From an uncultured Planctomycetota bacterium (GTDB taxonomy: Bacteria > Planctomycetota > Planctomycetia > Isosphaerales > Isosphaeraceae): a stretch of 64,000 bases of DNA. Below the pieces are notes generated by a model, which made no database searches, had not been told where the DNA came from, and saw only the letters and a program-made list of their open reading frames with translations. A program made the position numbers and the translations under genes. Within the stretch, counting starts at the first letter, position 1. Every line of letters starts with the position of its first letter. The stretch covers positions 1 to 64,000 of the forward strand of contig CAWGMQ010000002.1 in assembly GCA_963823665.1 (NCBI GenBank), written 5' to 3'. Positions 1 to 64,000 of this stretch are shown piece by piece.

Positions 1-699
1 ATGAGCTTGGAAGCCTGGCCCGAAGTCCCGCGACCTCGCGACCGGGTCCTGACGTCAAGCGATCGAATGACGTTCATCAGATGTTGACGAGTGGAAAAGC
101 ACATCCCCGATGTGGTGAATGGAAGAGACGAGAAAGAAACGCGATTCGAGCCACGGACCAACCAGCATGGTTGGTTGCGCAGGCTAAGCTCAGCTTCGGC
201 ACGCGGGCCGGACCGGCATCACGCCGCACCGCCGGACGGAAGCCGAGCGAGCGGGCCGCCCAGAGCGGGCGGCGCTCCCTCCCCACGACGACTGACAACG
301 GCCGACTCGCAACTGATCTCCTATACTATTATGCGCGGATTTGGGCCCAACACATCGTTAGACCGCACTTTCTTGCGATGGTGTGTAAGCGCAAACTCAA
401 TCATCACAAGTGATTAAGATCGGGAGAATTTCATACTGAATTGCCCGTTCAATCGTTCAATACGGATTGAAAAGTGCCACGCAGACACTCCCCCGCGGAG
501 AGCGCGAAGCGCTCCACCCTTCGAATCCGGGTCGACCACCCTCCGGAAGTGGGCATGCGAAAACGGCCCGGGTCGATTCAACAGCTTCTTTCCCCCATGC
601 AGAACGTAGACTGGGTGCAACCCACCGGCCGTAATGCGATATCGAGTGGAGACCAAAGTCAGTGGCATCGGAGCGCGGCATGTCCGAACGCTCAAAAAA

Positions 700-1260
700 A
701 TGTCGGAGAACCCCCAGGCGTATGGTCTGCCTGCCCCGCACAAATGGACTGAAGCAGAGCTTGCCCTGGTTGGCACTGGCAGCGACCGCTTGGTAGCTAA
801 AGCTCTGGGCTTGCCCGTCAAGCTCGTCGCGTACAAACGACGGCGCTTGGGTATCCCACTCCTTACCCAGCGCTGGACGGAACACGAGCTTGCGTTGCTG
901 GGGACGGCATCCGACGACCAACTCGCCCGCACGCTGGGGAAACCCCATTCAGACGTCCGGAGAAGACGAGAGAACCTTGGAATTCCTACCTTCGCCCGCA
1001 AGCCTTGGTCGGAAGCAGAAATCGCCCTGCTCGGCAAAGCGAACGACTACGAGCTCGGGCGCAAGTTCGCAAGACCCACCTCGTCCATTCGCTTCAAACG
1101 TACGCAACTTGGCATTCCTGCCTTTCAGCCCCGCTGGAAGCCCGCGGAGCTCGCGTTGCTCGGCAACGACACGGACCAAAAAATCGCAAGGCTCCTGAAC
1201 CGAACGGAGGTTGCGGTCAGGGCGCGACGCACGAAGCTCAAAATCCCTTTCTTTCGCTGA
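700..1260 (+). CDS. Small basic protein with four ~43-aa tandem repeats (Myb/HTH-like), putative DNA-binding protein
   Basis: ORF 634..1260, likely ATG at 700; repeats of W-x2-(A/H)E(L/I)AL(L/V)G-x2-D-x2-(L/I/V)(A/G)-x2-L-x8-R-x2-L(G/K)IP, four copies. Confidence 0.7.
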   Translation: MSENPQAYGLPAPHKWTEAELALVGTGSDRLVAKALGLPVKLVAYKRRRLGIPLLTQRWTEHELALLGTASDDQLARTLGKPHSDVRRRRENLGIPTFARKPWSEAEIALLGKANDYELGRKFARPTSSIRFKRTQLGIPAFQPRWKPAELALLGNDTDQKIARLLNRTEVAVRARRTKLKIPFFR

Positions 1261-1361
1261 CCTCCCCCATCGTGGGAGAAACGCGCTCTGAGCTGTTGAA
1301 AACGTCCGATCAGAAGAGCGGCAATTTCCCTCCGCGTATGTTGCGCGAAGCTTCCCCCCCC

Positions 1362-1586
1362 TTAAGACGCATCGTCGCGATCCACGATCTCAGCGATGCG
1401 CTCGTTGGTCAAATCAATATCAGGCGGCCCGTCATAGTCGAAAATCGGCAGCGCGACCGGCCGCCCAGCCCTCGCGGAACGCGGCGATTTCGCTGGAAAC
1501 GAAACAGAAACACACGCGCCTTCGGGCAACGGCACCGGCAGGTGCAGCACAATTACGCCATTCTCAACCCGGCCAAGTAAGTTCAT
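1362..1586 (-). CDS. Small antitoxin-like protein (AF2212/DUF104-like N-terminus)
   Basis: MNLLGRVENGVIVLHLPVPLPEGACVSV resembles the G-x-V-x-NG-V-I...LPEG-x-x-V antitoxin N-terminus; acidic C-terminus. Confidence 0.55.
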   Translation of the reverse strand: MNLLGRVENGVIVLHLPVPLPEGACVSVSFPAKSPRSARAGRPVALPIFDYDGPPDIDLTNERIAEIVDRDDAS

Positions 1587-1726
1587 GCCCTCAGTGTCAC
1601 TTCTTGCTCGGCTGGAATCAAGCGCAGCCGCGGACGCAGGGAGAACAACCGTGACCACGCGAGCTCCTCCAGTTCACATCCCGCCGCCCCTCCCATCCAA
1701 AATCGAAAATCTCGAAATCTGACCAC

Positions 1727-2314
1727 TTGACTGCACGGGCGCTCCGGACTTATATCCGTTCAGATCAGATAACGCGCTCGACCCGGGCGCGACCTGACAC
1801 GCTGCCTTTTCGTTCCGAGGAGTTAGCGATGCGGCTTTCTCACAAAAGGCCTTACCCTGAAGTGGACGACTCCTCGCCATGCCTGTCGAAGCCATCAGTG
1901 TCCTGGTTCGAGAACGAGGTAGACATACTTGTTTCTTCATTAAGCAAGCACCGCAGATCCATCACTGTGTCATGCGGTGTGATCGCCTATGTGATCGGCT
2001 GGGGCGCGATCTTCCTTCTCGCGACCTGGGGCAAGGGCGAACGCTTTGGATATGAGAGTCTCTACCGCATCGGCGAGGTTACCGTTGAAAAAACAGATCA
2101 ATGGGGCCACCGCGAGCTGGCATACCGCAAGGCAATCGTTCCTTCGCCCGAGTTTTACGAACTCTTGATAGCCGGAACAGCCGTGGGTGTTGTTGGCGTG
2201 ACAGGCGCATCCCACCGCGGAAATCGGTTGGTGATCATCCCTGTTATTGGACTGATCCCTGTGCTGCTCGCCTGGTTAGCTATACTCGCGTCGTTAGCTT
2301 CGGCGGTTTTCTGA
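1727..2314 (+). CDS. Hypothetical membrane protein (about 3 hydrophobic segments); start uncertain
   Basis: 195-aa ORF with hydrophobic stretches GVIAYVIGWGAIFLLA, LLIAGTAVGVVGV and LVIIPVIGLIPVLLAWLAILA. Confidence 0.45.
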   Translation: MTARALRTYIRSDQITRSTRARPDTLPFRSEELAMRLSHKRPYPEVDDSSPCLSKPSVSWFENEVDILVSSLSKHRRSITVSCGVIAYVIGWGAIFLLATWGKGERFGYESLYRIGEVTVEKTDQWGHRELAYRKAIVPSPEFYELLIAGTAVGVVGVTGASHRGNRLVIIPVIGLIPVLLAWLAILASLASAVF

Positions 2315-2500
2315 TCGAACCAGTTAGAGAATACTGAACACGCGCGACGTTGGACGCGCCCTGACCGAGTACCGTCGCTACGATGCTGACGTGGCCGAAC
2401 GATACCTCTTTCTCCGCGTTCGCGGAAAGCTGCGGTCTCCAAAGAGTGAGTCGCGCAAATGGAATGACCGCCCGGCGGTTCCTACCGAGACACCACAGTC

Positions 2501-2962
2501 ATGAGCATCAATCTCACTCTCAAGGCGACGGGATCCTGTCCCTACTGGGCCTTTTTCGATCCGTCGGCGATCTCAAATCTGCTCCTTGTAGACGAGAACC
2601 ACATTCTCGATCACTTCCCTGAGTACCTCGCCCAGCTCCAGGTCGCGTGCGATTCGCATAAGGTCATTTTGCTGCACCCGTATGGTTACCCATACGTGCT
2701 CGTTGTGGCCGGCGAGTCGATCGATGGAATTCTGCAGGACGGGCGCTACCAGCAAGTTCTCGCCGGCAGCTTCGTCGCGCTTCCCAGCGGCTCCTTGATA
2801 TGCTCGGTCGTCAATAAAATGGCGACGGTATCAAACGAGTCGCTGGAACGACGTCGCCTCGAGACGAAATCAATCGCTTCAGAAATACCCCGAGCTCATC
2901 ATCGCGCTCGCGTGGTGCTATCTGTCGGACGTACCGCCGGGCCCGGTCAGTCCGCGGATTGA
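2501..2962 (+). CDS. Hypothetical protein (3' end possibly degraded)
   Basis: 153-aa ORF; the N-terminal two thirds are protein-like; no family recognised. Confidence 0.35.
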   Translation: MSINLTLKATGSCPYWAFFDPSAISNLLLVDENHILDHFPEYLAQLQVACDSHKVILLHPYGYPYVLVVAGESIDGILQDGRYQQVLAGSFVALPSGSLICSVVNKMATVSNESLERRRLETKSIASEIPRAHHRARVVLSVGRTAGPGQSAD

Positions 2963-3085
2963 TCTAACCGTGCCATCGCCAGCAAAACAGACGAAAAACG
3001 CAGATTTCGATTAGTGGAGCGCGAACGGCATGAGGCACCCTGGCGGAACGCCGCCGTTCCGCCAGGTCACCATCGTTTTCATCGC

Positions 3086-3943
3086 TCACGTGACCGTTTC
3101 GCCAACCTCTTGATCGGTCGTCACGCGCACGTCGAGCCGGCTCATCACCTTCTTGAGCGCATCTTCCTTCGCGGTGATGAATAGCACATTGTCGAGGATA
3201 AGCGCCTTCGACACATTCGGAACGTGCAAAACCAGCCTCCCCGAGCCCAGCATCACCCACTCGAGCACGTCGGGAATCTCTTTGTCGAACTTGAGGTTCA
3301 TCGTTGGATAGCGCTCGAGATCCGACAGCGGTCCGTGGTGGTGCAGGATCTCGTTCGGCAGCACCTCCCAGTAGTCGAGCCATCGCGTGACGTAGATGAC
3401 CGCGAAAACAATCATCAACGTGATGAACACCATGAGATAGAAACCTCGGTTCGCGACGGCGTAGATGCCCGAAAATAGGGCGTGGATGGGCTTCATCAAA
3501 TCCCATTCGTAGAACATGCTGATCCAGAGCACAAAGAACAACGCGAGCAGGATCGCCAGGATCCATGCAACCAGTGCGAACCGCGGGAAATCCAGCGCCA
3601 TCACCAGCAGGTTAAACGCAAACATTGCCAGGAAAAGCATGGCGAGAAGGTTCTGCGGGGTATAGAACCGCTGCACCTTGTCTCCGGTCGGAGCCGGTAA
3701 GTCACCAAACGTCTTCTGGTCTCCCTTGAAATGCTTCATCTCGACCGCTTCTTGCAATGGCCGAGTCGGGTCGTGCGTCCGGTCATGGATGATCCACATC
3801 CCGGCCCAGCAAATCAGGGCCACGATCGCCGTCGGGTAGAGGAAGATCACCTTGGGCCATGTGAAGATACGCATCCCCGTCTGGTGATGCTTGACCGGCG
3901 GCGGGGTTGAATGCGACGGGGATGGCTTCGCGTCCGTAGACAT
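3086..3943 (-). CDS. Hypothetical multi-pass membrane protein
   Basis: 285-aa ORF, about 4 TM helices followed by a soluble C-terminal domain; GC-rich codon usage. Confidence 0.75.
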   Translation of the reverse strand: MSTDAKPSPSHSTPPPVKHHQTGMRIFTWPKVIFLYPTAIVALICWAGMWIIHDRTHDPTRPLQEAVEMKHFKGDQKTFGDLPAPTGDKVQRFYTPQNLLAMLFLAMFAFNLLVMALDFPRFALVAWILAILLALFFVLWISMFYEWDLMKPIHALFSGIYAVANRGFYLMVFITLMIVFAVIYVTRWLDYWEVLPNEILHHHGPLSDLERYPTMNLKFDKEIPDVLEWVMLGSGRLVLHVPNVSKALILDNVLFITAKEDALKKVMSRLDVRVTTDQEVGETVT

Positions 3944-4260
3944 GACTCACAAACTCCAAGCTGAAAAATCAACACTAGGTTCCGGCGGCCGCGAACCAAA
4001 GTCACACGCACGGCGTGTGCCGGATGAAAGGCGAGGCCATCCTAACGCCCGCGGAATCCCCGGTAAAGTCCCTCAAGCCTTGAAGATTGGCCGAGCCGCG
4101 GCCGACATCCGGCCACGTATCAGGACCACTTTTCACCAAGCTCTTCGCTCGCTTTGGCCCAAGCTTGAAGAGACCCGCACCCCAATTTGGACGCGATGGG
4201 CCCATCAGCGAAGCTCGCTGAGATCGTCCAGCTACCACCGCGTGACACCTTCCCGCATGG

Positions 4261-7044
4261 CTACTGTGCCCGCAGATACAGCAAAGCCTCGCCTCCAAAC
4301 GGGGCCTTGAACTCCTGCCGCCCACCGCCCGAAACGGGATCACCCACGATTGTCTTGTCCGTATGGGGATCAAACCACTCGACAGCAAACCGGCGAGACG
4401 CCACCGTGAGATCGACCCAGATCGTCCCCCCTGAAGTTGCGTAGACGAGATATTCCTCACCCGCGTTGGCCAGGCAATACTCCGATGAAGCCAGCTCTGC
4501 GCGTGGCACCATGACCGCCAGATCCATCCGGGTCGCAAAAGTCCGCGTCTGCCCCATGGCCTTGCGAAGTGGTTCCCAGTACGCGTCTGGCCGGCCCGCT
4601 GCCGGGGCGTTGCGTCCGCCATCGTGGCTAGGATCGAGGTAAGGATCCATGAAGAGGCACTGGTTGCCGCGCGTGAAGTTCTTCCACACCCAGGCGCACT
4701 GAGCTGCTATCCCGTCCTTCTTGAGACCAGTCCAGAAGTACGAATGATCGGTGTCGTTCACGATCACCTTGCGCCCATCACCAGTCAGGAATCGCGCCCC
4801 GGGTGAGATCCAATCGGCCGGGCTCTGAAACAACACCTCATCCTTTCCATCCGGGTATTGTGCCGTCATGCCCACCGGGTGCTGTTTCGGCTTCTTCGCC
4901 TCGTAGTCCTTGACGAACCGGATGAAATGAACCTGCCAGGCCGTCCCCGCAGGTCCGCCTCTGTCTTCGTTCGTGATCTCATAAAGCACGTTGTCCAGGT
5001 CATTCACTGTATCGATGACCTTTCGCACATACGCTTCTTGAATGGCCGTGACACCGGGGTTGGAGAGCGTATGCGCCTGCGTGCCGCGCTCGCCGTTGAC
5101 TCGGTTCACGTTGTTCTCACCATTCAAGGGATGCCCCCGCCACGGATCACCCCCGACGTTCCCTTTGCCTTCAACGCTAAACCCCTGGAAGAGCATGACG
5201 GAGACGTAAATGCCTTGGTCACCCGCGGCCTTCACACGCTGTCGCATGCGTGCAAAATAAGCCTCGTTGAACCGCGTCAGGTCGAAGCTTGGCTTGCCGT
5301 CCAGCGCGTTCCCAGGGCCGGTTCGCACGTAAGGCATCGTAGTGTAGTGGGTCGTGGTTTGGTTGGCCTTCGGATTGAAAGGGCTCTCCCAGGCCCACAG
5401 GCGGAAGAAGTTGTGGTTGTGCGCCTTCAAGAACGCAAGGTAGGCGTCGAAGTCGAACGGCGGCGGCGATTGCGCGCCCTCGTACCTGGTGTCCTGGAGG
5501 TTATTCCAGGTGTGCGATCCGGTGAGGAAGACTGCCGTTCGCCCGTCGGCCGTGAAGTACCGCGGGTTGGTCGGGTGCACGCGTAGCGGGCCCGTTGCCC
5601 GAGTGGGTCCCGGCTTCGGCGGCGATGTCGGCCCTTGCGTACACTCCGCGGGCTCTCCCACAGCTTCCGGCCGGTGTCGGGGTAGCTCCGCCTTCATATC
5701 CCCAAGACTATTCCAGTGCACCCGCCGGTCGAGATCCACTTCGGCGACAATGACCGTGCCCCATTTCTCGGCCTTTGCCATCGGCTTCCCGTCGGGGCCA
5801 TAGATCGCGGTGAGCATCCAGTTTCGCGAGATGTCTTCATAAGTGCTGCTGACAACGTAGACCTGGTTATCGCACGCGCGGGCCCCGGCTAAGTCTGGAT
5901 TGCAGCCCCACACCGGCCAGGCAATCACCTCGGCCCCGGCCTTTGCCAGCTCGGCAGCCACTTCGGGAAAGAATCCGTCGTAACAGACCATCATTCCGAG
6001 CTTGCCGAAGCGTGTTGAAAACACCGGGTATTCTTTCCCCGGAGCGATCCCTCCAGCGATTTCGCCGCGCGGCAGGCACACCTTGCGGTATTTACCCGCC
6101 AATTTGCCGTCGGGCCCCAGCAGCACGGCCACGTTGTAGACCAGGTGTCGATCGCGCTCGAGCAAGCCGGCGACAATGTACATTCCATGTTTCTTGGCCA
6201 GTGCTCCGAAGTATTCCGTTGATGGCCCGGGCACAGGCTCGGCAATCTCCGCGAACGATTTGCCCGTGCCATAGTAAGTCACCGTCTCGCCCAGCACGAC
6301 GAGATCCGCATGTTGCTTGGCCGCCTGCTCGATCAGTGGAGCGTATTCCTCGCAGTTAGCCCGCGGCGACTTCCCGCCCGGCCGGAAATGCACCGACGCG
6401 AGGCGCACCTTCCGTCCTGCCGGCGGTTTAGCTTGCGAAAGCGTGACGTCGCTCCACTCGACCTTGCCCGCCGGCGCCCACTGCAAATGCAGCTCCACAA
6501 CGGCTTGAGTCGCCTGAGGCGGAGCTTGGTACGTATCCGAAACCTCCGTCCAGCCGCGGGCATCAGTTTCCTTATCCGTGGGGTATTCCGGCTCGGCAGT
6601 CCCAGCCCAGCCCTTCAAATACCCGGTAACCGCGGGCTCACTCATGGGAACAGGCTTGCCCTTGTCGTTCTGCCAGACGATCCGCACGAGCGTGCTACGG
6701 CGAGGAACCTTCACGTTGTCGACTCTGCACCGCGCCCGAAAGCGATAGTGTTGCCCGCCGGTAACAGGAAAGCCCTTTTGCCACCACCCGCTCAACCCTT
6801 CCCGCTCGTCTGCCGCGATGACCAGGCTGCCGTCACCCTTGGGGCCGCCTCTGGGATCAAACGAGAACCCCGGCCGGATTTCCGCACGCGGCGAAGCCGA
6901 CTGCCATCCAGGAGGCGTCTGACCATCTGCGCCCAACACGGCCGAAGAGGTTTGCCCAGCACCGATTCGGCACGCAGACAAACCCAGCGTCGCAACGAGC
7001 GAGAGAGCAAACGGCGCAGCCCATCGCGTAAAGAATCGCCTCAT
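4261..7044 (-). CDS. Predicted lipoprotein: carbon-nitrogen hydrolase (nitrilase superfamily) domain fused to a glycoside-hydrolase-like TIM barrel and a C-terminal putative collagen-binding-type domain
   Basis: ATG 7044 after GAGGAGG; signal peptide with lipobox LSAC; catalytic-triad motifs VLGE, YRKVCL and [10 protein letters not shown]; second half WNNLQD...NFFRLW...NVLYEITNE...; C-terminal [13 protein letters not shown]...VEWFDP. Confidence 0.8.
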
Positions 7045-7273
7045 GAAACGCCTCCTCGCTCGTGTATTCTCATCCTGCACGATATCGCGCGGCGGGTTCG
7101 AAAAAAGTGGCCACGCACGTGAGTGGGTGGTTCGGACGGGACGCAAGTCCTCCAACCTCGGGCGTGAGCCCGATCCTCCGCGGCGATCTCACTCACGGCG
7201 GTTTGATCAGTGCTCGACCTTAACTCGCAAACGCCTATCGGACAAGCAGTCATCCGCACTTCTCCGCCTGGCT

Positions 7274-7690
7274 CTAGTCCCACCAGATGGTCAGCAGACC
7301 ATATTCGTCGCGCCCCGTGCCCAAAGCTCCATCGATGTCATCTTGATTCTCGTACACATACACCTCGCCGCCCCAGTCTTCTTCTTCAGCGATACGGCCA
7401 AGCTCACGTGCTTGAGCGTGATTCTCAGTCAAGACAAAGAGCGTGTCGGCGTTCCAAAGGTCGTCGGGCAAATCCCGAAGCTTGATAAGGCCGGACATCA
7501 GTAATCGGGTCGGCTTTGCGTAGTTCGCCAGCCCCTGTCGATCCAGGAGCACGGCCATCCAGAGCTCACGGTGGCGTAACAGGCTTGCGCTCACCCGTTC
7601 ACCATCGAAGGCGTTAAACGCGGTACGCCGGATCAACTCTAGCTGAATTTCTTGAACCGTCGCGTCGCTCAGTGACCGTGGCTCATTCAT
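7274..7690 (-). CDS. Hypothetical protein
   Basis: 138-aa ORF with RBS-like GAGG upstream, ends ...LTIWWD. Confidence 0.7.
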   Translation of the reverse strand: MNEPRSLSDATVQEIQLELIRRTAFNAFDGERVSASLLRHRELWMAVLLDRQGLANYAKPTRLLMSGLIKLRDLPDDLWNADTLFVLTENHAQARELGRIAEEEDWGGEVYVYENQDDIDGALGTGRDEYGLLTIWWD

Positions 7691-7803
7691 AATTTACCTC
7701 TCGAAAAGTGTGTGCCCGTATGATATCGCTAGGCCAGCGCTCTCTTGTCAACTCCTTGCCGCAGGCAGGCAACGCAAGGTAAAACAAAAGGCTGACGACT
7801 CTC

Positions 7804-7892
7804 GGAGAGGTGACAGAGTGGTCGATTGTGCGGCACTGGAAATGCCGTGTGCGGGTCAAACTGCACCGTGGGTTCGAATCCCACCCTCTCCG
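7804..7892 (+). tRNA. tRNA-Ser (anticodon GGA), long variable arm, CCA not encoded
   Basis: Acceptor stem GGAGAGG/CCTCTCC, anticodon arm CGGCA-CTGGAAA-TGCCG, variable arm GTGCGG..CTGCAC, T-loop GGTTCGAATCC. Confidence 0.95.
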
Positions 7893-8091
7893 CTTAAGTT
7901 TAGAATAATTATGAAGTTACGTGGCCAGCTCAATACCGCAGCGACGAGTGTTCTTCTGGCTTAATCGCTTTGACTTAATCCGCTGGCTTAAATCGGCGCC
8001 GTTGCCCGGTGGCTTTCTCATCGCAGATGTGTGGTATTCGCGGTAAGCCCGAACGTCTGGCGCGGCGCCGGCGGAATCATTCCCAACGGCG

Positions 8092-11000
8092 TCAAGGCCT
8101 GCGTGCCGCGGTGAATCGCGATGACACTGACTCATGCTTCGCCCGGTCTGCCGAGGCGCGGCGCTCGTGAGGGGCACGGGAGTCCCATATCCGAACAGTG
8201 TAGTCTCCTGAGCCGGAGACCAGCACCGTGCCGTCGGGGCTGAACACCACGGAGTGGACGTACGCTGTGTGTCCGCGGAGCTCGGCCACCTCGTCGAAGG
8301 TGTCGGTGTCCCAGAGATGGACCATGTTGTCGCCGCAGCCCGTGGCCAGCCGCGAGCCGTCGGCGCTGAACGCCGTCGCGTACACGATGCCATGATGCTT
8401 GAACACGGCGAGACTTGAATACGTCCCGGCGTCCCACAGCCGGGCCGTCATGTCTTCGCACGCCGTGGCAATCTTGCGGCCATCGGGGCTGAAGGCTACG
8501 CGGTAAACTGTCTTGCCGTGGCCCCGTAAGACCCGAAGAACCGCCCGGCGCCCGACATCCCAGATCCGGACCGATCCGTCGACGTGGGCGGAGACGAGTC
8601 GTGATCCGTCGCGATTGAAGGCGACATCGGTCGCGGGAGGGCCGGATGGCGCCAGGTCGACGTCGGCGTTACCTCCCGAGGGGGCGAACAGGCGAACCGA
8701 GCCATTTTGCCCCCCGGTCGATGCCGCGAGGTCCCGGCCGGGCGAAAAGGCGACCCGTTGCTCGGTGAACTCTTTGCCCGTCAAATCTCGATATGCCGTC
8801 GCACGGGCAGTTGCCAGGTCCCAGGTGCAAAGGCGGTTGGGCCGGCACGCCGAGACGAGCTGCCGGCCATCAGGATGGAACGCCGCGAAGGTGACGACTT
8901 CACTCGTGTGCCGCAACACCCCCATCGACTGGCGTCGTGCCGGGTCCCAGAGCCGGACCGTGCCATCCCACGCCGCCGAGGCGACAGCCGCGCCTGAGGG
9001 GCTGAACGCAACGTCGTAAACGAAGCTCGCATGGCGGCCCAGTACGCCTTGCTTCTTGACCGATTCGATATCCCAGAGGTGGACCAAACCGTCGGAATCG
9101 ACGCTTCCCAGCACCGCACCATCCGGATGCGAGACGGTGAACTCGTGGACACGCGCCTGGCCTCGAAACACACCGATCAGCTCTCGATCCTGCACGTCCC
9201 ACAACCGGAACGTGCTGTCCAATGAAGCCGAGATGATACTTTGGCCGTCGGGGAGGAAGAATGCGCCAATCACCCGGTCGGAGTGCCCGCGCAGGGTGCC
9301 GACCGGCTGGCCGGTCAGACCGTCCCAGAGCCGCAAAGTCTGGTCGTGAGAGGCCGACACGATGCGATGCCCGTCCGGGCTGAACTCCACGTGGCTGATC
9401 GTATTGATGTGTCCTTCCATCGACGCGAGTGCACGACCCGTGGCCAGGTCCCAGATCCACACGCGGTTCTGCGGATAGTCAGTGCCCGCTGCGAGCCGCG
9501 TTCCATCGGGACTGAACGCGATCGCGAGTACCTGGGCATTGCTGCAGACCAGTGGAGCGAGCTCCTCACCCGTCGCGGTGTTCCACAACTGAACCACGCC
9601 CACGCGGCCAACGGCGAAGCTCTTTCCGTCGGGGCTGAGTCTGGTGACCCGGGTCGCTTTCACGCCGGCCAAGCTGCGGACGGTCGCGCCTCGGGCCAGG
9701 TCCCAGACACGGAGATCTCCGTCGGTGGACTGGGTCACGAGCCGCGAGCCATCGTCACTCAATTCCAACTTGACGACGGGCTGGAAGTGGTCGCGAAGCA
9801 ACTCGAGCGGTGCGCCACTTGCCGCGTCCCAGAGGCGCACGGTGCCGTCGGCCGATGACGATGCGATTCGCTTGCCGTTTTGGCTCCAGGCGATGCGCAG
9901 GATCTTGCCCTCGTGGCCGGAGAGCACGGCAACCTCGCGGCCGGCCACCAGATCGTGGAGATGGAGCGAGGGCTCGCCCTCGTCGGCATAGACGACCTGG
10001 CGGCAATCGGGGCTCAGAGCGACCAGTCCGGCCGGCGCGTTCCCAGGCCGGAAGACGGCACGGGAGTTGTCGAGCTGGCCGATCAGATACCGCCACTCCC
10101 AGTTGCAGTACTCCGTCGGCGTCGATTCGAGCAGCCGGCGGGCCGTTTCCGTGTGATTCAGCTCCAGGGCGGTTGCGGCGGCCGTGATGTCGGCCCGATA
10201 GAGGGCCCGGCGCGATTCGATGCTGCTCTGCTGCGCCCGCAGCCAGAGCGCCGTGAGGGAAGCGAGCGCCAGGATGATTACGACCACCAGCGACGTCGCG
10301 AGGGCGGCCAGACGGGGTTGGCGGCGGGCCCATTTGACCAATCGCTCCGAGAGCCGGGGAGGACGCGCCAGGATCGGTTCATCGGTCAGGAAGCGGCGGA
10401 GGTCTTCTCCCAGGGCCGAGGCGGTGAGATAGCGCGCTTTCGGCTCCCGCTCGATTGCTTTCAAGACGATGGTGTCAAGGTCGCGTGGCACGTTCGGCTT
10501 GATGCGTCGCGGCGCGACCGGCGAATCCGACGCGGCGGCGCGCAGCACGGCCGCCGGACTCTCGCCCCGGAATGGCGGCTGGCCGGTCAGGAGCTGGTAA
10601 AGGATCACTCCGAGTGCGTAGACGTCGACTGCCGGGCCCACCTGCGCCGGGTCGCCGTCGGCCTGCTCGGGAGCCATGTACTCGGGTGTGCCCACGGCGA
10701 AGCCCGTCTTCGTGAGTCCGGGATGGTCCTGGAGGGTGCGCGCCAGACCAAAGTCGGTGATCTTGAAAGTCAGACCGGCGACAAGTCCGGGCTTGCTCGT
10801 AGCGGCCAGTGTGCTCGGCGGGGCGCCCTCGTCGTCGGGCTGCACCAGGATGTTGGCGGGCTTGAGATCGCGATGGATCACTCCTTGACGATGGGCGGCG
10901 TCAATGGCCAGGGCGAGCGTGCCGATCAGCCTCGCCGCCTCCTGGGCCGACCAAGGTGTGCCGTCGAGCCGCTGGGCCAGTGTTCCACCGCTAACCCACT

Positions 11001-11598
11001 CCATCGAGATATACGGGCGATCCCCCAACTGGCCGACTTCGTGGACCTGGACGATGTTGACGTGCTTCACCCGGGCCGCCAGCTCGGCCTCGCGCTGGAA
11101 GCGCACCTGCTCTGATCTTGAGGCGAACTCGCCAGCCAAAACCATCTTGAGCGCCACCAGGCGATTCAGGCCCCGGTGGCGGGCCTTGTACACGACTCCC
11201 ATGCCACCACGCCCAACTTCGGCGATGATTTCGTAGGCGCCGACCTGCCAGGCCGCCGGTATTTCCATGGGCTCGAAGCCCCGCGGCATGGCACCCGAAG
11301 GCTCGGATCGGCGCGGCCCGCCAAACGTCGAGAACTCCCGCCAACGACCCCGTCTCAAGGCGCGAACCGCCGGCTCGCGATCAGAGCCCCCCTCGCGACT
11401 CGTAGGTTCCGCCGCGACCGCACTTCGGAGCCGGCCGGTCAGCCCGTCGGACGCCGCGAAACGCTCGAGTGCGGCGCAACAGCGCGTGCACTCGTTCAAG
11501 TGCGCCGCGATCTGCTCCTGTTTCGATTGGACCATCAATCCAAGCGAGAATGCATGCAGATCCTCGTCGATGGGATGTTCGGGATGTGGCACGTCCAT
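8092..11598 (-). CDS. Hanks-type Ser/Thr protein kinase with N-terminal zf-HC2-like motif, one hydrophobic segment and C-terminal WD40 repeats
   Basis: HLNECTRC; GRGGMGVVY, VALK, HRDLKPANIL, DFGLA, GTPEYMAPE; hydrophobic LVVVIILALASLTALWL; many GH...WD repeats. Confidence 0.95.
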   Translation of the reverse strand: MDVPHPEHPIDEDLHAFSLGLMVQSKQEQIAAHLNECTRCCAALERFAASDGLTGRLRSAVAAEPTSREGGSDREPAVRALRRGRWREFSTFGGPRRSEPSGAMPRGFEPMEIPAAWQVGAYEIIAEVGRGGMGVVYKARHRGLNRLVALKMVLAGEFASRSEQVRFQREAELAARVKHVNIVQVHEVGQLGDRPYISMEWVSGGTLAQRLDGTPWSAQEAARLIGTLALAIDAAHRQGVIHRDLKPANILVQPDDEGAPPSTLAATSKPGLVAGLTFKITDFGLARTLQDHPGLTKTGFAVGTPEYMAPEQADGDPAQVGPAVDVYALGVILYQLLTGQPPFRGESPAAVLRAAASDSPVAPRRIKPNVPRDLDTIVLKAIEREPKARYLTASALGEDLRRFLTDEPILARPPRLSERLVKWARRQPRLAALATSLVVVIILALASLTALWLRAQQSSIESRRALYRADITAAATALELNHTETARRLLESTPTEYCNWEWRYLIGQLDNSRAVFRPGNAPAGLVALSPDCRQVVYADEGEPSLHLHDLVAGREVAVLSGHEGKILRIAWSQNGKRIASSSADGTVRLWDAASGAPLELLRDHFQPVVKLELSDDGSRLVTQSTDGDLRVWDLARGATVRSLAGVKATRVTRLSPDGKSFAVGRVGVVQLWNTATGEELAPLVCSNAQVLAIAFSPDGTRLAAGTDYPQNRVWIWDLATGRALASMEGHINTISHVEFSPDGHRIVSASHDQTLRLWDGLTGQPVGTLRGHSDRVIGAFFLPDGQSIISASLDSTFRLWDVQDRELIGVFRGQARVHEFTVSHPDGAVLGSVDSDGLVHLWDIESVKKQGVLGRHASFVYDVAFSPSGAAVASAAWDGTVRLWDPARRQSMGVLRHTSEVVTFAAFHPDGRQLVSACRPNRLCTWDLATARATAYRDLTGKEFTEQRVAFSPGRDLAASTGGQNGSVRLFAPSGGNADVDLAPSGPPATDVAFNRDGSRLVSAHVDGSVRIWDVGRRAVLRVLRGHGKTVYRVAFSPDGRKIATACEDMTARLWDAGTYSSLAVFKHHGIVYATAFSADGSRLATGCGDNMVHLWDTDTFDEVAELRGHTAYVHSVVFSPDGTVLVSGSGDYTVRIWDSRAPHERRASADRAKHESVSSRFTAARRP

Positions 11599-11651
11599 CG
11601 CGTGACCTCGCCCTCGCGGAAACCCCGGGGAACCAGTTTCGCTGATTATTT

Positions 11652-11679
11652 GATCGCGATCGCTTTGGCGATCCTTACA
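11652..11679 (-). promoter_or_regulatory. Weak copy of the island motif upstream of the kinase (TGTAAG-N16-GCGATC)
   Basis: First box exact, second box degenerate; 81 nt upstream of the kinase ATG. Confidence 0.35.
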
Positions 11680-11696
11680 CGATTTGCGTGGGACAT

Positions 11697-12278
11697 TCAG
11701 TCGATCAATCCTTCGGCCTCTTCACGGATGCGCTTCATGACGCGTGACTTGGCGACATAAACGGCCCCGACGCTCATATCCAGCTCAGCCGCGACTTGGG
11801 CGGCGCCGGCGTTTTCGAGGGTAATTCGGCAGAAGGCCCGGAAGGTTTTCACCTCGAATTCGTGCTCGACCAGGTCGAGAAGGCAGCGCAGGACATATCG
11901 GTCGTGTTCCTCGTCCCAGTGGCGGTTGAGCGGGCTATCGGGATCGGCAACCTGGCTGAGGACTTCGCTGACGCTGCTACCGCCGGTGAGCGGCGCGTGC
12001 GGGTCCCGGGCGCACCAGTAGTCGGTCAAGCGATGCGAGGCTATGGTGCGAAGCCACGCCCGGAAGGCACCCGGGCGCCCGGAATGCTCGAACGACCGCA
12101 GGGATTTGACGACCGAAACCAGAATCTCCTGAGCCACGTCGTCGCGATCGGCTTCAGCCAGGTTTTGCTGCCTGAGCCAGTTCATTAGGAACGGGTGATA
12201 CAGGTCGGTGAGGTCTTTCCACGACGCCTCGTCCCCTGCCTGCGCACGGATCAACAGGCTTTGTCGGGTCTCGGCCAT
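11697..12278 (-). CDS. ECF-subfamily sigma-70 factor, kinase-associated planctomycete type
   Basis: ETRQSLL..AGD..SW..L..LY, DDVAQE, FRAWLRTIA (sigma2); AQVAAELDMSVGAVYVAKSRVMKRIR (sigma4); directly upstream of the kinase gene. Confidence 0.92.
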   Translation of the reverse strand: MAETRQSLLIRAQAGDEASWKDLTDLYHPFLMNWLRQQNLAEADRDDVAQEILVSVVKSLRSFEHSGRPGAFRAWLRTIASHRLTDYWCARDPHAPLTGGSSVSEVLSQVADPDSPLNRHWDEEHDRYVLRCLLDLVEHEFEVKTFRAFCRITLENAGAAQVAAELDMSVGAVYVAKSRVMKRIREEAEGLID

Positions 12279-12494
12279 TGCGGCCCCTCTACCAAGTCGG
12301 CCCGGCCGCACAGCGGTCAGGCACGGCGAGCTCGTCTCGACAAACCAGACATGGACGCGGCCCGTCTACATGGGTCTGACTGATTCTAGCACGTGCGGGT
12401 TTGACCTGCATCACGTCCGACCATGAACATGCCGGGTACGGACTGCACCGCGGCGCGAGTCGTCCGTGGCTCGGGCATGCAGTTGGTAATCGGG

Positions 12495-13571
12495 TCAGAA
12501 GTACCACGTGTCGCCGTCGACCCTGGTCAAGACGACGCAGCGCGTTGCCACTCGCCAGAGAGCGCAGAAAACAGGCGTGTCGTCATATCGATAGAGGTGT
12601 GGAAAGGCAGCCGCAATCGCGCGAGTCGCGTGCACTGCATTGTAGTGAGGGATCCGCGGAAACAGATGGTGCACCGCGTGCGTGCTGCCAATGTTGCAGT
12701 GGAGATAGTCGAGCAATCGACCGTACGGACGATCGACAGTCTGAAATGCCCCCAGTACTGACGTCCAATCCTTGGAACCAAAGTGTGGTACGTCGACATC
12801 GGTGTGGTGCAACCATGTATAAGCAACAACCCACGCGTTGACGACGAGAAAGGGGCCTCCGTAAACGAGCGCCGGTGCCATCCAGCCGTCTCGACTTGCC
12901 CAGCACGCTAGAAGGATGATCGTACAGGCGATCCCTCCGCTCGAGACGATGGACTTCCATTTGCCGGGGGACAACCGGGTTGCGAACGGCCAGAGATGGC
13001 TTGTAGCGCGCCTGTGAGGGGTCGATAGACCACCGATCGTTACATAGGTAATCCATCCGATCAGAAAGTAGGCCGAAATCACCAGCGGCCCGAACGCCCA
13101 TCCGAGAATGCGCTGGAGCCGGGCCCAAGCGCGCCCGTTGGCGGTCTCGATCGTTGGCGGTACGTGGGTTTCATCATCGAAAATGTGATTCGTACGCGCG
13201 TGATGCCACGCGTGACTTTTCCGAAAAGTAAAATAGGGTACCAACAGGGCAGAGTGAAGAATGAAACCGACCGCCGTCTCAAGACGCTTTCGCCGTGAGA
13301 AGGCGTGGTGACCACACTCGTGCGCCAGAACCCATAGTCCATTCGCAATCGTTCCGTTGACGGCCGCGTAAGCGATCCAGAACGGTGCAAATGCGCACGC
13401 CTTGGGGACCGCGAGCTGCGCAGCCACTCCCAGGCCGATTGTCATCATCAGCAAAGAAGCCAGTCGCCTAAACGCGACGCGTTCGTTCGTTTCGAAGCAA
13501 TGCGCAGGTATGACCGCCATCAGCTCACGCCGATCCGGAATGCGCATCTCGTTCGTCAATGTGCCGCTCAT
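12495..13571 (-). CDS. Membrane fatty acid desaturase, delta-12/omega-6 (FAD2)-like
   Basis: Three His boxes HECGH, HAWHH, HAVHH; IPAHCFE, HSALLVPYF, TVDRPYG and IPHYNA motifs; AGGAG RBS before ATG 13571. Confidence 0.9.
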   Translation of the reverse strand: MSGTLTNEMRIPDRRELMAVIPAHCFETNERVAFRRLASLLMMTIGLGVAAQLAVPKACAFAPFWIAYAAVNGTIANGLWVLAHECGHHAFSRRKRLETAVGFILHSALLVPYFTFRKSHAWHHARTNHIFDDETHVPPTIETANGRAWARLQRILGWAFGPLVISAYFLIGWITYVTIGGLSTPHRRATSHLWPFATRLSPGKWKSIVSSGGIACTIILLACWASRDGWMAPALVYGGPFLVVNAWVVAYTWLHHTDVDVPHFGSKDWTSVLGAFQTVDRPYGRLLDYLHCNIGSTHAVHHLFPRIPHYNAVHATRAIAAAFPHLYRYDDTPVFCALWRVATRCVVLTRVDGDTWYF

Positions 13572-13627
13572 GGATGTCTCCTGATCGATTAGATGGCTCA
13601 GTCTCCCGGCGAGCGTGATCATCAGCC

Positions 13628-13669
13628 GCCTTGAGATCAGGAAGCGTGTCGCGACGACCGAAGCTTACA
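13628..13669 (-). promoter_or_regulatory. Island motif copy A (TGTAAG-N16-ACGCTT-N7-TCAAGGC), upstream of the desaturase
   Basis: Read directly on the minus strand; putative ECF -35/-10. Confidence 0.75.
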
Positions 13670-13772
13670 GAAACCTCCAAGATTCCTGGGTACGACTTCG
13701 ACCCAACGGCCGGGCAGCCCTCGCCGTCGTGCAGGCCGACGGACCGATTCATTCGTTCTACTTTCGGGATGC

Positions 13773-13814
13773 TGCAAGGTTCTGGCCTTGACCGACGCTT
13801 TCATCTCTCAAGGC
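13773..13814 (+). promoter_or_regulatory. Island motif copy B (TGCAAG-N16-ACGCTT-N7-TCAAGGC), upstream of the PAQR/ABC operon
   Basis: Divergent from copy A, same spacing. Confidence 0.75.
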
Positions 13815-13903
13815 GGTCGAGCATCGGCGTGATGATCACCGAGGTGGTTCTCTCACAGCTCGACGCGGCCCAGACATCGCTGAATCCACAGGAGAGCTAA
13901 CCC

Positions 13904-14674
13904 ATGATTTCCCAAGCCGAAGTCGCTGAGTTGCCCGGCTTCGCAGCCGTGCTTCTGAACCGCGGAGCCGGCAGTTCTCGTCTCGGATGGACTGTCGACG
14001 GGGGGCTCGGAGCCCGCCGCCGCCGCGACGGGGAGTTCGCCCAGGATGAGATCGAAGAACTGCTCAACATCGCCACCCACGCCTTGGGACTTGTGCTGAG
14101 CCTGATCGGCCTGTATGGCCTTTCGATCATCGCTCGCATGGGCACGGCGCCCGGGACCGCGGCCGGGTGCCTCGCATATGGGCTGTCGCTGGTCTTCCTC
14201 TACGCGGCCTCGACCCTCTACCACGCGCGGCCGGCAGGACGTGGCAAGCGGGTGATGCTTCTATTCGATTATGTCGGTATTTACCTCCTGATCGCCGGAA
14301 CTTATACGCCCATCGTCTTGATCAGTCTGGGCGGCCAGTTGGGCTGGTCGCTCTTGGCGGCGGTCTGGGGGATCGCCGCCGTGGGGACGGGCTTCAAGGT
14401 CGGCCGGTTCCATCGCTTTGAAAAGGATTCCTCCATGCCCTACCTGGCGATGGGAGGGCTCTGGCTGGTCGCCGTCAGGGAGTTGATAGCTGTGGTGCCC
14501 ACAGCCGAATTCGCGTGGGTGGTGGCCGGCATGGCTTTTTACGTCGTCGGCTTCTGTTTCTACGCGCTGCCCGAGCGACGGTTCTTCCACGCCGTTTGGC
14601 ACGTCTTTGTGCTCGCCGGCAGCATCTCTCACTATCGCGCCGTCGTCGGCTGTGTGAGCACTCTGGTTGGTTGA
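13904..14674 (+). CDS. Hemolysin III / PAQR family membrane protein (TrhA-like)
   Basis: EELLNIATH, ASTLYH, DYVGIYLLIAGTYTP, FFHAVWHVFVLAGS..HY; about 7 TM. Confidence 0.92.
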   Translation: MISQAEVAELPGFAAVLLNRGAGSSRLGWTVDGGLGARRRRDGEFAQDEIEELLNIATHALGLVLSLIGLYGLSIIARMGTAPGTAAGCLAYGLSLVFLYAASTLYHARPAGRGKRVMLLFDYVGIYLLIAGTYTPIVLISLGGQLGWSLLAAVWGIAAVGTGFKVGRFHRFEKDSSMPYLAMGGLWLVAVRELIAVVPTAEFAWVVAGMAFYVVGFCFYALPERRFFHAVWHVFVLAGSISHYRAVVGCVSTLVG

Positions 14675-14738
14675 GCTCCGTTCTTGGTGACGACAAGGTT
14701 GGTGCCTGTAGTCCGTAGCGAGAGACGGGGGTAAGACG

Positions 14739-15866
14739 ATGGTGGACCTGGCGTGGAAGATGGCATGGCATGACAAGGTGCGGTTCTTGATCACCGTTTC
14801 GGGCGTGGGTTTCGCGGTGGCGCTGGTGCTCGTGCAAGTCGGGTTGTTCCTGGGGGTGCTGGGCAACGCGTCGGTGACGATCGAGCAGGCGGCGGCCGAC
14901 CTCTGGATCACCGCGCGGAACGCTCCCAATGTCGACCTGGCGAGCACTTTCCCCGAAACGTACGTCCAGCGCGTGCGGTCAGTCCCGGGCGTGGCACGCG
15001 CCGACAACCTGATCGTGTGGGTCATGCGGGTCACCCAGCCCAGCGGCGCTACCGAGGACGCCGTCGCTTACGCTCTCGAAGACTTCGGACGGTGGGGCCT
15101 GCCGTGGTCGACCCTGGAGGGCGACCCCGCCGACCTGAAGCGGGGCAAGTTCGTGATGATCGACGAGTCGGCCCGCAAGAGGTTTGGCGACGTCACGGTG
15201 GGCGACTACCGCGAGTTTTATGGCCAGCGGCTCAAGGTCATCGGCCTGACCAGCGGCGCCCTGTCGTTCACCACGATGCCGATCGCGTTTATCGACTATC
15301 GGCTCGCGCAGTCGATGATGCGCCAGGAGCTGCGCGGGCGAGCGACCTACATCCTCGTGAAACTCGAGCCAGGCACCGACGTGGACCGCGTGCGCCTTGA
15401 GCTGCGCCGCCGCCTGCCGCACAACGATGTCTGGACGCGTGACGAGTGGGCCGCCCGCTCTCGGGCCTACTGGACCGACACGACCGGGCTCGGCCTGAAC
15501 ATGGTGACGACCGTCGTGCTCGGTGCCGTCGTCGGTGTGATTGTGGTGGCCCAGACGCTCTACACCTCCACGGTGGAACATCTGAGCGAGTTTGCGATCG
15601 TCAAGGCCATGGGGGGAACAAATGCCGACGTGCTCGGAGTTGTGGCCAAGCAAGCCGCGCTCGCCGCACTGATCGGCTACGCCCTGGGCGCGGCACTCAC
15701 CTGCGCCGCCCGCCCGGTCGTGACGGCATTCGACTTGAAGCTGGATGTCAGTCCGGCATTTGCCGCGCTGGTGTTTCTGGGCACGGTGGGGCTGTGCCTC
15801 GCCGCGTCGACGGTGTCGTTCCGGCGAGTTGCGACCCTCGACCCGGCTGTCGTCTTCCGGGGATGA
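14739..15866 (+). CDS. ABC transporter permease, FtsX/MacB (DevC-like) family
   Basis: N-terminal TM, periplasmic ADLWI domain, EFAIVKAMG, three C-terminal TMs, ends LDPAVVFRG. Confidence 0.9.
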   Translation: MVDLAWKMAWHDKVRFLITVSGVGFAVALVLVQVGLFLGVLGNASVTIEQAAADLWITARNAPNVDLASTFPETYVQRVRSVPGVARADNLIVWVMRVTQPSGATEDAVAYALEDFGRWGLPWSTLEGDPADLKRGKFVMIDESARKRFGDVTVGDYREFYGQRLKVIGLTSGALSFTTMPIAFIDYRLAQSMMRQELRGRATYILVKLEPGTDVDRVRLELRRRLPHNDVWTRDEWAARSRAYWTDTTGLGLNMVTTVVLGAVVGVIVVAQTLYTSTVEHLSEFAIVKAMGGTNADVLGVVAKQAALAALIGYALGAALTCAARPVVTAFDLKLDVSPAFAALVFLGTVGLCLAASTVSFRRVATLDPAVVFRG

Positions 15867-15917
15867 GTGCCATGCCGGCTGAAAGTTTTTTCCCGCCAGG
15901 TTTCGGAGGGCGAGTCG

Positions 15918-16589
15918 ATGACCGTGTTGAATGCGCGTGACGTGACCAAGGTTTATCGCGAAGGCTCTTCGAGCGTGGCCGTGCTCAAAGGTGCCTCGCT
16001 GACGCTGGACCGCGGCGAGATCGTGGCACTCGAGGGACCTTCGGGATCCGGAAAGACGACGTTCTTGACGATTCTCGGCTGCATGCTCACCCCGTGCTCG
16101 GGCCGGCTCACGCTCGAGGGGCGTGATGTCGACCCCACGCGCCCCGACCTTCTCCCGGCGCTCCGTCGGGCGTCGATCGGGTTTGTGTTCCAGCAATTTC
16201 ATCTCTTCCCCGCCCTGACGGCGGCGGAGAACGTCGAGTACGTCTTGAACCTCAAAGGTGTGAAGGGGCTCGCGGCCCGGCACGAGGCGGCGCGTCTGCT
16301 CGGCAAGGTCGGTCTATCCGAGCGGGCCGCGTTTCTGCCGCGCGACCTCTCCGGCGGCCAGAAGCAGCGCGTGGCCATCGCCCGCGCGCTGGCGGGCCGG
16401 GCCCCGATCATCCTGGCCGATGAGCCGACGGCCAATCTCGACCACCATACCGGCTCGCAGGTCCTGGACCTGTTTCAAGGGTTGGCCCGGCGCGAGCAAC
16501 GGGCGCTCCTGGTTGTGACGCATGACCCGCGGGTGCGCACGATCGCCGACCGTGTCGTCCACATCCGCGACGGCGCGATTTGCAGCTAA
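15918..16589 (+). CDS. ABC transporter ATP-binding protein (LolD/MacB/DevA-like)
   Basis: [39 protein letters not shown]. Confidence 0.95.
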
Positions 16590-16630
16590 ACGCGATCCCT
16601 CTGGATTTCACCTGACGAGGAGACCGGCTC

Positions 16631-17588
16631 ATGACCGCTTTTCTGTTTTCCCGATTCTGGATGGGCACGTGCATGATCATCGTGGCGGCCGGGCTCGTTG
16701 CGAGCCCGAGCCTGACTGCGAAATTGTGGCCGCACCGTCTTTCATCGGACCACCTCCCAGCGCGAGACTCCGCCCCGGGCGTGCCACCCGATTCGGGGCC
16801 GGCCCGGGTCGTCGCCGAAGGCTGCGTGGTCGCGTACCCCGGCGCCGAGGTTGTGCTTGGAGCCGAGGCAGGCGGGCGGCTCGTAACGCTCGACGTCGCC
16901 GAAGGCTCGACCGTGCGCAAGGGGCAACTGCTCGCGGCGCTGAGCGCCGACGATCTGCGGGCTTCGCTCGCCGAGGCCGAGGCGAAGGAGGCCGAGGCCG
17001 AGGCCGACATCCGCTACTACGAGCGCGAGACTAGGCGCAACGAGGCGCTGGTCTCCCGCCGGGCCGCGTCCATTCAGGAACTGGATGCGATTCGCCACAG
17101 CCTGGAAACCGCCCGCGCCCGTCTTGCTGTCGCGCAGGCCCAGCGGGCGCGGAGCGGCATTGATCGCCAAGACCCGGATCATCGCCCCGCTCGACGGGGT
17201 GATCACGGCGCGGCACGTCCAGGAAGGCCAGATCGTCAGTGTCGGAGAACCAATCGTGACGATCGCAGATCTGGGCCGGCTGCGCGTCGAAGCCGAGGTC
17301 GATGAGTTTGACATCGCCCGCATCTCGCGCGGCGCCCGTGCCGTCATCACAGCCGAGGGCCACTCCGCAGCGCAGTGGCGCGCCACGGTGGAGCAGATCC
17401 CCGACGTTGTCACCGGCCGCCGCCTTCGGCCCCAGGACCCCGGCCGCCCGATCGATGCTCGCGTGCTCGCCGTGAAGGTCGCCTTCGGCGAGGCGACGCC
17501 CCTGAAGCTCGGCCAAAAGGTCGATGTGGAGTTCGACGCAGCCGGCGAGGGCTCGACAGCCGGAAAGCTCGTGTCCCCCGTTCGTTAG
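16631..17588 (+). CDS. HlyD/membrane-fusion (periplasmic adaptor) protein, frameshifted near 17152
   Basis: ORF 16631 gives V.EGSTVRKGQLLA plus a coiled coil; frame of ORF 17085 continues I.APLDGVI..., EAEVDE, LKLGQKVDV. Confidence 0.85.
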
Positions 17589-17640
17589 AACCGCATCGTG
17601 AATGTGACTTCTGGGCTCCGCCGAGTCGCTCTGAAGCATG

Positions 17641-17683
17641 TGTAAGATTCGAGCTGCAGGCCACGCTTCCTACTCTTGAAGGC
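17641..17683 (+). promoter_or_regulatory. Island motif copy C (TGTAAG-N16-ACGCTT-N8-TGAAGGC), upstream of the second ABC operon
   Basis: Closely similar to copy F over about 55 nt. Confidence 0.75.
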
Positions 17684-17728
17684 TGCTGTCGTTCTCTCTG
17701 CGGCTTGATACACCGAGGTAAGTGAGCG

Positions 17729-18871
17729 ATGTTTCTCCTGAAACTGGCCATCAAGATTTTGCTGCACGACTGTACCAAGACTCTGGCATGCCTGGCAGGT
17801 GTCTCGTTTTCGGTCTGCCTGGTAATGGTGCAGCGCGGGATCCAGCACGGCGCGATCGGGTGCAGCTCGGACGCGATCGAGCATTCGGCGGCCGATCTCT
17901 GGGTTCTGCCGAGCGGGACCTTGAATTTCGACAGCAGTTTGCCGCTGCCGGAAGGTGCGGAGTATCTCGTACGCAGCGTGGCCGGAGTCGAGCGGGTCGA
18001 GACGCTGATCGTCAGCTTCTCCGACTGGCGTCTGCCGACGGGGGGCATGCAAGCGGTCCAGGTCATCGGTTTCGAGGCCGACGGAGTGTTGTTCCGTCCC
18101 TGGAAGGTCGACCGAGGCGACGTCGAGGACCTGCGACCGGACCGGACGGTCTTCATCGATCGGAACGACCGCTCGAGGCTTCATGTCGATGATGTCGGTG
18201 CTGGCAGCGAGATCGGCAGCAGCATGATCGATCCCATGCGGGCCCGAGTCGTGGGCCTGACCCAGGGGATTCGCACGCTGCACTCGTGCCCGATCGTGTT
18301 CACCAACGTGAAGAATGCTCGCGCATACAGTCACTTCACCGAGCGAAAGTCGAGTTTCCTGCTCGTACGCGTGGCGGCCGGGTGCGACGCGAACGTGGTC
18401 CGGAAGGCGGTCGAAACCCACGTCTCGTTCGTCGAATGCCTGACCCAGGAAGAGTTCGGTGCCCGGACGCGAAAGCATTGGGACGAGCGAACGGGCATCG
18501 GCGTGATCCTGACCGTGACCGCCTTGATGTCGGTATTCATCGGGGTCGGCGTTCTGGGAATGCTCCAGTATCTCTCGACGCTCGAGCAGATTCATGAGTA
18601 TGCGATGCTCCGAGCACTCGGAACACCGAACCGCCGGGTCGTGGGGCTGATCGCCATTCAAGGGCTGTTTCTGGGCGTAACCGGCGTCGCCGTCGGCGTC
18701 GGCCTGACAGAGCTCACCGAGCTAGGTCTGAACGGCCGCGTGAATATGGTTGTCACCGGGGCGATCATGCGTGAAGTGTTTTTCGGGTCCCTGCTGTTGA
18801 GCGTCGGGGTGTCGCTGTTTTGTGCTATCAAGGTGCTGCTCACGAACCCAGGCCTTGTTTTCAAGGCGTAG
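17729..18871 (+). CDS. Second FtsX/MacB (DevC-like) ABC permease
   Basis: ADLWVL, EYAMLRALG, ends NPGLVFKA; same layout as 14739. Confidence 0.9.
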   Translation: MFLLKLAIKILLHDCTKTLACLAGVSFSVCLVMVQRGIQHGAIGCSSDAIEHSAADLWVLPSGTLNFDSSLPLPEGAEYLVRSVAGVERVETLIVSFSDWRLPTGGMQAVQVIGFEADGVLFRPWKVDRGDVEDLRPDRTVFIDRNDRSRLHVDDVGAGSEIGSSMIDPMRARVVGLTQGIRTLHSCPIVFTNVKNARAYSHFTERKSSFLLVRVAAGCDANVVRKAVETHVSFVECLTQEEFGARTRKHWDERTGIGVILTVTALMSVFIGVGVLGMLQYLSTLEQIHEYAMLRALGTPNRRVVGLIAIQGLFLGVTGVAVGVGLTELTELGLNGRVNMVVTGAIMREVFFGSLLLSVGVSLFCAIKVLLTNPGLVFKA

Positions 18872-18898
18872 AGCCGCCTGAGAGGAGTAGAGTGGACG

Positions 18899-20976
18899 AT
18901 GACGCGAATCGAACTTATTGATGTGAATATGGTCTACCAGACCGCCGGCAACCCCGTTGTGGCCATCGACCACGTGTCGTTGCAACTGGATCCGGGCGAG
19001 ATTGTCTTATTGGTCGGGCCTTCGGGCAGCGGCAAGACCTCGCTCCTTTCAGTTCTCGGCTGCATTCTGCGTCCGACCTCCGGACAGGTCTGGATTGGCA
19101 ACGTCGATGCGGCCCACGTAAACGAAGTGCGCCTGTCCGAGCTCAGGGCGCGGAATTTTGGATATGTGTTTCAGCATTATAATCTCTTCGACGCACTCAC
19201 GGCGCGAGAGAACGTGGAGGCGGCGCAGCGCATGAAGTTCGGCCGGGGGCCAACCGTTCGTGACGACGCGTCACGGTTGCTCGATCGCGTGGGTCTGGCC
19301 AACCGGTCCGAGCACAAACCCCAGGCGCTCTCCGGAGGCCAGTGCCAGCGGGTGGCGATAGCCCGAGCGCTCATCGGCAGCCCTGCGGTGATTCTCGCCG
19401 ATGAACCGACCGCGGCGCTCGATACCGAGAATGCCCTCGACGTCATGAAACTGTTTCGCAGATTGGCCCACGACGACGGCCGCATCGTCGTCATGGTCAG
19501 CCACGACCAGCGGCTCGAGAAATTTGCCGATCGTGTTCTGCGCATGGAGGACGGTCGCTTGATGTCGACAAGGACGGAGGGCTCGCGCCCTTGCATTCCC
19601 GTGCCGGAACCCGTCGCGATTGCGCTCGAAAACGCCGCCGGTGACGGGCGCTCGCTGCCGCCTGGCGACGGGGCCTCGCCGGAAACCGCGGGTGCGCAGC
19701 GGGCCGACTATGGGCAGGGCGCATTGCGCTTGAGCCCACCCCACGATCCGGACCTGATCGACTCCGGCGCCTTGTCGTCGCTCGGTGTGGTGAGGAATGC
19801 GGCATCCGGGACGTCGTTGCCCTCCGCAGCGCCGCGGGCGGCCCGGACGGGGCGTCGGTTCCCCCGGCGCGCCGGCCTGGTGCTCCTGAGTCTGCTGGTG
19901 GCATGCGGGTGGCAGCTCCGATTGCACTCCGGCGAGCATCGCGCGGACGGCTCGAGCGAGGCGCAGGTCCCGCAACCGAAGCGCGTATGCCCCTCGGTGG
20001 CCGCACTCGGGAAGGTCGAGGCCCGGCAAGGCTTGATGAACCTGTCGATCGCGCTGCCCGGAATCCTGGCGAAGGTCTATGTCGAAGAGGGCCAGTGGTT
20101 CGAAAAAGGCCAACTGCTTGCGGAGCTGATCAATGATGATTTGATCGCGCGCGTCGACATTGCCACGCACGAACTGACGCAGGCCGAGGCGCGTCTGGAG
20201 CTGCTGGCGCTCGGGTCTCGTAAGGAAGAGATCGACGAGGCGAGAGCCCAGGTCGAGGGCTTGAACGCGCAGCACGCCTATCTGACGAACCTCAAGCGGA
20301 TGCGGGATCGGCTCTTCTCACGGAGAGCCGCGTCGCAGGAAGAAGTGCTCGAGATCCAGTCGCGCGTTAACGTGAACACCAAGGACCTTGAAGCCGCGAC
20401 GGCCCGATGGGAACGGCTCAAGGTGGGTCCCCGCGGGCAAGAGATCGCCGGGGCAGAGGCGGCGGTTCGCGTTGCCCGGCGCGGCTTCGCGAGGCGACGA
20501 TCAGTCACGAACGGAGCCGGCTCAAAGCGCCCCGCGCGGGGTGCGTCTTGCGGCTGCATCGCAGGGAAGGAGAAAGCGTCGCAGGCACCGATCAGACCCC
20601 CGTTCTGGTCGTGGCCGACCCGCGCGAGCTCGTAATTCGCGCCGAGGTCGACGAGAGCCAGGCGCGACTGGTCCGCGAAGGACTGGAGGCCTCCGTATCC
20701 ATTCCCGGATATGAGGGCATTGCCTCGACCGGGACGGTCCGGCGCATCTCCGACACCATGGGCCGGAAGGTTATCCATTCCGACGATCCGCTCGAGAACG
20801 TGGACTCGCGCGTGCTGGAGGTCATCGTCTCGCTCGAGGAGCCCGGCTCCCTTCGGATCAATCAGCGTGTGAACGTGTCCATCCACACGGAGTCGGCACC
20901 CGTCTCGGGATCATCGCAGCGGGCCATGCCTCCACGAGTGGTCCCCGATCTCGAACCAAAGACGAGGTACGAATGA
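18899..20976 (+). CDS. ABC ATPase fused in frame to a HlyD/MFP domain; frameshift near 20479
   Basis: [24 protein letters not shown]; ~100-aa low-complexity linker; TM; VEEGQWFEKGQLLAEL; frame of ORF 20407 continues LKAPRAGCVL...RAEVDE...LRINQRVNV. Confidence 0.8.
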
Positions 20977-21639
20977 GCATTCAACGCATGCTGCAGAAAA
21001 AGAAGACGTGCCTTCCGCCCGGCGTGCGATGACCTGGAGGGCCGCCAATTGCTTTCGTCTGCCCTTCTGCCGCAGGTATCCAAGGGACCCGGTGGGAAAC
21101 CAACCGGGCCGGCCATCGCTGCTTTCAACGACAAGCTCTACATGGCCTGGGTCGGTCACGGTGAAGGGACCGAGCGCATCGCGATCTCGTCGTCGTCCAA
21201 TGGCGGCCAACGGTTTGACACGTTGGACTTCCTCCCCGAGACCAGCGGTTCGGCTCCGGCGCTCGCGAGCTTCGACGGGCGCCTCTACATCGCATGGGCA
21301 GGGCCCGGTCACCACCTCAACGTCGCGACGTCGTCCGATGGCGTGACCTTTGGCACGAAGGTCACGCTTCCAGAGACCAGCTCTGCCGAGTCTCACATCA
21401 GTCCGGCGCTGGCCAGCTTCCGCGGTCGCTTCTTTCTCGCGTGGAAGGGCACCGATAGCCGCCTTAACACCGAGTGGTCGTCCGATGGCCTAACCTTCGG
21501 CGGCAAGGTCATCTACTCGGCAACCAGCCATAAGGAAACCGGCCCGGCGCTGGCCAGCTCACCCGTAGCACTCTCCATGGGCTGGTTGGGGCCAGGGTCG
21601 AACGGAGTTTACAAGGCCCAGGGCATCGCTTCCGCCTAA
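20973..21639 (+). CDS. Propeller-repeat paralog P1 (shortened copy of P4); +1 frameshift in the A-run near 21000
   Basis: ATG overlaps the MFP stop (ATGA); removing one A restores MSIQRMLQKRRRAFRPACDDLEGRQLLSS; near-identical to 25413 minus 288 bp. Confidence 0.75.
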
Positions 21640-21836
21640 GATGCGGAGCCACCCATACGGGAACCCCGCCGGCCTGGCCGCGGCGAGCACGACCGCCCGG
21701 TGTGGGTGTGATCGAAGCTCGCGCGGTGCCCTGCACGTCTGCATCTTCCTGGAGCTCGATCTCGCCCTCGATCCGATCGAGCAGATGCTTGCCCGGCCTC
21801 CGGGCTCTGGTCGCACCCGGGAATCTTGCAGGTTCC

Positions 21837-21878
21837 TGTAAGGTCCGAGGGTGAAGGCACGCTTTTTACTCTCAAGCC
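21837..21878 (+). promoter_or_regulatory. Island motif copy D upstream of P2
   Basis: TGTAAG-N16-ACGCTT-N7-TCAAGCC, 121 nt before the ATG. Confidence 0.75.
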
Positions 21879-21957
21879 CGATGTGGTTCTCGGAGAACTC
21901 GCAGCGGGCCACAACTCCACGATTGATCCCCACCTTCAAACCAAAGACGAGGAACCC

Positions 21958-22917
21958 ATGAGCATTCGACGTCTCCCGCACACGAGCAAGCGCGCATTCC
22001 GCCCGGCGTACGACGACCTGGAAGGTCGGCGATTGATGTCGTCGTTAGGCGCAACGGTGAACGACTCATCCGCGCCGGCCATCGCTGCTTTCAAAGACAG
22101 GATCTACATTGCCTATTACAATGTCCTCCTACAAGGTCCCCTCCGATTGCAGTCCGCGACCGATAACTCCAAGGCCTTCGACAACCGGATTGACCTCCCT
22201 GCGAAGAGCCTTACAACTCCGGCGCTGGCCGTCTTCGATGGACGCCTCTACCTGGCCTGGACAGGGAACAACAAAGCTCACGACGTCAACGTCGCGTCGT
22301 CATCCAATGGCGTGAACTTCGGCAACGTGGTCACCCTCCCTGAGAGCAGCATCGACGGTCCGGCGCTGACCACGTTCGACGGACGCCTCGACATCGCCTG
22401 GACGGGGACCAATCAACAGCTCAACGTCGAGTCGTCGTCCAATGGCGTGAACTTCGGCAATAAGGTCACCCTCCCAGATTCCAGCGATGCTGCTCCGGCG
22501 CTGACCGAATTCCAAGAGTCGTCCGGCGCCGAAGACCTCGAGATCGCCTGGAGGGGGACCGATAGGGATCACCACCTCAACGTCGCGTCGTCATCCAATG
22601 GCGTGACCTTCGGCAACGTGGTCACCCTGCCAGAGACCAGCAGTGCCGATACCTTGTCCACTTTCAAGTCCAGTCCGGCGCTGGCCAGCCTGAGCGGACG
22701 CCTCTACATCGCCTGGAAGGGGACCGATAAACACCTGAACTCCGAGTGGTCGTCAAATGGCGTCGACTTCGGCAACAAGGTCACCTACGATGCGACCCCC
22801 GGCGCGGCCGGTCCGGAGCTGGCCAACGTCGGCGGCGTATCAATGGACATGGCCTGGTCGGGGAACCAAGGTGCGGCGCTCGATCGGCACCACTTCATGG
22901 ACATTTTCATTCCCTAG
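21958..22917 (+). CDS. Propeller-repeat paralog P2 (LEGRRLMS leader plus ~6 repeats)
   Basis: GAGG RBS; MSIRR..KRAFRPAYDDLEGRRLMS; repeats PAL..FDGRLY.AW.G....LNV.SSSNGV.FGN.V.LPE. Confidence 0.88.
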   Translation: MSIRRLPHTSKRAFRPAYDDLEGRRLMSSLGATVNDSSAPAIAAFKDRIYIAYYNVLLQGPLRLQSATDNSKAFDNRIDLPAKSLTTPALAVFDGRLYLAWTGNNKAHDVNVASSSNGVNFGNVVTLPESSIDGPALTTFDGRLDIAWTGTNQQLNVESSSNGVNFGNKVTLPDSSDAAPALTEFQESSGAEDLEIAWRGTDRDHHLNVASSSNGVTFGNVVTLPETSSADTLSTFKSSPALASLSGRLYIAWKGTDKHLNSEWSSNGVDFGNKVTYDATPGAAGPELANVGGVSMDMAWSGNQGAALDRHHFMDIFIP

Positions 22918-23284
22918 TCGTGTCACGTCGATCTTGAATCGACGTGCTTGCACGATCGACGGCTGATTCTCGGAGGAGTCGCGGGCTGGGAAGGCGAGCT
23001 TCTGCGCCGGCTGGCTGACGGAATGGCCCGACCGCACCGACGTTATGTCGCAATTCGATGAGTGATCTGTGGAGAATATCACGCTGGCTCGCTCCGCAGT
23101 GCGGAGTACAGGGGTTGAGGTCGGCAAAGGCCAGAACGGGGGTAACCGCCCCACGGCCCACCCGACCTCGACCAATGTTCCACGACAAGCCGCTTGCCGA
23201 CGCGGTCGTCGCCCTTGGCCAGCACGGCGGCGACGGTCGCCCAGCGATTGGGCTGAGGTGGCACCGAGGAATCGCGCAGGTCTC

Positions 23285-23326
23285 TGAAAGGCTTGAGGGC
23301 CGGCGTACGCTTCTTACTTTCAAGGC
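23285..23326 (+). promoter_or_regulatory. Island motif copy E upstream of P3
   Basis: TGAAAG-N16-ACGCTT-N7-TCAAGGC, 121 nt before the ATG. Confidence 0.72.
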
Positions 23327-23405
23327 CGCTATCGTTCTTGGGGTCGTCGTAGCGAGCCGGACATCCACGATTGAACCCCAGTCTCAGGCCCAATACGAGG
23401 AACCC

Positions 23406-24371
23406 ATGAGCATTCGACGCAATCCGCCGAAAAGCAAGCGAGCGTTCCGCCCCACGATCGACGATCTGGAGGGGCGGCGACTGATGTCGTCGGCCATGGT
23501 TCCGCGAGGTCCCACGCCCGGAGATATTAACGCGCCATCCGCGCCGGCCATCGCTGCTTTCAACGACAAGATCTACATGGCCTCAGTGAATGGCTACCAG
23601 GGCGTTCCCTTCGAAATCGAGTCCTCGTCCGACGGCGGCTTGACCTTCGGCAACAAGGTCGACCTCCCTGAGAAGACCGAGTCATCTCCGGCGCTGACCG
23701 CCTTCGACGGACGCCTCTACGTCGCCTGGAGAGGGGACAATAGCTCGCACCAGGTCAACGTCGAGTCGTCATCCAATGGCGTGGACTTCGGCAATAAGGT
23801 CCTCTTCCCTGAGAACACCATCGGCAGTCCGGCGCTGACCGTCTTCGACGGACGGCTCTACGTCGCCTGGACGGGGACCGATCACCACCTCAACGTCGAG
23901 TCGTCATCCAATGGCGTGAACTTCGGCAATAAGGTCACCGTGCCTGAGTCCAGCGGTGCCGGTCCGGCGCTGACCGCCTTCGGTGCAGACCTCGAGATCG
24001 CCTGGGCGGGGACCGATAAGGATCACCACCTCAACGTCGAGTCGTCATCCAACGGCGTGAACTTCGGCAATAAGGTCACCCTCCGTGAGTCCAACAGTGC
24101 CCCGGAGCTGGACGTACGGCCCGCTCCGGCGCTGGCCAGCTTCAACGGACGTCTCTACATCGCCTGGAAGGGGACCGATGAGCGCCTCAACGTCGAGTCG
24201 TCGTCCAATGGCGTGGCCTTCGGCCAGAAGTCCATCTATTCGCGAAGCTCCCAAGATACCGGTCCGGAACTGGCCGACGTCGGCGGATCACTCGACATGG
24301 CCTGGACTAGTGAGACTAATCCTCACGTCGTCCATCAAGTCATCGCTATCGCTGGCGCTACCAACACATAA
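23406..24371 (+). CDS. Propeller-repeat paralog P3
   Basis: Same leader and repeats; closest to P7. Confidence 0.88.
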   Translation: MSIRRNPPKSKRAFRPTIDDLEGRRLMSSAMVPRGPTPGDINAPSAPAIAAFNDKIYMASVNGYQGVPFEIESSSDGGLTFGNKVDLPEKTESSPALTAFDGRLYVAWRGDNSSHQVNVESSSNGVDFGNKVLFPENTIGSPALTVFDGRLYVAWTGTDHHLNVESSSNGVNFGNKVTVPESSGAGPALTAFGADLEIAWAGTDKDHHLNVESSSNGVNFGNKVTLRESNSAPELDVRPAPALASFNGRLYIAWKGTDERLNVESSSNGVAFGQKSIYSRSSQDTGPELADVGGSLDMAWTSETNPHVVHQVIAIAGATNT

Positions 24372-24481
24372 AGGCCCGCCATCGATCTCCATCTGCCCGG
24401 CCGCGGCGAGCACCATTCTTCGGAGCGCGCGTGATCGAAACTTGCGCGCTGGGTCGGAGACGTCTCTATCCTCCTGGAACT

Positions 24482-24543
24482 CGACCGCTGGGGGCGTACC
24501 GACCTTTGAGGACAAGGTGCTAGAGCGTGCCGTCCTGATCGTT
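24482..24543 (+). pseudogene. Short remnant of a group II intron-type reverse transcriptase
   Basis: Translates, with one slip in a G-run, to RPLG-VPTFEDKVLERAVLIV, matching the RT motif RPLGIPT..D...Q.A. Confidence 0.6.
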
Positions 24544-24578
24544 CCGTTTGAGTCAATCCTGCCGAAGAGGGGCCACCC

Positions 24579-25109
24579 ATGACACGATCGTTGCTCCGCG
24601 TCGCCGCTATCCTGGTCATCACCGCCGTCCCTGCGCGGGCCGGTTCGGTCGTCTACGACTTCATGGAGGCCGGCATTGCCCCTCACCCCGGCGATGTCGG
24701 TGCGGTCTTGGCGTTCGCGTCGCCGCCGGCCTCGCCGGTTGCGGGGTGGACCACCTCGAGTACTGCCGATGTTCTCGCCTTCCAGATCATCGACTCCGCC
24801 ATCGCGCCGGCCGGATCGTATTCGCCGGACCTCGCTGCGACTGTCGTATCGACGACGGGTGCGATGCTCGACTCTGGGAGCATCATCGGCGGGCTGAACC
24901 ACGTCGCGATCGAGACGTTCATCGTCTCGGGGAGCGGAGAGAGCCTCATCGTGAATCTCCAGGTCGGGTCGGGCGTGCGCGGCGACTGGTCGCTGGCGCT
25001 CAGTGGGGCGGTCCCTGAACCGTCCTCGCTGTTCATGGCCGGCACCGCCGCCGCGGTCGGCCTCGCCGTCGCCTCGCGTCGGCGATCGAGTCGGCATCAT
25101 CAGAGTTGA
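24579..25109 (+). CDS. PEP-CTERM sorting domain protein
   Basis: Signal peptide ending PARA-G; C-terminal VPEPSSLFMAGTAAAVGLAVASRRR. Confidence 0.9.
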   Translation: MTRSLLRVAAILVITAVPARAGSVVYDFMEAGIAPHPGDVGAVLAFASPPASPVAGWTTSSTADVLAFQIIDSAIAPAGSYSPDLAATVVSTTGAMLDSGSIIGGLNHVAIETFIVSGSGESLIVNLQVGSGVRGDWSLALSGAVPEPSSLFMAGTAAAVGLAVASRRRSSRHHQS

Positions 25110-25290
25110 CCCATGATCGCCGAAGCCGATCTCGCCGACTTGCACGGCTGCGCACCCGGACCGCCCCACGTCATCAGCGCGCCGCATTCCGCGAAGCTGT
25201 TGTATGCGAGTGGTCAACTGGCCGGGAGAGAGTCAGCTGGCTGGCGGGGGTCCGAGCGTCCACGCCGCACCCGTGAATCTCCCTGGTCTC

Positions 25291-25333
25291 TGTAAGGTTC
25301 GAGCAGCGGGCTACGCTTCCTACTCTTGAAGGC
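25291..25333 (+). promoter_or_regulatory. Island motif copy F upstream of P4
   Basis: TGTAAG-N16-ACGCTT-N8-TGAAGGC, 122 nt before the ATG. Confidence 0.75.
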
Positions 25334-25412
25334 TGTTGTCGCTCTTGCGGTCGTCGCAGCCGGCCAGACGCCGATGATCTAACCCCGCTTTCGAACCGAA
25401 GACGAGGAGCCC

Positions 25413-26366
25413 ATGAGCATTCGACGCGTCCCGCAGAAACGGCAGCGCGCTTTCCGCCCAGCATGCGATGACCTGGAGGGCCGCCGCCTGCTTTCGTCTG
25501 CCCATCTGCCGCATATATCAAAGGGGCCCGGTGGAAAACCAACCGGGCCGGCCATCGCTGCTTTCAACGACAAGCTCTATATGGCCTGGGTCGGTCACGG
25601 TGAAGGGACCGAGCGCATCGCGATCTCGTCGTCGTCCAATGGCGGCCAAAGGTTCGACACCTTGGACTTCCTCCCCGAGACCAGCAGTTCGACTCCGGCG
25701 CTCGCCAGCTTCGACGGACGCCTCTACATCGCATGGACAGGACCCGGTCACCACCTCAACCTTGAGTCGTCAGAAAATGGCGTGAACTGGGGCGATAAGG
25801 TCACGCTCCCCGAGAGCAGTAACGAGGCTCCGGCCTTGACCAGCTTCGACGAACGCCTCTACATCGCATGGACAGGGTCAGACCCCGCACACCACCTGAA
25901 TGTCGCGTCGTCCGCCGACGGAGAAACCTTTGACGATACGGTTACACTCCCTGACACCAGCGATGCCGGTCCCGCCCTGGCCGGCTCCAGTTCCGGCGGT
26001 GGACTGGCGATCGCCTGGACGGGCACCGATAAGGACCACCACCTCAACGTCGCGACGTCGTCCGATGGCGTGACCTTTGGCACGAAGGTCACGCTTCCAG
26101 AGACCAGCTCTGCCGAGTCTCACATCAGTCCGGCGCTGGCCAGCTTCCGCGGTCGCTTCTTTCTCGCGTGGAAGGGCACCGATAGCCGCCTTAACACCGA
26201 GTGGTCGTCCGATGGTCTAACTTTCGGCGCCAAGGTCATCTACTCGGCAACCAGCCATAAGGAAACCGGCCCGGCGCTGGCCAGCTCACCCGTAGCACTC
26301 TACATGGGCTGGTTGGGACCAGGGTCGAACGGAGTTTACAAGGCCCAGGGCATCGCTTCCGCTTAA
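25413..26366 (+). CDS. Propeller-repeat paralog P4
   Basis: MSIRRVPQKRQRAFRPACDDLEGRRLLS plus ~6 repeats. Confidence 0.88.
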   Translation: MSIRRVPQKRQRAFRPACDDLEGRRLLSSAHLPHISKGPGGKPTGPAIAAFNDKLYMAWVGHGEGTERIAISSSSNGGQRFDTLDFLPETSSSTPALASFDGRLYIAWTGPGHHLNLESSENGVNWGDKVTLPESSNEAPALTSFDERLYIAWTGSDPAHHLNVASSADGETFDDTVTLPDTSDAGPALAGSSSGGGLAIAWTGTDKDHHLNVATSSDGVTFGTKVTLPETSSAESHISPALASFRGRFFLAWKGTDSRLNTEWSSDGLTFGAKVIYSATSHKETGPALASSPVALYMGWLGPGSNGVYKAQGIASA

Positions 26367-26468
26367 GATGCAGAGCCACCCATTGAACGGTAGGAAGGCC
26401 ATCTACTTCGGCCGGAACGGCGACTTCCATGTCGAGCCGTTCCCCTTCCGCTGACAAGGAGTGGTGCC

Positions 26469-26534
26469 ATGCGCGTCGGCGGAATCCTCGAAGCCGCCCT
26501 GTACGTGGCCGACATCCAGCGTAACGCTCGATAG
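26469..26534 (+). pseudogene. 5' remnant of a VOC/glyoxalase-like gene
   Basis: AAGGAG RBS, then MRVGGILEAALYVADIQR and a stop; resembles the ILE(T/A)ALYV.D start of VOC proteins. Confidence 0.45.
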
Positions 26535-26768
26535 CGGCGCTTCGTCAGGCTCTCTGAGGCGGGTATTTCCTCACAGACGGTCTTCGCGCCATCCCAGTCC
26601 GCGGTGCAAGTGGGTGACCGTCAACGCATCCACCGCATCGCCACCAGGTCACATCCCAAAACGCCCACCGCACGCATCTCGTGCGCCCTGGTCTTCGCGC
26701 GAGGCCACCTCGCGAGCGAACGTGATCGGCCGATCTGAGTCAATCGTTCCAAGACTTCGGGCGGGTCC

Positions 26769-26811
26769 TGTAAGGTTCGAGAGCCTCCGCACGCTTCCTA
26801 CTGGTGAAGGC
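26769..26811 (+). promoter_or_regulatory. Island motif copy G upstream of P5
   Basis: TGTAAG-N16-ACGCTT-N8-TGAAGGC, 123 nt before the ATG. Confidence 0.75.
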
Positions 26812-26891
26812 CGCTGTCGTCCTCGCGAACGCCGAGGCCGGCTGGAACAGCCGCGGTTGATCCGAGCTCCCAAACCCAAGACGAGGAACCC

Positions 26892-28134
26892 ATGAACATT
26901 GAGCTCGCTCGACAGAAAAGCAAGCGGGCGTTCCGCCCGGCGATAGACGATCTGGAGAGGCGGCAGCTCATGTCGACCGCCCACTTCATGGTGCATGAGC
27001 TAGCGGAACCGGCGGTTGTGCACCTCAACCACGAGATCCCCCGCGCCGGGCACGGGGAGCATGCAGGCGACCGAACGCACGCACAACACGCCTCGCACGC
27101 GAACCAGCCAGGATCTCGCACGACGCGGAGTGATTCGACTGTGCAGGCACCTCAGGTCGGCTTGCATTATGCACAAAACAGTACGCCCTCGCTCGTTCAA
27201 TATGACGACGAGCTCTGGACCGAAGAATCAAGTTACTGGGGCGGCCAGAATAATCGGATCGTCCTCGGAGTCTCATCCGATGGTGGCCAGACGTTCCATT
27301 TCAAACTTGGTCTCGTGCAGTATACCGAGACGACCGCACCACTCGCCGTCTTCGACGGGAATTTGTATCTCGCGTTTACGGGAACCGATAACCGACTCAA
27401 TGTTTATCCGAGCAGTCAAGGCGCTGACGGACTCCAGTTCAAGAACAAGGTCACACTTCCGGATACCAGCGAGTATGCACCGGCGCTGGCGGTAGGCAAC
27501 GAACTGTACATCGCCTGGACGGGAATGGATCACCACATCAACATCGAGTCGTCCTCCGACGGCGTGCACTGGGGAAACAAGGTCACGCTCCCGGTGACCA
27601 CCTGGGCTGCCCCGGCGCTCTCGTCGAACCCCAGCGGTGGTTTGACGCTCGCCTGGGTCGGCGACGACCCGGAGCACCACTTGAACCTCGAGTCGTCGCC
27701 CGATGGCGTGCACTGGGACAACAAGGTCACCCTCCCTGAGAACCACCACATTCGCCAAGAACAACGATAGCGCGAGTCCGGCCCTGGCCAATTTTAATGG
27801 ACGACTCTACATTGCTTGGAGAGGGAGCGATCCGGGGAAACACCTCAGCTCGGAGTGGTCGGCCGATGGCGTGCACTTCGGCGGCAAGGTCATCTACCCC
27901 CAGACAGATATTTACTCTTGGACAGGCCCGGCGCTCGTCAACGCGGGCAGCTTCCTGGGAATGGCCTGGGTGCACAATTCCACGGAATACGTCGAAGGGT
28001 TTCAGCACATCGCCACCGCGAATGGGCTCACTGATGCGCCGGCCATCGTTCAAGTCAGCCATAAGCTCCCGACGGCCGGCCACGGAAAGCCGGCAAGCGA
28101 TCAAGTGCACGCGCAACCGAGCGAGCTCAGGTAG
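26892..28134 (+). CDS. Propeller-repeat paralog P5 with His-rich linker; +1 frameshift near 27741
   Basis: KRAFRPAIDDLERRQLMS, His-rich segment and repeats; continues in the frame of ORF 27703 (SPALANFNGRLYIAW). Confidence 0.8.
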
Positions 28135-28167
28135 CGGTATCCGCCGGCAAGCTCTTCCGGGTCTTCA

Positions 28168-28836
28168 ATGGACCTGACATCACGCCTGGCAATTCCAGGG
28201 AATTCTTCGTCGAGACCTCATCCGACGGCGGCGCAACCTGGGCCAGAAGCGTCGTCATCCGATGGCGTGTACTGGGGCGATAAGACCATCCTCCCCGACG
28301 GAGGCTTCGGATCACCGGCGCTGGCCACCGCCAACGAACGCCTCGAAATCGCCTGGACGGGGACTGACACGGATCACCACATCAATGTGGCTTCGTCGCC
28401 CGACGGCGTGAACTCGAGCCGGCACGTCACCCTTCCCGAGACTAGCAATGCCGGTCCAGCGCTGGCAACCCTCAGTGGTGGAGGTGTCGAACTCGCCTGG
28501 GCGGGGAGCGGAAAGATGCCCCGCCTCAATGTTGCGATGTCGAACGATGGCTTGAACTTCACCCACACGGTCACGCTCCCGGACACGACTCGCCCCGAAA
28601 CCACGGCACCACCGGGACGAGCCATGAGCACTGCTCTCATCACCTTCGCCGAACCGCCGGCCTCCGCTAACGCACAGTGGTCGACGGACAGGAACGCAGC
28701 AATCCTCGACATCGAGCTTCTCGACCCTTCCCTCGGGCCGGTCGGCCGCTACGACAGGCAGAGAATGGGCTGCATCGCGGGCCTGGCCGGCATCGGCTAT
28801 CTCTGGCGCCGGCGGCGTCGGGCGCTGGCCGCGTGA
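28168..28836 (+). pseudogene. Degraded paralog P6: about two repeats joined to a PEP-CTERM-like TM/Arg tail
   Basis: SPALATANERLEIAWTGTD.., GPALATLSGGGVELAW..; ends MGCIAGLAGIGYLWRRRRR without VPEP; no leader. Confidence 0.6.
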
Positions 28837-28876
28837 CGGCCGGAATGGTCTGGGCCGGCTTCAGGTTGGAATCATC

Positions 28877-28919
28877 TGTAAGGTTCGAGCGTCAGGCGAC
28901 GCTTTCTTCTCTCGATGGC
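28877..28919 (+). promoter_or_regulatory. Island motif copy H upstream of P7
   Basis: TGTAAG-N16-ACGCTT, 120 nt before the ATG. Confidence 0.75.
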
Positions 28920-28996
28920 TCGGTCGTTCGCGCGGGCTCGCCATCCGCGACGCGGCGACGATCGTTCGCGTATCTCAAACCAAAGACGAGGAAACC

Positions 28997-29953
28997 ATGA
29001 GCAACCGACGCATCCCGCACACGAGCAAACGCGCATTCCACCCGGCGTACGACGACCTGGAGGGGCGGCGACTGATGTCGTCGGCCGCGGTTCCGCGAGG
29101 TCCCGCGCCCGGAGATATTAACGGACCATCCGCGCCGGCCATCGTTGCTTTCAACGACAAGATCTACATGGCCTCAGTGAATGGCTACAGCGGCGTTCCC
29201 TTCGAGATCGAGTCCTCGTCCGACGGCGGCTTGACCTTCGGCAACAAGGTCGACCTCCCTGAGAAGACCGAGTCATCTCCGGCGCTGACCGTCTTCGACG
29301 GACGCCTCTACGTCGCCTGGAGAGGGGACAATAGCGCTCACCAGGTCAACGTCGAGTCGTCATCCAATGGCGTGGACTTCGGCAATAAGGTCGTCTTGCC
29401 TGAAAACACCATCGGCAGTCCGGCGCTGACCGTCTTCGACGGACGGCTCTACGTCGCCTGGACGGGGACCAACCACCAGCTCAACATCGAGTCGTCATCC
29501 AATGGCGTGAACTTCGCCGATAAGGTCACCGCGCCTGAGTCCAGCGATGCCGGTCCGGGGCTGACCGCATTCGACGGAGTCCTCGAGATCGCCTGGGCGG
29601 GGACCGATAAGGATCACCAGCTCAACCTCGAGTCGTCATCCAATGGCGTGAATTTCGGCAATAAGGTCACCCTCCCTGAGAAGAACAGTGCCCCGAAGGC
29701 GGCCGTACAGCCCGCTCCGGCGCTGGCCAGCTTCGACGCACGTCTGTACATCGCCTGGAAGGGGACCGATGGGCGCCTCAACTTCGACTCGTCGGCCAAT
29801 GGCGTGGCCTTCGGCCGCAAGACCCCCTATTTGCAAAGCATCGAAAGTACCGGTCCGGAGCTGGCCGACGTCGGCAGATCACTCGACATGGCGTTGACTA
29901 GTAAGACGAATCCTCACGTCGTCCATGAAGTTGTCACTATCTCTCGCGCTTGA
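28997..29953 (+). CDS. Propeller-repeat paralog P7
   Basis: KRAFHPAYDDLEGRRLMS plus ~6 repeats; highly similar to P3. Confidence 0.88.
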   Translation: MSNRRIPHTSKRAFHPAYDDLEGRRLMSSAAVPRGPAPGDINGPSAPAIVAFNDKIYMASVNGYSGVPFEIESSSDGGLTFGNKVDLPEKTESSPALTVFDGRLYVAWRGDNSAHQVNVESSSNGVDFGNKVVLPENTIGSPALTVFDGRLYVAWTGTNHQLNIESSSNGVNFADKVTAPESSDAGPGLTAFDGVLEIAWAGTDKDHQLNLESSSNGVNFGNKVTLPEKNSAPKAAVQPAPALASFDARLYIAWKGTDGRLNFDSSANGVAFGRKTPYLQSIESTGPELADVGRSLDMALTSKTNPHVVHEVVTISRA

Positions 29954-30011
29954 GGACAAGGTGCTGGAGCGTGCCGTCGTCAAGGTTCTGGAAGCTGTCT
30001 ACGAAGCCGAA
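29949..30011 (+). pseudogene. Second group II intron-type RT remnant
   Basis: LEDKVLERAVVKVLEAVYEAE; shares TGAGGACAAGGTGCT.GAGCGTGCCGTC with 24507-24534. Confidence 0.65.
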
Positions 30012-30421
30012 AGCGTCGTGTTCGCAGGCAAGGGCAAGCACAGGCACGTCGCGGGCTTCCAACTGGATTTCAGCGAGGCACTTGATGCAAAGTGCGCCGG
30101 CGCCGCCGCGAATTACATCCTGAGTCGAACGGTTCACGAGAAAGGGCGGTCGCTGGCGCTTTCGGTGCCCTTCAGGGTCGTTCAAAACGCGGCGGCCGAG
30201 ACCCGTCGAATTGCAGTTGCGACGTCCGACCACTTTTGCCGGCGGAGGGGGAGCTCTTGGTAAACGCGCAGCCGCCCAACGGAATCACAAGTCGCTCGGG
30301 CGAGTATCTCGATGGCGACGATCTGGGCGTTCCGGGTAACGATGCAACCTTCGTCATCGGCCGCGGGGCAGCCAGCATCGTCGCACCCACGATCCACGAG
30401 CCGACGCCAGCCGCACCTTGA
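30012..30421 (+). pseudogene. Remnant of the C-terminal Ig-like domain of a large surface protein
   Basis: FQLDFSEALDA..A..AANYIL..., then a frame change to GELLVNAQPPNGI...LDGD..GVPG.DATFVI; no start. Confidence 0.45.
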
Positions 30422-30459
30422 TCAGAGAAGCATGTTCCCGTCGCGTCGTCATCGTCTCG

Positions 30460-30487
30460 TGTAAGGTCGTAAACCCCGGCCACGCTT
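30460..30487 (+). promoter_or_regulatory. Island motif copy I (TGTAAG-N16-ACGCTT)
   Basis: Exact boxes and spacing; 311 nt upstream of the truncated gene at 30771. Confidence 0.6.
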
Positions 30488-30770
30488 TATATCCCGATGA
30501 GAGACTCCGCACTCCATGAAGTCGAGACGCGGCTGATCGAGTAAGCAAAGATCAATGCAAGCCTGCTGCTGTCCCGGCCGGGCACGCGGCACCGGGTCCG
30601 CGTTTTCGCGCCGCAAACCGCACAACTTAAATCCCGTTGCATGGGCCAAGCGGGCCTGGTGGTACCGCTCCGCGCAGATCGGAGCGCTTTCGGAGCTTCA
30701 GCCAAGGGGCATCCCAGGAATTCTCTGCGTAACACCCACAATTCACGAGCCGAACCGAAGGGAAATCACC

Positions 30771-31043
30771 ATGTTCACGTCGCGTCGTAATCGCCGTGAT
30801 GCCAGGGCCGGCAATTGCAATTCCCGGCGCACACGACGGACCTTTGCGCTGGAGCCCCTGGAGGAACGCGTCGTCCTCTCGCCTACGGTCTACACGGTCA
30901 ACACGAGCGCCGACGGCACGCAGAGCGGCACCCTGCGCTCGGCGATCATCCAGGCCAATGACAATACGAATATTGCCGACGCTCGCCGGTCGCACTCACT
31001 TCCAAGCCAAGGCACCGTTCAATCGGCTGTCCCGAGTGCGTGA
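30771..31043 (+). pseudogene. Truncated paralog of the adhesin N-terminus
   Basis: MFTSRR...LEPLEERVVLSPTVYTVNTSADGTQSGTLRSAIIQAN matches the start of 31246, then similarity is lost. Confidence 0.7.
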
Positions 31044-31142
31044 AGTCATCGCACCACGCTGCCTTAAGTCCGACTCCTGAGACACTCGCGACAAACAATT
31101 TCGTCACAGAATGTTCTTGATTTCAGATTTTCATGCGGACTG

Positions 31143-31170
31143 TGTAAGGTCCGAGAGCCTCGACACGCTC
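31143..31170 (+). promoter_or_regulatory. Island motif copy J (TGTAAG-N16-ACGCTC), upstream of the giant adhesin
   Basis: 103 nt before ATG 31246. Confidence 0.72.
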
Positions 31171-31245
31171 TTTATAACGAGAGCGACCGCTCCACTCGCC
31201 CAAGAATCCACCAACCGAAGTTACGCTCACCCGAAGGAGAGAACG

Positions 31246-34200
31246 ATGTTTGAATCGCGTCGTCAACGCCTTGCCTCCGGCACCACCAGTCGCCGGACCC
31301 AGCGCACGCGCCGGAAGTTCACGGTCGAGGCCTTGGAGGAACGCGTCGTCCTCTCGCCCACGATCTTCACGGTCAACACCAACGTCGACGGCACCGAAAG
31401 CGGCACCCTGCGGTGGGCGATCACCCAGGCCAATAACAATTCGACTACCGCGGGCAGCGTCATCACGTTCGCCGCGGGAGTCGGGGGCGAGACGATCAAC
31501 CTGTCGTCAACGCTGGGCACGCTGGACCTCACTGAGACGGCCGGCCCGGAGCAGATCGAAGGCCCATCCGGCGTCGTGACCGTCAGCGGCGACCTCGCCT
31601 TCGGCGTGTTCGACGTCGCCTCGGGCGTCAAAGCCACGATCCAGGGCCTGAACATCACCGGCGGCAATGCCAGCAACTCTGGTGGTGGAATCGACAACAA
31701 CGGCACGCTGACGATCAACGACTGCTCTGTCACCGACAACTCCGCCTTGATTGGCGGCGGCATCTTTACCGCGGGCGCGCTCACGCTCACGAACAGCACC
31801 GTCTCCGGCAACTCCGCCCGCGCGACTGACGGCGGCATTTTTAGCGAGGGCGACGCTTTGACGCTCACGAACTCCACAGTCTCCGGCAACTCGGCCCGTA
31901 CCAACGCCGGCATTGCGAACGAAGAGGGCGCGCTCACGCTTACCAACTGCACCGTCTCAGCCAACTCGGCCAATTACTCAGGCGGTGGTCTATACAGTGC
32001 GGGAGACACGGCGACACTGACCGACACCATCGTCGCCGGCAATAACGCCGGCAGCGTCGCCAGCGATATCTCCCTTGGGTCGGCCAGCAGTGTCACCGGC
32101 AGCTACAACCTGATTGGCACCGGGGGTTCGGGCGGGATCGCGAACGGAGTGCACGGCAACATCGTCCTGACCGGCTCCGAGACAGCCGGCCTGGCTCCCC
32201 TGGGGAATTACGCCGGGCCGACATATACCATGGCCCTCATGCCCGGCAGCCCCGCCATCGGTACGGGATCGATCGTCAGTGGGATCACGACTGACCAGCG
32301 GGGGGAGATCCGGGGTTCCGTGGTGGATATCGGCGCGGTCCAGGTGAGCCTCGTTGTCGAATCGACGGCGGGGACGGTCAGTGAGGTCCCCAGCTCCTTG
32401 ACCTTGCCCGGCGCCGTCAGCCTGGCCGATACGTATTCTGACTCCGAGATCACCTTCGGCCCGAACGTCTTCGGCACTCCGCAGACCATCACGCTGGCAT
32501 CCGGCACGCTCGACCTGACCAACACCGTCGGGACCACGACAATCACCGGCCCGACGGCCGGCGTGACCATCAGCGGCGGCAACGCGGTCCAGGTGTTCGA
32601 CGTCGCCTCCCAGGTCAACGCCACGATCTCGGGCTTGACCATCACCGAGGGCAATGCCGACGAGGGTGGGGGCCTGTATAACAGCGGCACGGTGACGCTC
32701 AACGACTGCACCATCAGCGGAAACTCCGCTGGCGGCAATGGCGGCGGAGTGTACAACTACGGGAACCGCAGTACCCACTACGGAGCTACGCTGACGCTCA
32801 ACGGCTGCACCATCAGCGGAAACTCCGCAGGGGCGCCGGCGGGGGGGTGTGCAACTACGGCACGGCGACGCTCGACGACTGCACCATCGCCGGAAATTTC
32901 AGCAATCAAGTCGGCGGCGGCGGGGTGAATAACGGCGAGTACGCCACGGCGACGCTCAACGACTGCGCCATCACCGGAAATTCTACGAGCGGCGACGGCG
33001 GCGGTGTGTACGTCAACTTCGGTACGGCGACGCTCACGAACTGCACCATCAGCGGAAACTCCGCGGACGCCGGCGGCGGCGTAGACAACTTTGCCACGGC
33101 GATAATCGACGCCTGCACCATCGAAGCAAACTCCGCTAGCGCGTATGGCGCCGGGCTGGTCAACTTCAGTGGTACGGCGACGCTCACCGACACAATCGTG
33201 GCCGGGAACACTTCGAGTGGGGCCGCCAGCGACATCAGCACCATGGGCGGCACGCTCACCGGCTCGTACGACATGATCGGCACCGGCGGCTCGGGAGAGC
33301 TCTCGAACGGGGTCGACGGCAACATCGTCGGAGTCTCGAATCCGGGCTTGGCCCAACTGGGCAACTACGGCGGGCCGACTCAAACGATCGCGCTCTTGCC
33401 CGGTAGCCCCGCGCTCGCCGCCGGGACGGCGACCGGCGCCCCGGCCACCGATCAGCGCGGCGTGGTCCGTACCAGTGGCGTCGACATCGGCGCCTTCCAG
33501 AGCCAGGGGTTCGTTGTCACGATCACCGGCGGCAACAACCAGGCCGGCATAGTCGGCAGCTCGTTCGCAGATCCCCTCTCCGTGACCGTCACGGCCAATG
33601 ACCCCCAGGAGCCGGTGGCAGCGGGCGTCGTGTCCTTCGCCGCTCCTGCCTCGGGCGCCTCGGCCAGCTTCACTGGCAACCCGGCCGTGATCGGCGCCAC
33701 GGGCTCGGCCTCGGTCAGCGCGACCGCCAACTCCATGGGCGGCACCTACGCCGTGACGGCCTCCACCGGCGCGGGCTCCGCCAGCTTCTCGCTGACCAAC
33801 GTCGCCCAGCCCACGTTCTCAAACCTCGCCTGCGCGACGATCACGTACGGCACCGCCTCGGCGACCTTGGGCGGCACCATCCTGGCCGGCTCGTTCGTCC
33901 CCACGGGCGACGTGAACATCACTGTCGACAACGTCACCGAGCAGGCGACCATCGACGCCAGCGGCGATTTCTCGCTCGCCTTCCCCACCGCAGGGCTGGG
34001 CGTGGCCGGCGCTCCCTACACGATCACCTATGCCTACGCGGGCAACGGCACGTTCCAGCCGGTCACCGACAGCAGCCCGGTGCTCACCGTGACCCAGGCG
34101 ACACCCACACTGGCGGTCACAGGTGTGACGTCGACCTACGACGGCGAATCGCAGCCGGCGAGCTTCACGATCACGGGCGTCAACGGCGAAAACCTGACGA

Positions 34201-37200
34201 GCCTCGTGACGCTCACCTACAATGGCTCACCCAACCTGCCGGTCAATGCGGGCAATTACGCCGTCGTCGCGACCTTCCCGGGCGACACCAATTACGCGGC
34301 GATCAGCAACGCGTCGCAGTCGGTCGTGATCGCCCAGGCGACACCAACCTTGAACGTCACCGGCGTGAAGTCGACCTACGATGGCCAGCCGCAGCCGGCG
34401 AGCTTCACGATCACGGGGGTCAACGGCGATAACCTGACCAGCCTCGTGACGCTCACCTACAACGGCTCGCCCAACCTACCGGTCAATGCGGGCAATTACG
34501 CGGTCGTCGCGACCTTCCCGGGCGACACCAATTACGCGGCGATCAGCAACGCGTCGCAGTCGGTCGTGATCGCCCAGGCGACACCAACCTTGAACGTCAC
34601 CGGCGTGAAGTCGACCTACGATGGCCAGCCGCAGCCGGCGAGCTTCACGATCACGGGGGTCAACGGCGATAACCTGACCAGCCTCGTGACGCTCACCTAC
34701 AACGGCTCGCCCAACCTACCGGTCAATGCCGGCACCTACGCCGTCGACGCCAGCTTCCCCGGCGACAACAATTACGTACCCGTGAGCAACTCGTTGCAGT
34801 CTGTCGTGATCGCCCAGGCCACACCGACCTTAAACCTCACCGGTGTGACGTCGACCTACGACGGCGAGCCGCAACCCGCGAGCTTCACCATCACGGGGGT
34901 CAACGGCGATAACCTGACGAGCCTCGTGACGCTCACCTACAACGGCTCGCCCAACCTACCGGTCAATGCCGGCACCTACGCCGTCGACGCCAGCTTCCCC
35001 GGCGACAACAATTACGTACCCGTGAGCAACTCGTTGCAGTCTGTCGTGATCGCCCAGGCGACACCAACCTTGAACGTCACCGGCGTGAAGTCGACCTACG
35101 ATGGCCAGCCGCAGCCGGCGAGCTTCACGATCACGGGGGTCAACGGCGATAACCTGACCAGCCTCGTGACGCTCACCTACAACGGCTCGCCCAACCTACC
35201 GGTCAATGCGGGCAATTACGCGGTCGTCGCGACCTTCCCGGGCGACACCAATTACGCGGCGATCAGCAACGCGTCGCAGTCGGTCGTGATCGCCCAGGCG
35301 ACACCAACCTTGAACGTCACCGGCGTGAAGTCGACCTACGATGGCCAGCCGCAGCCGGCGAGCTTCACGATCACGGGGGTCAACGGCGATAACCTGACCA
35401 GCCTCGTGACGCTCACCTACAACGGCTCGCCCAACCTACCGGTCAATGCCGGCACCTACGCCGTCGACGCCAGCTTCCCCGGCGACAACAATTACGTACC
35501 CGTGAGCAACTCGTTGCAGTCTGTCGTGATCGCCCAGGCCACACCGACCTTAAACCTCACCGGTGTGACGTCGACCTACGACGGCGAGCCGCAACCCGCG
35601 AGCTTCACCATCACGGGGGTCAACGGCGATAACCTGACGAGCCTCGTGACGCTCACCTACAACGGCTCGCCCAACCTACCGGTCAATGCCGGCACCTACG
35701 CCGTCGACGCCAGCTTCCCCGGCGACAACAATTACGTACCCGTGAGCAACTCGTTGCAGTCTGTCGTGATCGCCCAGGCCACACCGACCTTAAACCTCAC
35801 CGGTGTGACGTCGACCTACGACGGCGAGCCGCAACCCGCGAGCTTCACGATCACGGGGGTCAACGGCGATAACCTGACGAGCCTCGTGACGCTGACGTAT
35901 AACGGCTCGGCCAGCGTGCCGGTTAACGCGGGGACCTATGCGGTCGTTGCCAGCTTCCCCGGCGACACCGACTATGTGCCGGTGAACAACTCGTCGCAGT
36001 CAGTCGTCATCAACGCCTCGGCGACCACGACCACCTTGACATCGTCGTCCAACCCGGTGATTCCCGGCCAATCGGTAACGTTTACGGCGATTGTCTCGCC
36101 GGTCGCGCCCGGTGGCGGAACACCGACCGGCAGCGTGACGTTTCAGTACGGCTCGACCGTGATCGCCACCGTGCCGGTCTCAGCCGTGGGAGGTCAGGTC
36201 GAGGCGAGCGTGACGACAACACTCTCCACATCGGGCTCTTCCCCGATCACGTCCTCCTACGCGAACTCCAACGGCAACTACTCCGGCAGCTCGGCCTCGC
36301 TCAACGAGACGGTCAAGGGCCCCGGCGTTTACGTGTCCGGCACCACGCTTTATGTCGTCGGTGCCAACACGTCCGACTACGCTTCGATCAGCCCGGCCGG
36401 CAGCAAGACCGACGGCAGCACGGGACTGGCCGTTTCGGCGACATTGAACGGGACGTGGAGCTCGCAAACCTTCACCCAGACGTTCACCGCCATCGTCATT
36501 ACGGGCTACGGCGGCAACGACGATTTCCAGCTCGCCTGCTCGCTGGCCTTGCCGACGACGGTGACCGAGGGGAACGGCAATAACTACATCCTGCTCGCCG
36601 GCGGCAACGACACGGTCACACTGGGGACCGGAAGCAACCAGGTCTTCGGCGGCAACGGCAACATGACGATCACCGACTCAGATGCGGCCTGCACGAGCGC
36701 CTACATCCAGCTTGGCAACGGCAACGATGTCATCAACATGGGCGCCGGCAATGACCAGGTCGTGCTGGGCAGCGGTAACAATACCGTCACCACGGGCAAC
36801 GGGAACGACTCGGTGACCACGTCGGGCAGCGGCAATAACACCGTCACCCTGGGCAACGGCAACGAATACGTTTCCACCGGCAACGGCAACGACGTGATCG
36901 CGCTCGGCTCGGGCAACGAGACCATTCTGACGGGCAACGGCAACAAGACGATCACGGCCGGCAACGGCAATGACTACGTGTCGGCCGGAAGCGGGACGGT
37001 CGTCGTCACCCTGGGCAACGGCGCCGATAACGTCCAGGTCGGCAACGGCAGCACCACCATCACGCTGGGCAGCGGCAATGACTACGTCTCCAGCGGCAGC
37101 GGCACCGACGTCGTCACCGCAGCTTCCGGCGCCGACAATGTCCAGGTCGGCGGCGGCAACGACAAAGTCACGCTGGGAGACGGCAACGACTACGTCTCTG

Positions 37201-37604
37201 CAGGTGGCGGCAACGACAATGTGACTGTCGGCAATGGCAACGACAACATCCAGCTCGGCAACGGCTCGGATGTGATCATCGAAGGTAACGGCAACGACTA
37301 CGTGTCGGCCGGCAACGGCGCAGACCTGGTTGTTGCGGGGCTGGGGCAGCACACGGTGCAGCTCGGCAACGGCAACGACCTCCTGATCGACGGCTCGGCC
37401 ACGGTCGTCAACTCCGGCGACTCGTTCCGGCAGATTCTTTCCGACTGGAACTCTAGCTCCTCGGCGTCAGTCGATACGCGGCTGAAGGTCGTCTACAACA
37501 CGTCGCATCCCAGCGTGATGCAGGCCGGCAGTGGCCGAAACTGGTGGTTCTACACCTACTCGAAGGACGTGACCAACAAGAAGCCGACGGACCGGCTGAA
37601 TTGA
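31246..37604 (+). CDS. Giant surface protein/adhesin (~2100 aa): LEERVVLS leader, beta-helix GGG(I/V) repeats, Ig-like domains, 8 MBG-like repeats, Big_3-like domain, RTX-like GNGND repeats; frameshift near 32830-32847
   Basis: ORFs 31111..32928 and 32847..37604 join in a G-rich tract; AAGGAG RBS; TDQRG..R...DIGA motifs; very high T/G/N/S content. Confidence 0.85.
34094..36010 (+). repeat. Eight tandem 240-bp (80-aa) coding repeats containing a 720-bp higher-order duplication
   Basis: CCAGGC(G/C)ACACC recurs at 34094, 34334, 34574, 34814, 35054, 35294, 35534 and 35774. Confidence 0.95.
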
Positions 37605-37651
37605 GCGGATGTTCGGCGTGTGTCTCCAGGCCGCGCCCAGGTCAAGACCGG

Positions 37652-37684
37652 AGGCCTCCCGACCCTCGCCGAGGGTGGAGGCCT
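37652..37684 (+). terminator. GC-rich hairpin after the adhesin (possible terminator, no U-tract)
   Basis: AGGCCTCC-cg-ACCCTC-gcc-GAGGGT-GGAGGCCT. Confidence 0.35.
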
Positions 37685-37908
37685 TCGCTCGGCGCGTGTG
37701 TTCAACGTCAGACCTTTCACCGCTTCCGGTCTCATTCGGGAACTGAGTCCCCGGCTTCTCATAACGTACGCGGCACATCCAGTGCCGTAAGTCTCATATA
37801 TGGTGCGTACGAAGCCGCAAATTGGCCGGCGGCACTCGCCACATGGAGCGGACGTAAGTAATTACTTGAAAAGGAATAATGCAATCTACGCGCGAGCAGA
37901 ATTCGACT

Positions 37909-37971
37909 GGCACTGGAAATGCCGTGTGCGGGTCAAACTGCACCGTGGGTTCGAATCCCACCCTCTCCGCT
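37909..37971 (+). repeat. att-like direct repeat: exact copy of the tRNA-Ser 3' 63 bp
   Basis: Identical to 7832-7894; lacks the 5' acceptor strand and D arm. Confidence 0.95.
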
Positions 37972-38317
37972 ACCCATTTGAAAAATTAGACTTGCGTCTT
38001 CAGGTTTACGAAGTGCCGCACTTCCGCGAAACGGACCAGTCTGGTGCCGCATGTGCACCCACGGAGGGGGTTGACGTACCCCAACCAACCGGGCGAGATC
38101 AACTGAGCGCGAACTCAATAACTGCTTTGACCTTGAAGACGTCGCGATGACGCATCCAGGGCATCAATCGCACGCGTTCGCACGATACCTCCCGGTATCC
38201 TTTTTCGCACGGCCTGGCGTAGAATCAACCGTGCATTCGTCACTCGGATCGGGATGAATCGCGAAGGGACGCTATCTGCAGACCGCAAGTTCGGCGCCCC
38301 CGGTGTCTGGAGTCATC

Positions 38318-38899
38318 ATGCATCAGCACAAATGTTCGTTGTGCGGAACGATGTGGCAGCATGGGGAGGAATGGGACAGAGACATGCTGGCCCATGAATG
38401 CTCAGTCTGTGGCTGCCACCAGTTTCGCGTCTTCAAGGTAGACGGCGGGCAGACCGCAGCTCTGCCGGAGCAAACCTACGACAAATTGCTGGAGGCCTTC
38501 GCTAGTGCCGACCCGTTTGTCCGGTCAACAACGCTGTTTGCCTTGAACGTTGGCGATCGGGCAGCGCGCGGCGTTCTGCCCAACCTGGCAACGATGGCCA
38601 CGTCTGACCCGGAAGCCATGGTGCGGTTGGCGGCCGTCGAAACCTTGCGTCGCTTTGGGGCCGATGCAGCGGCGGCGCTACCAGTCCTCGCCCAAGCACT
38701 TGCCGACCGGCATCCCGAGGTTCGACGTGCGGCCGCGCTCACTTTGGGCGATCTTGGCACCGCGGCGCAGAGCGCCTTGACCGCGCTGACGGTCCGTCTA
38801 AGCGACAACCATCCGCGAGTTCGAACTGTAGTGGCCGCGGCTTTGGCAAAGATTCGACCGATGACCGACGTTTGGCAGATCACCGTAGGTCAGGGGTAG
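38318..38899 (+). CDS. HEAT/PBS-lyase repeat protein with an N-terminal Zn-ribbon-like motif
   Basis: HKCSLCG...HECSVCG, then D.D..VR.AA..L repeats (about 4). Confidence 0.8.
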   Translation: MHQHKCSLCGTMWQHGEEWDRDMLAHECSVCGCHQFRVFKVDGGQTAALPEQTYDKLLEAFASADPFVRSTTLFALNVGDRAARGVLPNLATMATSDPEAMVRLAAVETLRRFGADAAAALPVLAQALADRHPEVRRAAALTLGDLGTAAQSALTALTVRLSDNHPRVRTVVAAALAKIRPMTDVWQITVGQG

Positions 38900-38917
38900 C
38901 CGCGCAGCCAAGATTCG

Positions 38918-41900
38918 TCACGTCACTGTCACGGTCAGCACCGACGAAGTACTGCTGTCGAAGTTCGAATCGCCGCTGTAGACCGCCTTGATCTTGTGCT
39001 TGCCCGGCGGCGTCCAGGTTTCGGTGAACGTAGCATCGCCGATGTTGTCCAGGGCCACCGTACCCAGCACCGTCGATCCATCGTAGAAGGTTACCGTTCC
39101 CGTCGGGACGCCCGAACCTGGGGCTTTCGCCTCTACCGCCGCTGTGAATGACACCGGCGTGCCGGGTGGCACGGAGGTTTGCGAGGCGCTGATGGTCGTG
39201 GTCGTCGGGTCTTGGTTGACTGTCTGCGTCAGCGCGCTGGAGGTACTCGTCGTGTAGTTCGTGTTACCGCCGTATTCGGCCGTTATTGCGTGCCTCCCCA
39301 CCGCCAGCGCCGACGTGATGAACGTCGCCTTGCCCGAACTGTTGAGCGTGCCCATGTCCAGCACGTTTGTGCCGTCGTAGAAGGTGACCGTGCCGGTCGG
39401 CGTGCCGCTACCGGGGCTATTGGCTTTGACCGTGGCCGTAAAGGTCACTTTCTGGCTGTAGACGACCGTGGACGACGACGTCGTCACCTTGGTCGAGGTC
39501 GGATCTTGGTTGACCGTCTGCGCGAGAACCACGGACGTGCTGGCTGCGAGACTGCTGCTCCCGGAGTATTTGACCGTGATGGAATTGCTGCCCACGCCGA
39601 GGGCGAACGCCGGGGTCGTGTAACTCGCCTTGCCCCCGCTCAAGTGGGCAGTGTCCAGGACCGTCGCGCCATCGAGGAACGTGACCGTTCCAGTGGGCGT
39701 GCCGGACCCGTTCACGACCGGTGTGACGGTGGCGGTGAAGGTCACCTTCTGTCCGTATACCGAAGGATTGGTGCTCGAAGTTACGGCGCTAGTGGTTGCG
39801 CCCACGTTCCAGGTGAAGTTCTGGTTGGCGCTGGCCCCATGGCCGTCGCCAGCAGCGACCGAGACGGCATAGGCGCCGGGCGCCGCGGAAATCTTTCCAC
39901 TGATCAGGCCCGAAGGGGTGTTGATCGACAGGCCCGATGGCAGGCCGGTGGCCGAATAGAGCCAGGTGTCGCCGCTGGGCAAGCCGCTGGCCTGAATCTG
40001 CAGCGATACCGATTCGCCAACCGCGCCGTTCTGCGTCCCTGGATTGGTCACCGACAGGGTGGACACGTTCCAGGTGAAGCTCTGACTGACGTTGCCGCCC
40101 TGGCCGTCGCTGGCCGTGACCGAGACCGAGTAGGTATTCGCCGAGCCAGTGATGGTGCCGGTGATCAGCCCTGAACTGCTGATGATCGACAGCCCGGGGG
40201 GCAAACCCGTTGCCGCATAGGTCCAGGCGTCGCCGGAGGGCAGACTGCTGGCCTGGATTTGCAACGAGACGTTATCGCCTGCGGCGCCGTTCTGGGTGCC
40301 CGGATTGGTTATGTCGATCACGTATACCGGAAGTGTCGCGGAGATGCCGTTGGCGAAGTTCTGGTCGCCACTATAGGCGGCCGTGATTGAGTTGGTTCCT
40401 GTAGGCAGGCTTGGGACAATCAATGTGACCTGCTGGAGGTAGGTCGAGGAGTAGGTCCCATTCTCTAATGGGTTGAGCGTAACCGTGCCGAGCACAGTGC
40501 TGCCGTCTATGAAGGTGACCGTTCCGGTGGGCACCCAGTAGCTTGACGAGCCGTTGCCGTTCTCTACCACGGTATTCGGCGTGCCGTTGGGCGTCACCGT
40601 GGCGGTCAAGGTGACAGAATTGCCAGGAGCCACCGGATTGGCCGACGCCGAGACGCTTGTGGTGGCCGTTTCCAGTACCGGCAGCACGAAAGTCGCCACG
40701 CCGGAAGAGTAATTGGAATCGCCGCTGTAGTTGGCGGTCACATGGTAGTGGGCCGCCAGCAACACCGCTGCCGACTGACTGGCCGATAGCGACAGCGTGG
40801 CCACCCCGTTATCCACCGTCGCCGTGCCCAGCGTGATGGGCGTCGTGTCGTAGTTGAGCGCATTGTTGGCCCCGGCATAGGCGGTGAAGGTCACGGTACC
40901 GGTCGGCGTCGGCCCGCCGATGCTCGAAGCCAGGTCTGCCGTGAACGTGATCGCATTGCCGTACACCGCCGGGTTAGCCGACGCGGATGCGCTGAGGGTG
41001 AAATTCGAGTAGCCGCCCAGGGCGAAGAGCGTGCCGCCGTTGTCCGAGAAGACCTCGCCATTGGGAGCAATGGCCGTCGGTGTGTAGGGCACACCGTAGC
41101 CGGCGCTGACCTCGACGGTGTTGGAGATTGTGTCGGTGCCCAGATTCCACTGGTAGGTGTAGCCGTCCTCGTCGTTGACGTAGATGCTGTCGGTCGCCGG
41201 GTCGACCGCCGTGCCGTTGGTGCACCACTCGCGGACGGCGTCGGGATCGCCGGCGTTGATGTTTCCCAAATCGGGCGATGGGCTAGAGAAGGTCATGACC
41301 TGCTGCATGACCGGAATGGGCTGCCCGTTGACCTCGGCGTCGTAGTTGGGATCGGGCTGACTGGCGTAGGGATCCAGGATGGCGATCTCGTTGACACCGT
41401 TGCCGCCGTAGGGTTCGCCGACCTCAGTGTTGGCGTAGTTGTTGTACTTGGACACAATCAGGTACGAGGACGAACCCGTGTAGCCGGGAACCGTCATCGC
41501 GTTGGGGCCGGTTAAGGGGATGATCGAGGGAGTGTCGTCCCAGCCGAAGGCCCCGGGGGTGTATTCCGTCTGCAGGTTGCCGGAGAAGTGCAAGAGGAAG
41601 CCGCGCGAGCCGTTGCCGTAGGTAGAGCCAAACGCCCAAACGCCGAAGAAAACCGTGCCGTCCGGAGCTACCATCACCGACGCCGTGCTGTCCGGGTGCA
41701 GGTAGGCGCGGTCGCCGCTGCTCTGCACACCACTGGCCGGGACGCCGCTGCCGGTGTCCGGGTAGTACAGTGGTACCGAGTACTCGGGCGCCAGAGTCGT
41801 GCTGTTGAGTCCGACCAGGTAGGAGTTGTACAAGTTGCCGTTGAGGTTGTAGCCGCCATCGGCCACGGGAAGGTACAGCGTCGAGCCGTCGTTGCCCAGG

Positions 41901-42970
41901 GCCAGCGCCGAGCCTTGCGCCGCGGTCCAGTTGCCGTCGTCGGTGGGGGTCTGCCCGGCGGTGTTTACGGCGGCGAATGCCGACACATCCGTGCCCGTAC
42001 CCGAGACGCTGATCCGGGCGATGCCTCCCTCGGTGATGCCGGACGGATTCGAATTGCCGGGGTTGACCACGTATCCGAAAAAAATGTCTCCTTGCGAGTC
42101 CACCGTCACGGGCGTGTTGATGTAAATCGACTGGTTGTAGGCGGACTGGTTGGCGTTATAGCTGGAAGTCCCGTAGAATGCCTCCTGCGTCGGAGTCACC
42201 ACACCGGTGGCCGTGTCGGGATTGCTGATGCAGTCGATCGTGCCGCCGGGGCCGGGGAAATAAACGCGGTCGGTGACCGGATCGTAGGCCGGTTGGTCGG
42301 GCGGCAACCAACCGTAAGGCGGCTCGATGTAGCTGGTCGCGGCCGAAGAGGCCGTGCTCAGCGTCCACAAACCGTCACCGGTATAAGCGCCGTTACCGGC
42401 GACGTTGATGGTGAATGAACACGTGGTGCCGTTGGTGCTAACATTGCTGACCTGATAGGTCGTGTTACCCTCGCCGGGGTTGGCGGCAGTGTCGCCCTGG
42501 GGCACGTAGACCGTAACCGATTCACCGTTGGTCAGCACCGTCCCGGGCACGATGGTGCTGGTGATCGTCATGGTGTCGTTGGCGTTGTTGGTGATCGAGC
42601 TGATCGAGCCCATGGGCGCCGTGCTCCACACTACCGCGCCGGTAACGTCGTTGATCCCGACCTCGAAGAAATTGGTGGCGCCCTGGTTGTTGGCGCCCCA
42701 GGTCACCTTGATGGGCACGACGACGACGTTGTTGGCGGTGAAAACCGGATCGCCGTAGTGGACAGCCCCCCATGGATCTATGTCGAGCGGCACTTCCCAG
42801 AGGAGTTGGTTAATGGGCTGGGCGGCGACCTGGGCCACGTCGGTGTGCTGTGCGTTGCCGCCGAAATTATTCCATGAAGCCGTAAGAACCGTACGCTCCT
42901 CCAGCCGTTCGAGGGTAACTTGGTACTGAGATCGAAGAGAACTACGCCGCGATCGGTTCTTCAACCGCAT
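38918..42970 (-). CDS. Large surface protein (1350 aa): LERLEERTVL leader, beta-rich N-terminal domain, several Big_3-like Ig domains and two putative-Ig (He_PIG-like) domains
   Basis: PTGTVTF.DG.TVL...ITA.YSGD repeats; ATGLP.GLSI...GLI.G repeats; AGGAG RBS. Confidence 0.9.
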   Translation of the reverse strand: MRLKNRSRRSSLRSQYQVTLERLEERTVLTASWNNFGGNAQHTDVAQVAAQPINQLLWEVPLDIDPWGAVHYGDPVFTANNVVVVPIKVTWGANNQGATNFFEVGINDVTGAVVWSTAPMGSISSITNNANDTMTITSTIVPGTVLTNGESVTVYVPQGDTAANPGEGNTTYQVSNVSTNGTTCSFTINVAGNGAYTGDGLWTLSTASSAATSYIEPPYGWLPPDQPAYDPVTDRVYFPGPGGTIDCISNPDTATGVVTPTQEAFYGTSSYNANQSAYNQSIYINTPVTVDSQGDIFFGYVVNPGNSNPSGITEGGIARISVSGTGTDVSAFAAVNTAGQTPTDDGNWTAAQGSALALGNDGSTLYLPVADGGYNLNGNLYNSYLVGLNSTTLAPEYSVPLYYPDTGSGVPASGVQSSGDRAYLHPDSTASVMVAPDGTVFFGVWAFGSTYGNGSRGFLLHFSGNLQTEYTPGAFGWDDTPSIIPLTGPNAMTVPGYTGSSSYLIVSKYNNYANTEVGEPYGGNGVNEIAILDPYASQPDPNYDAEVNGQPIPVMQQVMTFSSPSPDLGNINAGDPDAVREWCTNGTAVDPATDSIYVNDEDGYTYQWNLGTDTISNTVEVSAGYGVPYTPTAIAPNGEVFSDNGGTLFALGGYSNFTLSASASANPAVYGNAITFTADLASSIGGPTPTGTVTFTAYAGANNALNYDTTPITLGTATVDNGVATLSLSASQSAAVLLAAHYHVTANYSGDSNYSSGVATFVLPVLETATTSVSASANPVAPGNSVTLTATVTPNGTPNTVVENGNGSSSYWVPTGTVTFIDGSTVLGTVTLNPLENGTYSSTYLQQVTLIVPSLPTGTNSITAAYSGDQNFANGISATLPVYVIDITNPGTQNGAAGDNVSLQIQASSLPSGDAWTYAATGLPPGLSIISSSGLITGTITGSANTYSVSVTASDGQGGNVSQSFTWNVSTLSVTNPGTQNGAVGESVSLQIQASGLPSGDTWLYSATGLPSGLSINTPSGLISGKISAAPGAYAVSVAAGDGHGASANQNFTWNVGATTSAVTSSTNPSVYGQKVTFTATVTPVVNGSGTPTGTVTFLDGATVLDTAHLSGGKASYTTPAFALGVGSNSITVKYSGSSSLAASTSVVLAQTVNQDPTSTKVTTSSSTVVYSQKVTFTATVKANSPGSGTPTGTVTFYDGTNVLDMGTLNSSGKATFITSALAVGRHAITAEYGGNTNYTTSTSSALTQTVNQDPTTTTISASQTSVPPGTPVSFTAAVEAKAPGSGVPTGTVTFYDGSTVLGTVALDNIGDATFTETWTPPGKHKIKAVYSGDSNFDSSTSSVLTVTVT

Positions 42971-43340
42971 GAAGATGTCTCCTGAGGCTCGTTCGACGCG
43001 AAGCAGATGGGCTGGACAGGAAATATATCGTCAGCTCGTAACCGCGCCCATTCGTCGCCTCGGCATACCTGACTTGGGCCAGTTCTTGGCAGATTCTCTC
43101 GCTGACGGTCTCAGCCGGGAGCACTCCCCGTTCAGCACCCGCAGGTCGTCAGTGAGTTCGGTCACAGCGATCCCTCCGAACGCGCAAACCGCCATCGTGA
43201 GATCGTTGAAGCAGTCACGTAGAATACCGCCGGAGACTACCAAAGCAAAGCTCGGTCGGGCGCGTAAGCTCATTTACCGGTACAACGGGGTCACGATGTC
43301 GGGAGCTTGAAATCGAACGGCGCTGGAGCGGCCAATTCAC

Positions 43341-43407
43341 GTGCGGGACTGGAAATGCCGTGTGCGGATCAAACTGCACCGTGGGTTCGAATCCCACCCT
43401 CTCCGCT
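43341..43407 (+). repeat. Third att-like copy of the tRNA-Ser 3' part (67 bp, 2 mismatches)
   Basis: Matches 7828-7894 except at 43347 and 43368. Confidence 0.92.
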
Positions 43408-43489
43408 ACCCGATCGAAAATCGGCGTCTGCTCGAGTCGTCGCGGGAAGGGGTCTCGCTGGGCAGTGACCTGCTCCTGCTCGATGACTA

Positions 43490-44628
43490 CTATGCCGTAC
43501 CAGAAACACCGATCGCTTTCGGAGCAGTTAAGTTCGTGCCCGTCACGATCAAAGTACCCGCGAGATTCCCGGCGCCTGAGGTGTGAAGGTCACATCGACG
43601 GTCCGGAATTGACCCGGCGCCAGGTCTCCGCCACCGGTCACTCGGTCGTTGGCCGTGCCGAAAGTCGTGACCGGAGCCGTGGTGGTTACGGCTACGGCTG
43701 GTGCAATGAGCGGCGCGCTACCAACGTTGTGCACTTGCACCGCTACGCGTGCAGTCGTGGCAACGGCGGTAGACGGAAAGCTGATTTGCGACGAGGGGAC
43801 GCCGCCGACCTTGATGGCCACGGCAGGTGCCGGAGGAGCCTTTGCGGCGGGCTGCAGGATGAGGTCCGTTGCACGTTTGATCAGATCGCGAAACGTCTCC
43901 TCGCGGTAACCCACGAGAAAGGCGACCACGTAATAAATGATGAAGTCTTTGCCAGTAGTCGCTTCGTCGGTCAGGAATTTCGGCGGAGTCGCCGCGGCAG
44001 TCACGATCAGGACAAAGAGGAAAAACGCCACAATTCCCAGCACCGCACCAAACACCGGCCTCCCGATGTGCCAGTAGTTGAATTTCTTGTCCCACTGACT
44101 GTTCCACAGGAACACGCCCTCCAGGCTGATCGTGACCGCGCCCAGCGCACCAAACCAGGGAACTGCGATCGGCAGCATGCCGCCGATTATGAGGGTGGAT
44201 CCGTCAGGGCTGGCTAACCAGATATTGTAGGCCGCGGCCATCAGCAACAGCAGAGTGGTGTAGCCCATTCCGAGCCAGAAGAAAAACGACGGCCCGAGTT
44301 GGAGGATAAAAGGATTTGTCGGCTTACGACTCGCAGACCAGAGCAGCACTCCCATGCCAATGACGAGCGCGATGGCAGGAAGTACCACCCACCATGCGTG
44401 TTCAGACACGATCACCCACGGGGTTTTTGCCGTCTCAGCCGGCGATTTGCCAGCGTTCGACGCCTGACCACCCGTCTCTTTGGGCTGCTGCGAGTCTTTC
44501 TCCGGCGCCGGCTTGACGTTATTACTTGAAGCCGCCGGCACTGTCTGCGCATTTGCCCGAGGCATCAGCACCCCAGACATCATCCCGGCCCAGACGCATA
44601 GAACCACGAGAGCAACGAGGAGTCTCAC
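43490..44628 (-). CDS. Membrane protein (signal peptide, about 5 TM) with C-terminal Ig-like (ASH/choice-of-anchor-D-like) domain; frameshift near 43568
   Basis: GTG 44628 after GGAG; FLVGYREETF; V.NVGSAPL...LAPGQ..TV.VTFTP; alternate frame completes GNLAGTLIVT...VSGTA*. Confidence 0.7.
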
Positions 44629-45276
44629 GATTGTAGCTCCGCTGTTCAAAAGAAGATCACAGCAGAATTTCTTCGGAGATGATTGGATCGATCGCGTGTG
44701 CAGACAGAGACTGCGCTGCGGAACACTCAGGCGTCGACAGAACTGATTTGCAAGCTCAACCAAGCCTCTGACCGACTTGCTGAATGATCGAGCATCGTGT
44801 CGACAATGATCTGCGCTACGCCAGCCACGTTACCACGCCGGTCAAGCGGTTCAAAAAGGATTCTTCACGAACCTCATCAAGGGAATCCCGGCGCACCCGA
44901 AAGACAGATCGGTATCGGGCCGCCATCCTGACGCACCCGCGCGCCACGCGGTCCAGACCGGCCGTGCCTCAGGACGTAGTGGCAACTGCTCACCTGGACG
45001 GCACGTGGGCCAATCGGCTCTCTGAAAATTTTGGTGCAGTGTAGATTGACGTTGCCCGGCCGAGTCTGGCCAGGGCCTCCGACGCCAGACCGGCGGCGGG
45101 TCCCCGGTCGGCTGGCAGCTGTCACAGGACCCCAGCAAGCGCGCCTGGCGGCCGAGTTGCCAGGGTCGGGGGAGAGCCGACAACCTTGCCGATCGAACTT
45201 AATAGTATTGACGTGCCGCCTAAGAAATGCCCCTCCCCAGCAATCTCCAGGCGAGCCTGGCCTGAATACAGAGCGA

Positions 45277-46455
45277 TCAGCGCGCCAGCGCGTGCAGCAT
45301 CCGACCGAACAGACCACGTCCGTTGTGCGGAGTCGAGCGGCGGTCCAGGCCCATGGCATCATTGATCAAGGCATCGAGGTCGCGCAGGATTGCGGACCCG
45401 GCGGCAACCTGCCGGAGTGGACGACACCTGCTCGCTGCGAGGTTCACAGCCGGAAAGTCAGCGGCGATCGTGACCACGCGAGCGACACCAAGCATTTCTT
45501 TGATCTCCTCGCACGTGAACCCTTTCATTCGCGGATTGTAGCGGTTGAGCACGATCCACAGCGAATGCACCAGGCGCTCCTCGGGCAAGGATTCACAGAA
45601 AAGCCTCAGCGACTTGAGCGATTGCACACTCTGCATTCCGACGACGACCACTTTTTCACAGGTCCTCAAGACCTGGAATTCGACCTCGTCAAACGTACCT
45701 GGCATGTCGAGGACGGTGACATCGGCGAGTTTGCGCAGACACTCGACGATTTTGACAAACTCTTCCGGCTCGGCTGACGTCATCGAATTCAGTTTGTCAG
45801 GACCGGCGAGTATTTTGAGATTGTCCGTGAAGCGGACCAACGTTTTCTCGACAAGGTAGTCGTCGATGCGATGAATCTCGCGGATCAGGTGCGGAAGCGT
45901 CACGCGCGGCTGGAGATCGAACATCGAGGCCAGCGAACCCATTTGTTGAGTGAGCTCGGCAAGGAGCGTCGTTCGTCCCACCTGCTCCGCGATCTCGTAC
46001 GCGAGATTCGCTGCGATCGTCGTTGCCCCGCTGCCGCCTGTCGCACTCGTGACGGCAATGACCTGCCGGTCTAGCATCCCCCTGTCGAACTGTGACCCGA
46101 TCACAGCAAGCGCCTGCTGGAAATCATTCGAGTCCAGCGGCAGCGCGAGAACCTGGACCGCACCCGCCCGGTTTGTTCGGAGAAAGTCCCCGCCGTCGCT
46201 ACTTGACGATAGCGCAAGTATCGGCCACCCCTTCAAGGCCGTCGCAACACGTTGAAGTGCCTCTGGCCTTAGATCCGGACCCGACTGAACAATCACCAAT
46301 CGCGGCTGGTTCTTGTAGTGACGCAGGCAATCGACCGCCATATAAGCCGACTGAAACTCACTTTCCACGGTCGCTGACGCGTTCCACAGCTCCGTCCGCA
46401 AGCTCGGAAGTAGCTCGTCTTCGATCCCCAGCAGTACGACGGGCAACGCATACAT
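45277..46455 (-). CDS. CpaE/TadZ-like protein (receiver-like domain plus MinD/ParA-type ATPase)
   Basis: GGSGATTIAANLA, VLDMP, IVLNRY; RAGA in the N-terminal domain; GGAGGA RBS. Confidence 0.85.
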   Translation of the reverse strand: MYALPVVLLGIEDELLPSLRTELWNASATVESEFQSAYMAVDCLRHYKNQPRLVIVQSGPDLRPEALQRVATALKGWPILALSSSSDGGDFLRTNRAGAVQVLALPLDSNDFQQALAVIGSQFDRGMLDRQVIAVTSATGGSGATTIAANLAYEIAEQVGRTTLLAELTQQMGSLASMFDLQPRVTLPHLIREIHRIDDYLVEKTLVRFTDNLKILAGPDKLNSMTSAEPEEFVKIVECLRKLADVTVLDMPGTFDEVEFQVLRTCEKVVVVGMQSVQSLKSLRLFCESLPEERLVHSLWIVLNRYNPRMKGFTCEEIKEMLGVARVVTIAADFPAVNLAASRCRPLRQVAAGSAILRDLDALINDAMGLDRRSTPHNGRGLFGRMLHALAR

Positions 46456-46621
46456 TCGGCCATATCCTCCGAGCTTACACCGTCCCCGAGCCGCCAATTC
46501 ACACGACAGACTGATCGAATAATAGTTCAAGAAACGATCGAGGACGCCTCAAACATGCCGAGATTCCCGCATGCAAGGACCCGAAAGGACCCAGAGCCAA
46601 GAGCGACGAGGGCATGGGTTC

Positions 46622-47065
46622 TCACCGCCAGTAGTGATCCCTGTCGTGCTCGGGCAATTCACGATCCACAACTTGGTGTAGATAGTCCTCGCCGAAAACC
46701 AGGCGCCCGAACGTATCGTAGGGAAGCGGAGAGACAAACTTGATCCGGATTCGCCACTTCCGGAACCAGGGTTTCCATGCGGCCACGATGACTCCTTCTG
46801 TCCAGTCCGCCGGCGAAAGATCGGGTATCCGCAACCAGACCGGTTGCTGTTCCATCCGCGTCGGAAGAGAGGCTGACTCGACCAGACAGCCAGCCATCGA
46901 AATGTCGACAACTTGACAAGCGTTCTCCACCAAGCATGAATCCTTCTTCCACGCCAAACAGCACTCCGGCAAGACGACGCTATAGCGACAAGCCCGACGA
47001 CGGTCACTGCCGCTTGAAAGAGGCGCGCTGATGGTCCTGCCGGCGTGATAACTACGGATGCTCAT
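46622..47065 (-). CDS. PilZ-domain protein
   Basis: RxxxR (RRACR) and DxSxxG (DISMAG) c-di-GMP-binding motifs. Confidence 0.75.
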   Translation of the reverse strand: MSIRSYHAGRTISAPLSSGSDRRRACRYSVVLPECCLAWKKDSCLVENACQVVDISMAGCLVESASLPTRMEQQPVWLRIPDLSPADWTEGVIVAAWKPWFRKWRIRIKFVSPLPYDTFGRLVFGEDYLHQVVDRELPEHDRDHYWR

Positions 47066-47251
47066 CGGGGTGTGTCACTCTTGCAATCGCCGCGAATTTA
47101 ACACGTTCCTGGTGCAGGGGCCGTCACCAGCGGTGGCGCGACTGCACCGCTCCCGCAAGAAACCTAGGCCCCGGGCCAAAGGCTGTCAAACTCGCTGTTC
47201 CGTTCGAGCATCACGGACTTCATCAAAACCCCAGGCGCAGCTTCAACCGAT

Positions 47252-47584
47252 TCAAGGAGGGTCGTACCCTCCCGGATTCCAGGGATGACAGCGAGCGACC
47301 CTTCGCAGACCTCGCCCAAGACCCTTGAGCAGCCCGTATTTCCGCAGCGATTCCACCATGTAGCGGCTGCACGTCGGCTCGAACCGGCACGCCGGGCCAA
47401 GCAGCGGACTGAGCGTGACCTGGTACAACCGGATCAGCAGGATCAAGAGCGCCGTCATCACCCGCGCCGGCCAGTGCAAGATCGCCGAAGCGGTGGCCCT
47501 GACGCGGCTGGTGCTGCTTCTGGAGCTTGATGCCTGCTCCTCGCCGACGGACAAGCCAGCCTCTCTTTCCTGGCAATCGATCAT
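47252..47584 (-). CDS. yidD: Membrane protein insertion efficiency factor
   Basis: YQ..LSP....CRFEPTCS.Y...CHPW..GGYDP; follows rnpA. Confidence 0.95.
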   Translation of the reverse strand: MIDCQEREAGLSVGEEQASSSRSSTSRVRATASAILHWPARVMTALLILLIRLYQVTLSPLLGPACRFEPTCSRYMVESLRKYGLLKGLGRGLRRVARCHPWNPGGYDPP

Positions 47585-47946
47585 CGCCGTCTTCCGCCGA
47601 GTCGGCACGCCACGCGACCCCCCAGGTTGACCAGTGATGTCCGGACCGCATCGAGGCTCGCGTTCTGCAAACGCGGAATCACAACCAGATCGATACCCGA
47701 GGGTAGATTCCCCTTGCTCAGACGGAATGCCTCGCGCACCAGGCGCTTGAGCCGGTTCCGGGACGAGGCGGCGCGGACTTTCTTTCGAGCAACGGAGATT
47801 CCCACGCGGGAGTGAGCCAGTCCGTTCTCGACGCCGTAAACCACGAGCACCTGGTCCGACTCGGAGCGCCGCCTATCAAATGCCCGGCGGAAGTCCCTCG
47901 GGTCCTTCATTCGCTCGTGTGGCCGAAAAGTCGCGGTCACGTTCAT
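47581..47946 (-). CDS. rnpA: Ribonuclease P protein component
   Basis: RVGISVARK...RNRLKRLVREAFR (RNR motif), DLVVI. Confidence 0.93.
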   Translation of the reverse strand: MNVTATFRPHERMKDPRDFRRAFDRRRSESDQVLVVYGVENGLAHSRVGISVARKKVRAASSRNRLKRLVREAFRLSKGNLPSGIDLVVIPRLQNASLDAVRTSLVNLGGRVACRLGGRRR

Positions 47947-48230
47947 GACTGAGGATCGATTTCCTGGGCTGGGAATTCCGGCATACGAACCACCCGAGGA
48001 GCGCTCAATCGTTCCCGGATCATGCGGCCGCGACGGGCGATGTGCCAGATGAATAAAGCTCCGAACGCGGCGAAAGCAACCAGCGTCGTCCCGCACAGGA
48101 TTGCGATGGCTCGACCAAGCCGCGGCCGGGCTTCGGGGCGTTCGTCGAGAATTTGACGCAGCCGGCTTCGACGAGGTTCATCCGGTCCAGAGGCCGGGCC
48201 GCTCGAGGTCTTACCATCCCCGTCAATCAT
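47943..48230 (-). CDS. Small single-pass membrane hypothetical protein
   Basis: One TM; stop overlaps the rnpA start (ATGA). Confidence 0.65.
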   Translation of the reverse strand: MIDGDGKTSSGPASGPDEPRRSRLRQILDERPEARPRLGRAIAILCGTTLVAFAAFGALFIWHIARRGRMIRERLSAPRVVRMPEFPAQEIDPQS

Positions 48231-48293
48231 CGAGATCGCCCTTCGCTCCTGATCGACGCCGGCGAAAAATTGTCGCCACTCACCTGGAAAAGG

Positions 48294-49260
48294 TCACCAC
48301 AACCCGGCACGCGGGTTTTGCGGGTTGCGCTCGGAAAACTCCTGGATCAAGCGCTTGCCCGTCGCGTCGACTGACTTGGGCACGACGATCTTGAGCAACA
48401 CGAACAGGTCGCCCTGGGGTTTGGCGCCGGATGCGGGAATTCCTTGCCCTTTGATCCGAAGCCGTTGACCGCCGGAGCTCCCCGGCGGGACGGTGAGCGA
48501 TTTCATGCCCTCGAGCGCAGGAACTTCGATCTTCGCTCCGAGGACCGCCTCACCCACGGTGATCGGCACCTCAACCTGGAGACTCTGACCGTCTCGCTTG
48601 AAATACGGATGTGGTTCGACCTGCACGGTGATCGTCAAATCGCCAGCCGGCGTCGTCTTGGTGCCGGGCTCCCCTTGGCCCTTCAGCCGGAGCTTCGCCC
48701 CCGTATCGATGCCGGACGGAATCTTGACGACCAGGCTCTCCGGCTTGCCGTGCCCGCGCTGCAGCTCGATCGTGGTCTCGCCGCCACGTGCAGCCGTCAG
48801 AAACGGGATGATGAGATTGGCCTCGATCGATCGCCCAGCTCGCTGCCGCGGTGCACGCGACCCGCGCACCCGCCCCATCAAGTCTTCAAAAATGCTGGCG
48901 CCGCCTGCCTCCTCACCGTGCTGGCCTCCGCCAAATGAGCCGAGCAAATCGGAGAGATCGATGTGCTCGAATCCTTGACCACCGAAATGGGTGGTCCACT
49001 CGCCCCCCCCAGGCCTCGCTCCGGCGGCAGCCATGCCCTCGAACGCAGCAGCACCGAACTGGTCATAACGTGCCCGCTTTTCCTTGTCCGAGAGAATGTC
49101 GTAGGCGTGCTGCACCTCCTTGAATCGAGCTTCGGCCGACTTGTCCCCCGGATTCACGTCGGGGTGATTCTTGCGCAAGCGCGCGGTACGCCTTCTTGAT
49201 AACCTCCGGCGTTGCATCGCGAGCCACGCCCAGTACGTCGTAATAATCTCGATCTGGCAT
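48294..49260 (-). CDS. DnaJ class B / CbpA-like co-chaperone; frameshift near 49173
   Basis: MPDRDYYDVLGV...IKKAYR in one frame, HPD...YDQFG and DnaJ_C (IPSGIDTG..LRLKGQG) in the other; no Zn finger. Confidence 0.9.
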
Positions 49261-49505
49261 CGTGCGACCGACCCTCGCGGTCCAGTCCTTTCGATTCGTC
49301 CCTAACTGTTTTCTACCAGAGAATTGTACTCGTCGATCAACAACGGATTCAAGCGACGCGAAGCCCGAAAGCAAGGCCCAAGACGGCATTTCGAGCCTTG
49401 CCGTGCGCATGTTTCTTGGACCAATGCACCTCTGCTCCCATCACGTGAGGCCAGGGGCAATGCCCGACAGCCCTCGAACGGCGGCCTCAACCGAGATACA
49501 ATCAA

Positions 49506-49533
49506 TCTGTCTGTCTGTCTGTCTGTCTGTCTG
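49506..49533 (+). repeat. (TCTG)7 simple sequence repeat in a divergent intergenic region
   Basis: Read directly. Confidence 0.9.
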
Positions 49534-49595
49534 TAGAAGATACGAATCCATCCGCCGCCTGTTCACCAGCACAAGTGGAAAGCACCCGGTCTTTG

Positions 49596-50033
49596 ATGCA
49601 CGTTCCTCTGATCTTGCACGAGCGCTTGGGCAACTGGGCCGGGCAACTCCGTTCGCGACTGCAAAACTTGCCGATCCGATGGTTTGAAACGCGGTCGCGT
49701 CGAGACCTCGATGACGTGCTGACCGGACTCGCTTGCCCCGTAGTCCTGATCGACCCGGGAACGCAATTGGCCAATGGCCTGATCGACCTCGATCTGGTAC
49801 GAATGCGGGCTCCCGATGCGCTGGTCCTGGTCAGAAACGCTGGGGGCGAAAGCGAAGCAACACTCCTCGCACGGGAGCTCGGCGCGACCCAGGTGCTTTC
49901 CGGATTCGTGCCTCCGCCGGAGGTCGCTTGCCTGCTGAGTCGCTGGGTGCTCTTGGCCCAGCGCCGAATCGAGTGCAGCGGCTGGTCACGAATCTCATCC
50001 TCTGAATCGAATCTCCTGGAGGGTTCTTTCTGA
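49596..50033 (+). CDS. Hypothetical protein (degenerate receiver-like fold possible)
   Basis: VVLID...ARELGAT pattern; stop overlaps the next ATG. Confidence 0.65.
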   Translation: MHVPLILHERLGNWAGQLRSRLQNLPIRWFETRSRRDLDDVLTGLACPVVLIDPGTQLANGLIDLDLVRMRAPDALVLVRNAGGESEATLLARELGATQVLSGFVPPPEVACLLSRWVLLAQRRIECSGWSRISSSESNLLEGSF

Positions 50034-51199
50034 TGTTCGGCAAAACCAACACCCCTCTGAGCGAACGGGCTGTTATCGAAGCGTTGCGAGGCGTCAAGGA
50101 CCCCGACATCGGTCGCGATCTGGTCGATCTCGGGATGATCAAGGATATCAAAATCGGTGACGGCACCGTGGCGCTGACGGTCAATCTCACAACCCCGGCC
50201 TGTCCGCTCAAGGCGCAGATCGAGCGCGACGTGCGGACCGCGCTCCAGAGCCGTTTGCCCGGTGAATGGAGCTTTCATATCACGATGACTGCGGAGGTTC
50301 GCGGCAAAGGAATCACCGAAACCGGTGACATCCCCGGCATAAAGAACGTGATTGCCGTCGGCTCCGGAAAAGGGGGTGTCGGCAAATCGACCATGGCCGC
50401 GGCAATCGCCTTTGGCCTGCGTTCTTACGGAGCAAGTGTCGGCCTCATGGATGCCGACGTCTACGGCCCGTCCATCCCCCACCTGGTAGGAGCCGGTGGC
50501 CGCCCCATGGCGCGGGGCGATCGCATTCAACCAATCGAGACCAACGGCCTGAAGCTGATGTCGATGGGTTTTCTGCTCGAGCCCGAAAAAGCGGTCATCA
50601 TGCGCGGGCCGATGCTTCACGGAATCATGCAGCAGTTCCTTCGCCAGGTCGACTGGGGAAACCTCGACTACCTCGTGATCGACTTGCCCCCGGGTACGGG
50701 TGATGTTCCCCTCACCCTCGCCCAGGCGCTCCCACTCACCGGTGCAGTAGTGGTCTGCACGCCCCAGGAGGTTGCTCTGCTCGATGCAACCCGCGCGATA
50801 ACCATGTTCCGTCAGCTCAAGGTGCCCATCCTGGGTATGATCGAGAACATGTCCTTTTTCGATGTGGTCGCATACCTCAAAGAGCGCGGCGGGCCGGAGG
50901 CTCAGAAGCATATCGATGCTAAGGGGTATTTCGACGTGCCCGGTGACGAGCGCATTTATATCTTCGGCCGCGGGGGTGCCAGGCGCAAGGCCGAACAGCT
51001 CGCTGTCCCGTTCCTCGGCGAAGTGCCTCTCAATATTTTCCTCCGCGAGTCGGGTGACGCAGGCAAGTTGGAATCAGCACTCCTTCCCGGCTCTCCATCG
51101 CGGCCCTATCTGCTCGGCGTTGTCGAGCAGCTCGCGGCCCAGATCAGCATCCAGAACATCAAGACACCCAAGATGCCGAAGCTCGAGGTCATCAGTTAG
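50033..51199 (+). CDS. mrp: Mrp/ApbC/NBP35 Fe-S cluster carrier ATPase
   Basis: VKDPD...TTPACP N-domain; GKGGVGKST, DADVYGPS, RGPM, DLPPGTGD, ENMS. Confidence 0.95.
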   Translation: MFGKTNTPLSERAVIEALRGVKDPDIGRDLVDLGMIKDIKIGDGTVALTVNLTTPACPLKAQIERDVRTALQSRLPGEWSFHITMTAEVRGKGITETGDIPGIKNVIAVGSGKGGVGKSTMAAAIAFGLRSYGASVGLMDADVYGPSIPHLVGAGGRPMARGDRIQPIETNGLKLMSMGFLLEPEKAVIMRGPMLHGIMQQFLRQVDWGNLDYLVIDLPPGTGDVPLTLAQALPLTGAVVVCTPQEVALLDATRAITMFRQLKVPILGMIENMSFFDVVAYLKERGGPEAQKHIDAKGYFDVPGDERIYIFGRGGARRKAEQLAVPFLGEVPLNIFLRESGDAGKLESALLPGSPSRPYLLGVVEQLAAQISIQNIKTPKMPKLEVIS

Positions 51200-51204
51200 T
51201 ATTA

Positions 51205-52764
51205 TCAACCTCGCCGCAGCGCACGCCCCGGCGTCGCTCCGGTGGGTTCGCCGTCCTTCAGGACGATCGTCCCGTTGACCAGCACGTGTTCGACACCTTC
51301 GGCCGGAATTCGGCCCGCGGCGTAGGTTGACCGGTCGATGACCACATTCGGATCAAACACCGCGATATCGGCAACGAAGCCCGGACGGATCAGGCCTCGG
51401 TCAGTCAGACGAAATCTGCGGGCCGCATGGGTTGAAAGATGGGTGACCGCCTCCGGCCAGGAGTAATCGCCGAGCTCGCGGGTGTGGTAACCAAGGTACC
51501 GCGCAAAGGCGCCCCATCCCCGCGGATGGGGAAAACCGCCGCAGAAGATTCCGTCAGACCCGGCCATGTGAGCCGGGTGACGTAGAATCGCACGCACGTC
51601 GGCTTCGGTTCGCTCACCCGGGCGAAACGCAACAATCCCAACGGCCATACCCGACGCCGCCAGTATTTCACACACGAAGTCACCGGCAGCCAGCCCCGCT
51701 TGCTCGGCCGCCGAGGCAACCGTATGCCCTTCAGCCCACCGCCATTCGGCGTTCGCGACCATCCCGATCGTCACGTTCTCCAGTGCATAAGGGATTTCGG
51801 TTGCGAACCATTCCGATCTCAGCCGGGCGCGAACCGCCGTGTCCCGGAGCCGGTCCACTGTGGCTTGAACCCCACCCTCCTGGACCCACGGAGGCAGGGC
51901 GATCATCCCCAGGATCGTGCTTCCGGCCAGATAGGGATACGTATCAAACGTCAAGTCTAGACCCAACGCGCGCCCTTCATCGATCATCGGCAGCAAGACA
52001 TCGGCCCGCCCGTTGTAATGCGAGACGTGCGCAGGAACGCCGGTCTTCTGCGCGATCTCACAAACCTCGCGCATGCCGACCGGCGCGAGACGGCCATAGC
52101 CCCTCATGTGGGTCACGTAAACACCATTCTCAGCAACGATCGCCTCGCACAGAGCCGCGATCTCTGAAGCATCAGCATAGCGGCTGGGGATGTAGTCCAG
52201 ACCAGTCGAGAGCCCCACCGCCCCCGCGTTCATTCCGTCGCGCACCAACTTTTGCATCGCACGCACCTCGTCGTGGTGCGGCGGCCGAGCATCGAGGCCC
52301 ATGACCTCCATCCGAACGTTTCCGTTGGGAATCAGGTAGGCCACGTTGATGGCCACTCGCCGGTCGAAGCAGGCGAGGTATTCGTCGATCGTCCGCCACT
52401 GGCACTCAAGGCCGGCCGGGTTGCCATTGAAGCCGGCCGTGTAGCGTCTCATGTAGTCGAGCGTCGCCGGTGAAGCCGGGGCAAAGGAGCTGCCGTCTTG
52501 CCCGATCAGGTAAGTCGTCACGCCTTGCCGCAATGCGGGCGTGTGAATCGGATCGGCCAGGAGCATGAGATCGCCGTGGACGTGCGCGTCGATAAACCCG
52601 GGAACAACGTAGCGACCTTCGACGTCGATGACCTCGGGTGCCACGGCGCCGTCCAGACGCCCAACCTCGGCGATCATCGTCTCGAGCAAACCCACGTCGG
52701 CCAGGAAAGCTGGTCCACCGGAGCCGTCAATCACCCACCCACCCTTCAAAATCAAATCGAACAT
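51205..52764 (-). CDS. N-acyl-D-amino-acid deacylase family amidohydrolase
   Basis: PGFIDAHVHGD, GAVGLSTGLDY, HMR, GSDG, HPRGWG. Confidence 0.92.
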   Translation of the reverse strand: MFDLILKGGWVIDGSGGPAFLADVGLLETMIAEVGRLDGAVAPEVIDVEGRYVVPGFIDAHVHGDLMLLADPIHTPALRQGVTTYLIGQDGSSFAPASPATLDYMRRYTAGFNGNPAGLECQWRTIDEYLACFDRRVAINVAYLIPNGNVRMEVMGLDARPPHHDEVRAMQKLVRDGMNAGAVGLSTGLDYIPSRYADASEIAALCEAIVAENGVYVTHMRGYGRLAPVGMREVCEIAQKTGVPAHVSHYNGRADVLLPMIDEGRALGLDLTFDTYPYLAGSTILGMIALPPWVQEGGVQATVDRLRDTAVRARLRSEWFATEIPYALENVTIGMVANAEWRWAEGHTVASAAEQAGLAAGDFVCEILAASGMAVGIVAFRPGERTEADVRAILRHPAHMAGSDGIFCGGFPHPRGWGAFARYLGYHTRELGDYSWPEAVTHLSTHAARRFRLTDRGLIRPGFVADIAVFDPNVVIDRSTYAAGRIPAEGVEHVLVNGTIVLKDGEPTGATPGRALRRG

Positions 52765-52827
52765 GATCGCTCGCTCCCGCGTTCGTCGCGCGCTTCCTGA
52801 GTGCGTTCAACGACCACGCTTGGTTGC

Positions 52828-53535
52828 TTAAGAAGTGGACCGAGGCTTGGTGAGATCGCCCGCGGACACCGGGATTGGGCTGTCGATGCCCCGCCAGATG
52901 TACCAGCTCGCGATCGTCCGGAACGGCCGCCATGGCTCCGCCAGAGCGTGGCAGTCCCGCGGATGTGGCAGCTCGGGCAAGCCGTGCCTGTCTCGCAGCG
53001 CCACACGCACCCCCAGGTCGCCCGCCGGAAGCACGTCGGGCCGATTCATGACGAAGATCAAGAACATCTCGGCCGTCCAGACGCCGATGCCCTTGACTGC
53101 AGTCAATGCATGCGTGATTGCCTCGTCATCCCACGTGTCGTCGAATTCTTCAATCGGTAACTCTCCACTGAGCACGGCCTCCGCGAGATTAAGAATGTAC
53201 CGGGCCTTTGCGCTCGAGAGTCCGACGGTTCTCAATTCGGTCTCCCCCAGCTCGATTAATCGTTCAGGACACGGCGGATCACCGCCGAGCGCCGTCAGCT
53301 TCATGTTGATCGACCGGGCGGCCTTCGTCGAAATCTGCTGGCCGATGATCGAACGAACAAGCGCGGCAAAGCGATCGGGGTGTGCCTCCAGCCGGCAGGG
53401 GCCGATCCGATCGATGATCGCCTTCAGGTGGGCGTCAACCGCCCGCAGATGCTTGACGGCGGCATCCCACCGATCCAGGGAACGCCGATTCTCTCGTCGA
53501 CGTCGGATCGAGCGCGGGCGTCGCTGTTTGCTCAT
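52828..53535 (-). CDS. DNA-3-methyladenine glycosylase II family (HhH-GPD)
   Basis: IIGQQIS, VKGIGVWTAEM, PAGDLG, WRPFR. Confidence 0.93.
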   Translation of the reverse strand: MSKQRRPRSIRRRRENRRSLDRWDAAVKHLRAVDAHLKAIIDRIGPCRLEAHPDRFAALVRSIIGQQISTKAARSINMKLTALGGDPPCPERLIELGETELRTVGLSSAKARYILNLAEAVLSGELPIEEFDDTWDDEAITHALTAVKGIGVWTAEMFLIFVMNRPDVLPAGDLGVRVALRDRHGLPELPHPRDCHALAEPWRPFRTIASWYIWRGIDSPIPVSAGDLTKPRSTS

Positions 53536-54830
53536 GACCGCACTCTGCTCATCTGCGACGTCGTTTCCGAGTGCTGCTCATACGGTTCGACAAGCTTGTA
53601 TTCCGGGTTGGCCTCGACGTACTGTTTGACCCGGTCGCGACGGTCAAGAGCCTTGGGGAGAAACTCCATCGCCTTTTCAATTCGGTCATTGGGCTCAGCA
53701 CAACTGAAACGCAGGAAACCCCGGCCGGCTTCGCCGAAGCATTCACCACCCAGGCAAGCAATTCCGAACCGATCGTCTGCACCCTCGAGAAGGTAGTAAG
53801 CCAGACCGTGCGAGGTGATTCGCAGCCTGTTACACACCGTGCGCACGTCGGGGAAGACATAAAAGGTGCCGGCTGGGCGGGCGACGCGGAACCCCTCGAC
53901 TCGTTGCAGACCTTCACAAAGACGCTCAACCTTGTCGCGGAACCGTTTCATATAGTCATCGCGAGTTTCTGTGTCACGCTCGAGGGCAGCTTCTGCGGCT
54001 CGTTGCGCAAACGGTGGCGTACACGACGCCGACGTGTTGATCAGCTTGCCGATCGCATCAACCACTTTCGGCGCCGCCACGGCGAATCCCAGCCGCCAGC
54101 CGCTCATGCTGTACGACTTGCTGAACGTGTACGCTGCCACGACGTGCTCGAGCATGCCCGGTTCAGCCAGGATCGACGTGTGCTGCCCGTCCCAGACCAT
54201 GTGGCAATACGGCTCGTCCGAGAAAACCATCAACTCGCTTCCGCGCACGATATCGGCAATTTCGGCCAGGTCGCCGCGAGTGGCCACGCCCCCAGTCGGA
54301 TTGTGAGGCGAGTTCAGCATGATCCCACGCGGCCTGGAATCGCTCGCGAGAAATCGCCGTACAGCCTCCGCCGACGGCCGAAAGTCCTGCTCGACCAGGA
54401 GCGGAGCAAGAACGGCCCGCGCCCCCCTCCGCTCGAGGTTCGGGATGTAGGTCGGAAACTGCGGGCTGAACACGAGTACCCCGTCTCCCGGGTCGAGCAC
54501 CGCCTCGGCAAAATACTGCTCGAACGGCTTTGCACCCGAACCGACGACTATATTCTCAGCCGTGACGGAATAACCAAACTCGCGCGAGACAAATCTCGCC
54601 GCTGCCGCACGAAAACTGGGCAGGCCCAGGCTCGGACAGTAGCCCGTCTCGTTATCCTCGATCGCCTTGATTCCCGCCTGCTTGGCGTGCGGAGTCGTGG
54701 GAAAAGGGCTGTCGCCGATCTCCAGCTCCACAACATCTTTACCTCTGGCACGAAGCTGCTGCGCAACCGCCAAGACCGTGAAAGCCGATTCAGCCGTCAA
54801 GTTGCGAGCGAGCGAGCTAAGTCCAGGCAT
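53532..54830 (-). CDS. PLP-dependent aminotransferase class I/II
   Basis: NSPHNPTG, SDEPY, FSKSYSMSGWRLG. Confidence 0.93.
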   Translation of the reverse strand: MPGLSSLARNLTAESAFTVLAVAQQLRARGKDVVELEIGDSPFPTTPHAKQAGIKAIEDNETGYCPSLGLPSFRAAAARFVSREFGYSVTAENIVVGSGAKPFEQYFAEAVLDPGDGVLVFSPQFPTYIPNLERRGARAVLAPLLVEQDFRPSAEAVRRFLASDSRPRGIMLNSPHNPTGGVATRGDLAEIADIVRGSELMVFSDEPYCHMVWDGQHTSILAEPGMLEHVVAAYTFSKSYSMSGWRLGFAVAAPKVVDAIGKLINTSASCTPPFAQRAAEAALERDTETRDDYMKRFRDKVERLCEGLQRVEGFRVARPAGTFYVFPDVRTVCNRLRITSHGLAYYLLEGADDRFGIACLGGECFGEAGRGFLRFSCAEPNDRIEKAMEFLPKALDRRDRVKQYVEANPEYKLVEPYEQHSETTSQMSRVRS

Positions 54831-54873
54831 GTATACCCCTGAATTCGAGAACGTCCGGCCGGGCACACCGAGC

Positions 54874-55617
54874 TCAGTGCGAGGCGATGGCCTGCACGAG
54901 CGGCTTCACGATCCGTGGAACGACCGATTGCTCCAGAAGTTCCTCGCCAATTTGCCGCTGCCGCCGAACCGCTTCTAGAAACGTTGTCTCCGGTCCACTC
55001 CCCCAGTATCGCCGCAGCGTGAAGTAGACGCTGATCTGGTCGTCGATGAACTCGCGCCCTCGAGGCGGAGCGGCACTTGTATGGTTCTCGATCAAGAGCT
55101 GGCACTGAAGACCGCCTGACTCGTCAAGTGCCAGAATCAGCGAAGGCTCGAATTTGACCACCTGCGACTTCGGAAGCTCGAATAGACCTTCCAGACCATG
55201 CCCAACGCCGATCGCCTCGGCAACGACCTCGTCGTGATTTCCGTCATAATGAAAGTCGAACTCGTACATGATTTCGACCGCCTCGCAATCCAGCGTGCTG
55301 ATCGTCAGCAGGTGCGGGGCCAGATCCAGCACCAACTCATGCTGCCGGAACGCAGCGTCCATCGTCTCCGGATTGAACTGCCCCGAGCACAATCGTCGTG
55401 GCTGAATCGCCAGCCACCGATGAGATTCCCGCTCTTTCTCGCTTTCCAGCACGAGATCCCCGTTCTCGCGTTTGAAAAAATGCTTTAACTCAGGGAATCC
55501 CTTACGCATCTGCTCGAAAAAGTGCAAAACCGTGTCGCGGTTGTTCGGCAACTCCATTTGCGTGATCAGGTGGACGTTAACATGAAACCCGTCGGCAATG
55601 CCAGTATAGCCGTTCAT
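54874..55617 (-). CDS. Hypothetical protein
   Basis: 247-aa protein-like ORF, co-oriented with its neighbours. Confidence 0.75.
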   Translation of the reverse strand: MNGYTGIADGFHVNVHLITQMELPNNRDTVLHFFEQMRKGFPELKHFFKRENGDLVLESEKERESHRWLAIQPRRLCSGQFNPETMDAAFRQHELVLDLAPHLLTISTLDCEAVEIMYEFDFHYDGNHDEVVAEAIGVGHGLEGLFELPKSQVVKFEPSLILALDESGGLQCQLLIENHTSAAPPRGREFIDDQISVYFTLRRYWGSGPETTFLEAVRRQRQIGEELLEQSVVPRIVKPLVQAIASH

Positions 55618-55796
55618 CCTTGTATTCCTGAAAACTCGGGGACACCCCGGCTTGATCGCAGAACGGTCAAGCCCAAGGCATGAAGCCAATCCCGAAGAAG
55701 CGAAGTTGCCAAGCTTATCTCCTGTTAATCCAATCTACCACACCCGGATTGATCAAGGAATGAATCCAGTTCCCACAGACGATCCACGAATCCGTC

Positions 55797-58700
55797 TCAG
55801 ACACGTGTCTTGCCCGTTTCTGGGTGCCGAAGGCGGATCGGACCGATCGTATCGGGTTCGACGTTCGGGTCAGTGAACACGCGGGCGTGCTGCCGCGGAA
55901 TGCGAGGTGGTAATCGAACCGGGAACGCAGTGCCATCCCTTCCGGAAGGAAATCGCGCGATGATCTGCCCATCGTCGACGCAAAGAGGAACCACGCGTTG
56001 ATGAGCGACCAGAACCATGGGAGGAATGACAGTCCCTGGCGGGTCGGTCCGTAGTGTTAATAACCACGGAAGCCCCGGTAGCCACGGTCGCTTGAGACAA
56101 TAAGAGACCGTCACTTCCGGATGCGGCCCGGGCAAGACCGTGGTAGCCGTCGGCTCTAGACCCGGCGAAATCGACCGGGCTGCGTCAAGGTTCACCACGC
56201 TGTAGACCCTGATATGCCAGGGGCCATTGTAGGGCGACGCCGATTCAGATCTGTCGCCGGGTGAGGGCAGGGGGGGCTCGGTCGAGCCTGCGGAATGCTC
56301 GGTGATCGGCAAGTTGAGAGTCCAGCATTCGTGACGATTATAGTCATCCCGCTTCACCATCTCATTGATCGCGCCCGGATCGTCCGGACCTTCCGGAGCC
56401 GTCCCCTGGCGAGCAACGATCAGGGTCGCATCGGCGACTCCCGTCCAGTTCCATCGTAGCGTCACGCGAACACCAAGCGTCGATGCTCCCAGGCCTTGGC
56501 CGGCACGAGTGGCGCGAAGCTCGGTGGGATCGGCGACCCGCGAAAACGCAACGCTATGCCCAACCGTCGCCATTTCACCCCACGCGACCAGCGGCGTGTA
56601 ATAGCAGTGGCCTTCGGATGGCGGATCCGGATCGATCGCGCGATCGGGAGCAACCGATTCGATCCAGCGGCCATCGAGTGCATTCGTCTGCCGGCCCGAA
56701 AGTCGTGTGCCGATCGCGTGTGGCAACGCCCCGGCTGTCCGTAGTACCCTGACCGACCCCCGCGCCGGCTCGACCCAGTCGATGCGAACCCGGCCGCTCG
56801 GTTCCACCAGAAGTCGCGGTGCCTCGAGCGTCGAGATTGGTGCCTGCGGCCGCGCCGATACAACCACCCCTGGGGCTGGGAACAGCTTGCCGTCAGCCAT
56901 CGCATAGATCGCGTAAATTCCGTAATGATAGACCTCGTTGGGGTCAAGGTTGCGGTCCAGCGTGTGGTCCAGCGCCGCTGGAATCCGGTCACCGTCCCGT
57001 GGACTCTTGGGCGGACCTCCCTGCTTCCGGATCACTCGCACCTCAGATACACCTCGAGGGAGCGACCAGCCGAGCTCGACCTCGCGATTTCGAAACTCGA
57101 CCCGAACATCTTTGACATCCGCAAGGAACAAAAACGGCCCGAGCGAGATCGCGGCAACTGATTCGACCGAGCCTCGTTTAGAGAGCACAGCGTATCCGAC
57201 CGTATCGCCAGGCGTCACGTGCATATCGTCAAACTCGCTGGTGCTCACCTCGGCGATGCGCGTTCCGTCACCGGGATGCTCGAGAGCTCCTCCTCGCTTA
57301 CGAACAACGACAAACGTCAGTGGGCCCAACCCGTCGGGCGGAGGAGGCGTCCACGAAAGACGGATCCGATCGCCCAGAACCTGTGCATCAAGCGAAGTGG
57401 CTGTCTCGGGTGGAGTTCGTTTCAACCCGGTTATCGCCTCTGGCAAGTCCGCCGCAATCGCCAGGCTCTGTCGATACAGGTATCTCGCCGCCGCCGCGTC
57501 GGTCCTCTCCATGCTTCGTGCCTTCGCCGCCAAAGCCTCTGCGCGAAGCAAGGCATTCGACAGGTCGGACCAGGCTGCCTGAAGGTCCGGCGACGCCGGA
57601 TCGACCATGCGGCTCCAGGCTTCGATAGCAGCACGGGCTGACACCAGCCGGCCTCCCGCACGCGCCGCCTGATAAGCGAGTTGCACCCGTCCAATATCCG
57701 CCTGTCTCTGCTTGATCTTGGCCACCCCACTCCGAGCACCAGGAAGATTTGGCACAATCTCCTGCACACGATCCAGATGCTCGAGCGCGCGTTCAAGGTC
57801 GAAATTGCGAAAGGCGCTTTGCGCGGCCTCAAAATGCCGCACCAGGGGCTCATGAAACGCCTGTCGAAACCCGCAGCCGCACCGGCGCTCATCAATCCAG
57901 AGATTGGCCTTGCACACCGGGCAATCCCATTTGAGCGACGCCCCGCAGTGCCGGCACCGCGCTGGGCCGGACTTCCGCGCAATCGGGCTCATTTCACTCA
58001 CACCCGTGCAGTGCCGGCACCGCAACAGACTCAACTTTGCCGAGCCGTTGACGTGCGATGTCGCCGCCCCAGCAGGAGAAATGCCCGCTCCAGAAGCAGC
58101 ATGATCAGTCGTCCCTCGATCGCGGGCGATGTTCGAGCGACGGCAGATGCGGCCAACCAGTCGATCGGCCCGCTCGGATGCGATCCCTAACCGGGCGCCT
58201 TCTTCGACCAGGACGGATGTTGTTCCCTGATCAAGCCGCTTGAGCCCCTTGAGCGCAAACTCAGCCAGCGATTCGAACGACTCCTCTGCCTCCAGAGCCA
58301 GTGTCTGGTCGTACCTCGCCCGCGCTTTGCCCGAAGTCAGATGCGACTGGGCATGGTTGATGACCTCGAGCCACGCGGTCTTCTCGGCTGTGACCTGTGC
58401 TTTTTTCATCCACCGCTGTCGCTCGGCATCGGCGCGGGCAACAATATAAGAACCTGGCGCGTCGCGACTGACTCCGAGAGCATCATACAGATCCAGACAC
58501 CCAAGGTGTTCGAGCGCAGCCCGTATCTGCCGCCTTGTCGACGGATCGAGCGTTTCGCGGCGATCGTCGTCGTCCAGCTCGGGCCCGGTCTCGACGACCT
58601 CACTCTCGACGAGCTCCGGAATCGGCCGTGTCGCTCGAATAACGTCTTCGTCGCTCAATCCCAGATTCGCCGCCTCTTCGCTCAGGAGCCGCCGATCCGT

Positions 58701-59006
58701 CGCCGTGAGCCCTCCTTTGGCGGCACGAAGGTTCACGCGACGGAGCAACAAGTCGAGCTTCCGCTCTCGCTCGGCCACCTGAACCATGGCGAGTTCGGCG
58801 TCGTACGCCGCTCGGGAAGCAGGATCGCTCAGAACCGCCTTGCGCAGCGCGGGAATCTCATCGAGATAGAGTTGATTGGCGTGCCGCGTCTTGGGGTTTC
58901 GGGTTCCCATGGACCAGACCGGCTGCATGCGTTTGAGCGCGCCCTCGATCTCGGCCCGATCGGCCCCCGGATCAACCCCTAGCCTCGCATAGTAGTCTGG
59001 AACCAT
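55797..59006 (-). CDS. Large multidomain protein: two J-domain-like segments lacking HPD, Cys-rich Zn ribbons, helical region and FN3-like domains
   Basis: DYYARLGV...R.AYD and DLYDALGV...RARYD; CRHC, CRHC, CPVC, CGCG; IRLSW.PP, VELGWS.P, VTLRW.W. Confidence 0.8.
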   Translation of the reverse strand: MVPDYYARLGVDPGADRAEIEGALKRMQPVWSMGTRNPKTRHANQLYLDEIPALRKAVLSDPASRAAYDAELAMVQVAERERKLDLLLRRVNLRAAKGGLTATDRRLLSEEAANLGLSDEDVIRATRPIPELVESEVVETGPELDDDDRRETLDPSTRRQIRAALEHLGCLDLYDALGVSRDAPGSYIVARADAERQRWMKKAQVTAEKTAWLEVINHAQSHLTSGKARARYDQTLALEAEESFESLAEFALKGLKRLDQGTTSVLVEEGARLGIASERADRLVGRICRRSNIARDRGTTDHAASGAGISPAGAATSHVNGSAKLSLLRCRHCTGVSEMSPIARKSGPARCRHCGASLKWDCPVCKANLWIDERRCGCGFRQAFHEPLVRHFEAAQSAFRNFDLERALEHLDRVQEIVPNLPGARSGVAKIKQRQADIGRVQLAYQAARAGGRLVSARAAIEAWSRMVDPASPDLQAAWSDLSNALLRAEALAAKARSMERTDAAAARYLYRQSLAIAADLPEAITGLKRTPPETATSLDAQVLGDRIRLSWTPPPPDGLGPLTFVVVRKRGGALEHPGDGTRIAEVSTSEFDDMHVTPGDTVGYAVLSKRGSVESVAAISLGPFLFLADVKDVRVEFRNREVELGWSLPRGVSEVRVIRKQGGPPKSPRDGDRIPAALDHTLDRNLDPNEVYHYGIYAIYAMADGKLFPAPGVVVSARPQAPISTLEAPRLLVEPSGRVRIDWVEPARGSVRVLRTAGALPHAIGTRLSGRQTNALDGRWIESVAPDRAIDPDPPSEGHCYYTPLVAWGEMATVGHSVAFSRVADPTELRATRAGQGLGASTLGVRVTLRWNWTGVADATLIVARQGTAPEGPDDPGAINEMVKRDDYNRHECWTLNLPITEHSAGSTEPPLPSPGDRSESASPYNGPWHIRVYSVVNLDAARSISPGLEPTATTVLPGPHPEVTVSYCLKRPWLPGLPWLLTLRTDPPGTVIPPMVLVAHQRVVPLCVDDGQIIARFPSGRDGTAFPVRLPPRIPRQHARVFTDPNVEPDTIGPIRLRHPETGKTRV

Positions 59007-59319
59007 CGTTGCATTCGTCTGGGCTTTTCGTCATTTGCCCCCGGCTTGCGATCTCCTCGCCCGTCGAGACCTGAACGTGCAAATCAGAAAATCATTGTCG
59101 AGCAATTGTCTCAAAACGTCCAGTCGCTGGGTGAAACCACGATCGTCGTCTTCTGGCAAGAGCTCTGAGCATGCGCCAAGTACTCTAGATTCGCCTGAAA
59201 ATCGTCCCGAAAGCTACGCCAAACCGCCCCTACCAAGTTACAATCGCTCCTGGGAAGCCCCAACATTTACCCAAACCATCCCCGATCCACGCCCGCGACC
59301 GAACGCCTGGGAGCCCGCC

Positions 59320-59778
59320 ATGACACCTGCCGTTCATTTGACAGTGGATATCCGAAACGGCCGGAAATGCGTATCGACTGGCTCACCGTGGGAACCCGTT
59401 GTCGGCTACTCGCGAGCGACACGGGAGGGAGATTTCATATTCGTCACCGGCACGTTGGGGCTCGAGCCCGATGGCCGGTTCGGTCCGACCCTCAAGGATC
59501 AGACGCGCCGGGCTCTGGCGATAGTCATTGCGGCGATCGAGGCGCTCGGCGGCCGAGCCTCCGATGTCGTCAGGACCCGCATCTACGTGACCGACATCTC
59601 CCGCTGGCGTGAAGCCGCCGACATTCACAGCGAGTATTTCGAGTCAATCCGTCCAGCGACGACGATGGTTCAAATCGCCAAGCTGATTGACGACAGGGCC
59701 ATGGTGGAAATCGAGGCCGATGCGATCGTTCGTCATGAGCCCCACGACCCAGCCCCGCAGAACCCGGCAACTCACTGA
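59320..59778 (+). CDS. RidA/YjgF family protein
   Basis: WEPVVGYSRA, DVVRTRIYVTD, RPATTMV, VEIEADA. Confidence 0.92.
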   Translation: MTPAVHLTVDIRNGRKCVSTGSPWEPVVGYSRATREGDFIFVTGTLGLEPDGRFGPTLKDQTRRALAIVIAAIEALGGRASDVVRTRIYVTDISRWREAADIHSEYFESIRPATTMVQIAKLIDDRAMVEIEADAIVRHEPHDPAPQNPATH

Positions 59779-59824
59779 GCTCCGTCGACCGAGAACCATT
59801 CACCGACACCGACACCTTCCCCGT

Positions 59825-60286
59825 TCACTGCCGACGGATTTCCGCGGGCACCGCACGCCCGGCCAGATAATACACGTAAGCCGTAACCGCGTTTACCTCA
59901 GGAGGGTCGAGAACCCGGCTCCAACCCTCCATTCTGGTGTTGGGCACTCCTCGGCCGATAACGGCAACAACCTGTGCGGGACTGTCGCCGTGCTTCCATA
60001 CATCGTCCGTGAGGTTGCCTACCGGCGGGCCGATCAATTGCCCGGCAAGCGGGCCGTCGCCCCGCCCGTCATTTCCGTGGCATGCCACGCAACGCGCCAG
60101 GTAGATGAGCCGGCCCTGGCTGAGCAATGGGTCTCTCGCAACCTCAGGGGGAGCCGGCCTTGCCGGCTTGCTCAGGATCCGGAAGCCGATGAAACCCCCG
60201 GCGACGAGCGCCGCCATCGCCAGAACAATCAGCCCGGAGATCCAGGGACCGGAGCTGCCGCCAGAGGCTCTTGTCGGAGCTAGCAT
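59825..60286 (-). CDS. Membrane-anchored c-type cytochrome
   Basis: N-terminal TM, CVACH heme motif, distal Met (NTRMEGW). Confidence 0.9.
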   Translation of the reverse strand: MLAPTRASGGSSGPWISGLIVLAMAALVAGGFIGFRILSKPARPAPPEVARDPLLSQGRLIYLARCVACHGNDGRGDGPLAGQLIGPPVGNLTDDVWKHGDSPAQVVAVIGRGVPNTRMEGWSRVLDPPEVNAVTAYVYYLAGRAVPAEIRRQ

Positions 60287-60353
60287 GATCACTGAACACC
60301 CGCCTTGCTCCCGAGACGTGAAAACTCCAGAAGACACTCGACAGCGGATAACT

Positions 60354-62892
60354 TCAGAAATCGTCGGGGGCGATCACCTCGCCCAGATTCCGCGTGATCA
60401 GCCATCGAAACTTCTTGGGGTCGATCGTGTCCTTGATGAATCGCACCGACCCGTCTCCCATCGCGGCATTGAAGCCACCGGGGTGGGCAGACCCGGCTCC
60501 GCACAGAGACGGCGCGGCCGCGGGATCAAACATCAGATCATCAGGTTTTGTCCACGAAACCGCATTCTTGGCTTCCACCACCAACAGTGTATGCGACGTG
60601 CCGTCAGTCACGTCGCCCATCCCAACGTCTTGATCCTTCTCGAATATCGCGTTCTTTCCGACGATTACCTGGTAACAGGTCGTGAATGAGTCTGGCTTGA
60701 CTCGGTCGGGGCACAAATAAACCGAAGGCATTTCCTTGATGAGAGCTCTGTTGCGGCACACTATCCCACGGTTCGTCCAGATTGAATTTATTGTACAGCT
60801 CCTGGTAGCCCAGGTACGGCAGAATCGCGACCCGCCAGCTTAGAAGCGGCTTTCCGTTCTCGCTCCAGCCTGCAGCCCTTGGGAATTTAGTATTGACGGC
60901 AATGTAGTTGTGCATTGCCAGCGCGATCTGCTTCAGATTGTTCACGCACTGCGCCCGTCGCGCAGCATCCATAGCGGCCCGAATTATTGGCACACTGTAA
61001 GCGATCACAGCCGCCACCGCAGCCGGTGAACTGATTGCAGGAATCGCCTCGCGATGGCACAGGATGGCCCCCTCTCCATCGACGGTCACCGTGGTCGACG
61101 ACGGACCGAGTCGAGCGTTAATCTCCTCTACCTTCGGAATCATTTCAGGATCGAGCCGCAGGTAAACGTCTTTCGCATTCTTTCCGGCTCCGCGCTCTCG
61201 CAGCTCGATCTCGGCGTTGACTTGACGGATCAGCACCGGCAGGCTCGCAATCAGCACCGGTGCTGCCGGGCGTGGATCGGCGAGTCTCATGTAGATCATC
61301 TGGGCCGGAAGCCTTTGCACGCAGGGGACAAACACTTCCGGCGGTTTCCATGATCGACCGCCGGCCAGTGCACGTTGAGCTGCGTCATCCGAAGCGGCCA
61401 TCACCAGCTCGTTCTCGCCGACAATCACCGTCGGCCGCAAAAGCATCGAGTAGGGCGGAACCAACGAATTCGGTGGCCAATCGATCGCGTACGCGGGATG
61501 GGGAGGCCCGGCTGTCCTGTGGAAGGAGAGCGAAGCCGCGATCAGCCATTGCCGGTTGCGCCCACCGAATCGAAAACGCTGCCTCATGAACGGGCCGAAT
61601 GACCTCATGAGCGGATCGATCGCCCGGCCCACTTTATCGTGGTCCCGAATCTCAACTGAGAACGTAGACCCCGACGCGCGCGAGGCCGCGAGTTCGGCTG
61701 CGTTGTTTGATTCGCCTGGAGTATCGGATTGCGTGTAGAACGCCAGCTTCGGGCCGAGATTCGCCAGTAAGTCCCTGCGCAGATCCAGGCCTTGCTGTTC
61801 CAGGATCACCGGGTTTTTGAGCCCCGTTGCCCCGTTCGGTCCGCTCAACTTGATCACGGAGTCGACCAGGTCGTAACTCTTCGCCAGGTTGATTGACATC
61901 ACCGTCAGGCCGTTCACCTTTGCCGGAATGCGAGGAAGCGACCCGATCCCGAAGCTCGGCTGGTCCAGGAGCGCAAGTGCTCCTGTCCGAGGCGCTGGTG
62001 CCACCACTCGAACCGTGTAGAGCAGCGCGTCTTGATCGAATCCCCACTTCAATTCGACCCGCCTCAGGCCGCCTAAACCGAGTTGAGTCATCTCCGACGA
62101 AAGTGGCGCGAGCACTTGGGCGTCGAGAAATCCGCCCGCAAGAGGCTCGAAGCCCTCTTGCCCCTTGAACGACTCGATGCGCAGCGGATGATCATCCGCG
62201 CTCGGCCGCCGGCCTTCGATCACGTCCACAATCTCCTCAACCTTGGCGTTCTCTGTCAGCAAGAGTACGTCGTTCTCCACCCACCAAACCTGATCGGCTC
62301 CGAATCGATGAAGCGTGCGACCGGCCTTTCCAGGCGCGCCAGGTTCACCCTTCTCTAGAGCCTCGCCGTGAAGCCTCTCGGCCAGGGCCGCCAGCACGGT
62401 CTTCAGCTCAGGCTGATCACCTTTACGCAGGATGACAACATACCGCGACTTCTCTGGCGGTTTGCCAGACAACGCAATAGCAAACCCATGCTGCGCAATT
62501 CGTTTCAGTACATCGACGGCATCCACTCCCTTGAATCGAACCTTGCTCGGGACGGTCTCCTGGTAGACTTCGATGGCCTGTATTGCCATGTCTTCCAGAA
62601 GAGCGCCGAGCTTGGTTTCAGTTAGCAGCCGCGAAGCCGCCGTCTTCTGCCAGGCCGCCGCCTGCGCTTCGAGGCCTTTGAATTCCAGGTACAGCAGTAA
62701 GTCCTCGCGCGGAACGTAGCTTGCCAGCGAAGGCGATGATTTCCGTGCAGCAGCTTCCTTTGGTTTCTCGTCCTGAGCACAAGCAGTACCGACGAGGATT
62801 GACACCGCCAGGATCGGACCGATGCCGACGGCACAAGCCCGCGGCGATCGGTTCTGGCCAAGCTGCATGAACCAGAGGATGGTGCGGCTCAT
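60354..62892 (-). CDS. DUF1559 / H-X9-DG domain protein with a large N-terminal domain; frameshift near 60756
   Basis: AARRAQCVNNLKQIALAMHNY, LSWRVAILPYL, PWDS; second frame TDGTSHT...HPGGFNAAMGDGSVRFI. Confidence 0.85.
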
Positions 62893-62993
62893 GTACGTTT
62901 CCTGTGCTCGCAAAGTCTCAGGTGTAACGAGATGGTCCAGGATATCCGCGAGTGTGCAGGCGTTCCATCTCGAATCTCGTCTTTGCTCACCAC

Positions 62994-64000
62994 TTACGCT
63001 CGCGCGACGGGCAATATCACGCGAACGCATGTTCCCCGTCCGGCAACACTCTCGACCTGTAGGCGGCCTCCGTGGTCCTGGATGATTCCAAGCGTGATGG
63101 AGAGCCCAAGCCCGGTGCCGTCGCCAACGCCCTTTGTTGTAAAGAACGGAGTAAAGATACGGGGAAGGTCCTCATCCGGAATTCCGCAACCGTTGTCGCT
63201 GATCTCCACGAAAACCTCACCGGATTTCTCCTCGGACACGATCGTGATGCGGCCATCACCGCGGCCGGTCGTCTCGATCGCCTGCACTGCGTTGACCAGC
63301 AGATTCAAGAAAACCTGATTGAGCTGCGCGGGCGAGCCGGCCACGAGAGGTGACTCGCCCTTGGGCTCAAGAACCGTGATCCCATATCGATCCAGCCGCC
63401 CTCGCAGCATTTCGAGAGCCGCTAGTATTGCTTCATGGACGTCTGCCTGATCGTCTTGGGCGCAATCAACGCGTGCGAAGCCGCGAAGGTTTTGCACGAT
63501 GTCGGCCACCCGCTTCACTCCTTGCCTGGTGCGCAGCACAATCTGCTCCAGATTCTCCCGCACATAGGCAAGGTCAAACTCTGCCGCGAGCCCCTCGATT
63601 TGACTTTGCAAGTCAGGATGAGCCGTCGCAAAACGATCTCCGGACTGCTCGTACAGTGCGAGCAGCCTCAGCAAGAACCGCGAATCTCGTTCAAGTACAG
63701 CCAGGTTCGTCCCGATGTACGCCAGCGGATTGTTGATCTCATGCGCGATTCCCGCGGAAAGCATTCCCAGGGACGCGAGCTTCTCCGACTGGACAACACG
63801 TGCGCGCATCTGATGACGCTCGATGAACTGTCCAATCTGGGAGGCCAGATTGAGCGTCATCTCAAGCAGATCCGGGTCATTTTCACGCGGAGCGATTGCG
63901 AAGAATTCCAGCACGCCCAGGCAATCGCCCCGGAGAAGGATGGGCACGCCGAAGGCCGTCCGAAATCCATCCGCCTCGGCAGCCGACCGGCGAAGAAAGC
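62994..64000 (-). CDS. Sensor histidine kinase (GAF, HisKA, HATPase_c); 5' part lies outside the window
   Basis: EKLASLG..SAGIAHEINNP, QVFLNLLVNA, DNGCGI, FFTTK, GTGLGL. Confidence 0.93.
   Translation of the reverse strand, partial: FLRRSAAEADGFRTAFGVPILLRGDCLGVLEFFAIAPRENDPDLLEMTLNLASQIGQFIERHQMRARVVQSEKLASLGMLSAGIAHEINNPLAYIGTNLAVLERDSRFLLRLLALYEQSGDRFATAHPDLQSQIEGLAAEFDLAYVRENLEQIVLRTRQGVKRVADIVQNLRGFARVDCAQDDQADVHEAILAALEMLRGRLDRYGITVLEPKGESPLVAGSPAQLNQVFLNLLVNAVQAIETTGRGDGRITIVSEEKSGEVFVEISDNGCGIPDEDLPRIFTPFFTTKGVGDGTGLGLSITLGIIQDHGGRLQVESVAGRGTCVRVILPVARA

Follow-up and report, generated by a model that had tools for sequence, protein, structure and literature searches.

The island described here is quite probably a local regulon of the ECF62 type that has grown from a basic sigma factor-kinase module; this is the explanation that best fits its sequence as a whole. 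The basic module itself is present at dozens of planctomycete loci. The window, i.e. the whole stretch of 64,000 nucleotides analyzed, carries the island between tRNA-Ser(GGA) (7804..7893, + strand; found by ARAGORN and by Rfam, for which this tRNA was the sole structured-RNA match) at the left end and a directly repeated 3' portion of this tRNA (37909..37971, +) at the right end. The 3' 63 bp of the tRNA recur at 37909-37971 with 100% and at 43341-43407 with 97% identity, and in the relative G029 the same tRNA site is occupied by unrelated defence-type cargo. With a tRNA 3' repeat at its far end and other content in a relative, the region is a tRNA-integrated genomic island; GC contents in this comparison were 63.7% versus 59.3% and 60.7%. 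No integrase was found among the island ORFs, PF00589 gave no match on contig C2, and a second copy of the right end (37600-37910) was not found in the genome. Gene families were assigned with Pfam and NCBIfam models, which confirmed the inventory proposed in a sequence-only reading: an ECF sigma factor, a kinase-WD40 protein, a desaturase, a PAQR protein, two exporters, propeller proteins and a giant adhesin.

The motif TGTAAGG-N15-ACGCTT was found ten times at ≤2 mismatches, always within 13642-31170, as compared to 0.54 matches expected by chance; none of 100 shuffled controls reached ten. All ten copies point at an ATG located 61-104 nt downstream (284 nt in one case). In the 16.46-Mb genome, 13 matches were obtained at ≤1 mismatch, ten of them inside the island, and 11 with the backwards control; a widened pattern gave 14 versus 11 in the control. 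General abundance of the motif, which had been named beforehand as an outcome that would speak against the proposal, was therefore rejected, as the three off-island matches stand against 11 in the control. It had also been claimed that nearly every transcription unit starts with the motif. This held for the ten oriented copies, but the sigma gene and the genes at 20973, 24579 and 28168 have no copy of their own. We read the motif as an ECF promoter with the -35 box TGTAAGG(T), a spacer of 16-17 nt and the -10 box CGCTT.

On the minus strand, copy A (13642..13669) precedes a FAD2-like fatty-acid desaturase with three His boxes (12495..13571; Pfam), which appears to have been inserted between the sigma gene and its ancestral divergent promoter. 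No terminator-like site was found on this strand between 12495 and 12278, and in this island only, transcription from copy A may extend through sigma and kinase. A degenerate copy K missed earlier (11652..11679, -) lies between sigma stop and kinase start, with an intact -35 box and GCGATC as -10. All other copies are located on the plus strand. Copy B (13773..13800), which represents the divergent promoter of the clade by motif match and leader homology, heads an operon encoding a PAQR/TrhA membrane protein (13904..14674; NF011669, 193 bits at a cut-off of 80) and a DevC-like permease, ATPase and MFP (14739..17588; MFP frameshifted near 17145-17156). Copy C (17641..17668) precedes a second DevC-like permease with an ATPase-MFP whose MFP part lies in two frames (17729..20976). 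Both sets consist of a MacB_PCD+FtsX permease, an ATPase and an MFP; they resemble DevBCA-type exporters by best HMM, with scores below the DevC/DevA cut-offs. The suggested membrane-lipid remodelling is doubtful for the PAQR part, since bacterial TrhA is reported to alter membrane energetics and not fluidity.

Seven propeller units follow (nine tblastn-type matches), four of them intact: copy D (21837..21864; ATG 21958; unit to 22917), copy E (23285..23312; ATG 23406; to 24371), copy F (25291..25318; ATG 25413; to 26366) and copy H (28877..28904; ATG 28997; to 29953) each precede an intact propeller. Copy G (26769..26796) leads a propeller split near 27741 (to 28017), a position at which one short-read contig lacks one base. 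A unit frameshifted near its start (20973..21639, +), which nearly duplicates unit F but is missing some of the repeats, and a partial propeller with a hydrophobic and basic C-terminal tail (28168..28836, +) have no promoter of their own, and a PEP-CTERM protein (24579..25109, +; Pfam) has no motif in front. Copy I (30460..30487; ATG 30771) leads to a stub of 90 aa similar to the N-terminus of the adhesin (to 31043), and copy J (31143..31170; ATG 31246) to the giant surface protein (to 37604), which changes frame near 32847 at a G run. In its two frames (31246-37604) the latter carries choice-of-anchor Q, eight MBG_3, Big_3_5 and RTX-type Ca repeats. Its identity as an RTX toxin or EhxA was rejected, as scores stayed far below the cut-offs (68 of 1000 and 50 of 2000 bits) and indicate calcium-binding repeats only. 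For the propellers, no family was found in Pfam or NCBIfam and no Pfam PLL match; Atlas leads were PLL-like/BNR at low recognition. Propeller F was modelled as six-bladed by strand count, and its top fold matches were PLL/PHL lectins (TM 0.61-0.67, ≤20% identical), with sialidases scoring alike; PLL/PHL lectins are, unlike the island propeller, seven-bladed, and they have fucose/galactose sites. A lectin or adhesion function is presumed. Frameshifts interrupt the two MFPs, a pair of propellers and the adhesin; four DNA runs at low coverage spanned one of them, and each of the others may stem from either assembly error or decay. With MFPs and adhesin disrupted in this way, some of the cargo may be decayed.

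A second cassette was found in another genus (G043) beside a tRNA-Leu. It comprises kinase, sigma factor (78% identical to the island sigma), both exporters, PAQR and four propellers; six motif copies there point outward, in addition to K, and the contig ends inside a propeller. A desaturase also lies there behind the divergent promoter, to which the leader of copy B is homologous, and this desaturase is non-homologous to that of the island. A close match to the adhesin was not found elsewhere. The cassette thus seems to have moved between genera, residing at the 3' ends of tRNAs and carrying no integrase of its own.

The ECF sigma factor (11697..12278, -; 193 aa; Pfam, NCBIfam and alignment) is intact, scores above the TIGR02937 cut-off and consists of sigma2 and sigma4 only; its homologues are titled Planctomycetota. 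Region 2.2 reads DRDD, with D44 near-invariant and D47 invariant in 22 aligned rows, so by alignment the acidic core-binding motif is retained. No motif copy was found directly upstream of its gene. A candidate housekeeping-type extended -10 box (TGCTAGAAT; 12383..12391, -) is located 104 nt before the ATG, and a similar box was detected with a hand-made pattern in 20 of 26 clade loci; a sigma-70 scan of 7800-27000 was uninformative, with one site as compared to 2.2 expected.

Sigma homologue loci were then searched with a -35 box derived from the window alone. At loci with a sigma ≥54% identical, the box was present at the divergent position in 22/25 and before the kinase in 20/25, and never in the opposite orientation (0/25 each); a same-strand site upstream of sigma, as in autoregulated ECF promoters, was thus absent from all 25. 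The corresponding numbers dropped to 1 and 3 of 15 at 45-54% identity and to 1 and 4 of 58 below 45%, with backgrounds of 0.05 and 0.02 per search window. In held-out metagenome loci, the box occurred divergently in 39/51 and in the sigma-kinase gap in 33/47; same-strand matches (7/51, about 2.5 expected) comprised five without a -10 box and two cut at the window edge. These counts are inflated by shared descent, because the loci are related to one another and each site is located in cis to its sigma gene. The sites fall in one sigma clade (30 rows, SH-aLRT 88; quick IQ-TREE search), in which three subclades (SH-aLRT 98-99) bear CGCT, CGTT or GAT as -10, representing two or three independent changes at most. 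L217, the one held-out locus of the island's subclade with a full sigma (71% identical), has CGCTT; the variant is tied to no single residue, as IVCNR sigmas keep CGTT. G108 is a complete genome in which the two TGTAAGG matches both border the sigma gene. Across the phylum, motif matches occurred in 40/401 genomes, mostly singly, and controls were equally frequent by eye, without summation; enrichment at this level was rejected and the matches were taken as chance, because 29 of these loci lacked any sigma homologue inside 1.5 kb and one had a kinase. Position, orientation, restriction to the clade and recurrence in a second genus uphold the proposal of a target promoter: the motif is very probably the promoter of this sigma's clade, and we infer transcription from the motif sites and the choice of sigma factor.

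The partner protein (8092..11598, -; Pfam, motifs, hydropathy and alignment) combines a zinc finger, a Ser/Thr kinase with intact catalytic motifs, one TM helix (about 430-448, by hydropathy only) and WD40 propellers. Its N-terminus reads H8..H33-x3-C37-x2-C40, i.e. Hx3Cx2C with an upstream His/Cys about 24 residues earlier, as in Class I ZAS domains. Among 40 kinase homologues, partly selected by an HxxxCxxC pattern, 32 matched zf-HC2; taken by itself, the island copy gave no match. Profile searches returned RslA-type 3HUG_B, DdvA, ChrR and RsiW (E 1e-6 to 0.06). A model of sigma and finger reached an ipSAE of 0.74 as compared to 0.02 for the best control, with contacts agreeing at ≥71% and partner pLDDT ≥81; the mark was reached by 116/157 solved and 2/215 mismatched pairs, and similarity to anti-sigma complexes of known structure may account for the pass. 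The confident contacts involve sigma residues 126-192 only, and the predicted interface covers the -35-reading helix. Helix 1 of the finger is placed on sigma region 4, as described in PMC7406223. In contrast to Class I domains such as RslA, ChrR, RsiW and DdvA, which share Hx3Cx2C, the finger is fused to a kinase, and the contact of helix 4 with sigma-2 is without confident prediction. The view of a kinase in place of an anti-sigma factor thus found no support: the kinase bears a ZAS-type finger modelled on region 4 and the sigma keeps DRDD. The model supports binding to region 4 only, and it is reasonably likely that this finger acts as an anti-sigma.

Activation of the sigma by direct phosphorylation in the style of EcfP/PknT, with the finger only docking the sigma or being structural, appears unlikely. 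It would agree with the intact kinase, with the lack of predicted contacts with region 2 and with the listing of ECF62 among groups proposed as phosphorylated. The pairs EcfP/PknT and EcfK/PknS (ECF43) also place an ECF beside a Hanks-type kinase; however, ECF43 sigmas reportedly lack the acidic region-2.2 motif, where Ser/Thr are found instead, and are phosphorylated there, whereas the island sigma retains DRDD, its kinase has a zinc finger, and the modelled interface masks the helix reading the -35 box.

Which sigma reads the motif was weighed as well. The chromosomal paralogue G000:C8 (73% identical) carries the boxes of copy E at its own divergent promoter and the subclade consensus IAANR in region 2.4, whereas in the island sigma this stretch reads IASHR and its K site is degenerate; a C11 desaturase paralogue off the island carries copy A. 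The claim of a self-contained island did not survive these findings. That C8 is the main reader, or that both read the motif, with a drifted island sigma and an island not governing itself, is nevertheless rather improbable: both the sigma and the kinase of the island are intact, the two sigmas do not differ in region 4.2, and the G043 cassette has its own sigma with no second subclade member among the matches at E≤1e-60 (genome 73% complete). The island sigma is probably the main reader. Similarity among copies A, D, E and F (22-28 of 40 upstream bases) and among C, F and G (27-29 of 40 downstream bases) indicates that the copies are not independent and that many arose by duplication. Five of the ten lie in homologous propeller leaders, and with the many frameshifts, the stub behind copy I and the foreign cargo in G029 one might see by-products of gene duplication in decaying cargo at a tRNA hotspot, without a working regulon. 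Such a reading is hardly probable: between copies the boxes are kept and spacers agree at only 3-12/15 bases, unrelated contexts surround copies B, I and J as well as the PAQR copy of G043, the same boxes flank sigma homologues clade-wide, and the gene content is found again in G043. A role as operator for some other transcription factor, which bipartite fixed spacing would suit, is most improbable of all, as the motif is not palindromic, is strictly oriented to the downstream gene, has ECF-like spacing and follows the sigma clade; among the island ORFs none encodes another regulator.

The island had been regarded as no described system, but its sigma-kinase pair matches ECF62 by described features: a planctomycete ECF with, at +1, a kinase in which an N-terminal zinc finger is combined with WD40 repeats and a single TM helix (Casas-Pastor 2021, PMC7826278 supplement). 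In that supplement, ECF62 target promoters are given as 'not conserved' and the regulator is taken to be the kinase; the present analysis defines a divergent or downstream promoter and models the finger as an anti-sigma. A promoter scan covering the 200 bp upstream of the operon would skip such sites. The classification text (PMC7826278) leaves the promoter of kinase-linked planctomycete ECFs undefined, and the reviews consulted mention no studied member. Predictions in PMC7826278 give ECF120, ECF231 and ECF235 comparable -35 boxes. ECF231 of Bacteroidetes/Acidobacteria, whose mode of action is close to that of the present module, shares a zinc-finger one-TM anti-sigma, nearby adhesins and MacB/FtsX permeases, the -35 box TGTAACCTT and GTTT in the -10 (PMC7826278); it differs in having no kinase, periplasmic HEAT and not WD40 repeats, other phyla and a promoter upstream of the ECF operon.

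The proposed mechanism would start with a sigma made from the housekeeping-type promoter. Genes for surface proteins or exporters nearby would be driven by one outward-facing ECF promoter, and the partner kinase by another, which would provide feedback. The partner would be a receptor in the membrane, with its WD40 propellers in the periplasm and its kinase in the cytoplasm, and its N-terminal anti-sigma finger would most likely bind the sigma through region 4; a signal received on the WD40 side would most likely free the sigma by way of kinase activity. The ten-promoter regulon would have grown by copying of promoter blocks of about 100 bp together with duplicated propeller genes and also in front of captured genes, namely desaturase and second exporter.

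The consensus, its natural -10 variants and the ready reporter set make ECF62 targets testable, as well as the kinase mode, phosphorylation versus a fused anti-sigma; the island illustrates local regulon assembly by promoter-block copying. Taken together, a three-in-one ECF62 receptor, a non-self-activating sigma driving its inhibitor and an outward gene, a plug-in switch and a promoter-copied mobile island form a joint reading that we put forward tentatively, at somewhat less than even chances. If true, each module would be a plug-in switch for adjacent surface genes, the -10 variants would insulate paralogues in genomes with dozens of ECFs, and an adhesion/envelope programme of ten promoters would have spread at tRNA ends without an integrase, recruiting unrelated desaturases twice.

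The motif TGTAAGG-N15-ACGCTT was found ten times in the window with up to two mismatches, all within 13642-31170; 0.54 matches were expected from shuffles, and 0 of 100 shuffles reached ten. Every copy faces a downstream ATG, at a distance of 61-104 nt in nine cases and 284 nt in one. A search of the entire 16.46-Mb genome with at most one mismatch returned 13 matches as compared to 11 for a backwards control. The motif is thus not common genome-wide, and ten of the 13 matches lie inside the island. The other three are located ahead of a desaturase paralogue on contig C11 (90% identical), directed away from the sigma's closest paralogue (73%, contig C8), and inside a surface-protein gene. The sequence-only reading had proposed a self-contained regulon in which nearly every transcription unit starts with the motif. 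The clustering in the island and the ten copies facing start codons agree with this proposal; the sites at the C11 desaturase and the C8 sigma paralogue do not, and no copy was found directly upstream of the sigma gene. The gap from sigma to kinase holds a degenerate eleventh copy, the K site. At 37719 (minus strand; TGAAAGG..ACGCGC), a weak twelfth site resembling the motif is directed back into the end of the adhesin gene.

The genome contains 55 matches to the island sigma, so adjacency of motif and sigma alone is weak proof. Distinct homologous loci with enough flank, excluding the window, were therefore scanned with a -35 box derived solely from the window (TGTAAGGT, one mismatch), divergently within 450 nt upstream of the sigma gene and in the 200 nt after its stop codon. 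For sigmas at least 54% identical, the box was divergent at 22 of 25 loci and on the same strand at none; it followed the stop at 20 of 25, with 0/25 on the opposite strand there. The respective counts dropped to 1/15 and 3/15 at 45-54% identity and to 1/58 and 4/58 below 45%, with a background of 0.05 (divergent) and 0.02 (after stop) per search window. A held-out set started from 67 metagenome loci, from which five duplicates, three loci under 53% and those with too little flank were removed; here the box was divergent at 39 of 51 loci and ahead of the kinase at 33 of 47. Same-strand boxes occurred at 7/51 loci as compared to an expectation of about 2.5; five of them lack a -10, and two are truncated at the edge of the searched stretch. 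A -10 was present at 101 of 114 distinct sites, and at every one of these 101 the TGTAAG-to-CG spacer was either 16 or 17 nt long.

In a quick maximum-likelihood tree of 83 sigmas, full sites were restricted to one clade of 30 rows (SH-aLRT 88), the loci being kin and two rows being near-identical copies in genome G046. This clade comprises three subclades (SH-aLRT 98-99) with the -10 types CGCT (that of the island), CGTT or GAT, which represent few independent changes; no single sigma residue explaining the -10 type was found. The complete genome G108 has two TGTAAGG matches, and both flank its sigma gene. The motif tracks the clade of the island sigma, and the C8 paralogue also has a site. 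On these sequence comparisons, the motif is very likely the ECF-type promoter of the island's ECF62-type sigma clade. Five near-identical motif-like strings with no sigma nearby were seen in two genomes of one genus (L292, L293; G422, G407), possibly as part of a repeated element.

Genes up to 3.5 kb beyond the divergent site were surveyed at 26 loci picked for long flanks. An LExRxLL-type N-terminus, which we take to be a planctomycete export signal, was encoded at 16 loci and a DevC-type exporter at three; seven gave no pattern match. With a hand-made pattern, a housekeeping-type -10 was found ahead of the sigma gene at 20 of 26 clade loci; its distance to the ATG is often 5-6 nt. Behind the divergent promoter of a paralogous module (G000:C8 and G029:C1; L036:17283-20000, L082:13827-17415), a STAS anti-sigma-antagonist gene is followed by a DevC-type exporter; at several CGTT-subclade loci (L096:14584-15804, L098:14945-16195), DUF4915 comes first, then a giant surface protein.

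The sequence-only reading had noted that planctomycete ECFs are often encoded beside kinases rather than anti-sigmas and had placed the island sigma under its kinase; for this pair, the contrast was not supported. All catalytic motifs of the kinase are intact, and a single hydrophobic helix separates kinase and WD40 parts. Its N-terminal residues H8, H33, C37 and C40 are invariant in 40 homologues, which were partly selected by that same pattern; zf-HC2 was matched in 32 of the 40, with no match in the window's own copy. The best solved relatives of the finger profile were 3HUG_B (presumably RslA), DdvA, ChrR and RsiW. A model of the sigma with kinase residues 1-65 and zinc scored 0.74 as compared to 0.02 for the best control; at least 71% of contacts agreed between runs, and partner pLDDT was at least 81. 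Of solved pairs, 116 of 157 attained the score mark, as did 2 of 215 mismatched pairs; the pass of the island model may stem from likeness to solved anti-sigma complexes. Predicted finger contacts fall on sigma residues 126-192, over the -35-reading helix. The modelled complex suggests that the partner is probably an anti-sigma-kinase fusion. The main rival explanation is direct phosphorylation of the sigma by this kinase; however, the island sigma keeps DRDD in region 2.2, and phosphorylation-activated EcfP lacks a motif of this type, according to PMC8999054. Together with the finger model, this favors sequestration: the finger would hold the sigma and then release it.

The genes described for the island were confirmed by ORFs, translations, Pfam and NCBIfam, and its description as a tRNA island was upheld. 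It starts at tRNA-Ser(GGA) (7804-7893) and ends at an exact 63-bp repeat of the 3' part of this tRNA (37909-37971); GC content is 63.7% inside and 59.3% and 60.7% outside. G029, a genome of the same genus (84% complete), carries about 32 kb of different cargo at the same tRNA-Ser, including RAMP, DUF499, SNF2-helicase and Cas3-like genes (L201-L202, G029:C1 276700-308800), and no propeller match. No integrase was found among the window ORFs, and a PF00589 search of the contig gave zero matches. A second repeat (43341-43407) closes a short segment, 37972-43407; its HEAT-repeat gene and its gene for an Ig-repeat surface protein of 1350 aa are both present in G029 at about 90% identity. Frameshifts affect the two membrane-fusion genes, two of the seven propeller units and the adhesin, and may reflect assembly error or decay; short reads spanned one of these sites, 27741, where one short-read contig lacks the extra base. 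A short stretch is present twice, at 24507 and 29952-30010; the latter resembles part of a group II intron reverse transcriptase, and a Pfam search of the stretch gave no match.

The motif copies are not independent. Copies A (desaturase), D, E and F (propellers) share 22-28 of 40 upstream bases in all pairs, and copies C (exporter 2), F and G have 27-29 of 40 downstream bases in common; their 15-nt spacers agree at 3-12 positions. It appears that promoter blocks were copied along with propeller genes and ahead of the desaturase and exporter 2. In G029, a desaturase orthologue standing alone (73%; L203:8549, minus strand) has the same -10 and spacer as copy A and TAAAAGG as -35. The model of one propeller (pLDDT 93.7) lists 23 strands, which fits six blades; its best structural matches were PLL/PHL lectins (TM 0.61-0.67) and sialidases, and the propellers may be secreted, sugar-binding proteins. 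The PAQR protein is TrhA-like; E. coli TrhA, according to PMC9017321, belongs to the unsaturated fatty-acid regulon and affects membrane energetics, not fluidity.

A second cassette was found in G043 (73% complete), which belongs to a different genus. The cassette lies at the 3' end of tRNA-Leu(TAA), with the kinase closest to the tRNA as in the window. The kinase is followed by the K site, the sigma gene (78%), the divergent site and a desaturase; then come exporter 2, a further site, PAQR with exporter 1, and four propellers that each have a site, after which the contig ends. At the nucleotide level, kinase-sigma is 75% identical to the window, PAQR-exporter 1 83%, exporter 2 93-95% and one propeller 97%, as compared to 70-78% for two flanking core pieces. 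Given these uneven values, the simplest reading is that the cassette moved between genera block by block. The G043 desaturase (PF00487, frameshifted) fails to align with that of the window, which argues that desaturases were recruited twice. The leader of copy B (PAQR-exporter 1) is homologous to the G043 divergent promoter; the window desaturase and copy A have been inserted between that leader and the sigma gene. No terminator-like site was found between this desaturase and the sigma, so copy A could read through, which would create a positive loop peculiar to the island. Among 121 family genomes, 2 have close propeller homologues and four more have distant ones. PAQR and DevC-type exporter operons were also seen in G043 (L208:9347-12961) and G046 (L209:7876-11480), where they lack the motif and lie apart from any such sigma; this block thus also exists outside the regulon.

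The PMC7826278 supplement describes for ECF62 exactly the kinase architecture of the island partner and calls its predicted promoters not conserved, whereas a predicted promoter is defined here; the published prediction, which scanned 200 bp upstream of the operon, would miss divergent and downstream sites. According to the same supplement, ECF231 resembles the island in its similar promoter, zinc-finger anti-sigma, adhesins and MacB/FtsX genes. No ECF62 promoter was found in the papers searched; the motif may be given in Jogler 2012, Wiegand 2020, Iyer 2020 or their supplements. Taken from sequence, the motif appears to be a real, island-confined, ten-copy ECF-type promoter, very likely belonging to this sigma clade, with expression from its sites predicted; the regulon so outlined would be local, not sealed.

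Follow-up and report, generated by a model that had tools for sequence, protein, structure and literature searches.

Planctomycetes encode about 40 ECF sigma factors per genome. One planctomycete group, ECF62, is accompanied by a +1 protein kinase that carries a zinc finger at its N-terminus, a single TM helix, and WD40 repeats; its promoter motif was reported as not conserved, and the part of the classification covering the group names no target promoter and no mechanism (Casas-Pastor et al., 2021; PMC7826278). Among other described systems, the actinobacterial factor ShbA of Streptomyces (ECF40) uses the promoter CGTAAC-N16-CGATGA, is autoregulated, and is described without an anti-sigma factor (PMC12019637). 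In E. coli sigmaE and B. subtilis SigW, residues S172 and T171, respectively, contact base -34 (PMC1540707, PMC6713349). The Myxococcus DdvS-DdvA pair controls a gene island and combines a sigma factor expressed from its own promoter with a membrane anti-sigma protein of TPR-CHAT type, described as kinase-free, that has a cytoplasmic zinc domain and a large periplasmic repeat domain (PMC11506125). In ECF43, the EcfP gene is paired with a Ser/Thr kinase (PknT), and EcfP lacks the acidic DAED motif and requires phosphorylation at that place (PMC8999054).

The window (64,000 nt from an uncultured Isosphaeraceae planctomycete) encodes an ECF sigma factor, a membrane kinase, and an island of genes preceded by a recurrent two-box motif. 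The repeats are interpreted as -35/-10 promoters of this sigma factor, with a working model of its control (probability about 0.85). This agrees with the sequence-only reading, which had proposed an ECF promoter, and is upheld by homologues of the sigma factor that carry the same two-box motif at a fixed place and strand, which allows the cognate factor to be named. The sigma-kinase locus comprises:

8092-11598, minus strand: membrane Ser/Thr kinase of 1168 aa with N-terminal zinc domain, Pkinase domain, one TM helix, and WD40 propellers
11407-11598, minus strand: class I ZAS-like domain (H33-x3-C37-x2-C40 plus H8), predicted binder of sigma region 4
11652-11679, minus strand: candidate promoter copy between sigma and kinase genes (TGTAAGG..GCGATC), orthologous by position to the conserved promoter of that intergenic region
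11697-12278, minus strand: ECF sigma factor of 193 aa, ECF62-like, recognition helix SVGAVYVAKSR (residues 169-179)
12383-12391, minus strand: putative housekeeping promoter of the sigma gene, extended -10 element TGCTAGAAT, about 105 nt before the ATG
12495-13571, minus strand: fatty acid desaturase, separating the sigma gene from its divergent promoter

As in ECF62, the host is a planctomycete and the +1 gene encodes a kinase with a zinc finger at the N-terminus, a single TM helix (about aa 430-450), and WD40 repeats; the label rests on these features instead of an ECF62 profile and was kept at ECF62-like since ECF59 and ECF217 likewise have +1 kinases. Unlike in the published ECF62 description, the sigma gene here has a conserved motif downstream and, on the other strand, also upstream, and the zinc finger is predicted to act as an anti-sigma domain (PMC7826278). 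The closest named relatives of the sigma factor were from Isosphaeraceae or Planctomycetota, with 42 of 120 family genomes and 6 of 300 phylum-wide containing homologues (E ≤ 1e-45), and the best PDB sequence match was ShbA (9ISN, E 8e-12). In contrast to the DdvS-DdvA arrangement, the protein here has a kinase domain between its zinc domain and the membrane and a putative WD40 sensor, and the candidate targets are envelope genes (PMC11506125). Residues D44 and D47 of sigma2.2 are retained, and D/E44 and D47 were present in 127/127 sigma rows; an ECF43-type factor activated by phosphorylation, with S/T in place of the acidic motif, was accordingly rejected. The candidate promoter copies and genes of the island, with two further copies elsewhere in the genome, are:

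13642-13669, minus strand: promoter copy of the desaturase, directed at the sigma gene, exact match
13773-13800, plus strand: promoter copy, TGCAAG variant, orthologue of the ancestral divergent promoter of the sigma gene
13904-17588, plus strand: PAQR/HlyIII (TrhA-like) membrane protein, DevC-like permease, DevA-like ATPase, and membrane-fusion protein (frameshifted in the assembly)
17641-17668, plus strand: promoter copy, exact match, left half of a propeller-gene leader now fused to permease 2
17729-20976, plus strand: second DevC-like permease and ATPase-membrane-fusion gene (frameshifted near 20480)
20972-21639, plus strand: propeller paralogue, frameshifted and internally deleted
21837-21864, plus strand: promoter copy, exact match
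21958-22917, plus strand: beta-propeller protein with planctomycete LExRxL export motif
23285-23312, plus strand: promoter copy, TGAAAG variant, one mismatch
23406-25109, plus strand: propeller paralogue and PEP-CTERM protein (24579-25109, without a motif copy of its own)
25291-25318, plus strand: promoter copy, exact match
25413-26366, plus strand: propeller paralogue
26769-26796, plus strand: promoter copy, exact match
26892-28836, plus strand: propeller paralogue(s) in pieces
28877-28904, plus strand: promoter copy, exact match
28997-29953, plus strand: propeller paralogue
30460-30487, plus strand: promoter copy, exact match, before a truncated LExRxL gene (about 30771-31043)
31143-31170, plus strand: promoter copy, exact match
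31246-37604, plus strand: large LExRxL surface protein with choice-of-anchor Q, MBG, Ig-like, and RTX repeats, assembled in two frames
C11:300855, same genome: further exact copy, before a duplicate of the desaturase
C11:963114, same genome: further exact copy, adjoining another ECF-kinase pair

A pattern scan of the window recovered the ten sense-oriented copies described earlier, eight of them exact matches to TGTAAG-N16-ACGCT within 17.5 kb (100 shuffles gave a mean of 0.01 and a maximum of 1) and two with one mismatch (13773 and 23285), plus the weaker copy before the kinase at 11679(-), which keeps TGTAAG and has GCGATC as second box. A start codon lay 60-103 nt downstream of the second box in 10/10 copies; for 30460 the RBS and similarity to the next gene point to 30771, about 280 nt away, as the likelier start. 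The claimed T[CG]AAG[GC]C after the second box (7/10 copies) and upstream ACC..GAATC element (13669, 21837, 23285, and 25291) were likewise found, and the first box reaches further, as TGTAAGG(TT). The 16-nt spacer was constant in length as stated, but not free in sequence, with a mean pairwise identity of 0.45-0.65 compared to 0.94 and 0.97 for the boxes, 0.34 upstream, and 0.34-0.38 for the flanks. As is typical of ECF target promoters, there are two short boxes, the first at a fixed 16-17 nt from a CG-containing -10, and they lie between genes and point towards a start codon; the TGTAAG-N17-CGCT geometry fits known examples such as that of ShbA. The promoter form is most likely TGWAAGG(TT)-spacer-[AC]CGCTT, with N14/15 between TGWAAGG and [AC]CGCTT. 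The earlier statement that no full copy exists beyond the island held for the window but not for the genome, given the two copies on C11 and a one-mismatch copy (TGAAAG-N16-ACGCTT) adjoining a paralogous ECF on C8. The genome-wide scan gave no excess over the reversed-pattern control (exact 10 vs. 8; one-mismatch 96 vs. 186), and the signal is therefore the clustering in the island, where 8/10 exact matches are packed into 17.5 kb of 16.46 Mb.

The motif was also found around homologous sigma genes, in raw counts that near-identical loci inflate. For homologues of 52-67% identity, the -35 box TGTAAGGT (≤1 mismatch) occurred downstream of the sigma gene and before the kinase in sense orientation in 51/68 loci (antisense 0/68) and divergently upstream in 54/67 (sense 7/67), starting 61-67 nt from the sigma ATG in 47/64; below 52% identity the respective counts were 4/34 and 5/34. 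By a permissive rule, a second box followed 130 of 135 -35 boxes, with spacers of 15 (77) or 16 (53) and never 17. All six other distinct sigmas at ≥68% identity had CGCT-type boxes. The motif not only co-occurred but co-varied with its ECF, since the two promoters of one locus shared the -35 hexamer in 35/46 cases (permutation mean 24.0) and the variable -10 base in 42/46 (27.3), and neither agreement was matched in any of 20000 permutations. More distant sigmas, mostly with I175, had another motif at the equivalent place, GA[AC]A[AG]-N15-17-GCA[CT][TC] (sense 15/32, antisense 0/32, near clade 0/76), counted in the same sequences from which it was derived. LExRxL surface proteins lay ≤900 nt from the divergent promoter in 21/48 loci, compared to 3/48 on the opposite strand. 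These sigma genes look housekeeping-driven and not autoregulated, judging from a TAnn[AC]T element 3-22 nt before the sigma ATG in 50/81 loci (control 1/81); the consensus promoter scan did not pick up the 12383-12391 element of the window.

Residue 175 was the top sigma column for -35 variation (MI 0.605; next 0.285), with V175 and TGTAAG in 52 of 79 rows, another residue and other boxes in 19, and discordance in eight. After tree correction the association was not significant with a quick IQ-TREE tree (four well-supported independent pairs, 3.0 in the same direction and 0 opposite; median p 0.25) or a FastTree tree (p 0.5). Residue 175 aligns with sigmaE S172 and SigW T171, and R179 (123/127 rows) with R176, the reader of G-35. 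The positions reading G-35, -34, and -31 and the T-rich run after the box are thus shared with sigmaE and SigW, whereas their AAC core is AAG here and S/T at 172 is V (PMC1540707, PMC6713349). ShbA likewise has V at the 175-equivalent and T at -34, but C at -31 with R at the 174-equivalent, where here Y174 stands in place of the R/K reading C-31 and the box has G (PMC12019637). No single residue accounted for -10 variation, the top columns being scattered clade markers.

The kinase N-terminus is predicted to be a zinc anti-sigma domain that covers the sigma recognition helix. As in ZAS proteins, the domain is helical, N-terminal, and encoded beside an ECF. Its H-x3-C-x2-C motif was kept in all 47 aligned kinase N-termini (chosen from 72 found), and while a Pfam scan of the single sequence gave no match, the profile matched the anti-sigma domains of DdvA (the top match), RslA, and ChrR (E 7e-7 to 3e-6). 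The predicted complex with the sigma factor scored 0.71 (best of three controls 0.00) against a mark that was reached by 116/157 solved and 2/215 mismatched pairs and is only roughly valid with own alignments; runs agreed in ≥97% of contacts with partner pLDDT ≥81, and the interface comprised sigma residues 169-185. Resemblance to solved ZAS-sigma complexes may underlie this prediction.

The earlier argument that the motif precedes non-homologous genes was correct, but not its corollary of independence from paralogue duplication, as the desaturase, hlyIII, and permease-2 copies have flanks similar to the paralogue leaders (z 3-9; alignments). Flanks without similarity to the others occur only at 30460, 31143, and 11679, so that 8/10 copies trace to duplicated and recombined leaders and are not independent; independent support is that of the other genomes, not the tally of ten. 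Duplication of one promoter-plus-leader module with recombination within leaders would have generated most copies and brought new genes under the same sigma factor. Genome G030 has a homologous island with seven motif copies. Compared with it, the window is rearranged at joints that fall inside these leaders: a propeller leader is interrupted by the permease-2 block and continues with its right half near 20902, and the gene that follows the 13773 promoter differs between the two.

This shared descent of flanks would suit copies that are functionless relics of gene duplication, yet the near-identical boxes between diverged flanks, their retention where flanks are unrelated, and their persistence beside homologous sigmas across many loci make that reading hardly credible. 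The joints, together with a weak inverted pair GGTTCGAG..CTCGAACC spanning about 100 nt in propeller leaders, could instead mark a recombination site or integron-like cassette boundary with secondary promoter likeness, which is judged very improbable: the joints are 30-60 nt past the boxes and not inside them, homologous recombination between repeated leaders explains them, and in other genomes the sigma gene is flanked by two single motif copies whose places are fixed and whose sequence varies with it. An integron attC or other site-specific recombination site was rejected, with the joints outside the boxes and no recombinase among 39 window proteins scanned (a subset of the ORFs). Conservation beyond the second box would also fit a structured leader RNA or riboswitch, but the conservation maxima are the two short boxes at fixed spacing, similarity downstream is missing from 30460, 31143, and 11679, and the covariation analysis proposed earlier gave a weak signal for nine alignable leaders (fold -5.5 kcal/mol, covariation term +0.43). 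A structured cis-regulatory RNA was rejected, as no conserved covarying structure emerged and nothing in Rfam matched 11500-31400 at E up to 1, and this reading is as scarcely tenable as that of relics. The earlier ranking of leader RNA and recombination site as less likely thus stood once both were examined, with weak support for either.

The ACGCTT copies might alternatively be read mainly in trans by the C8 paralogue (71-73% identical), the adjacent sigma having drifted to CGAT boxes. The paralogue retains N82, as do the closest relatives, and has its ACGCTT copy alongside; the adjacent sigma has H82, aligned with the ShbA H93 that contacts A-10 (PMC12019637), sits on a longer branch (0.22 vs. 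0.08 for G030), and its kinase is preceded by GCGATC, unlike the ten copies. However, G030 has its orthologous sigma (78%) next to the same island, and the kinase promoter there reads CCGCTT; the adjacent pair in the window retains intact catalytic and zinc motifs, and changes at -10 and -9 had minor effects only for ShbA (PMC12019637), so that H82 need not exclude C. A main role of the paralogue is unlikely; it probably reads these promoters as well, and some action in trans is needed anyway for the C11 copy without such a sigma nearby.

Under the reading of the repeats as promoters of the adjacent sigma factor, its gene would be transcribed from the housekeeping promoter and not from its own motif, and the zinc domain is predicted to tether the sigma to the membrane, masking the -35 recognition helix. 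A signal at the periplasmic WD40 propeller may activate the kinase, which would phosphorylate the zinc domain or the sigma factor and release the latter. As comparison strongly supports, freed sigma would fire the kinase-gene promoter, restocking the anti-sigma by feedback, and envelope targets (desaturase, PAQR protein, two DevBCA-like exporters, lectin-like propellers, and the giant surface protein), with transcription predicted to start about 6-9 nt after ACGCTT, which places it at the conserved T(C/G)AAGG or directly upstream. A broader synthesis is offered tentatively and is somewhat doubtful as a whole: ECF62-like factors would form a distinct module in which one membrane protein unites WD40 sensor, Ser/Thr kinase, and zinc anti-sigma, and phosphorylation by the kinase of its own anti-sigma domain releases a constitutive sigma that transcribes the kinase and a divergent set of surface-protein genes via promoters that follow a residue-175/-35 code. 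The dozens of paralogues in a genome would then act as near-orthogonal cell-surface switches, regulons would expand through copies of a 120-150 bp promoter-leader module, as in this island, and the inserted desaturase promoter may have made a positive loop into the sigma gene.

Many planctomycete ECFs are paired with kinases, and although the promoter type itself is ordinary ECF biology, the motif provides a candidate consensus and candidate regulons for ECF62-like sigmas, pointing to the targets of a family paired with a membrane kinase; housekeeping-driven sigma genes would explain why the consensus was missed. The zinc anti-sigma model is an alternative to the assumed direct phosphorylation of sigma, and specificity studies could draw on the homologues as naturally occurring sigma-promoter pairs. 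Regarding the island genes, the desaturase gene is duplicated on C11 together with its promoter (91% nt), and profile scores were above the cut-off for TrhA and below the cut-offs for devC and DevA. The fold of the propeller at 21958-22917 was nearest to PLL/PHL lectins (TM about 0.6, 15-20% identity).

Eight matches to the two-box repeat TGTAAG-N16-ACGCT were found in the window against 0.01 expected, and the array (hereafter the island) has on its left an ECF sigma factor gene and, beyond it, a gene for a 1168-aa kinase-domain protein:

8092..11598, minus strand: the kinase, with a zinc domain, a Ser/Thr kinase domain, a single hydrophobic helix, and WD40 repeats
11679, minus strand: weaker copy of the motif
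11697-12278, minus strand: the ECF sigma factor gene
13643-31169: stretch containing all eight exact matches
13773 and 23285: one-mismatch copies (each copy named by the start of its first box)

This pattern count agreed with the repeat described in a sequence-only reading, and recounting returned the same trailing T[CG]AAG[GC]C after 7/10 copies and upstream GAATC element in 4/10. Mean pairwise identity among the ten copies was 0.94 for the first box, 0.97 for ACGCTT, 0.45-0.65 for the spacer, and 0.34-0.38 for the flanks. The window opens contig C2, and pattern searches of the whole 16.46-Mb genome gave 10 exact matches vs. 8 for the reversed control, so that the signal lies in the clustering. 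Across 61 genomes, the exact motif matched in 21, approximately the control level, and clustered only in G030, a genome from another genus; a looser pattern in four genomes was uninformative, its count being below its control. The tenth exact match in the window's own genome, G000 (L010:1500-1527, minus strand; G000:C11:963088-963114), is divergent and 70 nt before an ECF gene of a different family (PF07638) followed by a kinase, a geometry as in the clade of the window's sigma.

Comparison of sigma loci placed the motif beside homologous sigma factors. In total, 131 sigma records were collected, the nearest named relatives being from Isosphaeraceae and other Planctomycetota, and 127 remained once partial or duplicate rows (L001, L040, L059, and L092, included in the sense/antisense box counts and dropped from later analyses) were removed. 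The box TGTAAGGT, searched with at most one mismatch up to 150 nt past the stop and up to 300 nt upstream of the sigma gene, occurred among sigmas of 52-67% identity after the stop in 51/68 loci in sense and 0/68 in antisense, and upstream in 54/67 on the opposite strand and 7/67 in sense. Among sigmas below 52% identity, it was found in 4/34 after the stop and 5/34 upstream on the opposite strand. Divergent boxes started 61-67 nt from the sigma ATG in 47/64 cases, and a second box followed at a spacer of 15 or 16 in 130/135 matches under a permissive rule. The sequence of this second box differs by subclade: CGCTT for that of the window, CGTTT for the large one, and mainly xGATT for a third. 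By these sequence counts, the two-box motif belongs to the sigma clade. At loci with both promoters, the −35 hexamers were identical in 35/46 (24.0 by permutation) and the variable −10 base in 42/46 (27.3 by permutation), counts that are inflated by common ancestry of the loci. Joint change of two separate cis sites is what a shared trans-acting reader would predict. The earlier proposal of an ECF promoter was thus strengthened by the conserved position and strand beside homologous sigmas and by the joint change of paired promoters, and we estimate a probability of about 0.93 that an ECF62-like sigma-kinase system uses the repeats as its ECF promoters.

Planctomycete ECF groups were reportedly defined by Jogler 2012 and Wiegand 2020. 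The promoter was not described in the literature searched; these two studies and the ECF Hub logos may show the motif, possibly reducing its novelty. Neither TGTAAG nor ACGCT occurs in the consulted text of the ECF classification supplement, whose logos are images. The window's sigma is labeled ECF62-like by description, the account of group ECF62 in that supplement matching its sigma-kinase architecture (PMC7826278, supplement part 15).

A structured leader RNA had been considered less likely than a promoter, consistent with island leaders that displayed neither covariation nor an Rfam match. The propeller leaders (e.g., window 25296-25400) carry a weak inverted pair, GGTTCGAG..CTCGAACC, approximately 100 nt apart with its first arm within the promoter spacer; two G-C pairs in it are invariant, compensatory changes are few, and it is possibly due to chance. 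With regard to the reader of the ECF promoters, the adjacent sigma is very likely the main one. A paralogue on contig C8 that carries N82 could read the island as well. The closest relatives of the window's sigma also have N82, together with CCGCT boxes, whereas in the window's sigma this residue is H82 and the box before its kinase reads GCGATC. Across the genome, a tblastn-type search with the sigma gave 66 matches (E<=0.001) and the clade profile gave 8 (E<=1e-45), and such paralogues would leave room for cross-talk.

Residue 175 of the sigma carried the top information on −35 positions 3-4 (0.605; next column 0.285). The residue-box pairings were V/TGTAAG, M/TGTTAG or M/TGTGAG, I/TGAAAG, A/TGTCAG, and S/TGCAAG. 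The tree-corrected test given below used 79/102 rows, omitting those without a motif and L214, L188, L165, L167, and L189, in which region 4 was frameshifted or missing. Counted from G171 and R179, residue 175 is the position of sigmaE S172 and SigW T171, described as contacting base −34 (PMC6713349; PMC1540707), and R179 that of the arginine described as reading G-35. The same sources report R/K reading C-31 in sigmaE and SigW, whereas the window's sigma has Y174 there and a G in the box (PMC6713349; PMC1540707). This helix register was backed by alignment to ShbA, whose promoter reads CGTAAC-N16-CGATGA. The combination of I175 and TGAAAG occurred in two separate subclades (L141 and L153); a tree-corrected test of residue 175 against the −35 box was not significant, with only four supported pairs on a quick tree. 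A similar code was sought for the −10 box, and the sigma alignment yielded none. Distant sigmas, mostly with I175, had GA[AC]A[AG]-N15-17-GCA[CT][TC] between sigma and kinase (15/32 sense, 0/32 antisense), a pattern derived from the same sequences in which it was counted. Locus L118 lies apart from L111 and L124 in the tree, yet has the same region-4 sequence and TGCAAG box, its region 4 possibly having been swapped together with the downstream promoter.

A housekeeping-type hexamer TAnn[AC]T was located 3-22 nt before the sigma ATG in 50/81 loci (control 1/81), which suggests leaderless and constitutive sigma transcripts. The ECF motif either faces outward from the sigma gene or sits downstream of it, and these two features would explain why it was previously missed. 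Within the first 60 residues of the kinase, H8, H33, C37, and C40 were kept in 47/47 aligned homologues, and the zinc-domain profile matched the anti-sigma domains of DdvA, RslA, and ChrR. The predicted zinc domain-sigma complex scored 0.71 (best control 0.00), with an agreement of 97% or more and a partner pLDDT of 81 or above; in this model, the zinc domain covers the −35 recognition helix (sigma residues 169-185). The score mark was reached by 116/157 solved and 2/215 mismatched pairs, and its passing may be driven by likeness to solved complexes. Acidic region-2.2 residues were retained in 127/127 sigma rows, a difference from ECF43 (PMC8999054). The zinc domain is probably an anti-sigma, and together with the retained acidic residues its conservation, profile matches, and predicted complex point to sequestration followed by release as the most likely mechanism, in which the kinase would trigger the release. 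The WD40 repeats are predicted outside and the kinase inside, the topology predicted for such proteins (PMC11032199).

Genes faced by the motif include a desaturase gene, a PAQR/HlyIII gene with a DevBCA-like exporter after it, another exporter, the five propeller paralogues, and two that encode proteins of a large surface type. The propellers had a predicted beta-propeller fold (pLDDT 78) nearest to PLL/PHL lectins (TM about 0.6), making lectin activity only a lead. Propellers and large proteins start with an LExRxL stretch, matched by eye, that resembles a planctomycete export motif (PMC8567305); neither leaders nor propellers were recognized by Pfam. After the divergent promoters, an LExRxL-like motif followed within 900 nt at 21/48 loci (opposite strand 3/48), other first genes encoding DUF4915 and STAS proteins, and the clade appears to control the cell surface. 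The closest paralogues (L043:2203-3605 and L066:5127-7522) drive an anti-anti-sigma-like STAS gene, then a DevC-like permease and ATPase, and DevC-type exporters recur with the window's subclade. The large surface protein at 32847-37604 contains eight near-identical MBG repeats of approximately 81 aa each, then Ig-like and RTX repeats; a second large LExRxL protein with Ig-like repeats (38918-42970, minus strand) lies just beyond the island without a motif copy. At 18899-20976, one frame encodes both an ABC ATPase and a membrane-fusion (HlyD-like) domain, connected by a long linker. A frame shift in the latter falls at an identical site in the two genomes (about 20480 in the window and about 19510 in L039 of G030), in slightly different sequence contexts, and is either a shared mutation or a systematic assembly error; the remaining split genes break at points that differ between the genomes.

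The sigma-kinase pair recurs in G030 (78%), along with both exporters, four propeller genes, and seven motif copies, including a good copy between sigma and kinase. Propeller homologues (E<=1e-20) were present in 3/121 family genomes and not found in same-genus G001 (84% complete), and island nucleotide identity with G030 was 84-97% over kilobases, which suggests horizontal transfer. The claim that the copies are not merely by-products of duplication held for 30460, 31143, and 11679, whose flanks were unrelated to the rest, whereas downstream flanks connected eight copies; upstream flanks were related at 13669, 21837, 23285, and 25291 (z up to 9.5). The permease-2 block lies within a split propeller leader, the 13773 promoter, which in the window has become linked to hlyIII, is orthologous to one that belongs to a different desaturase in G030, and the desaturase with its promoter (12383-13715) is duplicated at G000:C11:299670-300907 (91% nucleotide identity). 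These comparisons indicate that the regulon expanded through copying and recombination of a promoter-leader module, and the copies do not represent ten separate origins. The window's desaturase promoter aims into the sigma gene, and a scan of 11500-31400 gave one sigma-70 promoter-like site vs. 2.9 expected and 18 terminator-like sites vs. 13.1 expected. The stretch that separates the desaturase from the sigma gene (12278-12495) contained none of these. The C11 desaturase copy is without an adjacent cognate sigma and is likely a distant member of the regulon.
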